Below, in pieces: positions 1 through 64,000 of a stretch of 64,000 nt of DNA (position 1 is its first letter; every line of letters begins with the position of its first letter). The DNA lies in the NCBI RefSeq assembly GCF_006345805.1, contig NC_043010.1, positions 60,264,001 through 60,328,000 on the forward strand. Reading direction: 5' to 3'. The notes under the pieces were generated by a model. It saw only the letters and a list, made by a program, of their open reading frames with translations. It ran no database searches and was not told the origin of the DNA. Made by a program: the position numbers and the translations under genes. The stretch is from Octopus sinensis (lineage: Eukaryota).

Positions 1-10
1 TAGTGTATTC

Positions 11-163
11 ATATGCAGTGAAGTTTGTGTCTGGTCATAGAGTGACCAATGGTTTCACATCCATAAAGGGCCTAGAGTCTGATGAGCTATCCATAGGGCT
101 AGGTACTTTATGGATGCAAAACCATTGGTCACTCTATGACCAGACACAGACTTAACTACATAT
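11..163. repeat. Foldback inverted repeat (~65 bp arms) with a CTGATGA-containing loop
   Basis: 11-75 is the near reverse complement of 99-163 (tgtgtctggtcatagagtgaccaatggttt / aaaccattggtcactctatgaccagacaca). Confidence 0.9.
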
Positions 164-179
164 AAAAATATATATATAC

Positions 180-231
<52 letters not shown>

Positions 232-519
232 ATATATATAAATACCTCATTTACAACTGCCTACCACCTCAATACACTTGACTAATATAGGCACAATGAG
301 TTGCTAATATCCATTGACTGAAACAGCTGTAAGTGATTTTAATAATTTATATTCATGTTTTTTAATAACTAATTGTATTCTCATCTTATATGCATTGAAT
401 AATATACTATATGTATGTATGTTATTATGGTTGTAGTTTTGATAGATAAAAAAGTCAACATTATAATATCCTGAAGCTGATGAGCCAACTAATGTGCGTC
501 TCCATTTTCTTATTTATAA

Positions 520-1095
520 TATATGTTCTGAAAAGACACCCACTTAGATTGCATATCTGATTTGGACCACCAAGAGCTGCAGATAAGTTTTGAACTTTGT
601 GGATCTTAAAATCTCTTTTGAGGCCTCCATTAGATTTGCAAACTTTCTGGTATACACTGTATTCAAAGGTGTGCTCAGACATATAGGCAGAATAATTGGT
701 GGAGGTTTGTTTTTCATGGGTTTGCAAATTAGATTTGAGCCCAGCAAAAGAAAGGCATGGTCTGTCACAAACTGTGCACATGAAAAGGTCATTGTCATTC
801 ACCTTCTCGATTGTAACATTCTTCCTTAGATCTTTTCTGAATCTTAGTTGTGTCATCCTGGCCTCTTCTCCACTCCACACTTTTGTTCGCCATCCAACTC
901 GATCCAAAGCAAGGGTATCCATGTCTTCTGGATCCACTCCAAGTGACTGTGTAGTAGTCCTTATGCCATCCTTAAACCTTTATTTTTTAGGTTTATGCCA
1001 ATAGCATTTCCCCTCTGCAAGCTCACCATAAAACAGCTGTTTTGGCATGCGTTCATCTGCCATTCGAACAATATGGCCACACCATCTCATTTGGT
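520..1095 (-). mobile_element. Degenerate 3' end of an RTE-like non-LTR retrotransposon ORF with C-terminal C2H2 zinc finger(s)
   Basis: Minus strand reads [23 protein letters not shown]...LALDRVGWR...CTVCDRPC...LKSNLQTH, with stops. Confidence 0.8.
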
Positions 1096-3544
1096 ATATA
1101 TATATATGTATACATACATACATGTATATATACACACACATAAATATATTATGGTTTAAACTTTAAAATTGTCTGGAGATTTAAAATTATATTATTTCTT
1201 AAACAAAATATATTAAACATATTCTAGGACAGAGATCTAAGACAAAATATATTCAGCATTTTTTAACTGGTAAGTTATTTTAACAATATTTTTTTAACCT
1301 ACTAATGTGATAAATCTGATGGTCTAATTCAAGATTGAGTATTACTGTCAAGCATTTTATGGTTTATATTATACTTAATTTTAAATTGGGTTTCTAAAAC
1401 TATTATCCTGTAAAGGCAAGTTTGATAATTTTCTCTTGTTTTGGCTTTTTCCAGGGCTTTACAACTTCAGACACATATCATCCACTTCAAAGATGGACTG
1501 AAACCACAAAGACAGACATATAAAAAGAAATCAATGAGATTGTAATAGAAATGAATCAACAAGCAGAGAAGTGAGCAAAATACCTATAAGCCTTCCAGAG
1601 ACAGAATCATAAAACACCCATTTATGGTTACATTCGATTGTAGGAGTGATATAGTACCATTTAATGTGCATGAGACATGTGTCTTTGGAATACATTAGTA
1701 TTGTTAATATTGAAGATGAATATAACAAAAAATATTTTTTACCTACATTCAATCATACAAGGTATGCATACAGACCATGATGAGGTGAACATGGATCTTA
1801 TCTTCATTTTAAATATTCTGGTTTATATATACATACCCTGATATATGTTTTCCCTGTGTACAGATACATAGTTGTGCACATAATATATAGAAAATGTTTA
1901 GAAAATGTGAATGTAAAAATGTGTATTTATACATATACTCATTTGTGAGTACGAAAAAGATAGCTCATCCTCAATACACGAAGAAGAGTTTAATTAATTT
2001 GGGGTGATGCTGAGTTCAAGTATCACTGTGATTGATTTTACCTTTCATCCCTTCAGGGTCAATAATAAGTCATGTGCTAGATTTAATTTAATCATCTGTA
2101 ATAACTTCCTTAAACATAACAATTTATATTTTAGTTATTAGGTTAACAATCTTTCATGCTGTATATCCTAGATTTATAAAATAGGATTTAAAACAGTATG
2201 CAGTATTTATCATTTAAAGGAATATTTTTCATATTCCATGTTATGTGATGTAATGTTTTTTGCAAAAACAATCCTATATTTAGAAGAGAAATATTTTTAT
2301 ATAACACGAACTGCTATAGTAAACATAATTTGGCATTAATCATATTATGTTTTAACTAATAGATTATAGCAGTTACAATGATAAGTGTAATGTATATTTG
2401 CAAATGCATGTGTCTCTGCATTTGAGTGGGAATGTACACGTAAGTGTACATTTGTTGTGTTTCATCCCAAGTCAATATTGATTCAGCAAACTGATTAAAG
2501 ACATTCCAATCATGAACATCCTATCTTTTTCCAAGGAACCCAGAACCATATTTACTAATGTGCCCTCTTATGGTAGTGTATGATTTGAACAAAATTTGGC
2601 TGCACTCTCTAGCAGGTCTAGAAATAAACCATGTAGAGGCCTCAACATTGGTCTGTTGAATGTATTTGAAGCATATCTGTATGGCAATTCTGTGATTTTC
2701 TTTCGAGTTGAACATTTTAACATTAACAATTACAATTATATACTGAATAAAGATGATCTAAACACGAAATATTACTGAATGTCATCTCTAATTGTGCATT
2801 TTCAAAACTTTTTATAACTTTTAAAGGCAAAAATGTCAATTTAACAAGGTGTTTTGTTAAGAGTCATTGACAGATATTACAAATTAACATTGTTTACAAA
2901 TGGATCCAATGTTTCAAGACATAAACATATTTCAGATGACATAAACTGAAATTTCAAAGGGAATCAAAAAACTTAAATCTTCAGTTATTTTTATTTTCTA
3001 ATATTTGATATTGTGTAATTTCATTAAATCAGTTATTTCAAAGTAAAACTCTTAAAACACTTTTTATTTCCAGGAAATTTGCTAAATGCTTTCAGAATGA
3101 AAAAAGATATTTCAAATATCTCCAGAAAAACCATTTTTATAGGAAATGTTTTCACACATTGGTAAATTATACAATAAAGAAAATGATTTCTTATTTTTGA
3201 CTTGTTTCCAATAGAAAATCTGTTCCCAAATTAAATGTTTATTTGTTAAATAAAAGTCAATGTAAAATCTTTCCTTACAGAATATGTATGTGTGTGTGAG
3301 GGAGGGAGGGAGAGAGTGCGAGAGATGATTTATATAAAATTTGGTGAGCAACTCTATGTCAATTAATCGGGTGACCTTTTTGCATATTCAATTTATGATG
3401 TACATATGAGCAGCTGTGGCATTGTCCTAGATTTTACTGTGGTCCTCACTTGAGCCTTGTAGAGAGATTAAAATCAAAGCAAAAATTTTAGGAGGCAGTA
3501 AATTATTTTTTGATATCTGATTTAACCATTAATTATGGTTAATT

Positions 3545-5000
3545 TTGGGATATCTAGAACAACAACTCTACCAAGAAGTAGTGGAAAACTATAGCACTGG
3601 ATTTAGAAATTATATTGAAAAGGCATGGAATAGATACCTTGACAGTTGTTTCATAATCTGGACAGAATCTCTAAATACACTGGAAGAGTTCAATATCCTC
3701 CTGAACAACCTACACTCATCTCTCCAATTTACAAAAGAGATGAGTAGTACCAAATTACCATTCCTAGATACGATGGTAATTAAAAGGACACCACCATTAG
3801 CACAGATATATACTACAATCACATGGATACACATCAATACTTGAATTTTAAGTCATGCCATCCACATACAAAACACAACATCTCATACTGCTTAACCAGA
3901 AGAATTTGTACCATTGTAGAAGATGCAGATATCAAGAACAAACACCTAACAGAAGTATGAGAATTTTTGCTCAAACAAAAATACCTGTGTCTACTTATAG
4001 AAAATGGTATACAGCAGGCTATAAAAATACCCATACAAGAACTGAGGACAACCCAAAGAAGTGGAAAACAGGAACAAGACATACCATTTATTGTCACACA
4101 CAACCCATGTCACCAGATATCTTCAACATTGTCAAAGCAAACCTACCAATCATTGCTCAAAGTAATGAATTAAAAGATATAATCACAGATCGAGCTGTTT
4201 CTTAGTAAAAGGCAGCCTAAAAACTTGAAAAAAATCATTAACAAAGGTAAAGTTTGACCTCAGCAACAAAGACTAATCATTCACTGTATTTAAATGTTCA
4301 TTGGAGAGGGCCTAAGGAAGGTAAAAGCTCATCGATTCTGTACCAACACGCCGAACAGGAACACGGGGGATCAATCAATAACATAGAAATTAAAATATTG
4401 TCCACACATAGAACAGATGCAACAATCAGACAAATTACAGAAGCTACACACAGAATAGAAGATAAACCTAGCCTGAATAGGAAACTGGAATGGAACACTA
4501 GCACACACCACAACTTACAATATAGACAAAACCGAAAACATAATAAATAAAATACACAGATAAATAAACAAATAGAAATAAATAACTATATAAGTTTTCT
4601 TTGTTTTTTAATTTTAAAGTTTTTTTTATTTATTATTATTATTATTACTAGTATTGTTGTTATACATACATACATACATACATACATACATACAAGCATA
4701 CGTAATGATAATAATGATAAGTGGATGTAAACACATGAACAAAATAAGAATAAACAAAAACAACAACAACAAAAACAAATTACATGAACGTATATAAACA
4801 GAAGATACAAATATTACAGGCACCCCCCCACACACACTAAATAAACATAGACGCACATAGAGATATAAGCATGCGCAAATGAAATAAAATAGAAATACAA
4901 AGTGGCTGACAGTTAGTAAGGAGAGACACAAATAAGAAAGAAGAAAGCAAAGGACCACTGATGCGGTCACAGGAGTGTGACGAAAGAACTCTGGCCGAAA
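3545..5000 (+). mobile_element. Penelope-like retroelement remnant (RT C-terminus, partial GIY-YIG region, 3' terminal region)
   Basis: Frameshifted ORFs: WNRYLDSCFIIW...LNNLHSSLQFT...LPFLD; YLNFKSCHP; SSILYQHAEQEH...RQITEA...KPSLNRK; hammerhead-like motif at 4955-4994. Confidence 0.85.
4955..4994 (+). ncRNA. Degenerate minimal type I hammerhead ribozyme motif (Penelope-associated)
   Basis: cca-CTGATGc-g-gtcac(aggagt)gtgac-GAAA-gaac-TC-tgg: stem I cca/tgg, 5 bp stem II, minimal stem III; core A9 is replaced by C. Confidence 0.6.
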
Positions 5001-5336
5001 TAAGATTAAGATTAATGTAAAAAATAAATAACACTGAAACAAGATAACAGCAAATATATAGTGCGTGTATTTTTATTGGCTAAACTGGCAAAATGACCAT
5101 TCCGAAATATAACAATATCTGTTTCAACACACGACTTCACATAAAAAATCTTGCACAACAAATATATAAACGTATATATATATATATATATATAATAATA
5201 TATATATATATATATATATATAATAATATATATGCATATATAATAATAATAATAATAATATTAGGGAGTATAACTCCAAATTTACAGGGAAAAATTCAAT
5301 TTAGTATTAAATCAAATTTCACAATATAAATATATA

Positions 5337-5420
5337 ATAACTAGATCACAAAAAGTACAAAAATGAATAAACAATATATAATAAGTTTATTCATTTTTGT
5401 ACTTTTTGTGATCTAGTTAT
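5337..5420. repeat. Perfect 36 bp inverted repeat
   Basis: 5337-5372 ataactagatcacaaaaagtacaaaaatgaataaac is the reverse complement of 5385-5420. Confidence 0.9.
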
Positions 5421-6104
5421 ATGTTTTAAAATATATTTTTTATTTATGATTTGGTTTATGTCTATCATTGTTTGAATTGCATAATAGTGGTTTTTCTCTA
5501 ATATATATATGAGTGTGTGTGCGTGTGTGTGTGTGTATGTATATATATATATAAATATTTGCAATTGGCTAGTAGCTTAGTTTCCTCTTCAAGATACATC
5601 ATCCATCACTTCTCTAAATGCAGCTTTTCCTTGAAACCACTAATCTTTCTTACTACCCAAAACCATTTCACTTGATATTCCACATTTACACATCTTTCAC
5701 TCTCTCCATGCTCTATACCTGTCTCTGAACAATTTAGAACCATTTACCTTTGGATTCATCTTGCATGCTTAATACTGTTCTCTTCATGCACATTTTTTTC
5801 CTTGCTCATACCCCACTGAACCACAAAACCATCTCTCCTCACCACTACATCTTTCACCCTCCTCATTCACTATATTTGACACAACCCACCCAACACTCCA
5901 GCAACCTACACAACCACAAGTCATCTCCCTATCTCTTTTCTCTCTCTCTCTCTCATCCTTCCCCTATCTACTCTATTAACATCACTATACTGTGGAGTTG
6001 ATGTAATATTAAAAAAGCCTATTTCCAAATATACAATGTACACCTCATCATTTCACAATATCCACAACTATTATCATCATATGCTACTTTTTTTTTTTTT
6101 ATTC

Positions 6105-6490
6105 ATTTACTTATTTCAGTCATTTGACTGTGGACTGCCTTGAAGGGTTATAGGCCAAACAAATCGATCCCAGGACTTCTTAAGCCTAGAACTTACTCTT
6201 TTGGTCTCTCATTCCAAACCACTAAGTTACAAGGATGTAAACTCACCAAAATCTATTGTCAAGCATTGATGGGGGGGGGGGGGAACAAACACAGACACAA
6301 AGACGCGCACACATAGATATATACATTTATCTTCTTTGATTGTCTATCCACCAAATCCACTCACAAGGCTTTGGTTGGTCCAAGGCTATAGAGAAAGATA
6401 CTTGCCCAAGGTGCCATGCAGTGGGACTGAACACAGAACCATGTGGTTGGGAATCAAGTTTCTTACCACACAGCCACACCTGCACCTATA
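6105..6490 (-). mobile_element. tRNA-derived SINE (same family as 22612-23028)
   Basis: Reverse complement matches the 22612 element (ggtgtggctgtgtggtaagaaacttg...ttcagtcccactgcatggcaccttgggcaagt). Confidence 0.85.
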
Positions 6491-7019
6491 CAAGCTATGC
6501 TTTTGCTTTATAATTATTTCATGATTAACATAATTCTAATGCTGATACAGAGCTGTTATATATGTACACTCACACATTCAAAAACTGATATGTACCAAGT
6601 TCCAATTTAGATGGCAAGCTAGAATATTCAATGAAACTTTACTTTCCACTCTCCTCCAAACTTCTTAGCTTCTATTTGAACGTGATCTAAATCTTATCAT
6701 GATGCCTTCTTCAGTTGTTCCCCTTGCAACATCTGTTTTCTGATAGTTATGAATACATTGGTTTTTCATGTGAATGTAGACTACAGGAGCCATCTAACAC
6801 ATAAAATAAAGATTTGTTTGACACTATGTAGCATTAATTTAGTTCATAGACTTCAGTGTTTTTGAACAATTGAAGGCAATTTGAATAAGTCTTAATATTT
6901 CAAAGTAGTCACATTATTTTAAAATTTCTCCAAGAATTTTCATTTCATCTTCAGGAATTGGTTTATTATAAATGAGTTTTACTATTTTCCCTGGATTTTC
7001 TTTAGAAACATAATCTTTT

Positions 7020-7354
7020 ACTCTTCTACTTGTTTCAGTCATTGGACTGCAGCCATGCTGAGGCAGTGTCATGTTGAGTTAGTTGAGCAAGTCAACTCCA
7101 GACTTATTTTAAATCTAGTATTTATTTTATTGGTCACTTTTACTGAACCAGAAAGAGTGTAAATAAACCAACATCAGTTATCAAGCCAGCAGAATCATTA
7201 ACAGAATGATTGGTGTTTCTTTAAACTCTGTACATCACCCAGATGAACTTTGCTTTTCATCCTTTTGCGTTTGATAAGTACCTGTTGAGTATTGGGATCA
7301 GTGTAATTGACTTGCTTCCTTCCTCTAAAATTGCTGGTTTTCTGCCAAACTAGA

Positions 7355-7413
<59 letters not shown>

Positions 7414-7421
7414 CAATAATA

Positions 7422-7468
<47 letters not shown>

Positions 7469-7603
7469 GGCGGTGAGCTGGCAGAATCGTTAGCATGCCA
7501 GATGAAATATTTAGCAGTATTTCACCTCTCCTTACATTCTAGGTTCAATTCCACCAATGCTTACTCTGCCCCAATTTCAGGCCTTGTGCCCATAGTAGAA
7601 AGG

Positions 7604-7605
<2 letters not shown>
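7020..7605. mobile_element. Cluster of SINE fragments with (AAT)n/(ATT)n microsatellites
   Basis: Matches to both SINE families of this window (gtttcagtcattggactgcagccatgctg; aaggcggtgagctggcagaatcgttagcatgcc). Confidence 0.7.
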
Positions 7606-7635
<30 letters not shown>

Positions 7636-8089
7636 CATCATCATCATCAATAGCCTCACTGTACTATAAAAGACCGGAGCTTTGAATTGTTTGTACCTCA
7701 TTCTTAGCAAATCTGTTTGTTAAGTTTCTCAAAAAATTTAAATAAGTGCATCTATATTTCACAGGATTGAACAAATAGTTTTCCTTCATTTTATTAACCC
7801 ATTCATGCCAATCGTCTGTTTAAACTGACCCTTAATTTATAAGGGTATAAAAGAAATACTTGATACAAATTGCAATTTGTGTATGATCTGTATCAAAGAA
7901 TGAAACATGTTCTTAACGTGTGTGCAGTCTGTTTGAACAAACGCTTGCACCATAACCTGTAACAACCACAGTTATGCAACATGGCGAGTACAAGCAGGAT
8001 GTGCAGTAAATGGTAAGCCAATAATTTCCAATTATTTAATTCTGTGGGTATTATTGTGGCAATTCATTTGCTAAACACCCACAAAATTA

Positions 8090-8470
8090 TTGACCATCGT
8101 GTCAACAACCACTTTGTGCACCTTTTTGAGCTCCATGTGTCTAACACATGCCTACAAAGTCAGAAAACAGCACAGCTCCCGTGACATTCAGAAACATTTT
8201 TTCACGCTAAGAGTTGCTGAAGCATGGAACAAACTACCTGCATCAGCTGTTAGTTGCCGAGACATTCTATCCTTTAAAACCTCCATGCTTCTTGAAATTC
8301 ACCAACACTACACCTGATATCCTCCCTCCATACACATATATATATCATGACTCATACACTGTTCACTTCTCTGGTTTTTGTATATAATTCTATGTACTGT
8401 ATATACACCTTTGATAAGTTGTAGTGAACCTGAGCACTATACACAATAATTTCATTATTATTATTATTAT
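8090..8470 (+). mobile_element. 3' end fragment of CR1/L2-like LINE
   Basis: KQHSSRDIQKHFFTLRVAEAWNKLP; same family as 18700-19068; (ATT)n tail. Confidence 0.85.
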
Positions 8471-8471
8471 T

Positions 8472-10200
8472 GCCTTTGCACAGCTTCTAGTGCTGGAGAT
8501 GTACTATGGTGTCAGCTGTTCACTACCAGTGAACTAAGGTAACACCCCTTATTTTTCGAGCACCTTCCAGAGTATTTGAGCGGTTCCAAGCAGTGCTGTT
8601 TTCTGCAAGTGCTCCACTCTTATTGCAGCCCCTATTTGTTCCATGTACTTCTCAAGATATTTACTCACTGTTCCCAGGGCTCTGACAATTATTGGTACTA
8701 CTACCACCTTTTTCATCGACCACAACTGCTTAACCTCCCAAGCTAACCTGTCATATCTATCGACTTTTCTTTCTTCCTTATCACATACCATCTTGTCAGC
8801 TGGGCATGCTATATCTATGATCCAGCATAGTTTGCTTTCTTTCTTAATTAAGACATGTCTGGCTTCCTATTCTCTATCTCATGGTCACACTGAATCATAA
8901 AATCTCACAAGATCTTTGCATTATCATATACGATGATGCCTTCGGGTTTATGGTCGTACCAATTTTTTGCTCTGTCAGGTCCATACTTGTTGCAAAGTGT
9001 CCAATGGACAAGCCTTGCTATACTGTTGTGGCATTTCTTATATTCCTTCTGGGCTAGTGGCGTACATTGGCTGGTAATATGCCATGTAGTTTCACCATTT
9101 TGTCAACAAATTCTGCACTTATCACTTTCTGATGTGTTGTCTATTCTGTATTTTATGTAATTTGTTTTTAGCGCTTGCTCTTGGGCAGCACAGAACAGAG
9201 CCTCTGTTTCCAGTTTTAAATCACTTTTAGTCATCCACAACCATCTTTTTCTCTGTCTGTCTTATCTTCAACATCTCTATGAAATTGTCCATGCATTCTT
9301 TTTATTATCCACCTATTTTCTGTTTCATTCGTTTTCAATTGCTTATACAGTGCTTTATCTTTGCAATCTTTCATCCTACACAAGCCTGACCTTCTTACTT
9401 CTAATAATAGTGGTTCTGTGGCATTTTTTACTACCATGCTATGTTGTTTTCTTCTGCTCTAATGCTGTGTTTACATCCAATGAGTCCTCTTCACCCTCTT
9501 TTTCTTGGTACAAACAATCTATCTGTGTCACCTTTTGGGTGGAGTGTCCCATATCTAGTCAGAAACTTCCTTGTTTTTCTGTCTAAGTTCTTTAGTTCGT
9601 CTACTGTCCATGCGATTACCCCTGCACCATATCTGTGGAGTGAAACCACCCAGGTGTTGATAGCTTCAATCTTATTCCGTCCGTTTAATTTCAACTTAAG
9701 GATCAATCTCAGTCTGCACAAGTACTCCACCTTAAATTTTTCTGTCATTTCTTTCTCCATCAATTTATCCATTTCCCAAATCCCCAAGTATTTATAGCCT
9801 GTCTCTTCTATCTGCATCAAAAACCTCCCCCGGTGGTATCTTTAGCCCATCCATACTTTTGATTCTGCATTTCTTCAAGACAAACACACCATACATTCTC
9901 AGTTTGAACTCCATTCTGATATCTGCACTGAAAGTATACACCATATCAACGAGGGAACTGACTTGGACTTCATCTTTACCCTAAAGTTTGAGGTCATCCA
10001 TGAATAACAAATGGTTAACTTTTTGTTGGCGGCTTTTGAATATATACCCAGCTTTTGCTTTCCTCAGAATCAGTGTTAGTGGTATCAATCACAGTACAAA
10101 GACTGGTAGGGACAGGCAGTCCCCTTGAAAGATGCCCCTACTAATTTCTACTGTCCCTAAACTTCCTCCGCATGTTGTCAGGTCCGTCCTCCAATTTGCC
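8472..10200 (-). mobile_element. R4/Dong-like (restriction-like endonuclease) non-LTR retrotransposon remnant
   Basis: Minus strand: GIFQGDCLS, NHLLFMDDLKL, YKYLGI, LNGRNKIEAINTW, CRIC zinc knuckle, IIDIACP, VVVVPIIV..LG, LQKTALLGTAQIL; many frameshifts. Confidence 0.85.
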
Positions 10201-10294
10201 ATACTTTTTCCAAGCAATCGCTCAACATTCGATACAATTTTTCCAAGCAATCACTCAACATTCGATGCAATAAATTATTATTATTATTATGATC

Positions 10295-10337
<43 letters not shown>

Positions 10338-10342
<5 letters not shown>

Positions 10343-10710
10343 GTAAAGTATAGAAGCCATCTTATCATGGCTAACCACATAGGGGAGGGGGTGTTACTGT
10401 AGCTTTATAGCCCCAAGAGATCTTCGTCTCAAGCTGGCTTTAGACACAATATCTGTGTCCTTGGAGTATTTGCAAAGGGAGGCCATCCCTTCCTCGCAAG
10501 CCTGAGTGATACGCTCGAACTAGTTTCGGGATTTTTGTCCCTCGTCAACGGTCGGTAACCACCAGGTAGTGATGAAAGAGACTCCAAGGACACAGATATT
10601 GTGTCTAAAGCCAGCTTGAGACGAAGATCTCTTGGGGCTATAAAGCTATAGTAACACCCCCTCCCCTATGTGGTTAGCCATGATAAGATGGCTTCTATAC
10701 TTTACATTAT
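10338..10710. repeat. Long foldback: 130 bp inverted arms with a 113 bp spacer
   Basis: 10338-10467 is the reverse complement of 10581-10710 with one visible mismatch. Confidence 0.95.
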
Positions 10711-11819
10711 CGAGCGATTACTGTTTCAATCTCATTCTGAGATTTAATTATGCTATATACATATATATATATATATTCGGGATCATAAATCCGAAATACT
10801 GATCATCAACAAAATTAAATTGTCAATCAACAAATTGTTTTCTTAACTATCAAATATTTTAAAACAATTATAGTGTGAGTGAAGCTAGTTTCAAAAGAAG
10901 CAATATAAGGGAGGTCACTCTACTCAACTACTTTTTTGGGGAGAAGAATGCAAAATAAAGCATTGAACTTGGAAATAAACTTCGAAGAGGAATATATATT
11001 TAAAAGCTAGTTGTTAAAATGGATGTATATAAAGCAATGTACTCATTGCCTTTTTGCCTTTCTATGAAAATAGGAAATTTAATTTCATCTGCATTTTTGT
11101 TATTTGAAAAGATAACCATTAAATTCTCAAGTAACAAAATTAGATGGATTCTCAGTTTCAGTTGTTACTATCCTAGGATTTGTAACCCCATGGCACAAAA
11201 CTATGACTTAACTCCTTAGCAATGGATTTAGCTATTGCAGTTGTTTTGTTTCTTTATTTTAGAAAGGAATGTGTTTAATAATTTCAATTCCTCTGTAGAC
11301 ATTGTACATAATTCAATGAAACTGGTATTTACAAACACAAATATTTACCTCTTTCATAAGACAATAATATAATAAAATTCTTTTTTCTTTTTTACCTCCC
11401 ATCTGCAATAAATGATTTCTCTCTTTCTCTTTAATGCTATGTTGTGACACCCCACATATTTCTCATATTGTGGTGCTATGGTTAAACACTATATATTTTT
11501 CACTGTCATTCACAATAGTGTAATGGATTATCTGTGTTATATCAATGTTAATCATTTCTAATGCCTCACCACAGAGGCTGTCATGCAGAGAAGGCAATAA
11601 TGTTCGAATGAAGATTGGTATTAACATATGAAAAATTAAATTCATCTAATTTCATGCGCTCATAGTCATAACTGATACTTGAAACAAATACCTCAATGGT
11701 TTGTGTTATTATGAATTAATTCAATAAAAACATACATAAAATTGTGAATTTATTACATAAAAAAAAGTATAAATAATATTTGTATAATCATGAGGATGAG
11801 GTGCAGAATAATGGCTTCA

Positions 11820-11992
11820 AGATCTGGTACAAGGCCAGCAAGTTCAGTGGGGAGGGTAAGTTGATTACATCAACCCCAGTGTTCAAATGGTCCTTATTTT
11901 ATTAACCTCAAAAGGATGAAAGGCAAAGCTGACCTTAACGAAATTTGATCTCAGAATGTAAAGATGGATGAAATGCCACTAAGCATTTTGCC
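11820..11992 (-). mobile_element. SINE fragment
   Basis: aaggatgaaaggcaaagctgacc...atttgatctcagaatgtaaag matches the reverse complement of the 38596/54512 family. Confidence 0.7.
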
Positions 11993-12420
11993 TTTAGGAG
12001 CAGAATAAATAATGAAATGAAGAATATTTTGTTCTTCTACATTCAAACATATGTGTACACTGACATAAAACATAAATCTTAACAAAATGTAACCAAAATC
12101 TAATGTATATTCATCATATTAGGGAGGATTTATAATACTAGCCAACCTCGTAGAAAAGATCATGCACCATGTTAAAATAATGATTTATTCAAAAACAACA
12201 ACTATTCTTCAAAACAAGGTGCACAAACTTTTTCCTCAACCTAATATTTAAAATACAATGAAATTTTTTTTTGCTCTTAATCTCAAAAAATCATTGTCGT
12301 TTAGGGAATGATTAGAGGACAGAATATGAATAACTGAATAAGATGAGGCAAATTGATATAAAGGTAGTTCTGGTTAGTTGTAGCTTTGGTGGTAGGAAAG
12401 GTTAATTAAATTATTTAGTA

Positions 12421-12819
12421 CTAGCAGTATCACCCGGCGTTGCTTGGGTTTGTAAGGGAAATAACTATATAAACATTTTTAGAGATGTAAAGTATAATAG
12501 CCATTTCAATATGGCTAACCACAAAGGGGGTGGGTGTTACTATAGCTTTTTACGTTCTGAGATTTAATAATACATTTTTAGAGAGTTACTTCCCTTATAT
12601 AAACCGAGCGAAAATGCATTAAAAATATGGAAAAATGATGGTAAATTTTTTTTTAAATCGTAGACTCATCGTAGACGTGCGCTAATACCCAGAAGGGCTC
12701 GATATGAATCACGACTATAAGATACCTGCTTTTGGTTACACTGCACCGCAAAATGTGGGAGTAGTTAGGAATCTAAATCGTAGGAGACAGACACACAACT
12801 TGACTTTTATATATAAAGA
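12421..12819 (-). mobile_element. Non-autonomous Helitron (same family as 19810-20298)
   Basis: Minus strand starts TC, ends CTAG with a subterminal GC hairpin; inserted between A and T; extensive similarity to the 19810 copy. Confidence 0.85.
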
Positions 12820-13336
12820 TTAGTGACAAAAGAGGTAACATTAGTGTAAGAAAAAGACAGAGCAGTAGATTCCATTAAATATTTTAGGTGTGTCTGTGTG
12901 TGGTAGAGAGTAAGTGTCAGGAGAAGATATTTTTGTTGTTGAAGTAGAAGTGAAGTAAAGAAAAACAGAGGAAATAATTCAATGGTAGATTGGTTATGGG
13001 GTTTTAAACAAGTCATGAATGTCAGTTTATGTATAAGTTTTTTTTTGTATTTTTTCTCTTCATTTCATGTGTGTAGGGTTGGTTCACCAATTCCCTTGTG
13101 AATAGCACTTTAGTATTGTTGTGCTGTCATACAGTTTAAAGTTTTGGGAAAGGTAATTCCATCCTTAACAACGAAGTCTTGAATGCATAAAAGTTGTGCC
13201 GTTGCTATAAAGGATTTTAGAGATTTTGAAGCCAAAAGAGTCTTGCTATGAATTGCTAATAATCAATGAGGATGACAAAGAGTAACAAGGTTCCATTATT
13301 ATCAACTTTCAGAGAATCAGTGTTAGTAATCCCTCC

Positions 13337-13370
<34 letters not shown>

Positions 13371-14365
13371 AATATATTTTATTCATTATGATGTAATGAC
13401 AGATTTTTTTAATAAATGAGAGATGGAAAGAAATTAAGCTGAAATCCATCAAATTCATGATAAGACGAGGGAAAAACACTGATGATGATGATGAGAGTGA
13501 AGATGGCAACAATAACATCCCAAATTTACTGGTTTCATGATATTTTTGGTTAGGATTCTAGTAAGCTATACACAGCTGTCTAAAGAGATATACCAAATAA
13601 ATAGTCTGGAGAACACGCTAAAATAGTCTGAGTTACAATTTGCTTAAAAAGTAGACATACGATTCCATCTATCTAATAGTGACAGAATGAACATAATTGC
13701 AAATTCATTTGTCTCTCAGTGGTACTCCCAACCATTCCATTTTCAAACCTCTCAAAATAAAAACCATCCTTTTAGTTTCTCACCAGTCCCTATCAACAGC
13801 AATTTCATTATTTATTATTCTTGCCAAAATATTGTAAAACAGACATCTATTTTTGTTTGTTTTTTGTTTTGGTTTTTATCCATCCTTGCTTTTTAGATTT
13901 CATATTAATTAGTGACCTTGTCCTGAGATATCAAAAATATTACAAACTACTCTGTGTGTGTGTGTGTGTTGTACACATGTACAGGTGGGATTAAGTTTTT
14001 GGTCTCAGTTTATATAAAATTATCATGTTGTCTGGATTTATAGAGTTTCCAAATTGTAATTTCATTTTGCTAAATTTTTACATCTCAGTAACACATGATA
14101 AAAATATAGAAGACATGACATGTATATGTAGTTTGTTGAACAGAGATCTGATGAGGTTCATTTACAATGACAGAAGTTGAAATCTGCATATAAAATTTTT
14201 AGAGAAGACATGAGTTTTAATGTTAAGGCAAATGAACGTTGGCCATATTGTTTAGAAAATGCTTAGCTTCGTGAACAAGAAAATGCTTGGCATCATGAAC
14301 AAGAAAATCAGTGGTGAAGCTTTAAGTGTCAACACATCCTAACTTATTGTCTTTTATTCATCCCC

Positions 14366-15982
14366 TGGTGGTCAATGCAGAAACTGGGGATAGATAAATG
14401 GTTGGTGAGAGCTGTACAAGCCATGTGCAAGAATGCTGTCAGTAAGGTTGGCAACAATTATAGTGAAGAATTCCGGGTAGAAGTGAGGGCTCACCAAGGA
14501 TCAGTCCTCAGCCCTCTCTTATTCATCATAGTCCTCCAAGGAATTCAAGACAGGCTGCCCCTGAGAGCTCCTCTATGCTGATGACCTTGTTGTAATAGTT
14601 GAGACATTACCAGAACTAGAGAAGAAGTTTCAGGTGTGGAAGCAAGGTCTAGAATCAAAAGGCCATAGAGAGAACCTAGCAAAAACCAAAGACTTAGTAA
14701 GTAGGAAAGCAGACAAATCACAAATCCCTTCAGGTAGATGGCCCTGCTCAATCTGTAGAAAAAGTATTGGCAGAAACTCCATAAGATGTACCCAGTGTAA
14801 ACTATGGACACATAAGAAGTGCAGTAATATCAAAGGAAGGTTAACTGGGAAGATAGATTTTGTGTGTGGCAGAAGAACAGGTGCAATAAACACTGAAGAT
14901 ATACAGGATACAGATTCCATCACATGCCATGGGAAAAAGCTAGAAGTAGTTGATAGCTTCCATTACCTAGGTGACCAAGTCAGTAGTTGGGTGGATGCTC
15001 TGAGAATAAGAATATCCTGGGCAAAGGTCAGAGAGCTCCTACCTCAGCTAGTAACAACGGGCCTCTTCCTCAGAGTGAAAGGTAGACTGTATGGTACCAG
15101 TGTGCAAACAATCATGCTACACAGCAGTGAAACATGGGCTGTGACTGCTGCGGACATGCATAGGCTTAAAAGAAATGAAGTTAGTATGCTCTGCTGGATG
15201 TGTAATGTCAGTGTGCATACATGACAGAGTGTAAGCGCCCTGAGAGAAAAGTTGGACATAAGAAGCATCAGATGTGATGTGCAAGAGAGACAACTGTGCT
15301 GGTATGATCATGTGTTGCATATGGACGAGGACAGCTGTGTGAAGAAGTGTCACACCCTAACAGTGGAGGGAACCTGTGGAAGAAGCAAACCCAGGAAGAC
15401 CTGGGACAAGGTGGTGAAGCCTGATCTTTGAACGTCGGGCCTCAGGGAGGCAATGACAAGCAACTGAGACCTTTGGAGATATATTGTGCTTTAGAAGACC
15501 TGGCAAGCCAAGTGAGACAGTAGCTGTGGCCTATGCCAGTGTTGCATAACCGGCCCATTTAAGAGTGCCCTTCAATCATTGGACAATATACGGTGCTTGA
15601 GAAGACCTGTTGAGTCAAGTGAAATTGTAGTCATGACCAATGCCACCTGACTGGCAACCATGCCAGTGACATGTAAAAAGCACCATTCAAGCATGGCTGA
15701 TGCTAGTACTGCCTGACTGGTACCTATACTGCTGACACGTAAAAAAGCACCATTTGTGCGTGGTCGATGCCAGTGATACCAGACTGGATTCTGTGCCGGC
15801 TGCACATAAAAAACACACACTATGCTCTTGGAGTGGTTAGCGTTAGGAAGGGCATTCAACTGTAGAAACCTTACCAAATCAAATTGGAGCCTGGTGCAGC
15901 CTCCTGGTGTGTCAGTCCTCAGTCAAACCGTCCAACCCATGCCAGCATGGAAAGCGGACATTAAACGATGATGGTGATGATA
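14366..15982 (+). mobile_element. 5'-truncated RTE-clade LINE (RT, PHD-like insert, 3' UTR, (GAT)n tail)
   Basis: HQGSVLSPLLF, ELLYADDL, WPCSICRK...IRCTQCKLWTHKKCS, FHYLG, MLHSSETW; frameshifted. Confidence 0.9.
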
Positions 15983-16176
15983 ATGGACCGGAGAATGATA
16001 GCAACCTTCATGAGGCTGTAAAGAAGGTGCCAGAGAAGATAAAATGGTTGATACTACACTTCAGAATCTATGAGCTTAAGTAAAAATCACAAAACATGTT
16101 TGTCAGGTGACCTTCTAGTTCTGATTCTCTGCACCACATTGGTTTCTCAAAATATATAATCAAGATTATTTTTACT

Positions 16177-16574
16177 TCTATGGCTCACCAAATTTTATAT
16201 GGTGAACTTTATACTGAAAGAAGGCTCTATGGCTGTCCCCTCTATTGATACAAGTACTAGCTAAAGCAAATCCTAAAACTGAATGGAATCAGGGCTTGGG
16301 ACATTGAAGCTCAAGACAGGCCTGGCTGGCATCTTTCTATCTTCACTGTGACAGACCATTTTGAAGATGAATGACAGAGGAAAGAAGAAGAGAAATGACA
16401 AGAAAGAAAATGGAGACTGCAACAATCAAAGCCTCCACAACAGATCCCTTGTGGACTTTGCAATAGACACTTCCATGCAAGAATCGGTCTCATTAGTCAT
16501 CAGAAGCTTAAACATGGACAGAGAGGAAGAAATGGCCAAGAAGAATTATTGAACACATGATAAAACATTGATGG
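16177..16574 (+). mobile_element. 5'-truncated RTE-like LINE fragment with a 20 bp target site duplication
   Basis: Flanked by taatcaagattatttttact at 16157-16176 and 16575-16594; translates QILYGEL...AQDRPGW...CGLCNRHFHARIGLISHQKLKH with stops. Confidence 0.85.
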
Positions 16575-17809
16575 TAATCAAGATTATTTTTACTATTATA
16601 TAAAATAATTTTAGAGCAGATTACTCACACATCAACACACTTTAACCAAGATTAGATCTAGCTTTTTGCATTCACAAAATATGCATTTTTTTAAAAGAAG
16701 TAAAAAATCTGAAAATCAGTTATAATAATGTAGCCTTCCAGTCTTAACGCTTTGAAAGTATGATGTTGCGGAGAAAAAATTGGAGAAAAAAGTTACAGAG
16801 GTTTAAAAATCAAAATAACTGGGTATTTTTAGCCAAAGGCGAGACATAATTTTTCTGCGTTTAGTGGAGTGGTGTCAACTGTTAGGTTGTACCTGGTAAA
16901 ATTTATAATTTAGCATCTGACTTGTTCATTGTAGGTTTCTAAATAAACAGAATTACTTAATTTCATTGCAGGTTTCTAAAATAAACAGAAAAACCTAAAA
17001 TCAACATGCATCATCTTACTGTTCTTTTGTCTCTTTATTTGTATTTTTTTATCATTAAAAAAAATTTGTTATATTAGTATATTTGTCTGCATCTGTTTAC
17101 TTTATGCGTATTTCAGTATTATGTATACCTGTCTTGTATTTGTGTACATCATTAATATATAAGTGCATGTGTGTGTATGTGTGTGTGAAAAGTGGGCAGC
17201 TGTCTCCTTCAAAGTTGAGTAACGTTTTCATGCTTGGATTTGTAAACTACGATGAGAATAACCCTGGTCAACAAAGAATTTGTCCCAAGGAAAAGAATAC
17301 CTGTATCTTATATGTTTTTGCATGCAGAATTCAAAAATAATGTCAAATTATCAGTATTACGCACAGTTTCTCTGTTTCACAATATCCTTCTCAATTCCTG
17401 TTATGTGGGCTAAATTTCAGTTCAGCTGTTGAAATGTAAAGCTAACGGTTTAAGAAATACTCCTAATTAAAATTTTTATGAACACAACCTAGTGAAATCA
17501 TAAATCCAGCTGAGTCAATGAGTTCCCCTCACCCCCAAAAAAGAATGAAATATGTAAAAATACTAGCACACAGAAAAATACTAATACACAGAAGCACAGA
17601 AAAATATGTAATATACTAACACACAGAAAAATTAAAACAAAATAGCAGCACAGACAACAGTGAACCACAACACAGCATGTGGTTATCATGGTAACAAGCT
17701 GCTAATCCCACGCTGTCTGTTGGTTGGCTAAAATTACCCAAATTTCCCAACTTTATTTCCAAATAACATCAGATTCTTTGATTTATGAGATAATGTAATT
17801 GGTTGATCA

Positions 17810-19068
17810 TAATCGCGGATCCTGGGTGGATGTTGTTTACCTGGACTTTGCTAAGGCTTTTAACTCTGTGCCACACAAAAGACTTATGGTGAAACTCTCT
17901 GCGTTGGGCGTAAGAGATGATCTCTATAACTGGTTGAAGTCCTTATTTTCGGCCGAAAAGAGGTAGTCACAGTTCTAGGACAGCACTCTTCACCCTATGA
18001 GATGAAATCTGGTGTACCACAGGGATCTGTTCTTGGCCCCCTTTTATTTGTTGCTTATGTTAATGACATAGATGCCAACTTAAAGAATGCCACAGTGCTG
18101 AAATATGCAGATGACATCAAGCTGTACCTCAAAATAAAGAGGTCATATCCTGTACACTATAGATCTCTATTGCAATCAGACCTGGACACAATGCAGCAGT
18201 GGATCATGGACTGGCAACTCAAGCTGGCTGTGGAGAAATGTACCACCATGCATTTTAGGAGGAGAAACCCAGCGTCCACTTACTTCCTCCACAACACTAA
18301 TCTCAAAAGTCTTCGTGTGAACGTGACCTGGGTGTTATTGTCAACAGTGATTTGCATTGGACAAAACACATCGCTAAAATTGCCAAGAAGGCTGAGGGTG
18401 TCTTGGCATCACTCACCAAGTCCTTTGTGAGCCGCTCTCTGGCTATCTATCTGTGGCTTTGTATAGCTATGGTAAGACCTCACCTGGAATTTGCATCACC
18501 GGTCTGGAACCCCTATCTTGCCCAGGATATTAATCGTCTGGAAGCCGTTCAGTGACGTGCAACCAAAAGAATACCTTCCATTAGGCATTTGCCATATTCT
18601 GAACGCCTTACTTGCCTGGGCATGGACACATTGAAACTCCGACGTCTGGCAGCTGACTTGACAGACACGCATAAAATTATTAACCATCTTACAAACAATA
18701 ACTCTGAGCACCTTTTCAAACTCCACCCATCTAACACCCGTGGACATATTTACAAAGTCAAAAAACAGCACAGCTCCCATGACTTTCAGAAACATTTTTT
18801 CACACTGAGAGTTGCTGTAGCATGGAACAAACTGCCGGCATCAGTTGTTAGTTGTTGGAGCACTGCATCCTTCAAAACTTCCATGCTTCCTGAGAATCGC
18901 TAACACTACACCTGATTTTCTCCCCTCCATACACACGCAAGCATGTATCTGACTCATACACTGTTCACTTTCCAGACATTTCTACATTACTGCATATGCT
19001 TTATACGCACTTTCTGACAAGTTGTGGTGCACCTGAGCACTGTATACAATAGTTTCATTATTATTATT
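17810..19068 (+). mobile_element. 5'-truncated CR1/L2-like LINE reverse transcriptase region
   Basis: VYLDFAKAF, SGVPQGSVLGPLLF, KYADDIKL, VRPHLEFASPVWNP, AWNKLP; (ATT)n tail. Confidence 0.92.
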
Positions 19069-19290
19069 AAAATTCCGAGTTGCATCGATACACCAAAATT
19101 GAGAATAATCTGAGAAAAATTAAGGGCGGCTCATTTTGCGAATGAGAAAGACTAGGTCCCCAAAATCTAAGAAAACTTAGTATTCCATAAAAAATTTCCC
19201 GTCGTTATTTTTTCGAAACAATAAAATAAAATTATATTCACACGTTATAATTTTTAAATATTTCAGCATTCAGAAATAGATACGTTGTAA

Positions 19291-19302
19291 GGGGAACAAC
19301 TC
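19291..19302 (+). promoter_or_regulatory. GGGRRRYAACTC motif upstream of the pseudogene remnant
   Basis: ggggaacaactc, identical to the copy at 61521; function inferred only. Confidence 0.35.
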
Positions 19303-19439
19303 AGTAGTTTCAATGATTTCATTTACAGGTAACGACTGTAAGTAAATATCAAGATTACTTATCTGTTGCGAAATATGTGCGTGTGCATGCGTGTGTGCAA
19401 TGATGTAGAAAGAAAATTTCAATATAAATCAAATGTTAA

Positions 19440-21462
19440 TATATTCTGAAATGAGAATTTTTACAAATGCAAAGAATACAATAAAAAGATATTAAAGCCA
19501 GCAATGACTTTAAATTAAATCCTAATACTTGATAACTTATTATTGATGTTTATATATTTAGAAAAAGGAAAATACCTAACACACACTGAAACAAATGATC
19601 AAATGTATACTTCACTAAGCTCAACAGCAATGCTGATTATCAATGGAATTAACATTCAAAATAATGCTCAAAATTTGATCATAGATTTTATATTTCCTTT
19701 ATCAGAAATGTCTATTTGCAATTTAAAATTCAATAAAATTCATAATTTTATAGCTTATATTATGGTTACTGACACTGATAGTGGACTAATGGACAAATTA
19801 AGTATAATATCTATATATATAAAACTGTAGTTGTGTGAGTGTCTGTCCTCTTCGATTTAGATTCCTAACTACTCCCACATTTTGCGGTGCAGTTTAACCA
19901 AATTCGGGTATCTTATAGTCGTGATTCATATCGAGCCCGTCTGGGTATTAGCGCGCGTCTACAATGAGTCTACGATTTTAAAAATAATTTAACATCATTT
20001 TTTATTCCATTTTAATGCATAATTTTTCGTGTGTCGATGGCGGCGGAGTTGGCGTCCACGCTCACGCCTGCACCTGTGTCGTGAAGCTGTGGGGAAGGGA
20101 GTGTAAGGAAATCAACGTCGTAATGCGTTGTCAAGGAGACCAGCGTTCTTTTAGAACAACGACTTCATGGCTTGAAGACACCAAAACAGAAATGGCTAAG
20201 AAAGCCTGAATTGGCATCTATAAGGGAAGTAACTCTCTAAAAATGCTTATATAGTTATTTCCCTTACAAACCCGAGCAACGCCGGGCGATACTGCTAGTT
20301 CACCATAAAATGTTTCAAATTTCTTATATAGGTTCTAAAGAATATAAAATATTGGTCAAAGAACCTCTTGACAGAGAAATAAGGGACCACTACAAAGTAT
20401 CTATTGTGTGTCCTGACATGGGGTCACCTCAACTAGAAAGTAAAAAATATTTCTCTGTCAAAGTAACTGATGTCAATGATGTAGAACCACATTTTACCAA
20501 AGAGACATTCCAATTCCTCACCTATGAAAACCAGAAAGTTGACTTCCCTATTGGCTTCATCAATGCTACAGACCCTGATCTTGGAGATGGAGGCCAACTT
20601 ACATATTCTATCATCAATGATAACAACAATGATAACATTCCTTTCCAACTGACAAAATATGGATTTATTTCTACTTCACAATCAATAGATCGAGAAGTTA
20701 AAGACATCTTTGAGTTCCAGTGTTTAGTATACATATTTTTATTGAGATTCTAGATAAAAATGATAATGCTCCGTATTTTACGTTTCCTAATAATGACCCT
20801 TACAATCTAGATGTCCACTACCATCCACACAGTAAGAAGGACATCACAATTCTGAAAGCATCTGACAAAGACACTGGAAACAATGCTTTCCTCACATATG
20901 GAATACTGAGATCCAATGATAAAAACCTGTTTACAGCTAACTCACACACTGGTGTGTTATCTTTCTCTCGCACAGTTTACCAAAATGATGCAGGAACATA
21001 TGAGCTCCAGTTTATAGTGAAAGACGGTGGTACACCAGTTCAATCAGCAACAACTGCTATCATACTAACACTGTTTGTTAGTAATGATACATCTCCAATG
21101 TTGACTGCTGTGCCATTCCAGTCTGGTCACGACCTGAATATGACTTGGGTAATTATCATTGTAGCAGCAGCTGTAATACTATCTGTGGCTATTGTAGTGT
21201 CCATAACACTGTGTGTTTTCAGATGTATTAATCACATCAATAGTGCCCCTGAAACAGCACACAACCCAAACTTTGTCTCAGGCTGAATGAGACAGTTAAT
21301 GTATCAAGCCAACATTCATGTTGCAATAACTAGAAATGCAGAAGAGGCATTTAACAGAAATCTTCAGACAATTTACTCCAATCTCTTTATTACTCAGAGA
21401 TAGAACAATGTGCCAAAGGATGGAAATTCCCACTAACATTCAGATTACCACCAGTTCCACTG
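19440..21462 (+). pseudogene. Pcdh: Protocadherin pseudogene, large exon remnant (part of EC3 to cytoplasmic start)
   Basis: Decayed EC3/EC4 start (SLSSTAMLIIN...FIAYIMVTDTDSG), Helitron insertion at 19810-20298, net 34 nt deletion near 20728, frameshift near 21280; no signal peptide, EC1 or EC2 found. Confidence 0.92.
19810..20298 (+). mobile_element. Non-autonomous Helitron inserted in EC4 of the pseudogene
   Basis: Starts TC, ends CTAG, cccgagcaacgccggg hairpin near the 3' end; removing it restores aata|ttcacc exactly as in the intact paralogs (A|T target, no TSD). Confidence 0.92.
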
Positions 21463-22163
21463 GTGTTGCTATAGCAACTTCTGTGACCAGTTTCACATGT
21501 TGAATTTATTGTATTCTCAGTTATCTATATCTATTCATTGCAAAGTATTGCTATGCGATCAAAGTCATTTAAATATGGGATGTCTCAGAATTTTGATTCT
21601 GAAAATCATATCTTTTGATAGGTTGAACCTTCACTTGAATAATACATTCATTTTGTGATCATTATAAATTCACACAGTTAGAAATGAAAATTAATAATAT
21701 AATTCTTGTCCACATTAGAGTTTTTGGTGTTTTTTTTGGATTTTTAAATCTTTATACTTACAGCTACATCAATGTATTGCAGAATTTGCTCACTATAAAT
21801 ATTCTAATTTTCTCACAAAGAATCATAAACTTCAAGGATTTGAATTCATTTAAAAATAATTTGGAGAACTAAATAACTCATTTACAATTGTTTATAATTT
21901 TATTATGTTGTCAGGACAATTATGCTCAATTATTAGGAATTGTAAAAGATAGAACTATCAATTGTTACAGTAAATGAAAGTTTCAAGTATTTAAATTTGG
22001 ATACATTTGGCATCTGTTGACATCTGAAATTAGATTTAAGAAAATTGACAGGGTTTCGTAGTAACAAGCATTTTCTAAATAATTGTGATATAAAAGTGTA
22101 TACCTAATTATCTCAATCTAAAATATTTACTATTTTGGTAAATATTTACTATTGCAATGATAG

Positions 22164-22281
22164 TTCTACAATAAGCATTTAGATAAGTCTTGTGAGGAAG
22201 GTGACAGCCTAAATGAAACATTTCCACCAGTCAGAGATTGAGTGAAGGAGACATTGTACATCAGACATTGCAAATATCAAA
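22164..22281 (+). pseudogene. Pcdh: Degenerate first cytoplasmic exon of the protocadherin pseudogene
   Basis: tag|FYNKHLDKSCEEGDSLNETFPPVRD* then SEGDIVHQT in a shifted frame; homologous to 42985-43141. Confidence 0.75.
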
Positions 22282-22611
22282 GTAATTTATTAAATATAAA
22301 TAGAACAGCAATATTAATGTTATTATTAGTATATCATGTCTGTATCAAGTGCTTCCATAATTTCTCAACTCATCCAAACAACAAAATCTTTGGAAGTCTG
22401 ATATTTTTGTGATTTAAGAAAATATTTTTAAAAACTGAAAATGTTGGCTCAATTCACTGATAATCTCTGACAGAAGACATATGGAGAATGAGTTTGCTAC
22501 TACTCCAATAAATCTGTTGATATGATTTTTTTATTATAAAATTGTTTATTTTATATTTTTATATTGTATAAACAACACTGAAACAATTTATTATATATTC
22601 ACTGGTACAAT

Positions 22612-23028
22612 AGGCGCAGGAGTGGCTGTTTGGTAAGTAGCTTGCTAACCAAGCACATGGTTCCGGGTTCAGTCCCACTGCGTGGCATCTTGGGCAAGTG
22701 TCTTCTGCTATAGCCCCGGGCCGACCAATGCCTTGTGAGTTTGGTAGATGGAAACTGAAAGAAGCCTGTCGTATATATGTATATATATATATTGTGTGTG
22801 TGTATATGTTTGTGTGTGTGTGTTTGTCCCCCTAGCATTGCTTGACAACCGATGCTGGTGTGTTTACATCCCCGTCACTTAGCGGTTCGGCAAAAGAGAC
22901 CGATAGAATAAGTACTGGGCTTACAAAGAATAAGTCCCGGGGTCGATTTGCTCGACTAAAGTCGGTGCTCCAGCATGGCCGCAGTCAAATGACTGAAACA
23001 AGTAAAAGAGTAAAAAGAGAGTAAAGAG
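22612..23028 (+). mobile_element. Full-length tRNA-derived SINE
   Basis: A-box-like gtggctgtttggtaag, B-box-like ggttcagtccc, internal (TA)/(TG) tract, (AAAGAGT)n tail. Confidence 0.9.
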
Positions 23029-23229
23029 TATACTTTTTTTAATGCTATTATTTCAAATGGAAAACTATCAAAAGCCTTTATGAGAATTTCATATAGTAGA
23101 AACTACTAAATATAGCATAAATTTGAATACATACTATCAGCATAAATTTTTATTTTGATTTTCTTTCTTAAAACACAGTAAAAAAATCCTTTCTCAATGT
23201 TATATAAAATATATTTCTTTATTTTTCAG

Positions 23230-23321
23230 TTTGTATATAGGAACTACAAACCAAACAAAATCCCACACTAGAGGATTGAAATGAACAAGATATATACCTA
23301 GAGCCAGTAAAGAAGAAATAG
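23230..23321 (+). pseudogene. Pcdh: Degenerate last coding exon of the protocadherin pseudogene
   Basis: tttttcag acceptor; RNYKPN then frameshifted EQDIYLEPVKKK*; homologous to 45884-45972. Confidence 0.8.
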
Positions 23322-23419
23322 TAAATTTTTTGTTATAGAAAATATTTATATTCAAACTGAAATCCTAAATATTCAAATATTCAGAAATGTTTTCCTGAAC
23401 CTATTTAATGCTATTTTTA

Positions 23420-23423
<4 letters not shown>

Positions 23424-23490
<67 letters not shown>
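23424..23490. repeat. (GT)n microsatellite
   Basis: Direct observation. Confidence 0.95.
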
Positions 23491-23494
<4 letters not shown>

Positions 23495-23945
23495 TATTGA
23501 ATTATATTTGAGCTACTATCTTATAAATCTTGTGTTCAGTCTTCATTGGATGTGAGCTTAGAAAGAGGAGTATTCACTATAAATTATTCAGTCTGAAATT
23601 TTTCATTTTAAGATACTCGACTGAGTTGTTTTTTTATTTTAAGTATTGAATTATTTATTCTAAATGTACTGTGAAAGTTGTGAATAAATATTGAAATAAC
23701 ATCGATGAAATTACAAAAACTTACAATTTTTACATTATTTTGAATAAACAATCACTTTAAGAGTTCCTGTAAATTAGTTGTTGAGAGCAAATATAAAAGT
23801 TTTAGATGTCACAACATTCAATATGTGTAAATATGGTTATATTTAAAAGCACATTTTCATTCATAAATTTAGACATGTAAAGTGTATAGGAGATAATTGT
23901 ATAAGATATAATTCAAATTATATAAAAAAATCCTAAGAACAAAAC

Positions 23946-24387
23946 AGTAAAGCCAGTTGCCACATCAAAGTGACAGTCAAATGTTACTACTAGTTTAACC
24001 CCAGGCAGATTCTCCACCAGCTGGTTATCAGTGCAACACTTTGCACCTTTTATATACAATATATTGCTAGCAGGGGGAACGAACCCCTACTACCCTGCAG
24101 CAGCCAACAAGATTGTTTACAATATATCGTTAGCAGTAGCAGATCCTAGCTATCACTCCAGTACATGGGTGCTCAGGGCCGATGATGAGCCAAATAGCTT
24201 GAAACTGAGTCAGTCTTGTGATCCTGTAAGCTACTGGAGAGTAATAGGGGTTCGCTACCCTTGTGAGCGATGTATTGTATATAAAGGGTGCAGTGTGTTG
24301 CACTGATAACCAGCTGGTGGAGAACCTGCCTGGGGTTAAACTAGTAGTAACATTTTACTGCCACTTTGATGTGGCACTGGCTTTACT
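23946..24387. repeat. Long foldback (~115-145 bp arms) with a hammerhead-like motif in the loop
   Basis: 23946-24062 is the near reverse complement of 24272-24387, with weaker pairing further in; loop contains ccgatga-t-gagc(caaata)gctt-gaaa-ctgag-tc at 24174-24217. Confidence 0.9.
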
Positions 24388-24554
24388 ATTTATTATACGT
24401 TACTACTCTATCTGTTTTGGGGATTTTATAACCAGCTACTTTGGTTCCTAGTACAAAATTATTAATGTAACATTTCAATTAGAATTTTTTTAAAAAATGA
24501 ATGTTAAATTTACAGATAAATAACATCCTTTTAGAGTCTAGTTGTCTCCCACTA

Positions 24555-24677
24555 TGACTCACAAATCTTTGTATCAATATATTGCCACTATCTCACTACT
24601 ACAGCAGTTGCACAGGAACACTACGCCATGATGAATGTCTTTTACATGAAATAGTGATAAAGGATTAAACAATGTAG
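24555..24677 (+). promoter_or_regulatory. Putative promoter (AP-1 site) and non-coding exon 1 of protocadherin A
   Basis: TGACTCACAA at 24555, Inr-like gcagtt near 24606, donor ag|gtaaat at 24678; homologous block upstream of each intact gene. Confidence 0.7.
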
Positions 24678-25346
24678 GTAAATTGCTTTATATTGCCTTC
24701 ATACAATATTTAGATGGTGTATATTTGAGTATTATGACATGTTGAATGGATAATAACTTTTGTCTTTCATAATAAGTATAAAGTGTCTAGTAAATGGGGA
24801 GATATAAAAGGTTCTAGCCATTAATATTGTCATTATGAAATGCAGTTACTGCTACACTTGTATAATTGCTTCTACAGAGAAATTTTTAGTTGTTGTTATA
24901 ACACAAAACAGATGTTATAATAGATGCTTATTTTCATATATAATGCTCTATCTAATATATAATATTGAAATTATGAAGTTTAAAGGATAATTTTTTATTG
25001 GCTATTTAAAAATATATATTAAAATCTTGTAATGTGCTATGTTAAAACAGCTATGTGTATCAATGCATATTTTGGAATGCTTGCAAATAATTCAGAATTG
25101 AAGAAGATAAAATATTTTCAGTTAAATATTAGGTTTCTCCATAAACAATCCATGGCTTGGCATTTTGTTGCAGTTCTTCCATGACCATTTCTATTAACCT
25201 TAATGAAGAAATTAAGATTTTAATTTCCATATGTTATTCACTATTGCGTACTTTTTACATGCTTTAATAAAGAAATTACAAAATGTTTCCCATATTTATT
25301 CATACCAAGAGATAAAGATACAGGCATGTATGTATATGTGTGTGTT

Positions 25347-25385
<39 letters not shown>

Positions 25386-27041
25386 CAATACTATGTGTAT
25401 TCTGGTTTTAGAATAGGTACATTACACCCTAGCATTTCATAAGAAGTAACTAAAAGGATTGACAAAAGAAGGACATCTGATGATAAATGATAATGTTAGT
25501 GGTGGTTGTGATAATGATATGAGGCATATGTATAATATATATAAGCCTATAAATATATCATTAAAATACTCTTTGTCAGCATTATCCTCCTCTTGATAAG
25601 CATACCTATAGCAGTAGAAAATTCAGAGTATTTAACGTTTCTGTGATATCATTTATACAAGCAGTTTAACTTTTTTCATTTCCAATGGATAAGTCAGACG
25701 ACCATTTTCAATCAATATTGATTATTTTTTTCCTGTAAATTTTATTACACGGTGATGGTGTACATATTTGGGATCCAATGATATTGCAAGATTATCATAT
25801 AACGAATGCTATTAATGAATGATTTTTTATAAGCATGAGACAAAGATTTTGCAAGGATGGATTATAGCTAATTGTTATATAGTCCAGTTTTTTTTCATTT
25901 ATTTTAGATTGCAATTGGTTAACACAGCATTATTGTCTTGTGATTTGTGGTGAGCTAATTCTGAAAGTGAGAGTGAAAAGAGAAATGTCTGTAAAGTAGG
26001 AGAGTCAAATATCACTTTTGAAGAACACTGGTTTTGCATCCTTTCTTGATATATATATCAGTGATGCATGTGTGTGTGTGTACATACACAGACAGACAGA
26101 TGGATGGAGGGAGGGAGGTACTGGTAAATTCCTTAGAGCATTGGATAGTGTGCCTCTTGGTGTTTGTTCTGACTCATTGAGTCCTTTTACTGCTGGAATC
26201 AACTTTGCCTTTCATCCTTTCAAGATTGACAAAAGAGACAACCTATCAAGTGTGGTGATTCAATGGAACTTTTAAAAGGTTTGGGAAGCTGTTTTGTTGT
26301 GTTCGTTTCAACATTTTATATCCTTCATGAGTACATACAAGTATATTATAAGGGAGGAAGCACTATTTTAAGACATACATCATGAAATATATTACTCTCT
26401 CCTGGTCATCAATGTCTCTTCTTTTACAAACAAAACTACAAACGAAGGAAATAGAACATCAAGGAAAAATACCTCTGCACACCATGTCACATTAATTGTT
26501 TTTACTTAAGCCACAACAATACTCAGGACAGCAGAAGACATGCTATGAATTTCTAATTTGCACCTCTACGTCTAAATATAGTTCTTCTCAAACAAAGATG
26601 ACAAGAACTCTTTAATGGATATGTTTATTTTATACAATCTCAAAGGCACATTTCCACAAAAGAGAAAATTTATAATTTAGTACCAAAATTGTTTTTAATA
26701 ATTAGCAGGTAAAGAGAGGTGAAATAACACAACTTGTATTTTAGTATTTAACTTAAAAACCTTGCCATGCCAATCGTCTTTCCTTTTCAACTTTCTGAAG
26801 TCCCGGTAAAATAAATGCTACTCAAAAACTGAGATCACTATAACAAAATGTTCTCTCCTCCGAATTTGTATAATTAGTCATAGGATGATAAAGCAAAGCA
26901 GAAATGTATCATTGCCCTCTCTTTCGTTTCAAAATTACATGTATAGTTTCAGAAATCAATTATATAAGTTACATCGATTAAAAGACAATTCATAGCACTT
27001 GAATAATGCAATTCTATACAGCGAGTAGAGAAAGATTAAAA

Positions 27042-27053
27042 GGGAAGCAACTC
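27042..27053 (+). promoter_or_regulatory. GGGRRRYAACTC motif in intron 1 of gene A
   Basis: gggaagcaactc in a patch that retains several CpGs; function inferred only. Confidence 0.35.
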
Positions 27054-28399
27054 CGGCATCCCTAGCATTTACGAGTTAAATAAGCAGTCTTTACTAAATC
27101 ATTCGACCTTCTAGAAATAGCAGTTAAATCTACTTTAAACCGTGCCCTATTGTCTTTCAAGAGGGACATTTGATAATGTGGTACTGGGTGCACTGCCTTC
27201 TCCCCCTCAAAAAAGACTAATGATTACAGCTGAAATACTGCTGACTTTTAAGTCTGTTCCTTCACTATTGACTGATTTGAACAACAATTTTGTCTTATAT
27301 GTTTTATAAGTTGTCATTTTTGTTGAAAAAGAAAGAGAAATATGTATATGAGAAGCTTGATATAAGAAGTACAAATATAATTCTCATGTGTATATTGAAA
27401 TGTAAATTTAATTTATAGATATTGTTTCTGTAATAGTTCTGTGGAAATCAGTGCATACTTTCTGGCACCAGAGTTCAGCAAGGTAACTCCATTGGTGGGA
27501 GATATCATCAAATGAATGGTATGAAATATGAACTTCGAATATTCAGCCATTCATTTTTGCATCAAGCTATGGTAGATCTATTTACTAAATATTTTCTTCC
27601 TATCACTGTTCCTATCTTATCATCATACTCTTCCCTTGACAGTCTCCAATCTAGCCTAACTACTACCTTTCTTTTCAAGCAGGAAAACCTCAAACAAGTT
27701 CCTAGAAACATTGATTGAATTGAGCAACATCAAGGCTATCTTTGTTAACAACCAAGAATCATTTATTAATTCTAAAGTTAATGCATATTCTTAGGTCTAC
27801 TCAAGAATGTAGACTTTTACTGACCCTACAACTTCAATCTACAATGAATTTGATAAGGCTGCATCATACAAACATTTTAGAGGTTCCAATTTATGTGAAT
27901 GATCTTTATCTTTTTCCTGAATGCTTTCTTTCATTCATACATGTTCCTCAGGTAAGCAACATCCTCTTCTCTTCAAACAGGACTAACCCAAACGAGAGGT
28001 GGATGAAGCTCTACAGTCAAGTATGGTTGGTTTGTTAGTCCTAGAGCTGAGTAACTCAATGCAGAAAGTCAAGGATGATATTTAGTTGAAATAAAATTTT
28101 TTACTTTTCTTTTGATCACTCTGATCAATATTCCTAATTTCATTCCAAAATAACATCAAAAGGCAAGCACCCTATCCACTTTTATGCATAAAAGTAACAA
28201 TTTCTAAAAACATTCAGTATAGTATGTATACATAAAATCATTTGAAATAAATATGTTAGAGAATAAATTAGAACTGTAGTACCATAATAGTATATGCTAT
28301 TAACAAAAAAAAGATTTACTGTATGAAAGCTGGTGGTGTAATGAGAGTTACTGGGAGGAAGTGAGAAACCATTTTCTCTCTTATAGTTCATCATAATTA

Positions 28400-29270
28400 A
28401 CATCTACTTGAGGGACAAAGAATTCATCTAAAATTCTTCGATGCTTGAGCTGTACAAAGAGACAGTGCCCCACAGTGTAAGAACTGAGCTCTTTGTAAAT
28501 TCCATTTGTAAATTTTATGTTGCATTTACAGTTAAGGTTGTTATCAGTATTAATTTGCACACCTTCCTTAAGTGCTAAACCTTCAGCAATATTCCTTGTA
28601 GCCGATTTAAGAAGATTTGGTGGAACTTCTGTATTCTTATGTAGATTCTCTGCTTGCTCTTATTCTAACAACATCAGCTCCTTATTAGATAAATTTTCTC
28701 TGTGGAACTCAACCATGTCATCTTTTATAACTTCTTCAAAACCTACATCATTTGCAAGTGTCACACTATCTTTTTGTATTTGATGTAGACATTTTACTTG
28801 TTGAAAACTTGTAAAGTTACAAATACGCTGACTGTATATCCTTGTGATAATTAAACAGAGTATCCTCCATAACAGCACTAGCAGCTTCAGTTATTTTTAT
28901 GTTGTGTAAATTCATGCTCTTCTTAAGATTTTCAAAGCAACTGTTACTAATCAGAAAACGTTTTTCATTAGAAACTTCACCTTCCTTTATCGACAAGTGG
29001 GCATGCAAACTTTAGGCATTTTTTTATATATTAGTGTGTGTACTTATGTATTGTGATTATATTGTTTTAAATCATCAACACTTAGCTAAATACAAAGCAG
29101 CAGCCTTTTGGCTAAGAAGAAAGAGTGGTTTTTGAATTACCAAAATATATTCAAGTTTTGTAGGACTGAAATTTCAAACTGCATCCTGGAATTCGTAGCC
29201 ATATTTTACAATTATCATAAACCTGAAATCTTATAATCTGAGGTAATCATTATGCAGGAGGTGTCTGTAT
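28400..29270 (-). mobile_element. Degenerate Tigger/pogo-like DNA transposon fragment
   Basis: RFLISNSCFENLKKSMNLHNIKITEAASA (end of CENP-B-type HTH) and VGFEEVIKDDMVE...LSNKELMLLE. Confidence 0.7.
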
Positions 29271-29691
29271 TTAGGTATATTAATAAAGAAGATTTAATTA
29301 CAAATTCAGCAGGTTGAGTGACTATATAGAAGCCCCATCACTTGTTACAAGTGTATATGTAGCATAGTTATAGGAGAAAATAAAGATTAAAATATATAAT
29401 ACTCTTATAGTAATCAAAATGAAATTTTTAAGGAGTGAGACATTAAGTAAATTCATCTTGATGGTTTGAATAAAAACAAATCACCAATGACATCATCTAA
29501 AAACCATTTTTAATGCTCTATTGACAAAAAAAAAAGAGCATGCGCTTCAGCAGTTTCAGTGAATGAAAAGATAATTGTTCTACTCTTGTCCTTCTATTTT
29601 GATCTTACATGCAACCTCTTCTTATTCCAGATTCATCTCTGGTATGATGACCTCACCCTCAACTTGTGAGTTCAATTTATTCAATTATTTA

Positions 29692-29692
29692 T

Positions 29693-29783
<91 letters not shown>
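29692..29783. repeat. (TTTC)n microsatellite
   Basis: Direct observation. Confidence 0.95.
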
Positions 29784-29784
<1 letters not shown>

Positions 29785-29885
29785 AATTAATTAATTAATT
29801 AATACAGTATATCTCTACTTTTTGCAACAGGCCCAGTTTTTGGTTTATTAAATCTAAAATATTTGCAACATATTTTACAATATTA

Positions 29886-30437
29886 TTGGGTTGTCTGGAA
29901 AGTTCATGCCAATTTTTAAAGGAAAGAAAAAGGTCAATAAATACTTGTCATTACATCTTTAATCAACCAAATATGAACCATTTTGTTGCCCAATGCGTAT
30001 CCATCTTTCCTTTAACTTGAAAATACCCTCTTCCCAGAATTGAGGTGGTTTCATGGCAAAGAATTCATTAAGGTATCTTTTTATATCATTCAAAGAATTG
30101 AAATTTATTCTGCAGAGACCTGAATAAGTGGAAATCCAAAGGAGCAATATTTGGTGAATATGGAGGGTGGGGTCACACATCCCAGCTGAACTGCAGCAAT
30201 TTTTGTCTGGTTCCCAAAGCATCAAGTGCCGAAAATGAACTTTCTTATCTTCCATTCTAAAGGGTTACAGAATTAACAGAGGTTATAGGAACATAAACCT
30301 TCTTACACGAAAAGATAGCTTAAACTGTGCTCTAAATGTATGTGTAGTCAAATTCTTTTTTATGGACTCAACCATGTTCCAAAATTAGTGGAAAGGTAAG
30401 CAACTATAAATCAGCACAAACTTTTCAGACAACCCAA
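29886..30437 (-). mobile_element. Internally deleted mariner element with TIRs and TA TSD
   Basis: ta|ttgggttgtctggaaagtt ... aacttttcagacaacccaa|ta; MEDKKVHFRHLMLWE, HPPYSPNIAPLDFHLF, FWEEGIFKLKERW...NGSY. Confidence 0.9.
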
Positions 30438-30583
30438 TATAAACTCTTTAGAAAAAAACCCTCACTTATTTGTGATAAGTGCCATATTCTTCATATTAAT
30501 ATTTCTGTATATGTTTGACTACGAAATTTTGCATTTTTTTCTTTTTAGATGTAAGAAACCAGGAATAACAATGAATTATAAAG

Positions 30584-32983
30584 ATGAAATGTAATGAAAT
30601 TCTACAAATTTACCTTCTTTATGGACTGATATATTCTGTTGTACCCATGGATATCAGTTATTATGTCAAGGAAGAAGACAGTCCTCACACCTACATAGGA
30701 GACATTGCTGCTGACTCCAACTTATCACACCCTCTCACACATCAACAACACACTCTCATTACATTTACACAACTACAAAGGACAGTCGAGAGTGGTTCTC
30801 ATTTATTTAATGTCACCAACTCAGGAAAACTATACACTACTCAAACACTGGATGCTGAGTCTCTGTGTACATACAACAAGGAATGTTCCAGAATTGTTAA
30901 AGTAGCAGTGAGGAAAGGAAAAACATTTATGAAGATTTTGAAGGTGAAAATAATTATAGAAGATATTAATGATCATCAACCAGAGTTTCCATCAAACAAA
31001 ATAAAAATCAAATTTGATGAAACAGATGGGAAAGGTTCAACAAAATCAATACCAAATGCTGTTGATAAAGACATTAGTCTTCCAAATTCTAAGATAATAT
31101 ATAAACTCAAAGATAAAAGCAAAACATTCTCACTCTCCATATTTAAAGAATCTGATGGAATAAATTTACTTAAAATAATTCTAGAAGGGATGTTAGATAG
31201 AGAATTAAAAGACACATATATGTTACAGTTGATCGCTAGAGATGGGGGTTCTCCACCAAAGGAAGGTATTCTGGACATTGAAATATCTGTTATTGATGTC
31301 AATGATAACAGACCTACGTTTACACAAAAATTATATAATACCACCATCAGTGATACACATCATATATCTTCTCCTGTTTTTGTTTTATCAGCAACAGATT
31401 TAGATTCTGGTCAAAATGGAAATATTAATTATTTTTTACATAGAAATACAAATGAATATGATAAAAAGTATTTCAAATTAAATCATAAATCTGGAGAAAT
31501 TTTCACCAATGATAATTTCTTCAGAAATAAAAGAAATAAATATAAATTATATGTTGAAGCTAGGGATGGCGGAAATCCTTCATTAAGCTCCATGTCAACG
31601 TTGATTATAAATGTAATTAACAATCAAAATAATGTGCCATCTATAAATATAGATTTTGTATCACCTTTAACAAAGACTTCAACTGCTATTTCAGAAGACA
31701 GTCAAATTGGTAGTTTTATAGCTTATGTTATGGTAACTGACACTGATAGTGGACCTAATGGACAAATTAAATGTAATATTCACCATAAAATGTTCCAGCT
31801 TTCTAATATGGGTTCCAAAGAATATAAAATATTAGTGAAAGAACCTCTTGACAGAGAAACTATAGACCATTATGTTGTTTCTATTGTATGTCATGACATG
31901 GGATCACCTCCATTAAAGACTAAGAAACAGTTCTCTGTCAAAGTAACTGATGTCAATGATGTAGAACCACATTTTACCAAAGAGACATTCCAATTCCTCA
32001 CCTATGAAAACCAGAAAGTTGACTTCCCTATTGGCTTCATCAATGCTACAGACCCTGATCTTGGAGATGGAGGCCAACTTACATATTCTATCATCAATGA
32101 TAACAACAATGATAACATTCCTTTCCAACTGACAAAATATGGATTTATTTCTACATCACAACCAATAGATCGAGAAGTGAAAGACATTTATAATTTACAA
32201 GTTTTAGTGAAAGACAATGGAACACCTTCTCTCAATGACACTGCCAATATTGTTATTGAGATTCTAGATAAAAATGATAATGCTCCGTATTTTACGTTTC
32301 CTAATAATGACCCTTACAATCTCGATGTCCACTACCATCCACACAGTAAGAAGGACATCACAATTCTGAAAGCATCTGACAAAGACACTGGAAACAATGC
32401 TTTCCTCACATATGGAATACTGAGATCCAATGATAAAAACCTGTTTACAGTGAACTCACACACTGGTGTGTTATCTTTCTCTCGCACAGTTTACCAAAAT
32501 GATGCAGGAACATATGAGCTGGAGTTTATAGTGAAAGACGGTGGTACTCCAGTTCAATCAGCAACAACTGCTATCATACTAACACTGTTTGTTAGTAATG
32601 ATACATCTCCAATGTTGACTGCTGTCCACTCACAGTCTGGTAACAACCTGAATATGACTTGGATAATTATCATTGTAGCAGCAGCTGTAATACTATCTGT
32701 GGCTGTTGTAGTGTCAATAACAATGTGTGTTTTCAAATGTATTAATCACTTCAATAATTCATCTGCAGAAAAAGATAATCCAAAATTTCTCTCTCAGACT
32801 GAGATGAGACAAATACTGTATCAGACTAACAATCCTGTTGCAATAACTAGAAATGCAGAAGACATATTTGCCAGAAATCTTCAAGCAATAAATCCCAAAA
32901 GTCCTTATTATACAGAGACAGAACAACCAATAAATGAATGGAAATTCTCAACAACACCCAGGAGGCTACCACCTACTCCTCAG
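30584..32983 (+). CDS. Pcdh: Protocadherin A, large coding exon (signal peptide, EC1-EC6, TM, proximal tail); spliced protein ~876 aa
   Basis: Six cadherin repeats (DINDHQPEF, LDRE, DVNDNRP, DKNDNAP), TM WIIIIVAAAVILSVAVVVSITMCVF; acceptor tttttag at 30548, phase-0 donor cag|gtatgt. Confidence 0.96.
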
Positions 32984-33314
32984 GTATGTAAAATATAATC
33001 TATTTACATCTATAAATATGTTCATAATTTCATATATAAATATCATGTGTACAGAAGAAATGGATTGAATATATAGTTATGTATTATGAGGAAAATACAT
33101 TAATTCTGAAGTTTTCAACAAGGTTATAATTGTGATGAGTAGATATTTGTGTTTCATTATTGGGATAGATTTCATAAAGAACATCAGAATTTAGCAGTTA
33201 GTGAATAACCAGAATGAAATTCCTTATGCAATTCTTATTATATATCATAGAAAAATAATAATAGAAACCATTTGGAATAAAATGCAAAAAGCATTTGCAA
33301 GTATTTGAAAATAT

Positions 33315-33670
33315 ATGAGGGTCGGCTGAATCGTTCATAGGCTGCTCAAGATACTCTCATCAACCCCTTGCAGTTCACACTAGTCTTCCATTGGTGTTGC
33401 ATGGTCCTACTTGAGAATAGGGAGGGTGAAAAGCTTCTTCAAATCCACAGTCATGCATAGCAGCCATTGAAACCAAGAAGTTATGTACTGGAACATTGTC
33501 CTGGTGAAACAAGATCCTTTATTCAGTTTTCTTGAGCATTTAATTTTCATAGCCTTTCATAAACGCCTCAGAAAGTTGGCATAGTTCTCTCCATTGATGG
33601 TGTGGCCCCTTTGAAGATAGTCAATAAACACAGTGCCTTTTGGATCCCTTCCCTGCTGATAAAACGACCT
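33315..33670 (-). mobile_element. Degenerate mariner fragment
   Basis: tatgagggtcggctgaatcgttcataggctg TIR-like end; minus strand contains an FHQDNVPVH-like motif. Confidence 0.6.
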
Positions 33671-33679
33671 TGTCCCTCT

Positions 33680-34277
33680 TTACATTCTGAGTTTATATCC
33701 TAACATGGTACACTCTGCTGTTTATCCTTTTGGATTCAATAGAATAAAGTACTAGTAAGTCTTGGGGTTGATGCAATTGACTAACACCCTTCTTTCAAAA
33801 TTGCAGGCCGTGTACCTAAATCATAAATCATTATTATTATCTGAGGGCAGTGAATTGGTAGAATCATTAGAGCATTGGACAAAATGCTTTGTGGTATTTA
33901 GTTACAGCACATCATATTCTGATTTCAAATTCCACTGAGATCAACTTTGCCCTTCATCCTTTTGGAATGGATAAAATAAAGTACCAATCAAGTAGTGATG
34001 TTGAAGGTATTGATGAAAATCCTCTCTTGAAACCTGAGTAAAGAGTTGGAAGGTATTTTGTTTAATGTTCAAGGATTCTGCTAGGCACAAGGCCAGCAAT
34101 TTCAGGGGAAGGATTAAGCCAATTACATTGACCCCAATGCTCAACTGGTACTTATTTTATTGATCCCAAAACGACAAAAGGCAAAGACAACCTCAGTGTA
34201 TTTGAACTCAGAACATAAAGATGGATGAAATGTAGTTAAACATTTTGCCCAGTATGCTAATGATTCTGCTAGCTTAC

Positions 34278-34311
<34 letters not shown>

Positions 34312-34682
34312 TCTATTGAAGGCACAAGGCCTCAAATTTGGCGAGAGGGGACTGGTCGATTACATCAATCCCAGTATTTCATTGGTACTTAATTTATCAA
34401 CCTCGAAAGGATGAAAGGCAAAGTTGACCTTGGTGGAATTTGAACTCAGAACCTAGCAGCAGACAAAATACCTATTTCTTTACCACCCACAAGGAGATAA
34501 ACACAGAGAGGACAAACGGATTAAGTCTATTATATCGACCCCAGTGCGTAACTGGTACTTATTTAATTGACCCCAAAAGGTTGACAGGCAAAGTCGACCG
34601 TGGCAGAATTTGAACTCAGAATGTAGTGGCAGACAAAAACCACTAAGCATTTCGCCTGGCATGCTAACGATTCTGCCAGCTA
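33680..34682. mobile_element. Cluster of about five SINE copies in both orientations in intron 2 of gene A
   Basis: Repeated ttcatccttttgg / aaggatgaaaggcaaagt / atttgaactcagaa cores. Confidence 0.8.
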
Positions 34683-35080
34683 ATAATAATTATGATACTT
34701 TTCCTTTCTATTATTCATGTAACTTTAGTAACTGAGGTTATATGTAATATAATTGACCCAATATTTTCTGGAAATATACCCGATTGCATCATTTAATTCA
34801 TGCTACGTTGATTATAAAACAAGTAAAATAGCTACACTGCTGCCATTAACAGCCTTTTGATATTTTTTTTTATAAGTAATAATTTATAAATGTCAGCTCA
34901 ATCTCAATTATAACTTATAATTTTAACTATAATTCTAACTTTTAACTTTTAATTCAGTTTAACTATCAGTTATAAGGAATTAAAGCAAGATTATTTCCAC
35001 CCCTTTTTATCAGAAATTGGATTTTTTAACTGTATGTAACATGTGCAAAGTAAGTTTCCCATTTATCTTTTTTCTGAAAG

Positions 35081-35231
35081 AATTACACAAAAGACATAAC
35101 AGAGAGTTCAGGTGAACAAAAATGTTATAATGGTACATCAAACAACTTAAATACTACTCTAACTTCTCAAAAAGAACGAAATCGAGGATGGAGCGAAGGA
35201 GATATTACACAACAGACGTCTGGAGTATCAG
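35081..35231 (+). CDS. Pcdh: Protocadherin A, first cytoplasmic exon
   Basis: ttttttctgaaag|NYTKDITESSGEQKCYNGTSNNLNTTLTSQKERNRGWSEGDITQQTSGVS g|gtaatt; phase 0 in, phase 1 out. Confidence 0.85.
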
Positions 35232-35304
35232 GTAATTACAAAATGAATCAGTAGCTTCAAATTACTATCAGAAGTTTTTTAATTAACCTAAAATAAATGT
35301 AATG

Positions 35305-35432
35305 GAAAAAAATTATTACTTAATTTAAAAAAATATATTGGTCCATAAACTATCATTTCCACAGAAAAAAATTATTACTTAATTTTTAAAAAATATATTA
35401 GTGGATGAACTATCAGTTCCACAGGAAAAAAA
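35305..35432. repeat. Tandem duplication of a ~60 bp unit
   Basis: gaaaaaaattattacttaattt...ttccacag occurs twice. Confidence 0.85.
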
Positions 35433-35520
35433 AGTCATAACAAAATATGAAATATTTTCAATTCAGAAATCAACAATATATTTCAAAACTAGTCTAAGTT
35501 TTGTTTATATATATTTTCAG

Positions 35521-35600
35521 AGTACAGTAACTATCACCCAAACATACCTCCAACAGCAAAGAGCGAATATGAACAAGAAACCTATCTAGCACCGGTTTAA
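35521..35600 (+). CDS. Pcdh: Protocadherin A, last coding exon
   Basis: ttttcag|(E)YSNYHPNIPPTAKSEYEQETYLAPV*; phase matches the previous exon. Confidence 0.87.
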
Positions 35601-37061
35601 CATACATCATGTTTACTTTTCATTAATTACAGAACCACTTAGAAAATAATTTAATATAATTTAATTATGACATTATATTAAACACTACTTTAAATGTATT
35701 GAAGCTTTTTGTTTCTTGGGTTTTTTTTGGAAGATTTCTATAAAGAAAAATCCTTTTAATTATAATGAAAATCATAAAACTATTGAGAGTTTTACTGAAG
35801 CTTTTTGTTATAATCAAAAACAACAAAAATCTATATAGGTGTTACACTGATAAATATTTAACAATGCAATTTATATTTTGTAAAATAAAATGAGAGATTT
35901 GGCTTAAATTCCTAGTAGTAGCCATATCTTTTTGACAATGTCAATAAATCAATTTTCCCTCACCTTCTAAACATCAAGTTTATGGTTAAATGAAAAGTAT
36001 TTAGAATGTATTTCAAACAGAAATCCAAAAGTCTCATACAAAAAGTGACAGCTTGTGGCTACTCATTAGCCAACATCTCTCTCTCTCTCTCTCAAATTGA
36101 TAGGAGCCAAATCAACATCATCACATTTTATCCTTTGTCATTTCCTTCATGGCAGTCAACTCCCTAAGATCTGCTTCCCCCCACCGCTTTCCATTATTTC
36201 CTGGGTCTTCTCCTCTTACAGGTTCCTTCCACTTGGACTGTCTGAGGCATCTTTACCCATCTATATTTGAGAAAATGCTTGTTCAGCTTTTCGTGTAGTG
36301 AAAAATTGTAATAAAAGTATTTGAAATTGAAGCCATACAAAATGCGTTAATAAAGTAAAATTTTAGTAGCAAATTTATGAATGTATATTAGAGAATTTAC
36401 TGGATGATAAACAAACACATTATTTTATTTTATACACTTTAATGGAAAAATAGATATGACTGTCAACAATAGATATACTATCATGTAGGAAGTGTGTGTG
36501 TGTTCATGAACATGTTCACATACATTACATGAACAAAGGCATTCTGAAATACAGCTAATCTTGATATACAAAAAACATTTTCATAAATTTCCTCACAACA
36601 AAAAGAATTATAATATGATTTTAAAATCATTGTTTTTTGTTTCTAATATGATTTTGGAAAATTTTATATAAAATAAAACCATTACAATTAAAAAATACAA
36701 TTTGAATCATAAATTTAAAAAATTGAATTGATAAATTAAATTTATATATGTTTATTATCATGTAATTATTTTATTTCATAACATTAAATGTCTAAAAGAA
36801 TTTGGTGACAGATTTGTTATTCTATCAAAATACTGCATGTGTGTGTGTGTGTGTTGTACACATATACAGAGAGAAACAGATTATTAAGATAATTAAGTAT
36901 AATGAATAGATGTATTAAATTCCATAACCAAAAGGCACTGAAAAACAAAGAAAACTCTTCCACACTCCAACACATACAGTGCAGACGTACAAATACACAT
37001 ATATATACAATTACAAAGTTAAAACACAAATTCCCAAATAAAGGTTCTACTTCCTGTCATC

Positions 37062-37191
37062 TGACTCACAACTGCAGTTCATCGATATACAGCGCTAGTC
37101 ATACTATAATAGCAGTTTTAACACCAGAATGCTACACCAGGATGAACATCTCTGATCTTATATTATAGAAACAATGGATTAAACAATGAAG
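37062..37191 (+). promoter_or_regulatory. Putative promoter (AP-1 site) and non-coding exon 1 of protocadherin B
   Basis: TGACTCACAA at 37062, gcagtt near 37114, ggattaaacaatgaag|gtaagt donor. Confidence 0.7.
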
Positions 37192-38472
37192 GTAAGTCTC
37201 CCTATCTTGACATTTCCAATTTAATTCCATTTTGGTAGATGACAATTGATATTCTAAGCAAAATGTAACACAGTGTAATCTCGCATTCATTTCCACCATT
37301 CCTGAGAGTTGCTGCTACAATAGTTGCAATACAATTTTATGTAGAAGGATGACATATTTACATAGCAATCAAAACCAAACAAATTATAAATTTACATGAC
37401 AAGAAATAACTAATTATATAATCTCCTATAGTTTGGCAGAATATATTTTATACATACTGCTATTTTTGTTTAGTTGATATATAATGTATATATCTGTTTC
37501 AACTTATTAGCTGCTTGCTTGAAATTATAACTTTATCACTCGAGTGTGTGAAAAGCCAACAGGGTTTATGCTGATAATTTTGAAATTATTTTGCAATTGA
37601 AGATGAAGGTGATTTCCAACATACCAGAGAAAAAATTCATATTACTAAATTTCCCATAAAATTTAATAGATATATTTATGACACATATAATTTAAATACA
37701 GAAATTTATAATAATACACATATAAGACAATCACAAACATTTATTCGTAATTTTGTGTTATTCTCTTAAAATATAAATATATAAATTCAGGAAAATTTTG
37801 TATCTTTATTTTTAAGTAAAATATCTCCTATCAAAATTAACTTTAAAAAATAGTCACCACATAAAAATATATAATTGAGAAATTATACTTCTGAAATTTT
37901 ACAGCATTGTTGTAATGAAATTCTGCTATAGCTAATGCTATATCATTATCTCTTAATTAACATGAGTAGAAGGAAAATGGCAACCTGGCATATTTATAAA
38001 TTCCATAAAGAATTAAATCTACTGATTCTAAACATACAATGAAATTTATTTTTAATTTTAACTACTCAATTTATCACGTATATTTCTGTATTATAATTAT
38101 TATAAATTCCTTACATGTGAAATTATAAGCAATTGTTTATCTGCACACATATGCATATCCACTTGTACTTACTTATACGATATATGCATAAATACAATAT
38201 ACTATAATATACTACAACATACAGTATAATACAATATACAATATACTACAATATACAGTATAATTTTATACTAAAGGAAAATTATAAAAAGCTTTTTTCA
38301 TTGTTATCAACCAAACTACATTTTGTTTTGTAACAAACGTTTGTATTTCCCATGAAACCAAATTTACAGAAAAGTTAAACCTTATCCTTAAATATCTGTA
38401 AATAACATCAGCCTAAACAGAAAAAAAAAATTTCTAATAAAATGTACTAATTTGTCATAGCAATATTTTCCT

Positions 38473-38476
<4 letters not shown>

Positions 38477-38542
<66 letters not shown>

Positions 38543-38811
38543 CTGTACAGTGGAGGTGTATATATACAGTTGCACAGTGGAACCGTATATCCAACAAGGC
38601 GGCGAGCTGGCAGAAACGTTAGCATGCCAAGTGCAATACTTAGCAGTATTTCGTTTTTTTTTTTACGTTTTGAGTTCAAATTCCGCCGAGGTCGACTTTG
38701 TCTTTCATCCTTTCGGGATCGATAATTCAAGTACCAGTTGCACACTGGGGTCGATCTAATCGACTGGCCTCCTCCCCGCAAATTTCGGACCTTGTGCCTC
38801 AAATTGAAAAG
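38477..38811 (+). mobile_element. SINE (38596-38811) plus (TA)n tract inside a 15 bp direct repeat
   Basis: aatattttcctcctt at 38462-38476 and 38812-38826; aaggcggcgagctggcagaaacgttagc...gagttcaaattcc. Confidence 0.8.
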
Positions 38812-38841
38812 AATATTTTCCTCCTTTTGACTGGATTTCCA

Positions 38842-38853
38842 GGGAAGTAACTC
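38842..38853 (+). promoter_or_regulatory. GGGRRRYAACTC motif in intron 1 of gene B
   Basis: gggaagtaactc; function inferred only. Confidence 0.35.
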
Positions 38854-39259
38854 TTCATATAATCTTTACAGGTCAAACACTAAAAGTTGATGTCCTACAA
38901 ATGAGCAGAACTAAATCTTGCTTGGTAACCAGTTCCATCTCTCTACAACCAGAGTTCAAATTTCACTGGTGGTTAAGTTTCATCTTTGTAGTCAATATAA
39001 GTGTCATTATCTTTTTAACTCACTTTGCCAAACTACAATTAAATGAACATCTGAAAGGTAGTGATTGGATGTTGATATCAGGAAGGTGACATTAACTGTC
39101 AATGTTAGTAAAGTGGCATAAATAAATAAATACAAATATGCAGTTTTTCCACAACCAACAGCACTAATACTGACACATAACCATAGCAATAGTAGGATTA
39201 CTTTTCAGTTATTAAATATTCTTGCAATAATCTCTGGTAATACATAATTCTGGAATATC

Positions 39260-39450
39260 AGGAAAATTACCCTCCCCCCATAGGACAATTCACCTCGACG
39301 ACAACTACACCCAAGGACAATTACCCCCTTTGGTTAATTACCTCCTCTCTAATATATTAAGAAGTTTTAAATCATCATCTGTTGTCCTCGGGAGTAATTG
39401 TCATGGTGGGGGTGGGGTGGGGGTATTGTCCATGGGGAGTAAATGTCTTA
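39260..39450. mobile_element. MITE-like element made of inward-facing short tandem repeats
   Basis: ggacaattaccccc-like units on the left face gggagtaattgtc / gggggtattgtcc units on the right. Confidence 0.55.
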
Positions 39451-39551
39451 GACTCAATTCTGGACATGATTTGCATTTGAAAATTAAAAATAATAATAAT
39501 AATTGCATTCATCTTTTCCTTGTTTCTAGGTGCTGATAAATTCAAGGATCA

Positions 39552-41960
39552 ATGATGATCGCAACAATGACTATGTACACACTAATGTTGTTCATTGCAT
39601 ACACAAAGCTGCCAGTTGTTATTTCTGCAAATATTGTTTACCATATCAACGAAGAAGAGAGTCCTCATGCCTATATAGGAGACATTGCTGTTGATTCTAA
39701 CTTGTCACGTTCTCTCACACATCAGCAACACGCTCTTGTTACGTTTACACAACTGCAAAGGAAAGTGTCAAGTGGCTCTCACTTATTCAATGTGACCAAC
39801 ACAGGAAAACTATACACTACTCAGACACTGGATGCTGAGTCCCTGTGTATTTACATGAAAGAATGTTTTAAAATTGTCAAAGTAGCAGTGAGGAAAGCAG
39901 TAATATTTATTAAAATATTAACGATAAAAATCATTATAGAAGATATTAATGATCATCAACCACAGTTTCCAGAAGATCAAATAAAATTAGAATTTGATGA
40001 AACTGAGGGAAAAGGTTCAACAAAATCAATACCAAATGCTGTTGATAAAGACATTGGTCTTCTCAATTCTAACATCACATATAAACTGAAAGATAAAAGT
40101 AAGAAATTCTCACTATCCACATTTAAAGGATTTGATGGAGTAAACTTACTTAAAATAACCCTAGAAGGAATGTTAGACAGAGAATTAAAAGACACTTATA
40201 AGTTACAGTTGGTGGCTAAAGACAGAGGCTCTCCAACAAAAGAAGGTATATTGAACATAGAAATATCTGTTATAGATGTTAATGATAATCAGCCACAGTT
40301 TCCCCAACAAATATACAATATCTCTATTAGTGATACACATCACATATCTACTCCAATTTTTATCTTATCAGCTACAGACTTAGACTCAGGTAAAAATGGA
40401 GATATTACATATAACTTCTATCAAAGGGCAAGTTCTTATGCTGAAAAAAATTTTAAATTAACGTCAAATGGAGAAATTTTCCTAAACGAGAACTTTTATA
40501 AAGATAGGGGACAAATTTATAAACTATATATTCAAGCCATGGATAGAGGAAGACCTCCCTTAAGTTCGACAGCAATGTTGATTATTAATGTAATTAACAA
40601 TCAAAATAATGCCCCAAATATAAACATAGATTTTGTAGCTCCTCTAACAGAGACCTCTACAACTATTTCAGAAGCAAGTCAAATTGGGAGTTTTATAGCT
40701 TACGTTATGGTCATTGACACTGATAGTGGACCTAATGGACAAATAAAATGTAATATTCATCATAAAATGTTCCGGCTTTCTAATATGGGTTCTAAAGAAT
40801 ATAAAATATTGGTGAAAGAACCTCTTGACAGAGAAACTATAGACCATTATGTTGTTTCTATTGTATGTCATGACATGGGATCACCTCCATTAAAGACTAA
40901 GAAACAGTTCTCTGTCAAAGTAACTGATGTCAATGATGTAGAACCACATTTTACCAAAGAGACATTCCAATTCCTCACCTATGAAAACCAGAAAGTTGAC
41001 TTCCCTATTGGCTTCATCAATGCTACAGACCCAGATCTGGGAGATGGAGGCCAACTTACATATTCTATCATCAATGATAACAACAATGATAACATTCCTT
41101 TCCAACTGACAAAATATGGATTTATTTCTACATCACAACCAATAGATCGAGAAGTGAAAGACATCTATAATTTACAGGTTTTAGTCAAAGACAATGGAAC
41201 GCCCTCTTTGAATAACACTGCCAACATTCTTATAGAGATTCTAGATAAAAATGACAATGCACCTTATTTTATCTTTCCTAATAATGACCCTTACAATCTC
41301 GATGTCCACTACCATCCACACAGTAAGAAGGACATCACAATTCTGAAAGCATCTGACAAAGACACTGGAAACAATGCTTTCCTCACATATGGAATACTGA
41401 GATCCAATGATAAAAACCTGTTTACAGTGAACTCACACACTGGTGTGTTATCTTTCTCTCGCACAGTCTACCAAAATGATGCAGGAACATATGAGCTGCA
41501 GTTTATAGTGAAAGACGGTGGTACTCCAGTTCAATCAGCAACAACTGCTATCATACTAACACTGTTTGTTAGTAATGATACATCTCCAATGTTGAATGCT
41601 ATCCACTCACAGTCTGATAACAACCTGAATATGACTTGGATAATTATCATTGTAGCAGCAGCTGTAATACTATCTGTGGCTGTTGTAGTGTCAATAACAA
41701 TGTGTGTTTTCAAATGTATTAATCACTTCAATAATTCATCTGCAGAAAAAGATAATCCAAAATTTCTCTCAAGGACCGAAATGAGACAAATCTTGTATCA
41801 GACTAACAATCCTGTTGCAATAACAAGAAATGCAGAAGATATATTTGCCAGAAATCTTCAAGCAATAAATCCCAAAAGTCCTTATTATACAGAGACAGAA
41901 CAACCAATAAATGAATGGAAATTCTCAACAACACCCAGGAGGCTACCACCTACTCCTCAG
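39552..41960 (+). CDS. Pcdh: Protocadherin B, large coding exon; spliced protein ~884 aa
   Basis: Six cadherin repeats and TM; acceptor tttctag at 39529; phase-0 donor cag|gtatag; true start could be a later in-frame ATG (39555 or 39567). Confidence 0.96.
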
Positions 41961-42984
41961 GTATAGTTCACACAAATTTTTCTCTCTGTAATATATGACA
42001 TTTAAATTTTTTATTTATCTATCCTTTTAGATTGTATTTTTTTTCTAATGATTTTATATAATTTGTTTTCTTTGAGATCTTCAAGTCTTGAGGAACCTCA
42101 GAATTCTAAACTATATAGCCTTACATCAATGTTTAAAAAATCTTTCTGGACATATTAGAGTTAAAATTCACATTGAAAATATAATCAATTGAAAATTAGA
42201 ATTTTGAAGAGGAATAATTGTAATAATTGCTTGTGGGTTGACAAAATCATTTGATATGAGAAAAACCAAACAGTATATGATGCCTTTTTATGTTCTGAGT
42301 TCAAACCCAGCAAAAGCCAACTTTAACTTACATTATTTTAGAGTGATAAAATCAAGTAACAGTCAAGTATTGAGATCCATATTTTTCCTATTCCATTAAA
42401 TTTGAGCCTTGTAATCAATAATTGCAGTCCAAACCAGTTTTCTGTGATTCAAGATAAATTCTAAATTCCTCAACAAATTACCATTTAGGATATCTTAATC
42501 TGCTAGAAATAACAAAGAAATATCTCTGAAGTCCAAAACCACTATCTGAAATAATCAAATGGCACACTGGCTGATGTTGTCCAAGATAACCTTTAAAAAG
42601 ACAGTATGGTTTCAGCTTGAATGGATTATAGGTCTACTCAGAAAGGTTTGACTTTGGCTCAATGACAATAACCACATGTATGCTAAATAGTATAATATTC
42701 TACCTTGTGAAATAATTTTCAAAACTCTGCATTCAATTGAATATTTAAATTATTATCAAAAAAATGATATGATCCAATAGCTGTATTATTCTTTAATGTC
42801 CCTTCTTAACCATCTCAAATTTAATGAATTATGAAGATGATATTGCATATTTATATCTATTGATATATCTATTTAGCTTGATTTAGAGATGTTTTATAAA
42901 AAAAAATGTATGGAATTGATAATTTAAATGTACACACCTAAGCATATAAATTGTGAATGTAAATTTTTGTTACTTTCATGTTAG

Positions 42985-43141
42985 ATCTATAATAAGCAAG
43001 TTTCTGATGGGTCATGTGAACAAGGCGACAATAATAGTATTGTGACATCAAACAATCTAAGTGACACATTACCATCTCAAAAGGATCGCAACCGTGGATG
43101 GAATGAAGGAGATATTTCACATCAAACTTCAATAATATCAG
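42985..43141 (+). CDS. Pcdh: Protocadherin B, first cytoplasmic exon
   Basis: tactttcatgttag|IYNKQVSDGSCEQGDNNSIVTSNNLSDTLPSQKDRNRGWNEGDISHQTSIIS g|gtaatt. Confidence 0.87.
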
Positions 43142-43479
43142 GTAATTTGCCAAGTATTATCACTTTTACAGTGTTGAATTCTTATAAAGGCATTGGCACA
43201 GTTGTATCATAAATAAACAACTTTATAATAAAATATGAAATTGTTTCTTTATGATTCTAAATAGTTCACTAGTGAGAAAAATTTTAATCAAAAGGATTCA
43301 TAGTACAATAGTTGAGTGTTAAATATATTAAATGTTAAAGTTGAAGCAAATGGTTATTTAATTTGAACATATGGTTGATGAATTAGTTTTTTTAATATTT
43401 ATATATATATATATATATATATATTGTCTGTAAAAGACATAAATCAAAAAAAAGCACAGTCTAAGATGTAGAGCAGTAT

Positions 43480-45812
43480 ATATTAAGAATGGGTATGGCT
43501 GGTTTATGGGATTACCTTAGATTTCCTGTCCATAAAGGGTATAACTTTATGGCATATTATCAAATCCCAAAACCTGTTGGCCCAAAACCTCTTAAAAATA
43601 TGGAGGAGGAAATGCCTCTCTACTCAAAAGTAACAATTGGGAATCATCAGCCTTTGCTATTGGCTATCGACTTCCAGCTGTGCTACCATCTTGTGGGCTC
43701 CAAAAGGCTAGCAGATACCTCCTGAAATATAAACATGGCCCAAAAATCTTTGTTCTGGAGTGACGGATTTCTTCAGGATTCTTGCCTGTCCAGCTATACA
43801 TAACTTACAACACTTTGTCCCGTTGATGTAGGAACCTGGGTTCTTGAGGATTTTCCATAAGATTGAGTATGGAATCTCATCATTTCTTAGTTGCCAGATG
43901 TGGCTAGCCAGTGATGTTACGGAACTCTGAAGGAGGACCTGTGGTTGGAGTGACATTGCTTCAAAGAGTTTGCGGGACATCCAATGTCTCTCCATGGGCG
44001 TGTGTTGCTGATGCTATGTCTGTATCTGCTGCTACAGCTGTTGCTGCTGCTACTGACAGCATTGTTGTTGGAGCTGGGACTGCTGCTGTTGGCATTGCTG
44101 GAGGTGGTGGTAGAGGCATCAGTAATGGTATTGCCATTGCCAGTTATGATGCAGGTACTGTTGTTGTTATTGTGGTCCTCGTCATTAGTGGGAGAGTTGC
44201 CATTGCTGATAGCAGTGTCATTAGCTCTGGTTCTGCTGGTGTTTCTGCTGGGGCCACTGTCATTGCTGCTGCTGTTGCCATTATTGTCATTATTGCTGTG
44301 ATTGCTGGTGGTGGCACTGGACCTGTTGCTGCTGCTACAGGGGTTGTCGGGTCTACTACTGTGGACGTCAGGGAAGCTGTTGGTAATGCTGCTGCTGATG
44401 GCGAAGTTGCTGTTGAGCCAATGCTGCTTTTGTTATTACTGGTAATGTTGTTAACTGTGGTGATGGTGGCGGTGTTGCTGGTACTGTTCTCATATTTACA
44501 GCTGCTACTACTTCTACCTGTGGTATTGCCAGGGTTTGCTAGTACTTTGGCTTCATAGACGACCCCCCTTGGTTTCACAGTGGTCTCCTACCAGACATCT
44601 GTTGTGGTCTTGGCATGAACATCCTGCCTCTTCCCCATGGCCTAGGGGCACTAACTAGGATGCTCTTAATATTGGGGGCATAGCTAAATGAAACTCTAAT
44701 GTTGTGCCTGTTGAAAATGGACCTGTATCTATGGGAGATAGTGAAATGCTTATAATTTAAGGATTATACTATCTATGGGTTATTGAGTTGAGAGAGAAGT
44801 GGGGGTGAGGGCAAACCAAATGGTATTTCTGCAGTGCTTCTTTCTGCAGCATGTAGGAGATGCAGTCCCTAAATCTGCTGGCAGCTAGGGCCTCGTTATA
44901 GTACGGGGTCATTGCATCAAAAATCTCTTCATTGGAGGAAAGGTTTGTGATCCTCTTACTAACACACTTCCCCAGGTTTTTGAACATGATAAGTGGATGG
45001 AAGGAGGCTGTGTTAATGTATGTTAGTTTCTCATTTGGTTTGCAGTAGGGCCTGTATGTACCGGAGCCCAAGACGAGTGTGACATCTAAGAAGTCCGCAG
45101 TTGTGAGGTTGGTTTCTATTGTGATTTTCAATCTCATGGAGGCAAACGTGCTGATTAGATCTTTTCTCAGCCTGTCTATGGTATGTGCATTTGCTCCCCT
45201 AGAGATGGCCAGAGTATCATCTCTGTTGAATACAAAGAGGACAGAAAGGAACTTTCTCCTAAGGGTGTCAAGGTTATATAATCCAATGAGGTTACATATG
45301 TCAGCACTGTTGAAGGCCCCCCACTACTACATCAAAGGAGCCTGTGGGGTTGGATTGTTCGACCCATGCTGTCTTTCTGGCATGCATAATGACTTTTATA
45401 TCTCTGTCACTGATGTCAGTGAAGCCCCTAGTAAAAGAAAGCTTCTTGGCCAGTAGTCTTTTTGATACAGACAGATAAAAGTCGACTATATCAAACTGGG
45501 TAAACCTTGCTCTGCCTCTTCCCTTGTTGGTGTTAAACCATGCAGTCACTTCATTGATGTTGCACCACAAGGATAGGCTGGTGGCCCTCCTTATGTCATT
45601 ATTGATATTTTCAATATGTGCTTGGTCACCAGACCAATCTTGGATTTGGCCAGATTGATCAGGCAGCATTTAGGGTTTGAGGCAAAGTTCGGTTTATGGT
45701 CTTTTATGGTAATGAAGGCATTTTTTTTATCTAATGATACACCATAAAGCTAAACCCTTTATGGATGGGAAACCTAACATAATCCCATAAACCGGCCTTC
45801 CCCATTTTTTAT
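43480..45812 (-). mobile_element. Penelope-like retroelement remnant bounded by ~80 bp inverted repeats, in the last intron of gene B
   Basis: Minus strand: FTQFDIVDFY, LKITIETNLTTADFLDVTL, YRPYCKPNEKLTYIN, TSLASHIWQL...WKIL...CKLC (GIY-YIG end); 43480-43562 pairs with 45735-45812. Confidence 0.88.
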
Positions 45813-45883
45813 ATATGTGTGTGCGTGTGTGTAAACATTTTCCTTTCAAAACTATTTTAAAAATACTTTTCTGTATGTTTCAG

Positions 45884-45972
45884 AATACAGTAACTACACA
45901 CCAAACATACCTCCTACACCAAAGAGTGATCATGAACAAGATACATATCTAGAACCTGTATATAAGAAATAG
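45884..45972 (+). CDS. Pcdh: Protocadherin B, last coding exon
   Basis: tttcag|(E)YSNYTPNIPPTPKSDHEQDTYLEPVYKK*. Confidence 0.88.
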
Positions 45973-46309
45973 CAAACTCAAAATTAGCCAAATTTTGATT
46001 CTTTATCATAGAAATTATTAATTTACATTGAGATGTAACATCAAACATTACTAATAGTAGTATTAAGATAATTATAATTTACCATCAAACATGATATAAA
46101 TGAATTCATCAAACTTTATATATCAAAAATATCTATTTGCAGTTATTTACATGGAGACTATGCCTTAGCTGTAAAGTGAATGAAATCATTATAATTCTAA
46201 ATGCTCACAAATATTTCATAGATCCTTTTTAAGGCCATTTTTATACAATGGGTGTACTTGTATAGATAATTACTATAAGAAATATGTTCTGCTATATTTC
46301 TTTCATACT

Positions 46310-46558
46310 TTAACGCCCTTCTCTCCTAGCATAAAGCTACCTTTCTGGGGGAACATAGTCTTGCAAGATAAATGCTGAGCTCTTTGGTGCTGGTGGCATG
46401 AAAAAAAGCACCCAATAAATGTTGTAAAGTGGTTGGTGTTAGAACAGGCATCCAGCCATAGAAATCATGCCAAAGTGGATAGTGGACCCCATTGCAGTCC
46501 TGTCAAACCATTCAGGTCATGAACATGGGTTGAAACATTGAAGTTTAATGATGAAGAT
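46310..46558 (+). mobile_element. Degenerate RTE-related 3' UTR / SINE fragment
   Basis: ggtggcatgaaaaaaagcaccc...gtggttggtgttagaacaggcatccagccatagaaa matches 15810-15880 and 59290-59360. Confidence 0.7.
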
Positions 46559-47072
46559 AAATTGGATTTCCCATGAAAATTCTGATTTCAAATTGATCAT
46601 AATATATTATAATGCATATAATCCAACATGCTACCATATTTGTCCAAGTTTATTTTGAGTATTATAATTTTAGTTGATATTTTAAATTTACTTTTAAAAT
46701 TATGAATAAATAAAAATAACAGATAAAATTACTGCAATTTTTCAGTTTTCCTAAAATTTTAAATGAATTATTAGTAATTCAATAATTACTGTAAGAACTA
46801 TTGGAAAATAGCTGTTAAGGATAAAAATCAAAAAGACTATATATCACAAAAATGTGTGTGTGTGTATGTTTAGACAGATATGCGTGAGTGAATTTAGAAT
46901 TATGTATATGGTACAATCTGATGATTATATGCTACATTCAGTTATAGACCAAAATATATTTCACTTTAGATCAAAAACAATCTTCATTTATAAGGAAAAA
47001 TAATTTTTGAATATATATATACAATATACAAAGTTAAATAGAATTCCCTAACATGAAACTGCTACCCAACTA

Positions 47073-47199
47073 TGACTCACAAATCTACACAACCAAGATA
47101 CTGCTATTGTAGCATTATTACAGCAGCAGTTACACTGGAACACTACGCCATGATGAATGTCTTCTCTAAGGGACAAGAACAAAGGATTAAGCAAAATAG
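47073..47199 (+). promoter_or_regulatory. Putative promoter (AP-1 site) and non-coding exon 1 of protocadherin C
   Basis: ctaTGACTCACAAatct at 47073, gcagtt near 47128, ggaacactacgccatgatgaatgtctt shared with gene A, donor ag|gtaagt. Confidence 0.72.
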
Positions 47200-48289
47200 G
47201 TAAGTTGCTTTACATTACAATTTCATATAAATTGTTTAGATAATATATTGAAGTAGAAGTATTTGATAACAGTTAAAATTGTGCACCTACAGAATAAATA
47301 TACAAAGAAGGAGAAAAGAAAAAAGACATTAATTCCCCCAGTATCAAGAGCAGCTACTGGAATAGTAGTATAGCTACTTCTATAACAAAGATGCCTTTTT
47401 ACAGTTACCATTACACAAAAATTCTGGTTTGTCAAGTAGAATTTAATTGATCATTTATTTTCAATATTAGTTGTATGAAGTGTTACCATTTTAAGTGGTT
47501 CTCAGTACATGTTTAATTATCTCATTAATATGTATCAATTATAGTAACAATAATGAAGTCATTTAATTAATTTTTATCTGCAATCAACATTTGCACCATG
47601 CATATTGAAATACAAAAATATAATATACTGAATTACAAAATGTTTGTTCAGAATAATATTGAGAAATTTTGTTAAAAAACACTTTAAAATTTTAGGATGT
47701 AAAATACATAAATAATATTGTATATTCATGTAATAATTATGCTCTCATTCACTATATAGATGTTTTCTTTTCAATGAGTCAACAAATTCATTTTGATTAC
47801 AAGTTACAGTTCTTTCTGTAATTAATTTATAACTGATATTTAATTTAGCACTTTTTTTCATGCCTAATAAATATTGTATATTAGCATAGTAATTTAAATC
47901 AATATTCAAAATCAGGTATATAAAACAGTATATAACTCAAAGTATATTCTTTAAATACCCAACCCAATTAGGAATTTGAAGAATATACTTTGATTTCTTA
48001 ACAAAACCCTATTAGAAATATGAAGCCATTGTTTACTTTCAATTTTCTTCATTATATTTTTGTCATTTTAGTTATGATTCTTAGTTTAAACATTATTTCC
48101 TCACATCACTTTGACGAGAACCATAATTTGGAAAAGACAACCATCATCTTCTTCACATCGTTGTTTTATGTTTATATTGGATCATCGGGGTTTTTTTTAG
48201 GTCATTTGTGTGAATTTAGAAAAGAAGCATAGATTATCAAAGAAAAGCTGTATTAGCAAATAAATTGGCACAAATAATATTGAGAATCC

Positions 48290-49250
48290 TTTTATCACAT
48301 CTATTTTATGAATCCACCATTAACATTAATGGTTGCTTCAATATGGAGTCAGAAGCATTGACATGCCCAAATCAGGTGGCCTTGATCGATTTTGGACATA
48401 GTGCTGGTTATGTTGGACTTGAGAAATTGCATGGTGTTATGGAGATGTTGACTGACCTCTCTCTCAACTGGCCCCACATGTAATGGTCCAATGGATTGAG
48501 GTCTAGAGAGCCAGGAAGCCATGTGTCTGGGAGAACATGATCATGGAGATTGGCATACATTCATGTTTGGGTTGTCCTAGTCTTATGAGACAATGCGGAG
48601 TCCTGTAGGAAGATATACAGTCTTCCATTGCATACTCTGCCTAATCAGGGCCTCACAACTTTCTCCAACACCTCTCTGTAGACAGCAACATTGTCTCTTA
48701 AGCCTTGTGAAAAGATACGTGGATGCATGACATTTTCCTTGTTGCTGACGACTCCCAGAACCATCACAGTTACTGAGAATTTATTACGCATGACTGTTGG
48801 AACATCATTCAGATATCTGTATAACTATGTGACATTCCTTTGGTTTACCCTTTTGGCCCAGACTGAAGTGTTTCTCATTGGAGCCTTTTTTTCACATTCC
48901 AGCCTTTTGGTATTTTAATTCATTCAACAAACACTTCACATGGATAGAACAATTCTCACTTGTCACATGCAACTTGTACAGGATGTCCTCATGCACATCT
49001 CTTCTGATGGTGATTTTGAAAGCTTAAGGTCCATTGCAATGGCTCTGATCGAACCATTGGGGATTTTATTGATTGTTTCTTGAACATTTTGTACAACATC
49101 TGTGTTCTGATGGTATTAGGACATTTTGTATGTGTTTTACATTAAAGTACATTTTCTTAAAGTGCAATATGGTTGACTCAAAATTACTCAAAATGTCAGT
49201 CCTCCTCCACAAAAGTAAAGAGAGATCATATTTTATAACTATTATCTATT
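48290..49250 (-). mobile_element. Degenerate Tc1/mariner-superfamily transposase fragment
   Basis: Minus strand YIFLQDSALSHKT and WLPGSLDLNPLDHYMWGQL (WPxxSPDLNP-like motif). Confidence 0.75.
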
Positions 49251-49427
49251 ATAACCCATATAAATCCTGTAACTGCATGTTCAAAAACATTTATAATGAA
49301 AGGAATTATATCACCAGAGCTGTAGCAAAACACTCTTTTAATAACAGCTTCACCCATCTCCCAAATGCTACAGACATAAAAAATACACATTATGCATCAA
49401 AGTCATTTCAATATCAATAATTACAAT

Positions 49428-49860
49428 AAGGTAGGGAGCTGATAGAATTGTTAGCATACCAAGCAAAATGCTTAGTGGCATTTCATCCATTTTACATTCT
49501 AAATTCAAATTCTGTCACGGTTAACTTTGTCTTTCTTCCCTTCAGGGACATTAAAAAAAGTATTGAATACTGAGATCAATGTAGCCAACTTACCCATCCC
49601 CTAAAATTGCTGGCTCTGTGCCAAAATTTGAAACCATTATTAATAATAACATAAGGTGGTGAGCTGGCAGAACCATTAGCATGCCAGGCAAAATGCTTTG
49701 CAGCATTTCATCTGTAACTGAGTTCAAATTCTGCCGAGTTTGACCTCTACATTTCAACCTTTTGGGATTGACAAAATAAGTAGCAATTGGCCACGGTGGT
49801 TGATTACATCAACTTACCTCCTTCCTCTGAAATTACTGGCCTTGTGCCAAAGTCTGAAAC
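49428..49860 (+). mobile_element. Two tandem SINE copies
   Basis: aaggtagggagctgatagaattgttagc and aaggtggtgagctggcagaaccattagc heads with ttcaaattc B-box-like motifs. Confidence 0.8.
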
Positions 49861-50479
49861 ATTAATAATTGCATTATGTTTAAGAGCTGTGCTCTGTGAA
49901 TCCTTAAAAAAAAGTTATCAAATGAGTTTGCAGTTATTCGGAGCAAGATGGATAAAAAATATTGAGGAAATATCCCTGAAGCTCAGTGTAATTTATGCAA
50001 CCATTGACTTAAATTGAGGGACATTAACCATGTCTATTTCACCAGTTACAATGGGGTCTGCAATGGACATGGGCAAAACTTTTCCTTCTGGCTAAAAATT
50101 AAAAAAACAACTTTTTTAAAAATCTTTCTCATATTGCAGAACAGAACAAAAAAAAAAATGTAATTGGCCAATTCTGTACTTGAATATAAATAATTGCACT
50201 TGATTAACAACAAAAATAATCTAAATGATGTGGTATAATTTTAGGGATATGTTTCAAATGAAGAAATTCATATTAATTTCGATAGCAGTTAAAAAAGGGA
50301 TATCATTAAAAAGGCCACTATTTCATCATAGAATTAAGAAAACAAACGAAAAATGATTATATAAACACTGAGCTGCATCACTTAAAAGCTATTGAGAAAT
50401 TCCAATACAGTGTGTAGTGTTCAATCGAACATATTCAATAATTTTTATACACCATAAAAGCAATAGTAAGAGAAAATAG

Positions 50480-50491
50480 GGGAGGTAACTC
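50480..50491 (+). promoter_or_regulatory. GGGRRRYAACTC motif in intron 1 of gene C
   Basis: gggaggtaactc; function inferred only. Confidence 0.35.
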
Positions 50492-51520
50492 TAAAGTTTT
50501 AGAACGTTTTAAAAATATGCATTTTTATGAGTTGATTCATAAAAGTAAGATATGAGAATGAAACTTAAAAAGAAGGTAATTATTTCAGAACCAGTTTTGC
50601 AAGAAGTATCACAAATTGCAAATATTTATATAATGAGTAGGTCTTTATTAAGTTTTACTTTAGTGAAGTAAAATTTTATTGACCCCAGAAGGAAGGAAAG
50701 CAAAGCTAACATTGGTGGTATTTCAACTCAGAATGTCAAGAGATGTGACAAATAGCAAACTGGGTGATGCTCTAATCATTCTACCTATCAAACACAACGT
50801 CATTCTTTAATGATAAAAATAGTCCCATATAAGATATATAGAAGAAACAGATTCACTTGCCATACTGAGTTGGTTCAGTTTTCAAATCATTCTTCTCTCC
50901 AAACTTTTACAGGCACAACTCATTATTAGTAAAATATTTAGTTTAGTTTAGTAAAATATGTTTACCTTTAGTTTATCATCTAGTTATAAAGATACTCATA
51001 CCAGTTCAATTTGTGTTTTGTGTCATAATCACACTTGCATCTCAGTAATTTATTTTTTACATTTTGATATTGTCTTATGTTTTCTTAAATTAATCAACAC
51101 TTCATTCTCATTTACATAATTTGTGTTATACAAAATAGTTGAAAACTATACTTTATAATTTAGATAGTATTAAGTTAAATTTTCAGAATAAAAGATATTG
51201 ATGTGAGCTAGTGGCTATGACATTTTGTGAATTTACTTTTCCTTTAGCTAACAGGTAACATGCAACTGTGGAGACTGATAAAATTTTAAAAATCAATCAG
51301 GCCATTACCTTGACTATATCTTCAGTTTAACAAGTTCATTTATCAATCAAAAATTTAAGACATTTCTAGAAATCTTAATTATGACTGAAAAGTAAGGAGG
51401 ATTTTATATAAGATAAGTACATTTTGCAATACTTTAAAACGTATTTGTGTGAATAAGTTAATATTTTAATATTTCATTTTAGATATATGGATTTATGAAT
51501 TGTAATAATGAATTACAATA

Positions 51521-53920
51521 ATGAGTGTAATCAACACTCTGCAGCTTTACATTCTGTATGGGATAATGTATCCAGTCGTGTGCATAGAAATTATATACCA
51601 TGTCAATGAAGAAGACAGTCCACACACATATATAGGAGACATTGCTGCTGACTCCAACTTATCACACCCTCTCACACATCAACAACACACTCTCATTACA
51701 TTTACACAACTGCAAAGGAAAGTGTCAAGTGGGTCTCAATTATTCAATGTCACCAACTCAGGAAAACTCTACACTACTCAAACACTGGATGCTGAGTCTC
51801 TGTGTACATACAACAAGGAATGTTCCAGAATTGTTAAAGTAGCAGTGAGGAAAACAGGAACATTTATAAAGATATTGAAGATAAAAATAATTATAGAAGA
51901 TATCAACGATCATCAACCACAGTTTCCAGATGATCAAATTAAAATAGAGTTTTATGAGACGGATGTAAAAGGATTTTCAAAATCAATACCAAATGCTGTT
52001 GATAAAGACATTGGTCTTCTCAATTCTAACATCACATACAGACTCGATGATAAAAGCAAGAAATTCTCACTATCCATATTTAAAGGATTTGATGGAATAA
52101 ACTTACTTAAAATAACTCTAGAAGGAATGTTAGACAGAGAAGAAATTCACAGTTACATGTTACATTTAGTAGCTAAAGATGGAGGTACTCCACCAAAAGA
52201 AAGTATATTGAACATATATATTTCTGTTACAGATGTTAATGACAACCAACCAATGTTTACACAAAAATCATATAATACTACCATCACCGACACACATCAC
52301 ATATCTTCTCCTGTGATTCTTTTATCTGCAACAGATTTAGATTCTGGTCAAAATGGGAACATTACTTACTATTTACATAGAAATACAAATAAATATGCCA
52401 GAAAACATTTCAAATTAAATTCTAAAACAGGAGAAATTTTCATCAATGATAATTTCTTTAGAAATAAAGAAAATAAATATCAATTGTACATTGAAGCCAG
52501 AGATGGTGGAAATCCTTCATTAAGCTCCATGGCAATGTTAATTATTAATATCATTAACAATCAAAATAATGTTCCATCTATAAATATAGATTTTGTATCA
52601 CCTTTAACAGAGACCTCTACTGCTGTTTCAGAAGCAAGTCAAATTGGTAGTTTTATAGCTTATGTTATGGTTACTGACACTGATAGTGGACCTAATGGAC
52701 AAATTAAATGTAATATTCACCATAAAATGTTCCAGCTTTCAAATATGGGTTCTAAAGAATATAAAATATTGGTGAAAGAACCTCTTGACAGAGAAACTAT
52801 AGACCATTATGTTGTTTCTATTGTATGTCATGACATGGGATCACCTCCATTAAAGACTAAGAAACAGTTCTCTGTCAAAGTAACTGATGTCAATGATGTA
52901 GAACCACATTTTACCAAAGAGACATTCCAATTCCTCACCTATGAAAACCAGAAAGTTGACTTCCCTATTGGCTTCATCAATGCTACAGACCCTGATCTTG
53001 GAGATGGAGGCCAACTTACATATTCTATCATCAATGATAACAACAATGATAACATTCCTTTCCAACTGACAAAATATGGATTTATTTCTACATCACAACC
53101 AATAGATCGAGAAGTGAAAGACATCTATAATTTACAAGTTTTAGTCAAAGATAATGGAACACCTTCTCTGAACAACACTGCTAACATTCTTATTGAGATT
53201 CTAGATAAAAATGATAATGCACCTTATTTCATCTTTCCTAACAATGACCCTTACAATCTAGATGTCCACTACCATCCACACAGTAAGAAGGACATCACAA
53301 TTCTGAAAGCATCTGACAAAGACACTGGAAACAATGCTTTCCTCACATATGGAATACTGAGATCCAATGATAAAAACCTGTTTACAGTGAACTCACACAC
53401 TGGTGTGTTATCTTTCTCTCGCACAGTTTACCAAAATGATGCAGGAACATATGAACTGCAGTTTATAGTGAAAGACGGTGGTACTCCAGTTCAATCAGCA
53501 ACAACTGCTATCATACTAACACTGTTTGTTAGTAATGATACATCTCCAATGTTGAATGCTATCCACTCACAGTCTGATAACAACCTGAATATGACTTGGA
53601 TAATTATCATTGTAGCAGCAGCTGTAATACTATCTGTGGCTGTTGTAGTGTCCATAACAATGTGTGTTTTTAGATGTATTAATCACATCAATAATTCATC
53701 TGCAGAAAAAAATAATCCAAAATTTCTCTCTCAAACTGAGATGAGACAAATTCTGTATCAGACTAACAATCCTGTTGCAATAACTCGGAATGCAGAAGAC
53801 ATATTTGCCAGAAATCTTCAATCTATAAATCCTAAAAGCCCATATTATCCAGAGATAGACCAGTTAAGTGGTGAATGGAAATTCTCAACAACACACAGGA
53901 GACTTCCATCCATTCCACAA
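51521..53920 (+). CDS. Pcdh: Protocadherin C, large coding exon; spliced protein ~873 aa
   Basis: Six cadherin repeats and TM; acceptor ttttag at 51482; phase-0 donor caa|gtatgt (the last 27 aa of the listed ORF are intron read-through). Confidence 0.96.
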
Positions 53921-54511
53921 GTATGTAGCCATAAATTTATTTTTCAAAATGTGTTTTTACTGCTTTTACATTATACCTATTCATTTCAGATCATCATACA
54001 GTAACAGTTAAATATATTTTGAATATTTGTCAAATTTTGTTTATAAATCCTTGAATGAAATCTGTAAAATCTACACTTTTGACTGATGTACACATCTTAA
54101 GCTAAGTTTTATATTTCCCTTTTTATCAAAAAGTCAGAAAGTTTAGATGGTAATCAGGTGTTGAAAACCCATTTATAGCATGAATGTTATTTTCTTGTTC
54201 ATAGTCATTTCTAGCATGGATATGATTCCTGTGGGCAAACATTTAACCTGGCATACCTTGGAAACCATAATTTTCTGCTGTTTTCTTTTCTTTTTAGGAA
54301 ATGATTTTGTGATATTAGGATTCTGTAATGTTACTATTTTCATTATATTCACTTCTGATTTACCACAATGGCTTTCAGCTGTTTTCTGTATCAAGCTTTA
54401 ATACAGTTATATTATTATATAATTTCATAACCTTTTAAACTTAAGCATTTTATATTCCCTTCTTGATGTTTCCTTCACTGCATTTCTCATTTTTAATAAT
54501 TGAACAGACAA

Positions 54512-54725
54512 AGGGCAGTGAGCTGGCAGAAATGTTAGCACACTGGGTGAAATGCTTAACAGTATTTCACCTGTCTTTACGTTCTGAGTTCAAATGCCAC
54601 CAAGGTCGACTTTACCTTTCATCCTTTTGGGGACAATAAATTAAGTACCAGTTGTGTACTGAGGTCAATCTAATTGGCTGGCCCCCTCCCCCCAAATTTC
54701 GGGCCTCGTGCCTAGGGTAGAAAAG
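54512..54725 (+). mobile_element. SINE with a 17 bp target site duplication
   Basis: aataattgaacagacaa at 54495-54511 and 54726-54742. Confidence 0.9.
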
Positions 54726-55420
54726 AATAATTGAACAGACAATAACAGTAATACATACACATAACTAAAAAGAAAATTTCTCAACATTCAGAAGTTATTA
54801 CTTTTAAATTTTGAGAACTAATTTTTGATATCAGCAAATTAAAAATACTATAAACATTCTAGGGAGTACTGCCATAATTTTATAAAACTGACCTGCAGAA
54901 TTTTTAAGCAAAATCAATTTAATGTTCATATATACAGCAACACTGCTGTCTATTTTGTATACCATAGTATGTTAAGGTCCACAGACATAGGTATAATATA
55001 TCAGCAGCTCTGGATTTGTTGGTCACACCTAGTTATACAACCAACTATGCTGAATCAATAATGAAGCCCCAATCGATTCCTCAGTCTACTTGAAACAATA
55101 CTCAAATTTCCTTTAAATCTTTCCTACTATCTTTAAAAAGAAGTATACATTATTAATGTCATCCTACCTCACAATCAAAAACAAAAACTCAGAGTAATCA
55201 TGGCTGGAATGCCCCTTACTATAAACATACAACTGTCATAAGCTTGGACTACCAATACTACAAAAAAGGTTATTAAAGTAAATTTCCCAATTCCCATGAG
55301 AATATTCCAACTAGTTTTCTTCTAAGATGTAAAATAGAATTCATAGAAATATCATGCACCCTAATCTCTCAAATATGCATCTAATCCATGTTGTTTTTAT
55401 AATGGCTTTATAATAAAAAG

Positions 55421-55553
55421 GTTTCAGGTGGATCTTGTGATCAAATTGACAACACCAGTATTGTGACATCAAACAACCTAAGTGATACATTGCCATCTCA
55501 AAGAGATTGCAAACATGGATGGAATGAAGCTGATGTTAAACATCAGACATCAG
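55421..55553 (+). CDS. Pcdh: Protocadherin C, first cytoplasmic exon (5' boundary uncertain)
   Basis: VSGGSCDQIDNTSIVTSNNLSDTLPSQRDCKHGWNEADVKHQTS g|gtaaat; the homologous acceptor reads GG (55404-55405), next in-frame AG at 55419-55420. Confidence 0.75.
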
Positions 55554-55924
55554 GTAAATTACCTATTATCAACAATCGTGTATATTGATTTTGTATAAAC
55601 TTACTGGTACAATTACATCATATTTATAAATGAAACATTTTTTTTTTGTAATATAAGAGGTTTATATCAAATACTCAGGAGTGTATAATACTGTATTTAA
55701 AGTTTATAGAACACATAAACATATTATTTCAATTATGGCAGGTTTATTCTTGAACTGCCATTTGCTATTAACCTAAACCCAAACCTTATGCTTATGAAAT
55801 ACAGGCTGATTTTTTGGAACACATTTTTAAAAAGTGACCTGATAAGCAACTGAATATGGTATTTGAAAAGAATTTCTATACCAAGGTTAAAACACATGCA
55901 AAATTGACATATCAACTGTAGCAG

Positions 55925-56300
55925 TGTTGTTTTAACATCCACTTTTCCATGCTTACATGGGTTAGATGGAATTTGTTGAGGTAGAATTACTATACTCAGA
56001 TGCCCTTCTTGTCACCAACTCTCAACTGATTCTGGGCAAGATCATATTTCCCCATGATCAGACATGTTTTCGAGGAAGACTGGAAGCAAAGAAAAGTGTT
56101 TGAAGGATAACACTTGTTTACATCTATCCCTGCCCACCACACAAAAACATGTACAAGGGGCTTGTTTCTGTCGACCAAATCCACTCACATGCCTTTAGTT
56201 ATCCCAAGGTTGTTTTAGAAGATACTTTCCCAAGATGCTAAGCAGTGGGCCTGAGCCCAGCTCCATGTGGTTGGGAAGCAAGCTTCTTTACTGCAGATCC
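55925..56300 (-). mobile_element. Degenerate SINE
   Basis: tttaacatccacttttccatgcttacatgggttagatgg tail and atgtggttgggaagcaagcttctta head match other copies in the window. Confidence 0.7.
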
Positions 56301-56384
56301 ATTTATCTATGATAAATATAAATTGCAAGTAAACACAATATCATAAGAAAATTATAATATATTCATGTTTTTCTCTATTTTCAG

Positions 56385-56473
56385 AATACAGTAACTATAC
56401 ACCAAACATACCTCCAATACCAAAAGGTGAACATGAACAAGACACATATCTTGAACCAGTATATAAGCAGTAA
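56385..56473 (+). CDS. Pcdh: Protocadherin C, last coding exon
   Basis: ctctattttcag|(E)YSNYTPNIPPIPKGEHEQDTYLEPVYKQ*. Confidence 0.88.
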
Positions 56474-57295
56474 ATATGTATAACCAGTAAACACAATATT
56501 AACATGACTCCAAATATTGCAGAAATAATGAAATTTCTCTGGGGTTTTATCATCAGAACTTAATCAGAACATTTAATTAGCAAATACAGAATAACATATA
56601 GAATCAGGTAATTAATGCATATATATATGTGTGTGTGTGTGTGTGTAAACAAATGGGATAATTCAAATTCAAAATGCATGATGATGAAACTGATTATTTT
56701 GGTTACACATTAGGCCAAAATCATGTATTGTATTAGAGGTGCTGCTAGTGAAAGGAGTTTAAGTTTCATATAGTCTGCAGGCTGAAAATATAAGAACGTC
56801 ATATTAGAAAACACTTGCTTCACTAATCTACAATTTTGTCACCATCTATTGTATTTTCAAATAATATACGATTTTAAAAATTAAAATACGAGTTGATATT
56901 TTCGAATTATAAAAATTATCTTTAAATTATAAAATTATCAATAACTTAGAAAAATTATAAAACATTTAGAATTCAATCTAAATGAATACTTTATGCCATA
57001 ATCCACTGTCACATATGTTGTGATATTGCTACTGAGGATAGAAGTTAATATTCACATATTGTAATAATCATTGCATGAACATGAGCATGTGTGTGCCCGT
57101 ATGTTAGTGTGTTGTAAACATTCATGTACAAGAGCAAATCTACTATATATATGTATATATTACTGTATATTAAAAATACTTACTGCAAAATTCATTATTA
57201 AATGCTTTAATCATTGTTTAAAGTGCATAAATTTAAATAGATACAATAAGAATAGATAAAAAAAAAGTATTTCAAACTGTAATTGGCTCCCTCTA

Positions 57296-57418
57296 TGACT
57301 CACAAATCTATTCCGTACAGATACTGTCATTGTCAAACTACTACAGCAGCAGTTACACAGGAATACTACAAAAGAACAAATGCCTGTTATAAGAATCACA
57401 AAAGATTGAATAATTTTG
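57296..57418 (+). promoter_or_regulatory. Putative promoter (AP-1 site) and non-coding exon 1 of protocadherin D
   Basis: ctaTGACTCACAAatct at 57296, ctactacagcagcagttacacaggaa near 57351, donor g|gtaagt at 57419. Confidence 0.7.
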
Positions 57419-58055
57419 GTAAGTCACTTTGCATTGCAATTTTTCATTTAATATTTTTTTTATATATATATTTCAGCACTAATATATGAGAAATAGACAA
57501 TAAATAATACTATGTTTAATGGTAATATAACACAGAGAGGAAACTGGGAAGCTATAGAACTATGTAGCCATTACTAAGAGCAGTGGTGTAGTTACTTTAA
57601 AACAGATATTTTTGACTGCTACTGTTCTGCAAATACTGATCTGTGACTTGATTATATTTATCACATAATTTCATATATATTGTTATAATTCACATATAAC
57701 ATCATTTAATAAATTAGTTTAAACAGGGAATGCTTTTGGTATAATTATTGTTTATCAGCCACTGAAGAAGTATTTTGGAAACCGATTTCCATAGCATATA
57801 TATAGACTGCTAGTACATAATTCAAATTTCAAGATATTGAGTAATATAATTTCTTATATCATTAAATTTTTCTGTGAATATAATTATAGCCTTGAATATG
57901 AGTCTTTATTTCATCTTTCATTTATTTCATCAGCAGTGATAATCAGATATTCATACTTTAAATCTAAAGTGTTATTCACTACTAGTAATTTCTATCATTC
58001 TTAAAAAATATTAACATCATTTGCATTCCTTTTCATCTTTTCTCTCTCTATCTCT

Positions 58056-58103
<48 letters not shown>

Positions 58104-58217
58104 ATGGTGTCATTGAGACCCAAGAATGTCAGGTAATGCTGAATAAGTGCTATAGACAGACGATAGTTAAGTTCCAGATTCGGTAATATTGTGAATAAAG
58201 GGTTCAACGTCAGTGTG

Positions 58218-58360
58218 TATATATAAGACTTTTTTGTGTAATAAGAAAAAAAACGAAGGCTGTATAGATATTAGAGCATTTATATAGATGGAAGGTCTAT
58301 CTATAAATGCTCTAATATCTATACAGCCTTGGTTTTTTATCTTATTACACAAAACATTCT

Positions 58361-58367
<7 letters not shown>
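58218..58367. repeat. Foldback hairpin (~70 bp arms, ~7 nt loop)
   Basis: aaggctgtatagatattagagcatttata pairs with tataaatgctctaatatctatacagcctt. Confidence 0.9.
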
Positions 58368-58391
<24 letters not shown>

Positions 58392-58650
58392 AATATAAGA
58401 GAGTGGTCACTATATGGCTCACTCTAGCACCAGTTAATCCAATAGGTTTCAACCACAAAAATACATGTTTCCCATGAAAGTCAGTACGATTGTTAGCTCC
58501 AGGTTTCTCGGAGCACTAGGCCACTTGGTGTAGAATAGATATACTATTAAATTAGTATCTAATTCTCTCACCCTTATTAATTAATTATATATATATATAT
58601 ATATATCATCATCATCGTTTAACGTCCGTTCTCCATGCTAGCATGGGTTG

Positions 58651-58693
<43 letters not shown>

Positions 58694-59048
58694 CATACAT
58701 ACATACATACATACATACATACATACTTACATACATATATAATGTACAGCACAAAAAAAATATTTTAAAAACTGCACTTTGCACTGTTAATATAACCAGG
58801 GAACCATCTAACTTTAGATATCCTTCGAGAAACATATCCAAACAAAACAATAAAAAGACAAGTACATGACAATATGTTTTGCTTATATTTTGTCACTTTT
58901 GTTTTGTTCACTATTATAAATAGATTCAAGTTTCTTTATTTTCATCTTTAGTTAAATGACAACATTCATTTATAATGCATATTTACTATTAACCTGTGTC
59001 TGTTTTTTTAAATGTTGATGATTTTATGTATACATATACATATATACA

Positions 59049-59577
<529 letters not shown>

Positions 59578-60021
59578 ATACTCATACACACACACACACG
59601 CACATATATATGAAGTAATAAAAATAATAATCCTTGGATGGAATCATGAATATTTTGATGTATTACTACATGCATTTCCACAAATTACATTTTTCTTAAG
59701 ATCATAATCTGTATTCCTGGGATGATCACCCAGTGTTCATGGATACTATGGACTGCACTGTAATCATTCCAGGAACATGGACTAAGTCTTAAGAAACATG
59801 TCATTTGTGGAAACACATAACAATGCATTAAAATAGTTATAAATTCCATCCAAGGATTATTATTGTTATTACTATATTTATCCTACAGTAAATCGACACA
59901 GCTTTATGCAACTCTGAAAAACTGGTATCACCAGTCAACATTATTAGGCTGTAGCCAGCATAATAAAATAGGAGCTTTTTATATACATATTCAAAATGGT
60001 TTCTGTAAACAAACTTTAAGG

Positions 60022-60068
<47 letters not shown>

Positions 60069-60789
60069 GGTAGTGTTTATCCCCACTTTAACGTGGCTAT
60101 TCTGTAAGAGATGATGAACTGCAATTTTAAGCCCAGGAAGATATCCCTTCCAGCTCATTTATTGAATGTCACACACACGTGCACACAAACAAACAAGCAC
60201 AGAAAAGCAATACTCTGCAAAAAAAAGCATAGAGCTATCTGCGAAACAAAGTAAGGAGTTTGAAGGGTAGAATCCCCTCCCAGAAAAAATGGATTGCATT
60301 AAAATTTTACATGTATATACGTAAAATTATAAAATGTACATACAAATATACATGTATATGCATAAAATTTTATCTCAATCTTGTTTTCTGAGAGGGGCTT
60401 CTGCTCCTCAAACTCCTTACTTCATTTCTTACATATCTTTATGGTTTTTTGGATGGCAGTACTTTTGTGTGCATGTATATATATATATATATATACAAAA
60501 TCTGTGGAAAAAGACAAAGAGTAGCAAATTGAGGTCATTAATTTGTGGGGAGAGAATGGGGAGGAAATGAACCAGGTGCCAGGGTGTGGCTAAGATTTTT
60601 AGTAGTGAATGGAATTGGTAGTATGATGTGTGTGTATATATATGAATAATTATAAACTTTTTTAAAAAGAAGCATAATTTCAAAAAGATCTCTAATTATG
60701 AATTATCATTACTTTATTGCTACTGGATCAGTAAAACTGAGGAATTTAATGTTGAAGTGCAAAATTACATATTGTAAAGCACCTGGATT

Positions 60790-61100
60790 ATATTTTTAGT
60801 ATTTGTGAAAATTTCACTTTGTTGAGCTTCATAATGTGCCATAACTATAGTTTACTGAATTATTTCTCACATATAGAGAACACTGCAACAAAATTGTATC
60901 CATAACTTATTACTCAATGGTCACCAAAGTTCAATAGACATTTAAAAAAAAAATCTATGAATTAGTATAGGATTTTTTTTTAATATTTGCTGAAAATTTT
61001 AGAAGCACCTACAGCAATGCTGGCTGTAGCTGTTTTAGGTGTTTCTCACATATAGAGAACACTGCAACCGTATAAGGAAACATGCTCTAGATTCAACTAT
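60790..61100. repeat. Diverged ~180 bp tandem duplication
   Basis: tttctcacatatagagaacactgcaac occurs at ~60864 and ~61042 with similar flanks. Confidence 0.7.
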
Positions 61101-61520
61101 GAATCCCAAAGAGATATTGCAATGTGTACAAAATAATTTTTCATGTCAGACAGAAGTTTTGTATTTTCAAGCGCTAAACCAACATGTAGCTGCCATAAGG
61201 TTGATTGACTACAACCATACTATATGTTTTTGGCTAAAGCTTTAGATGTTCATTTTATATTTTAGCGAATAATTTATTATGTTAAATCAGAATTATTTTC
61301 ATTGAGGAAAAAAATAGTGAAAACCAGCACAAACTCAGTCAGTTATCATTATTTCATTACGTAACTACTCATCAATTTCAAATAAAAACTGTGTAATACA
61401 GAGTCGCATTATTTTGAAGACGATTCCAAAATTTTAATAGAAATGTTCAATTGGTTTCACCGACTTTAGAATCCATTCTATCGCTGATCATCTTAAAAGA
61501 AATATACGAAAACTGAGGAG

Positions 61521-61532
61521 GGGGAACAACTC
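61521..61532 (+). promoter_or_regulatory. GGGRRRYAACTC motif in intron 1 of gene D
   Basis: ggggaacaactc in a CpG-retaining patch; function inferred only. Confidence 0.35.
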
Positions 61533-61884
61533 TAATGTTTTTCAAGATCCTTAGCGTTATTTAATCTTGTAGATTATCTGATAAAATATCTATTGCAATA
61601 ACTATTAACTTATTTTCATTTAGATAACAACCTCCAAGCATGTATAAAGTTTTTACTTCAAGATATTACCTCAAGTCTTAATTTTTATAAACTATATCAA
61701 ATATTTCAGGATGTCACAAATGCTTCAAGATAATAACTGGATAAATTAAATGCATTTGGCTTTTAAAGAAACATGTATTTTGCATATATAAAACCTTTTA
61801 TATATATAAAACTGATGAAATCAAATATATGTAGCATTAATTCAAAATGATTTTTCTTTTTTAGAACAATATTCATGACAAATA

Positions 61885-64000
61885 ATGAATTACAACAATG
61901 ATTATAATCAACACATAAAATTTTACTTTCTCTATGGATTGATGTATACTGTAGTTTCTATAGACATTACTTACTATGTCAAGGAAGAAGATAGTCCTCA
62001 CACCTATATAGGAGACATTTCCGTTGACTCCAACTTATCACACCCTCTCACACATCAACAACACACTCTCATTACATTTACACAACTACAAAGGACAGTC
62101 GAGAGTGGTTCTCATTTATTTAATGTCACCAACTCAGGAAAACTATACACTACTCAAACACTGGATGCTGAGTCTCTGTGTACATACAACAAGGAATGTT
62201 CCAGAATAGTTAAGGTGGCAGTGAGGAAAGCAGGAACATTTATAAAGATATTGAAGATAAAAATAATTATAGAAGATATTAATGACCACCAGCCAGAGTT
62301 TCCTCAAAAGCAAATAAAATTACAGTTTGATGAATATTACAGCAAAGGAACTGCAAAATCAATACCAAATGCTGTTGATAAAGACATTAGTCTTCCAAAT
62401 TCTAAGATAATATATAAACTCAAAGATAAAAGCAAAACATTCTCACTCTCCATATTTAAAGAATCTGATGGAATAAGTTTACTTAAAATAATTCTAGAAG
62501 GAATGTTAGATAGAGAATTAAAAGACACTTATATGTTACAGTTGATGGCTAGAGATGGAGGTTCTCCACCAAAAGAAGGTATTCTGGACATTGAAATATC
62601 TGTTATTGATGTCAATGATAACAGACCTACGTTTACACAAAAATTATATAATACCACCATCAGTGATACACATCATATATCTTCTCCTGTTTTTGTTTTA
62701 TCAGCAACAGATTTAGATTCTGGTCAAAATGGAAATATTAATTATTTTTTACATAGAAATACAAATGAATATGATAAAAAGTATTTCAAATTAAATCATA
62801 AATCTGGAGAAATCTTCATCAATGATAATTTCTTTAGAAATAAGGAAAGTAAATACCAGTTATATGTTGGAGCTAGGGATGGCGGAAATCCTTCATTAAG
62901 CTCCATGTCAACGTTGATTATAAATGTAATTAACAATCAAAATAATGTGCCATCTATAAATATAGATTTTGTATCACCTTTAACAAAGACTTCTACTGCT
63001 ATCTCAGAAGCAAGTAAAATTGGAAGTTTTATAGCTTATGTTATGGTCACTGACACTGATAGAGGACCTAATGGACAAATTAAATGTAATATTCACCATA
63101 AAATGTTCCAGCTTTCTAATATGGGTTCTAAAGAATATAAAATATTGGTGAAAGAACCTCTGGACAGAGAAACTATAGACCATTATGTTGTTTCTATTGT
63201 ATGTCATGACATGGGATCACCTCCATTAAAGACTAAGAAACAGTTCTCTGTCAAAGTAACTGATGTCAATGATGTAGAACCACATTTTACCAAAGAGACA
63301 TTCCAATTCCTCACCTATGAAAACCAGAAAGTTGACTTCCCTATTGGCTTCATCAATGCTACAGACCCTGATCTTGGAGATGGAGGCCAACTTACATATT
63401 CTATCATCAATGATAACAACAATGATAACATTCCTTTCCAACTGACAAAATATGGATTTATTTCTACATCACAACCAATAGATCGAGAAGTGAAAGACAT
63501 CTATAATTTACAGGTTTTAGTCAAAGATAATGGAACACCTTCTCTGAATAACACTGCCAACATTCTTATAGAGATTCTAGATAAAAATGATAATGCTCCG
63601 TATTTTACACTTCCTAATAATGACCCTTACAATCTAGATGTCCACTACCATCCACACAGTAAGAAGGACATCACAATTTTGAAAGCATCTGACAAAGACA
63701 CTGGAAACAATGCTTTCCTCACATATGGAATACTGAGATCCAATGATAAAAACCTGTTTACAGTGAACTCACACACTGGTGTGTTATCTTTCTCTCGCAC
63801 AGTCTACCAAAATGATGCAGGAACATATGAGCTGCAGTTTATAGTGAAAGACGGTGGTACTCCAGTTCAATCAGCAACAACTGCTATCATACTAACACTG
63901 TTTGTTAGTAACGATACATCTCCAATGTTGACTGCTATCCACTCACAGTCTGATAACAACCTGGATATGACTTGGATAATTATCATTGTAGCAGCAGCTG
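61885..64000 (+). CDS. Pcdh: Protocadherin D, large coding exon, 3'-truncated by the window edge (absent from the ORF track)
   Basis: Manual translation from ATG 61885: MNYNNDYNQHIKFYFLYGLMYTVVSIDITYYVKEEDSPHTYIGDI... open through EC1-EC6 to DMTWIIIIVAAA; acceptor ttttag at 61864. Confidence 0.9.
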   Translation, partial: MNYNNDYNQHIKFYFLYGLMYTVVSIDITYYVKEEDSPHTYIGDISVDSNLSHPLTHQQHTLITFTQLQRTVESGSHLFNVTNSGKLYTTQTLDAESLCTYNKECSRIVKVAVRKAGTFIKILKIKIIIEDINDHQPEFPQKQIKLQFDEYYSKGTAKSIPNAVDKDISLPNSKIIYKLKDKSKTFSLSIFKESDGISLLKIILEGMLDRELKDTYMLQLMARDGGSPPKEGILDIEISVIDVNDNRPTFTQKLYNTTISDTHHISSPVFVLSATDLDSGQNGNINYFLHRNTNEYDKKYFKLNHKSGEIFINDNFFRNKESKYQLYVGARDGGNPSLSSMSTLIINVINNQNNVPSINIDFVSPLTKTSTAISEASKIGSFIAYVMVTDTDRGPNGQIKCNIHHKMFQLSNMGSKEYKILVKEPLDRETIDHYVVSIVCHDMGSPPLKTKKQFSVKVTDVNDVEPHFTKETFQFLTYENQKVDFPIGFINATDPDLGDGGQLTYSIINDNNNDNIPFQLTKYGFISTSQPIDREVKDIYNLQVLVKDNGTPSLNNTANILIEILDKNDNAPYFTLPNNDPYNLDVHYHPHSKKDITILKASDKDTGNNAFLTYGILRSNDKNLFTVNSHTGVLSFSRTVYQNDAGTYELQFIVKDGGTPVQSATTAIILTLFVSNDTSPMLTAIHSQSDNNLDMTWIIIIVAAA

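What the first reader, a model, noticed from the sequence alone, without database searches (positions are those of the whole stretch)
19440..64000. Tandem protocadherin array built from self-contained four-exon units with no shared constant exons
Seen: five + strand copies spaced about 10-12 kb apart. Each intact copy has a non-coding exon 1 and a ~2.4 kb exon. A, B, C and the pseudogene each have their own pair of small cytoplasmic exons, with matching phases (0 then 1) in A-C, that the ORF track misses. Established: vertebrate Pcdh alpha/gamma clusters splice variable exons onto shared constant exons, and cephalopods expanded protocadherins independently. Inference: this is a convergent cluster with a different logic. 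Because all donors and acceptors are phase-compatible, an upstream ectodomain could in principle splice onto a downstream gene's tail.
Basis: partly seen in the sequence, partly recalled or inferred. Interest (0 to 1): 0.75.

Follow-up and report, generated by a model that had tools for sequence, protein, structure and literature searches.

The report
Tandem octopus protocadherin gene array
This stretch of an octopus chromosome holds a row of complete protocadherin (nerve-cell adhesion) genes, each predicted to carry its own two small tail exons instead of sharing them as vertebrate clusters do; this layout is already published for cephalopods, so the finding is real but ordinary.

Summary
Window 19.5-64 kb carries one decayed and four intact + strand protocadherin units. 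Each has a conserved non-coding exon 1, a ~2.43 kb exon (signal peptide, six cadherin repeats, membrane span, start of the tail) and two private small cytoplasmic exons.

The array runs on beyond the window. 12 of 12 consecutive units have their own tail exons, as do 8 of 8 and 9 of 9 units in two other sub-arrays of the same contig. The tails are under purifying selection (pN<pS in 66 of 66 pairs). A named public gene model for a unit 80 kb downstream has the same exon structure.

"No shared constant exons; whole-gene duplication instead" is correct but already in print (Albertin et al. 2022, PMC9068888).

Cross-gene splicing remains only a formal possibility. A public 5090-aa model fuses six of these genes, and Styfhals et al. 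2022 report read-through fusions that they treat as annotation errors.

Extras: gene conversion of EC4-TM, mosaic units, a TGACTCAC box in every exon 1.

The parts
19549..21444 (+). Pseudogene: relic of the large exon. Residues of about 312-793 remain, the N-terminal third is missing, and there are frameshifts and an in-frame stop.
   Evidence: tblastn with gene A in frames 1/3/2/1; one TGA inside the match
22164..22279 (+). Pseudogene: decayed exon-3 relic
   Evidence: Weak tblastn/blastn matches to the exon 3 of A, B and C
23236..23318 (+). Pseudogene: decayed exon-4 relic with an in-frame stop
   Evidence: blastn 75% to B's exon 4; tblastn shows an internal stop
24552..24677 (+). Gene A exon 1 (non-coding; the 5' end is not mapped). 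It starts at the conserved CTATGACTCACAAATCT box; donor TAG|GTAAAT.
   Evidence: Homologous to the exon 1 of C and D and of 13 units; donor
30549..32983 (+). Gene A exon 2 (ATG at 30584). It encodes the signal peptide, six cadherin repeats, the membrane span (residues 694-714) and 86 cytoplasmic residues. The donor is in phase 0.
   Evidence: a contig match begins exactly at 30549 (record 19)
35081..35231 (+). Gene A exon 3 (151 nt, phase 0 to 1)
   Evidence: AG/GT sites and an open frame; conserved among paralogues
35521..35600 (+). Gene A exon 4 coding part up to the stop (the peptide ends ...ETYLAPV)
37059..37191 (+). Gene B exon 1 (non-coding; TGACTCACAA at 37062; donor AAG|GTAAGT)
39530..41960 (+). 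Gene B exon 2 (ATG at 39552)
42985..43141 (+). Gene B exon 3 (157 nt)
45884..45972 (+). Gene B exon 4 coding part up to the stop
47070..47199 (+). Gene C exon 1 (non-coding; same 17-nt box; donor TAG|GTAAGT)
51483..53920 (+). Gene C exon 2 (ATG at 51521; donor CAA|GTATGT)
55421..55553 (+). Gene C exon 3 (133 nt). It is shortened at the 5' side because the ancestral acceptor AG is lost and AAAAAG|GTT is used.
   Evidence: the public model P0121 uses the same boundary
56385..56473 (+). Gene C exon 4 coding part up to the stop
57293..57418 (+). Gene D exon 1 (non-coding; same 17-nt box; donor TTG|GTAAGT)
61865..64000 (+). Gene D exon 2 (ATG at 61885). It runs off the window to 64296. Its private exons 3 and 4 lie at 64518-64665 and 65092-65180 in window numbering, outside the window.

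Best explanation
The window holds one decayed and four intact same-strand protocadherin genes of an octopus tandem array. Each is predicted to be a self-contained four-exon unit, so receptor diversity here likely comes from whole-gene duplication, gene conversion and one promoter per gene rather than from splicing variable exons onto shared constant exons.

Shown directly:
- The periodic order exon 1 -> 2.43 kb exon -> exon 3 -> exon 4 holds for 12 consecutive units.
- Splice sites are canonical and phases match at every unit.
- The small exons are under purifying selection.
- One unit of the same array has an independent public gene model with this structure.
- EC4-to-TM is homogenised among paralogues while EC1-EC3 and the tails diverge.
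- Individual genes are mosaics of different neighbours.

Inferred:
- The junctions are the ones used in vivo.
- Exon 1 marks each gene's own promoter. The invariant TGA[C/T]TCAC box sits at the 5' edge of the homology.
- The proteins act as neuronal homophilic adhesion or recognition molecules, with specificity in EC1-EC3. This is by analogy with vertebrate clustered protocadherins and with published neural expression in octopus.
For: Domains. Cadherin E about 1e-74 and Cadherin_2 in all four large ORFs. A hydrophobic span lies at residues 694-714. No Pfam family falls on the cytoplasmic part of the full-length relatives P0124 and P0002.

Junctions. 6 of 6 listed junctions are GT..AG with phases 0 and 1.

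Array beyond the window.
- 13 terminal-exon matches, all on the + strand of the same contig over 132 kb.
- 148 large-exon-end matches in the genome, a lower bound, most of them on that contig.
- In 204 kb around the window, 12 of 12 units have a private exon 3 (AG..GT, open, phase 0 to 1) and exon 4 (AG..stop). There is also one orphan tail.
- Two other sub-arrays give 8 of 8 and 9 of 9 units with private tails.

Constraint. Tail exons have pN<pS in 66 of 66 pairs, mean ratio 0.35.

Independent models.
- P0124 (named putative protocadherin beta-18, Octopus sinensis, 882 aa) maps at 99.9-100% onto unit K as exon 2 + 3 + 4.
- Named Octopus vulgaris and Argonauta hians proteins of 852-884 aa end in the same tail pattern.

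Exon 1. Homologues exist for 13 of 13 units, all carrying TGA[CT]TCAC. 12 of 13 have a donor of the AG|GTAAGT type: 11 read AG|GTAA and L reads AG|GTATGT. Unit E, with ACA|GTAAGT, is the exception. The exact TGACTCACAA occurs 9 times in 204 kb. All are on the + strand and all lie between one unit's exon 4 and the next exon 2.

Literature.
- PMC9068888 (passage read): multi-exonic, same-direction arrays, pseudogene fragments, no shared final exons.
- PMC6339937 (section read): head-to-tail clusters.
Against: No read-level confirmation of any junction. In one search the joints table was filled by SINE repeats, and the runs are only guessed to be RNA.

The public model P0121 (5090 aa, same contig) strings genes C, D, E, F, G and H together and ends on unit L's tail 52 kb further on. 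So at least one annotation pipeline found or invented cross-unit joins.

Styfhals et al. 2022 (PMC9712504, methods passage) report read-through transcripts that fuse octopus PCDH genes.

The transcription start of exon 1 is not mapped. The TGACTCAC box is not found at matching positions in the two other sub-arrays.
Confidence: 0.87

Rival explanations
1. The units are not independent. Transcription reads through the ~1 kb gaps between genes, and phase-compatible sites let an upstream ectodomain exon join a downstream unit's tail (or an upstream exon 3 join the next exon 2). This would give regulated chimeric isoforms, a facultative variable/constant system.
For: - All exon-2 donors are in phase 0 and all exon-3 acceptors in phase 0.
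- The gaps between a stop codon and the next exon 1 are only 0.8-1.4 kb.
- The public model P0121 contains an H-ectodomain -> L-tail join and exon 3 -> next exon 2 joins.
- Styfhals et al. 2022 mention read-through fusions among octopus PCDH genes (methods passage).
Against: - The P0121 joins enter the next large exon 57-60 nt inside its coding region. One join has no AG acceptor. The product would carry six ectodomains and six membrane spans, so it looks like an ORF-preserving artefact.
- Near-identical paralogue segments (EC4-TM 95-99%) invite mis-mapped junction reads.
- The authors who saw the fusions treated them as errors.
- Each unit's own tail is under purifying selection.
- I saw no cross-unit joint (uninformative).
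Confidence: 0.07
2. The small exons next to each large exon are dead relics, and the large exons splice to shared constant exons somewhere outside the sampled region, as in vertebrate alpha/gamma clusters.
For: In P0121 one large exon (H) is joined to a tail 52 kb downstream. In sub-array S74 the tails of different genes are 96-100% identical in protein sequence, so they are 'constant' in sequence.
Against: - 29 of 29 units examined have their own open, AG/GT-bounded tail exons.
- pN<pS in 66 of 66 pairs.
- Only the pseudogene's tail has decayed.
- Named models in three other octopod species end in the local tail type.
- A published statement says the opposite.
Confidence: 0.02
3. The locus encodes one giant multi-ectodomain protein, as the public 5090-aa model has it.
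For: P0121 (5090 aa) and similar long models (1592, 1794, 4355 and 5758 aa) exist in public sets for this and related octopus loci.
Against: - Every unit has its own start codon with a signal-peptide-like N-terminus, its own stop codon and its own exon 1.
- The fusion needs a donor overlapping C's stop codon, a cryptic acceptor inside D's exon 1 and a non-AG acceptor.
- Unit K of the same array is modelled alone.
Confidence: 0.02

Closest known systems
Cephalopod tandem protocadherin arrays (Octopus bimaculoides, Doryteuthis pealeii and Euprymna scolopes: Albertin et al. 2015, recalled and not held; Albertin et al. 2022, PMC9068888, passage read)
   Same: [quoted passage not shown]
- Fragmentary pseudogenes between them.
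- Homogenisation by gene conversion.
- No shared final exons.
   Different: Nothing in kind. This is another species' copy of the same system. Details I did not find in the passages I read: exon-by-exon coordinates, the EC4-TM conversion tract, mosaic units, the exon-1 TGACTCAC box, and the fused public model at this locus.
Vertebrate clustered protocadherin alpha and gamma clusters
   Same: - Tandem same-strand ~2.4 kb exons, each encoding six cadherin repeats, the membrane span and a short cytoplasmic stretch.
- Diversity is concentrated in the membrane-distal repeats, while the membrane-proximal repeats are homogenised (here EC1-3 against EC4-TM).
- A short conserved sequence lies upstream of each unit.
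   Different: - In vertebrates the large exon is a first exon spliced to three shared constant exons.
- Here the large exon is exon 2, with its own upstream non-coding exon and its own two tail exons (12 of 12 units).
- The conserved upstream box is TGACTCAC-like, not the vertebrate CSE (the CSE is recalled, not tested).
Vertebrate protocadherin beta cluster
   Same: Tandem genes without shared constant exons. Each gene is complete in itself.
   Different: Beta genes are single-exon genes with a short tail (recalled). The octopus units add a 5' non-coding exon and two private 3' coding exons.
Chelicerate Dscam arrays with tandem 5' cassettes (cited in PMC6339937, passage read)
   Same: An invertebrate recognition-receptor family diversified by tandem duplication and promoter choice.
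   Different: A different protein family (immunoglobulin superfamily), and those cassettes do share downstream exons.

Membership tests
Protocadherin (cadherin superfamily) | Several extracellular cadherin repeats, with the Cadherin_2-type first repeat | tested here: met
   PF00028 with 5 stretches at E about 1e-74, plus PF08266, in all four large ORFs
Protocadherin (cadherin superfamily) | A single membrane span after the last repeat, and an N-terminal signal-like hydrophobic start | tested here: met
   Hydropathy maximum at residues 694-714 of A; hydrophobic N-terminus. This is a simple scan, not a dedicated predictor.
Protocadherin (cadherin superfamily) | No classical-cadherin catenin-binding cytoplasmic domain | tested here: met
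   No Pfam family on the cytoplasmic part of the full-length relatives P0124 and P0002 at E<=0.01
Vertebrate-type variable/constant clustered protocadherin locus | Tandem same-strand large exons, each encoding the ectodomain and membrane span | tested here: met
Vertebrate-type variable/constant clustered protocadherin locus | Shared constant exons at the 3' end, spliced to every variable exon | tested here: not met
   12 of 12 units here and 17 of 17 in two other sub-arrays have private tail exons between successive large exons. The tails are constrained.
Vertebrate-type variable/constant clustered protocadherin locus | The large exon is the first exon, directly behind its own promoter | tested here: not met
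   Each large exon has an AG acceptor 20-38 nt before its ATG. A conserved upstream exon with a GT donor exists for 13 of 13 units. Use of these sites in RNA was not shown.
Vertebrate-type variable/constant clustered protocadherin locus | CTCF-binding conserved sequence element in each promoter | not tested
   The CSE consensus is only recalled, so I did not search for it. A different conserved box (TGA[CT]TCAC) is present.
Cephalopod tandem protocadherin array | Closely related, multi-exonic genes in one direction, formed by whole-gene duplication | tested here: met
   definition from PMC9068888
Cephalopod tandem protocadherin array | Interspersed fragmentary pseudogenes and signs of gene conversion | tested here: met
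   - Pseudogene at 19549-23318.
- Truncated or frameshifted units G and H, and an orphan tail.
- dS 0.06-0.20 in EC4-TM against 0.55-0.87 in EC1-3.
Cephalopod tandem protocadherin array | Enriched expression in nervous tissue | not testable with these tools
   No run on record as RNA was listed. Expression is taken from the literature only.

The most novel reading that the evidence does not exclude
Octopus neurons exploit the ~1 kb gaps and the universal phase match between units. Read-through transcription lets an upstream ectodomain exon be spliced onto a downstream unit's tail, so the array works part of the time like a vertebrate variable/constant cluster and multiplies ectodomain-tail combinations. 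The TGACTCAC (AP-1-like) box in every exon 1 would then be the switch that sets which unit starts the transcript.
Probability: 0.05. Interest if true: 0.75.

Novelty: already known. Interest (0 to 1): 0.2.

Why it matters
It is a clean worked example of the published point that cephalopods and vertebrates built protocadherin diversity convergently but by different genomic means.

Practical value:
- It gives exon-level coordinates for four genes and a pseudogene at a locus where the public model fuses six genes into a 5090-aa protein.
- It shows that ectodomain, juxtamembrane part and tail are reshuffled between neighbours at the DNA level.
- It flags a conserved exon-1 box that could be tested as the per-gene promoter element.

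None of this changes the accepted picture.

Tried and rejected
- Read evidence, first laying. The look-up of sequencing runs listed no holder on record as RNA. Read laying on 24401-44400 at likeness 90 was swamped by SINE-derived contigs. All 15 joints shown were repeat artefacts, so it says nothing for or against the predicted junctions. Only the contig break at 30549 was useful.
- Transcript-derived protein fragments. I searched for fragments spanning C's junctions and the C/D fusion point (shorter proteins). It returned only genome-annotation proteins, no transcript assemblies.
- TGACTCAC box in other sub-arrays. I looked for it, and the looser TGA[CG]TCA, at matching positions. It is not consistently placed there, so I do not claim it as a general cephalopod protocadherin promoter element.
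- Albertin et al. 2015 could not be read (not held). What I say of it is recalled.
- Earlier notes of this scan: none for this genome.
- Print search for a conserved promoter element in cephalopod protocadherins: 2 papers held all terms, both on vertebrate clusters. I found no description of such a box, but only that one search addressed it.


Full report
**What is there.** The window has four long + strand ORFs: 30584-32998, 39552-41966, 51521-54004, and 61885 running off the end. Each matches the Cadherin family at E about 1e-74 with five stretches, plus the Cadherin_2 first repeat. A fifth ORF of 215 aa at 43911-44558 has no family. tblastn with gene A finds a fifth, decayed copy at 19549-21444 that reads in frames 1, 3, 2 and 1. 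It has an in-frame TGA. Exon-2 starts lie 9.0-12.0 kb apart. Composition is AT-rich (about 0.30-0.35 G+C), with octopus-type SINE repeats in the introns.

**Junctions.**
- Splicing A and B in silico gives open frames. The large exon ends in phase 0 and exon 3 ends in phase 1. The two tails are clearly homologous.
- Gene C's large exon ends at 53920 (CAA|GTATGT), not at the ORF end.
- C's exon 3 has lost the ancestral acceptor and starts at 55421, after AAAAAG.
- Exon-2 acceptors lie at 30549, 39530, 51483 and 61865.
- Exon-1 donors lie after 24677, 37191, 47199 and 57418.
- The pseudogene keeps decayed tail exons at 22164-22279 and at 23236-23318, the latter with an internal stop.

**Where it lies.**
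- The window is C14:60264001-60328000 of a 2.72 Gb genome, on a 68.4 Mb contig.
- The best protein hits are named Octopus vulgaris (94%), Argonauta hians (about 80%) and Octopus sinensis proteins.
- A named O. sinensis protein, P0124, maps at 99.9-100% to the same contig. The genome is therefore an Octopus, most likely that species.

**The array beyond the window.**
- A 25-residue exon-4 query finds 13 copies, all on the + strand of C14 over 132 kb.
- A 100-residue query from the end of the large exon finds 148 matches at E<=1e-5 (207 candidates, 150 scored, a lower bound). Most are on C14.
- I fetched 140 kb of flanks. In the resulting 204 kb, the order exon-1 homologue -> large exon -> exon 3 -> exon 4 repeats for 12 consecutive units, A to L.
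- Every unit has AG..GT around an open exon 3 in phase 0 to 1. Every unit has an AG-preceded exon 4 running to a stop. The split codon is always Glu.
- Units G and H have damaged large exons. There is one orphan tail at about 155.9-156.3 kb in window numbering.
- Two further sub-arrays of the contig show the same rule: 8 of 8 and 9 of 9 units have private tail exons.
- In 2 of the 8 S74 units, the exon 2 and exon 3 parts lie in one HSP about 144 nt longer than the protein. Intron 2 there is short and open, or lost.

**Are the small exons real?**
- Among the 12 tails, pN<pS in 66 of 66 pairs, with a mean ratio of 0.35.
- The introns around them give no blastn similarity between units, whereas the exons do.
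- P0124 gives an independent public model with exactly this exon 2-3-4 layout on unit K.
- Named proteins of other octopods end in the same tail pattern.
- No Pfam family covers the cytoplasmic part.

**Read evidence.**
- I have no read-level proof of any junction.
- The listed runs are only guessed to be RNA.
- In the one successful laying, repeats filled the joints table.
- The single useful item is a 159-nt contig whose match starts exactly at 30549, with 15 unmatched letters before it (record 19).

**How it most likely works.**
- Each unit is a complete gene with its own 5' exon, start codon, stop codon and tail. Shared constant exons are excluded for the 29 units examined.
- Diversity sits in EC1-EC3: mean identity 74-83%, dS 0.55-0.87.
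- EC4 through the membrane span is 93-99% identical, with dS 0.06-0.20. That is the signature of gene conversion.
- Units are mosaics. A's EC1-3 is 92-95% like D, E and F. Its juxtamembrane part is 99% like B. Its tail is closest to J and I, at 76% and 72%.
- Ectodomain-tail combinations have thus been reshuffled in the DNA.
- By analogy with vertebrate clustered protocadherins, and from published neural expression in octopus, the proteins likely act as neuronal recognition molecules chosen gene by gene. This last step is inferred.

**Exon 1.**
- All 13 exon-1 homologues carry TGA[CT]TCAC at the 5' edge of the homology (11 of 13 read TGACTCAC).
- 12 of 13 have a donor of the AG|GTAAGT type: 11 read AG|GTAA and L reads AG|GTATGT. 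Unit E has ACA|GTAAGT instead.
- The exact 10-mer TGACTCACAA occurs 9 times in 204 kb. All are on the + strand, between a unit's exon 4 and the next exon 2.
- The 17-mer has 3 exact copies in the window, against 0.41 matches expected at up to 3 mismatches. One of 100 shuffles reached 3.
- The core equals the AP-1 consensus; that consensus is recalled.
- The box is not placed consistently in the two other sub-arrays. I treat it as a sub-family feature and a candidate promoter element only.

**Cross-gene splicing.**
- The phases do allow it.
- The gaps from a stop codon to the next exon 1 are only 0.8-1.4 kb.
- The public 5090-aa model P0121 on this contig starts at C's ATG and passes C's exons 3 and 4.
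- It leaves exon 4 at a GT overlapping the stop codon and enters D's exon 1 at an internal AG.
- It goes on through D, E, F, G and H and ends on L's tail, 52 kb beyond H.
- Its joins enter the next large exons 57-60 nt inside their coding sequence, and one lacks an AG. The product makes no topological sense. I read it as an annotation artefact.
- Similar long models exist for other octopus loci.
- Styfhals et al. 2022 write that read-through transcripts caused PCDH gene fusions, which they corrected by hand (methods passage).
- Read-through RNA probably exists. A function for it is not supported.

**Comparison with what is known.**
- Albertin et al. [quoted passage not shown] They state that cephalopods do not splice multiple first exons to shared final exons but duplicated whole genes.
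- Styfhals et al. 2019 (section read) summarise the head-to-tail clusters.

**Verdict.** A real feature, correctly read, already published in kind. Interest is low (0.2). The locus-level details are useful mainly for re-annotation.

Noticed in passing
window 51521-64000 and on to about 167.7 kb in window numbering (C14:60315521-60431700): The public protein model P0121 (5090 aa) fuses genes C, D, E, F, G and H and ends on unit L's tail. Fused models of 1592-5758 aa also exist for related octopus loci. It looks like mis-annotation of a tandem array.
   Followed up: yes
window 24552-24568, 37059-37071, 47070-47086, 57293-57309 (and nine more units downstream): There is an invariant TGA[C/T]TCAC box (AP-1-like core) at the 5' edge of every exon-1 homologue, 13 of 13. 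The 17-mer CTATGACTCACAAATCT is identical in A, C and D. It is not placed consistently in two other sub-arrays.
   Followed up: partly
large exons of units A-F and I-K (window 30584-32983 and others): EC4 through the membrane span is homogenised (dS 0.06-0.20), while EC1-3, the juxtamembrane part and the tails diverge (dS about 0.5-0.9). Gene A is a three-way mosaic: its ectodomain is like D/E/F, its juxtamembrane part is 99% like B, and its tail is like I/J.
   Followed up: yes
window 14565-15224 and 17930-18430: These are retroelement fragments. Reverse transcriptase matches at E 7e-17 at 17930-18430. A PHD finger and a weak RT match lie at 14565-15224. They sit in the 20 kb between a more distant upstream protocadherin gene and the pseudogene.
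   Followed up: partly
L002 (C14:60253928-60256258) and about 0.8-0.9 kb before the window start: An upstream, more divergent protocadherin gene (53% identical to A) has its large exon about 7.7-10 kb before the window. An exon-3-like match lies about 0.8-0.9 kb before it. Its last exon may lie at the very start of the window, but I did not find it.
   Followed up: no
window 44000-45700 (inside B's intron between exons 3 and 4): This is a G+C-rich block (0.435 against about 0.31) with ORFs of 135-215 aa on both strands and no Pfam family. It is moderately repeated in the DNA-like run X15: summed contig depth is 2760 and 5469 in the two bins covering 43077-44400, which reach only to 44400, against about 80-190 in the three bins before them. 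It is probably an unclassified repeat.
   Followed up: no
L023-L029 (C14:60495001-60565000): In this sub-array the private tail exons of eight genes are 96-100% identical in protein sequence. They are 'constant' in sequence though not shared. In two genes the exon 2 and exon 3 parts lie in one open HSP, so the intron is about 144 nt and in frame, or lost.
   Followed up: partly
window 24552-24677 + 30549-30583 and the equivalents in B, C and D: The predicted 5' leaders (146-186 nt) each contain several upstream ATGs with short ORFs, for example MMNVFYMK in A. This is a possible translational control.
   Followed up: no

Follow-up and report, generated by a model that had tools for sequence, protein, structure and literature searches.

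Mosaic large exons in a tandem protocadherin array of Octopus sinensis, a probable product of short-tract gene conversion

The large coding exons of four tandem genes of Octopus sinensis, here called A to D, which encode protocadherins, adhesion proteins of nerve cells, are mosaics. Very probably they owe this structure to recurrent interlocus gene conversion in short tracts among the copies of their array. The nearest paralog of a gene switches along the exon, tracts with a synonymous divergence (dS) of about 0 lie amid old flanks, introns and exons, one and the same gene pair can have a dS of about 0 in one tract and of about 1 in another, and similarity ends at the splice sites of the large exon. 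On balance the process seems chiefly to homogenise the copies, sparing short islands of old sequence.

The window, i.e. the whole stretch of 64,000 nucleotides analysed, corresponds to C14:60264001-60328000, and A–D are the first four genes in a row of 12 tandem protocadherins. Among the candidates scored (40 of 206), 12 copies, all on the + strand and spaced 8-16 kb, are 97-100% identical across 351 nt of EC4/EC5, while a second group shows 92-94% identity across the same 351 nt. The ectodomain and the transmembrane segment (TM) are encoded by a single large exon of 2.4 kb, running from an acceptor AG to a donor GTAT that follows a Q codon. The features of the locus are as follows.

30575-32998, 39540-41966, 51512-54004 and 61879 to beyond 64000, + strand: open reading frames of protocadherin genes A, B, C and D (807, 808, 830 and more than 707 aa)
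30584..32983, + strand: large coding exon of A, encoding the signal peptide, EC1-EC6, TM and the first part of the cytoplasmic tail (acceptor AG ending at 30548; donor, Q followed by GTATG, past 32983)
39552..41960, + strand: large coding exon of B
51521..53920, + strand: large coding exon of C
61885..64000, + strand: large coding exon of D, continuing beyond the window (complete 818-aa frame in locus L001)
35084..35248, + strand: exon 2 of A (B, 42985-43158; C, 55406-55552), not homogenised, dS 0.9-1.5
35508..35597, + strand: exon 3 of A, ending in YLAPV (B, 45880-45960; C, 56381-56461), dS 0.5-0.7
19480..21444, + strand: frameshifted protocadherin relic upstream of A, an EC3 fragment with EC4 to the tail, lacking EC1-EC2, 84-90% like A–D

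Protocadherins are recognised by a Cadherin_2 domain at the N-terminus, then cadherin repeats and one TM, and lack the catenin-binding tail of classical cadherins. In all four proteins Pfam recognises an N-terminal Cadherin_2 (E 2e-9 to 2e-6) and five Cadherin repeats (E about 1e-74), the hydrophobic segment WIIIIVAAAVILSVAVVVSI is found in the proteins, and the closest solved structures are protocadherin EC1-6 6vg1 (2e-85), Pcdh gammaB4 6e6b and Pcdh10 6vg4. As predicted from the Cadherin_2 domain, the repeats, the hydrophobic segment and these solved relatives, A–D are protocadherins of the six-repeat, delta-2/clustered-like kind. Nine of the 12 frames of the array are intact, with dN/dS of 0.1-0.4; paralogs G and H carry 1-bp frameshifts. 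Constant exons shared at the cluster end, the vertebrate type, were not found for A, B and C, each of which has a separate exon 2 and exon 3 of its own 1-4 kb downstream, and annotated relatives splice to precisely these exons. Passages of PMC9068888 likewise describe cephalopod protocadherins as having their own 3′ exons and no shared constant exons.

Synonymous divergence is 0.3-0.6 through EC1-EC3 and 0.02-0.07 through EC4-EC6; the small 3′ exons, the introns and the flanking DNA, by comparison, have diverged long ago (dS 0.5-1.5). Between A and B, dS is 0.56 in EC1, 0.47 in EC2, 0.97 in EC3, 0.24 in EC4, 0.18 in EC5 and 0.05 in EC6, and among the nine intact paralogs pS amounts to 0.38, 0.37 and 0.46 in EC1-3 and to 0.16, 0.12 and 0.08 in EC4-6. 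Other pairs have other profiles: A–N has dS of 0.088 in EC1, 1.64 in EC2-3 and 0 in EC5, and A–F 0.66 in EC1 and 0.165 in EC2-3. Two features stand out in the downstream half of the exon.

31854..32783, + strand: homogenised block from mid-EC4 through TM, in which the 12 members of the sub-array share 98-100% identity (B, 40831-41761; C, 52791-53721; D, from 63167 onwards; all + strand)
32184..32329, + strand: synonymous-only island at the EC5/EC6 border within the homogenised block (pS 0.27-0.35, pN 0.01-0.02)

The haplotypes of the latter island are the same in C and F, similar in A and M/N/O, and similar in D, E and G. Biased conversion is expected to raise GC3, which is raised in EC1, EC5 and EC6 (0.28-0.35) and not in the homogenised EC4 (0.19-0.22). 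Two stretches have the highest pN, the F-X12-F loop of EC3 (aa 281-300) and aa 131-150; pN/pS in 20-codon windows along the exon nowhere exceeds 0.64.

The comparison of A with D (positions numbered from the ATG of A) illustrates the mosaicism best. According to the earlier note the two are nearly identical over about 62020-62210 and 62356-62810 and differ sharply in between; these limits agree with the mismatch counts in the DNA, and all the peptides it quoted are found in the open reading frames. Nt 128-310 (D 62025-62207) show 0 mismatches in 183 nt, nt 311-456 (D 62208-62353) 33 in 146, nt 457-916 (D 62354-62813) 6 in 460, and nt 917-973 a further 11, which makes at least four switches inside 1 kb. 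In a GENECONV-like permutation test on the four genes, the A–D tracts at nt 681-908 (global p<0.0005, 0/2000) and nt 131-307 (p=0.0015) are significant. The segments concerned are listed below.

30712..30894, + strand: EC1 core of A, identical to D 62025-62207
62025..62207, + strand: EC1 core of D, 0 mismatches to A
62208..62353, + strand: private island of D, comprising the EC1 end, the EC1-EC2 linker and the first EC2 strand; PQKQIKLQFDEYYSKGTA
31501..31557, + strand: private EC3 island of A, dS 0.94-1.0 to D and E; IFTNDNFFRNKRNKYKLYVE

The EC1 core shared by A and D is 96-99% identical to EC1 of 27 genes of the next sub-array (C14:60.497-60.728 Mb), and, since it is the common type there, this suggests the downstream sub-array as its donor. 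The island between A and D has dS of 0.53-0.90 and dN/dS of 0.16-0.39, while its flanks have dS of 0 and 0.044; the first part of the D island (nt 334-362) is of the majority type, common to C, H and B, and no donor for the island above 84% identity was found in the assembly. Because old synonymous divergence lies here between young flanks and a donor is missing, it is more likely, as far as the sequences tell, that the segment escaped a homogenisation that overwrote its flanks than that it was freshly imported or evolved fast. In the young group of A, D, E, F and G such divergent islands are 16-182 nt long, in a background divergence of 1.1-2.0%.

The position of B and C is different. B is the most divergent of the four genes across EC1-EC3 (152 private sites), while C has a B-like segment in the middle.

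51881..52248, + strand: EC2 of C, relatively B-like (dS 0.38 for C–B vs 0.68 for C–A), flanked by an A/D/E-like EC1 on one side and an I/H/A-like EC3 on the other
32834..32983, + strand: cytoplasmic tail of the large exon of A, where the quartet topology changes to AB/CD (10/10 sites)

A 3SEQ-like exact test within A–D resolves C into an A/D background interrupted at nt 360/389-727 by a tract resembling B (p=6e-8, or 1.4e-6 corrected for 24 tests), with limits close to the EC1-EC2 and EC2-EC3 linkers. Its signal lies mostly at non-synonymous sites and is not significant at synonymous sites only (p=0.04-0.17); the B-like EC2 of C is an old relationship. The patches named earlier for the B-type character of C, RKVSSGS, QPQFP.DQIK and DIGLLNSNITY, are not significant singly in the GENECONV-like test (global p 0.15-0.65). 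An A/D-type EC3 was also attributed to C; A and D do lie at a distance of 15%, but I and H are nearer (11-13%). EC3 of B, taken for unique, groups within the array with those of J, K and L at a distance of 20-25%. In the tail the GENECONV-like permutation on the four genes finds an A–B tract at nt 2286-2399 (global p<0.0005, 0/2000).

Conversion in EC1-EC3 might be chiefly diversity-generating, ready-made specificity cassettes being shuffled into putative new recognition codes, a strong form of the earlier note's inference that we regard as rather doubtful. Intact chimeric frames do occur: A, D and E combine an M/N/O-type EC1 with an F/G-type EC2-3, and C an A/E-like EC1 with a B-like EC2 and an I/H-like EC3, its tract having limits near the linkers mentioned above; moreover, the O. 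vulgaris-named protein P0006, orthologous to paralog E, also contains the peptide of the EC3 island of A. Nevertheless, most EC1-EC3 segments are private to a gene at a 4% threshold (8-14 classes per 15 copies) rather than a few reused cassettes, recent exchange has brought A, D, E, F and G closer to one another outside the islands, the D island is without a donor, and the B-like tract of C fails at synonymous sites. The short-tract conversion proposed in the earlier note stands in so far as exchange between paralogs in EC1-EC3 is real and its tracts are short, but two of the segments it pointed to, that distinguishing A from D and EC2 of C, are old.

That near-identical tandem copies were mis-joined in assembly, or "corrected" in polishing with reads of other copies, is improbable. 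The array is admittedly hard to assemble, since the unplaced contigs C11541 and C11250 duplicate members of the neighbouring sub-array, and the frameshifted H has an intact O. vulgaris-named ortholog. Furthermore, Logan contigs over the exon are all 60-350 nt long, and none extends across a border of an island by 31 nt in both directions. However, K, H, F and B have full-length counterparts among the O. vulgaris-named proteins of other assemblies, with 0-4 aa differences in each segment, and these proteins share the identical EC4-EC6 of the octopus array; in the B ortholog (P0019) each segment has 0-1 aa differences, apart from aa 104-153 with 7. Orthologs for polarising were available at the protein level for B, E, F, H and K, while no annotated orthologs of A, C and D were found in other species (best matches over EC1-3 reaching 82% with C and 91% with D). 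Contigs assembled from the runs of several studies contain the D island and both of its flanks, the island showing 0-2 differences per 85-109 nt in runs of other studies, DNA contigs of 1.5 kb join the unique upstream flank of D to its EC1, and the intact, constrained frames likewise speak against an artefact.

Unequal crossing-over or recent tandem duplication, giving hybrid genes with a single breakpoint instead of non-reciprocal conversion, is very unlikely, even though head-to-tail arrays favour the former and the small distances have been read, in a passage of PMC9795677, as a burst 8-14 Ma ago. Homology is bounded by the exon: the open reading frames are 62-100% identical, while the flanks, at about 35-65%, are unalignable, so that pairs 100% identical over hundreds of nucleotides cannot be aligned just outside the splice sites. 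In addition, exons 2 and 3 of each gene have long been diverging, A and D alone switch at least four times inside 1 kb, and over 170 kb separate the putative EC1 donors from A and D.

Formal tests point to exchange. The earlier note held that a single tree fitting all windows would speak against it, and within the quartet such a tree nearly fits: across EC1-EC3 the AD/BC topology is backed by 47 of 55 informative sites, and PHI for A–D is not significant over EC1-EC3 only (361 of 2000 permutations as extreme as observed), though over the whole CDS 0/2000 are. With more paralogs the single tree fails: PHI over EC1-3 gives 0/2000 whether 9 or 12 paralogs are used (z -9 and -11, respectively), and among 14 paralogs the AU test rejects all 20 of 20 foreign segment trees (p≤0.001), although by the SH test, contrary to AU, the EC3 tree is still acceptable for the EC2 alignment (p 0.239). 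When the 14 paralogs are put through 3SEQ-like tests, 176 out of 624 ordered triplets are significant at Bonferroni 0.01, and A and D emerge as M/N/O-like in EC1 and F/G-like in EC2-3 with exact p of 1e-27 to 1e-33, or 2e-11 to 1e-10 at synonymous sites only. One gene tree without exchange, in which rates or constraints vary along the exon and amino acids converge, could account for the tree-like quartet and the mostly non-synonymous C/B signal, but it is already contradicted by dS of 0 adjoining dS of 0.8 in one pair, by these synonymous-only and AU results, and by null simulations of one tree with blockwise rate variation (0/240 tests reach p<1e-3), and we give it almost no credence.

Under repeated interlocus conversion, exchange would be common within the EC1 core and between mid-EC4 and TM, where near-identity is kept across 12 to more than 30 genes, and rarer or selected against in the EC1 end, EC2 and EC3, where islands of old sequence remain and one may occasionally be moved between copies. 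By analogy with vertebrate structures, the protected islands would mark determinants of homophilic specificity, among them the Phe-X12-Phe loop of EC3 and the first EC2 strand, and the homogenised EC1/EC4 would provide non-selective affinity. In vertebrate clustered protocadherins, as passages of PMC5001838 state, specificity is encoded by EC2/EC3 loops including the EC3 Phe-X10-Phe, and the EC1/EC4 contact gives non-selective affinity; the variable EC2 and EC3 of the octopus proteins (with the Phe-X12-Phe loop, predicted to form a short helix) and their homogenised EC1 core and EC4 appear to match the two regions, respectively. The monomer structure model of the octopus protein is poor (mean pLDDT 65).

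Domain-restricted gene conversion has been described in the vertebrate clusters (Noonan et al. 2004, as cited in PMC4978886), which, in the passages of PMC4978886 concerned, resemble the octopus array in their tandem large exons coding for ectodomain and TM, in a dS minimum in EC5-EC6 and maximum in EC2-EC3, and in phylogenetic signal and presumed specificity in EC2-3. The octopus array differs in being an independent molluscan expansion, in the 3′ exons belonging to each gene, in the homogenisation of the EC1 core too, even across sub-arrays, and in exchange being demonstrable within EC1-EC3 itself. For cephalopods, PMC9068888 and PMC6339937 deal with the same gene family in like-oriented, chromosome-scale arrays of multi-exon genes and name conversion as a possible cause of paralog similarity, a suggestion that comes in their relevant passages without a test, domain map or tract analysis. 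What may be new here, an earlier description being possible, is that conversion in a cephalopod is tested, mapped to domains and set against old introns and exons 2-3.

Tentatively, and with rather less than even confidence, we propose that in octopus arrays, independently of vertebrates, conversion unifies the EC1 core and EC4-TM of dozens of genes while selection shields islands of 16-180 nt in late EC1, EC2 and EC3, the Phe-X12-Phe loop of EC3 among them. If so, the "recent 8-14 Ma burst" of duplication would be largely an artefact of conversion-shrunk distances, and the unconverted islands would be a genome-readable map of the octopus cell-recognition code.

The large exons of the four protocadherin genes A-D, each running from the signal peptide to the start of the cytoplasmic tail, lie in the window as follows:

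30575-32998, + strand, gene A ORF, 807 codons
39540-41966, + strand, gene B ORF, 808 codons
51512-54004, + strand, gene C ORF, 830 codons
61879 to window end, + strand, gene D ORF, more than 707 codons

All four encode an N-terminal Cadherin_2 domain and five Cadherin repeats, and among solved structures the best matches are six-repeat protocadherins (6vg1, gammaB4 6e6b, and Pcdh10 6vg4). In the 2.72-Gb genome, the window corresponds to C14:60264001-60328000, and the whole array has at least 45 genes at C14:59.2-60.8 Mb. A-D are the first four of 12 + strand copies at 60.296-60.427 Mb with 97-100% identity to a 351-nt EC4/EC5 probe, while a second group, 92-94% identical to the probe, extends from 60.498 Mb onward (both among the best 40 of 206 candidates). 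The comparison set beyond A-D comprises the eight further members of this sub-array (E-L) and three from the next group (M-O). Frames are intact in nine of the 12 sub-array copies; L is degenerate, and G (L004, C14:60361100-60364700) and H (L005, C14:60376100-60379600) are each broken by a 1-bp deletion, being either young pseudogenes or assembly indels. The frame is intact in P0008, the O. vulgaris-named ortholog of H. A decayed fifth protocadherin copy lies upstream of A (19480-21444, + strand) in three different frames, with EC1-EC2 absent, an EC3 fragment of about 51% amino acid identity and an EC4-to-tail part of 84-90%; a possible remnant of its exon 3 is located at 23187-23325. Scattered through introns and intergenic sequence of the array, on both strands, is also a repeat with a SINE-like look, its copies about 140-200 nt long and 72-84% identical (11826-11992, 34084-34249, 34355-34451, 38662-38798, 49463-49641, and 54550-54712). 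There are two perfect microsatellites: (TTCT)23 at 29692-29784, which precedes A by about 800 nt, and (AT)52 at 59472-59575, which precedes D by about 2.3 kb.

A polypyrimidine-AG acceptor, situated about 20-40 nt 5' of the ATG, marks the start of the similarity between paralogs, and a Q|GTAT donor marks its end. Genes A, B, and C have their own small exons 2 and 3, each set 1-4 kb downstream of the large exon and in agreement with the exon joins of annotated relatives; constant exons shared between genes are therefore absent, as also stated for cephalopod protocadherins in the available text of PMC9068888. Contigs of two presumed-RNA runs diverge from the genome at 61860 with 255 unmatched letters, the acceptor AG of D ends at 61864, and DNA contigs continue through 61860 without a break, a pattern compatible with a spliced 5' exon ahead of the large exon of D.

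The patchwork structure of EC1-EC3 described in the earlier note is confirmed; all the peptides quoted there are found in the window genes, and the limits proposed there for the blocks of A and D agree with those from the mismatch counts (62025-62207, 62208-62353, and 62354-62813 in D). Numbered from the ATG of A, the two genes are free of mismatches over nt 128-310; they differ at 33 positions of nt 311-456, at 6 of nt 457-916, and at 11 of nt 917-973. Gene C is nearer A, D, and E (dS 0.21) than B (dS 0.51) in EC1, nearer B (dS 0.38) than A (dS 0.68) in EC2, and distant from B (dS 1.33) in EC3, where its dS to I and A is 0.44-0.48.

With the rest of the array included, the mosaic is unambiguous. 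In a sliding 90-nt comparison, the EC1 core of A, D, and E shows 0-4 mismatches to M, N, and O and 11-21 to F and G, and from about nt 340 the same genes show 0-5 mismatches to F and G and 27-48 to M, N, and O. Triplet tests for A and D give p values of 1e-27 to 1e-33, and of 2e-11 to 1e-10 from synonymous sites only; 176 of 624 ordered triplets pass a Bonferroni threshold of 0.01. The PHI statistic for EC1-EC3 has a z of -9.2 in the nine intact paralogs and -11.1 in 12 paralogs (0/2000 permutations in both). Maximum-likelihood trees were built for five segments (EC1, EC2, EC3, EC4-6, and TM-tail). The AU test rejects the foreign segment tree in 20/20 combinations (p<=0.001), whereas under the SH test the EC2 alignment does not reject the EC3 tree (p 0.239), the single combination spared. 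In a null control of 40 single-tree simulations with blockwise rate variation, 0 of 240 tests fell below p=1e-3. The 183-nt EC1 core of A and D is 99% identical in E and 95% in I, all 40 scored of 118 candidates having at least 95% identity. Among these best 40, it recurs at 96-99% in at least 27 genes at 60.497-60.728 Mb, and the same identity is found for one gene at 59.988 Mb and for at least eight copies located on two unplaced contigs. Homogenisation therefore extends to the EC1 core, which is common to sub-arrays more than 170 kb apart.

Within A-D alone the signal is more confined. Among 441 variable sites, 83 are quartet-informative (54 AD|BC, 18 AB|CD, and 11 AC|BD); inside EC1-EC3 the respective numbers are 47, 5, and 3, and in the cytoplasmic tail AB|CD is found at 10/10 informative sites. 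Because the topology conflict is located in the tail, PHI reaches significance over the full exon (0/2000 permutations) but fails to do so when EC1-EC3 of A-D are taken alone (361/2000). Fragment and triplet tests score site order, not topology. The former recover A-D nt 681-908 and A-B nt 2286-2399 (global p<0.0005 each) and two A-C fragments (p=0.02). The latter, whose exact p routine was verified by permutation, resolve C into an A/D background and a B-like tract, nt 360/389-727 (p=6e-8; 1.4e-6 after correction for 24 tests). The single short B-C patches named in the earlier note do not reach significance (p 0.15-0.65), and restriction of the C/B tract to synonymous sites weakens it to p 0.04-0.17.

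Synonymous divergence changes abruptly along single gene pairs. Between A and N, dS is 0.088 in EC1, 1.64 in EC2-3, and 0 in EC5; between A and F it is 0.66 in EC1 and 0.165 in EC2-3; and between A and D it passes from 0 (0/42.7 synonymous sites) to 0.79 in the divergent stretch, called here an island, and then to 0.044. From the signal peptide to the end of EC3, pS among the nine intact paralogs is 0.3-0.6; it drops to 0.02-0.07 at about aa 400-520 and again in EC6-TM, and is higher in the tail. The same near-identical pairs are unalignable immediately beyond the splice sites, and exons 2 and 3 of the same genes have dS of 0.9-1.5 and 0.5-0.7. GC3 as a mark of biased conversion is inconsistent across domains.

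A cDNA-mediated conversion is raised by the exon-bounded homology but rejected, since it should also have homogenised the 3' tail of the exon and exons 2-3, neither of which is homogenised. Recent duplication or unequal crossing-over would leave introns alike, and the sequence beyond the splice sites is unalignable. Selection on the protein sequence would not remove synonymous differences, yet dS is about 0 in the tracts. Short-tract interlocus gene conversion is the well-supported mechanism.

Assembly chimeras would imitate such mosaics. Logan contigs over the D exon are 60-350 nt long, and none crosses an island border by 31 nt in each direction; they break where paralogs share words and so phase none of the mosaics. 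Annotated orthologs of A, C, and D are likewise lacking in the protein collection (best matches 82% for C and 91% for D). Against an artefact stand full-length matches of K (0-2 aa per segment), H (0-4), F (0-4), and B to proteins of other assemblies, in which EC4-EC6 are identical too, the recurrence of the D island (0-2 differences per 85-109 nt) in contigs from runs that belong to other studies and other organism codes, and 1.5-kb DNA contigs joining the unique upstream flank of D to its EC1. The unplaced contigs C11541 and C11250 carry near-identical protocadherin sets of the neighbouring sub-array at matching offsets and are probably haplotigs or unresolved duplicates.

To the question of whether gene conversion here is homogenising or DIVERSIFYING, its net effect looks mainly homogenising, with the islands protected; the combinatorial generation of new recognition codes, put forward in the earlier note, is not shown by these data. 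Genes A, D, E, F, and G form a young group that has diverged by 1.1-2.0% outside the islands; the islands themselves are 16-182 nt long and 10-35% divergent. The D island (62208-62353) covers the last EC1 strand, the linker, and the first EC2 strand, with dS of 0.53-0.90 and dN/dS of 0.16-0.39 to A, E, and B. No donor for it with a match above 84% was found in the assembly. Its first part (nt 334-362) is of the majority type, common to C, H, and B, while in A and E the M/N type continues through these positions. In the simplest reading, nested conversion tracts would have overwritten the flanks of the D island and ended at different points, old sequence remaining between them. The A island in EC3 (31501-31557) has dS of 0.94-1.0 to D and E. 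P0006, the O. vulgaris-named ortholog of E, follows E over aa 1-193 (0-1 differences per segment), but in aa 306-325 it has 4 mismatches to E and none to A; islands can therefore also pass between copies or lineages. P0019, the O. vulgaris-named ortholog of B, shows 0-1 differences from B in each segment except aa 104-153, the region of the D island, which holds 7 of about 11 differences in all. This stretch reaches from the last part of EC1 into the first EC2 strand, and differences from B are mostly found there also in P0023, the O. bimaculoides-named ortholog, which is in this stretch nearest C rather than B. A separate, synonymous-only island of 145 nt (A 32184-32329, B 41161-41306, C 53121-53266, and D 63497-63642) lies within the homogenised EC5/EC6 region, with pS of 0.27-0.35 and pN of 0.01-0.02; its haplotypes follow yet another sharing pattern, C and F having 0 mismatches and A resembling M/N/O.

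No 20-codon window has pN/pS above 0.64, hence none above 1. The pN maxima are at aa 281-300 (0.233) and aa 131-150 (0.178), the first corresponding to a Phe-X12-Phe loop (YFLHRNTNEYDKKYF) with a short predicted helix in one of the better parts of a poor model (AlphaFold monomer of EC1-4, 12-paralog alignment, mean pLDDT 65, pTM 0.36, EC1 <50), of which only the local EC3 secondary structure was used.

The 'recent' octopus protocadherin burst was placed at 8-14 Ma via Jukes-Cantor distances in PMC9795677, in the available text of which the term 'gene conversion' has a count of 0. With dS spanning 0 to >1 within one gene pair, the contrasts found here suggest that distances of this type are deflated, distance-based dating of expansions blending converted and unconverted sequence.

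In vertebrate clustered protocadherins, isoform specificity is assigned to EC2/EC3 loops, including the EC3 Phe-X10-Phe loop, and the EC1/EC4 contact to non-selective affinity, the antiparallel EC1-4 dimer being argued to be older than the protocadherin family split (PMC5001838, in the part available). The homogenised EC1 core and EC4 of the octopus genes and their diverse EC2/EC3 would, by analogy, fit this scheme of affinity and specificity. Conversion in vertebrate clusters is domain-restricted as well, with dS lowest in EC5-6 and highest in EC2-3, the least converted repeats (PMC4978886, summarising Noonan 2004, in the portion consulted), and the octopus genes would be a convergent case of domain-partitioned conversion. 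For cephalopod protocadherins, conversion is raised only as a possibility in the accessible parts of PMC6339937 and PMC9068888. No domain-level or mosaic analysis of it was found in the main texts of the open-access literature searched. Candidate specificity determinants are D 62208-62353, A 31501-31557, and the EC3 F-X12-F loop. The protocadherin expansions of octopus and vertebrates are a textbook convergence of molecular routes to large nervous systems. If domain-partitioned conversion holds true for the octopus arrays, this convergence would widen from gene number to evolutionary mechanism.
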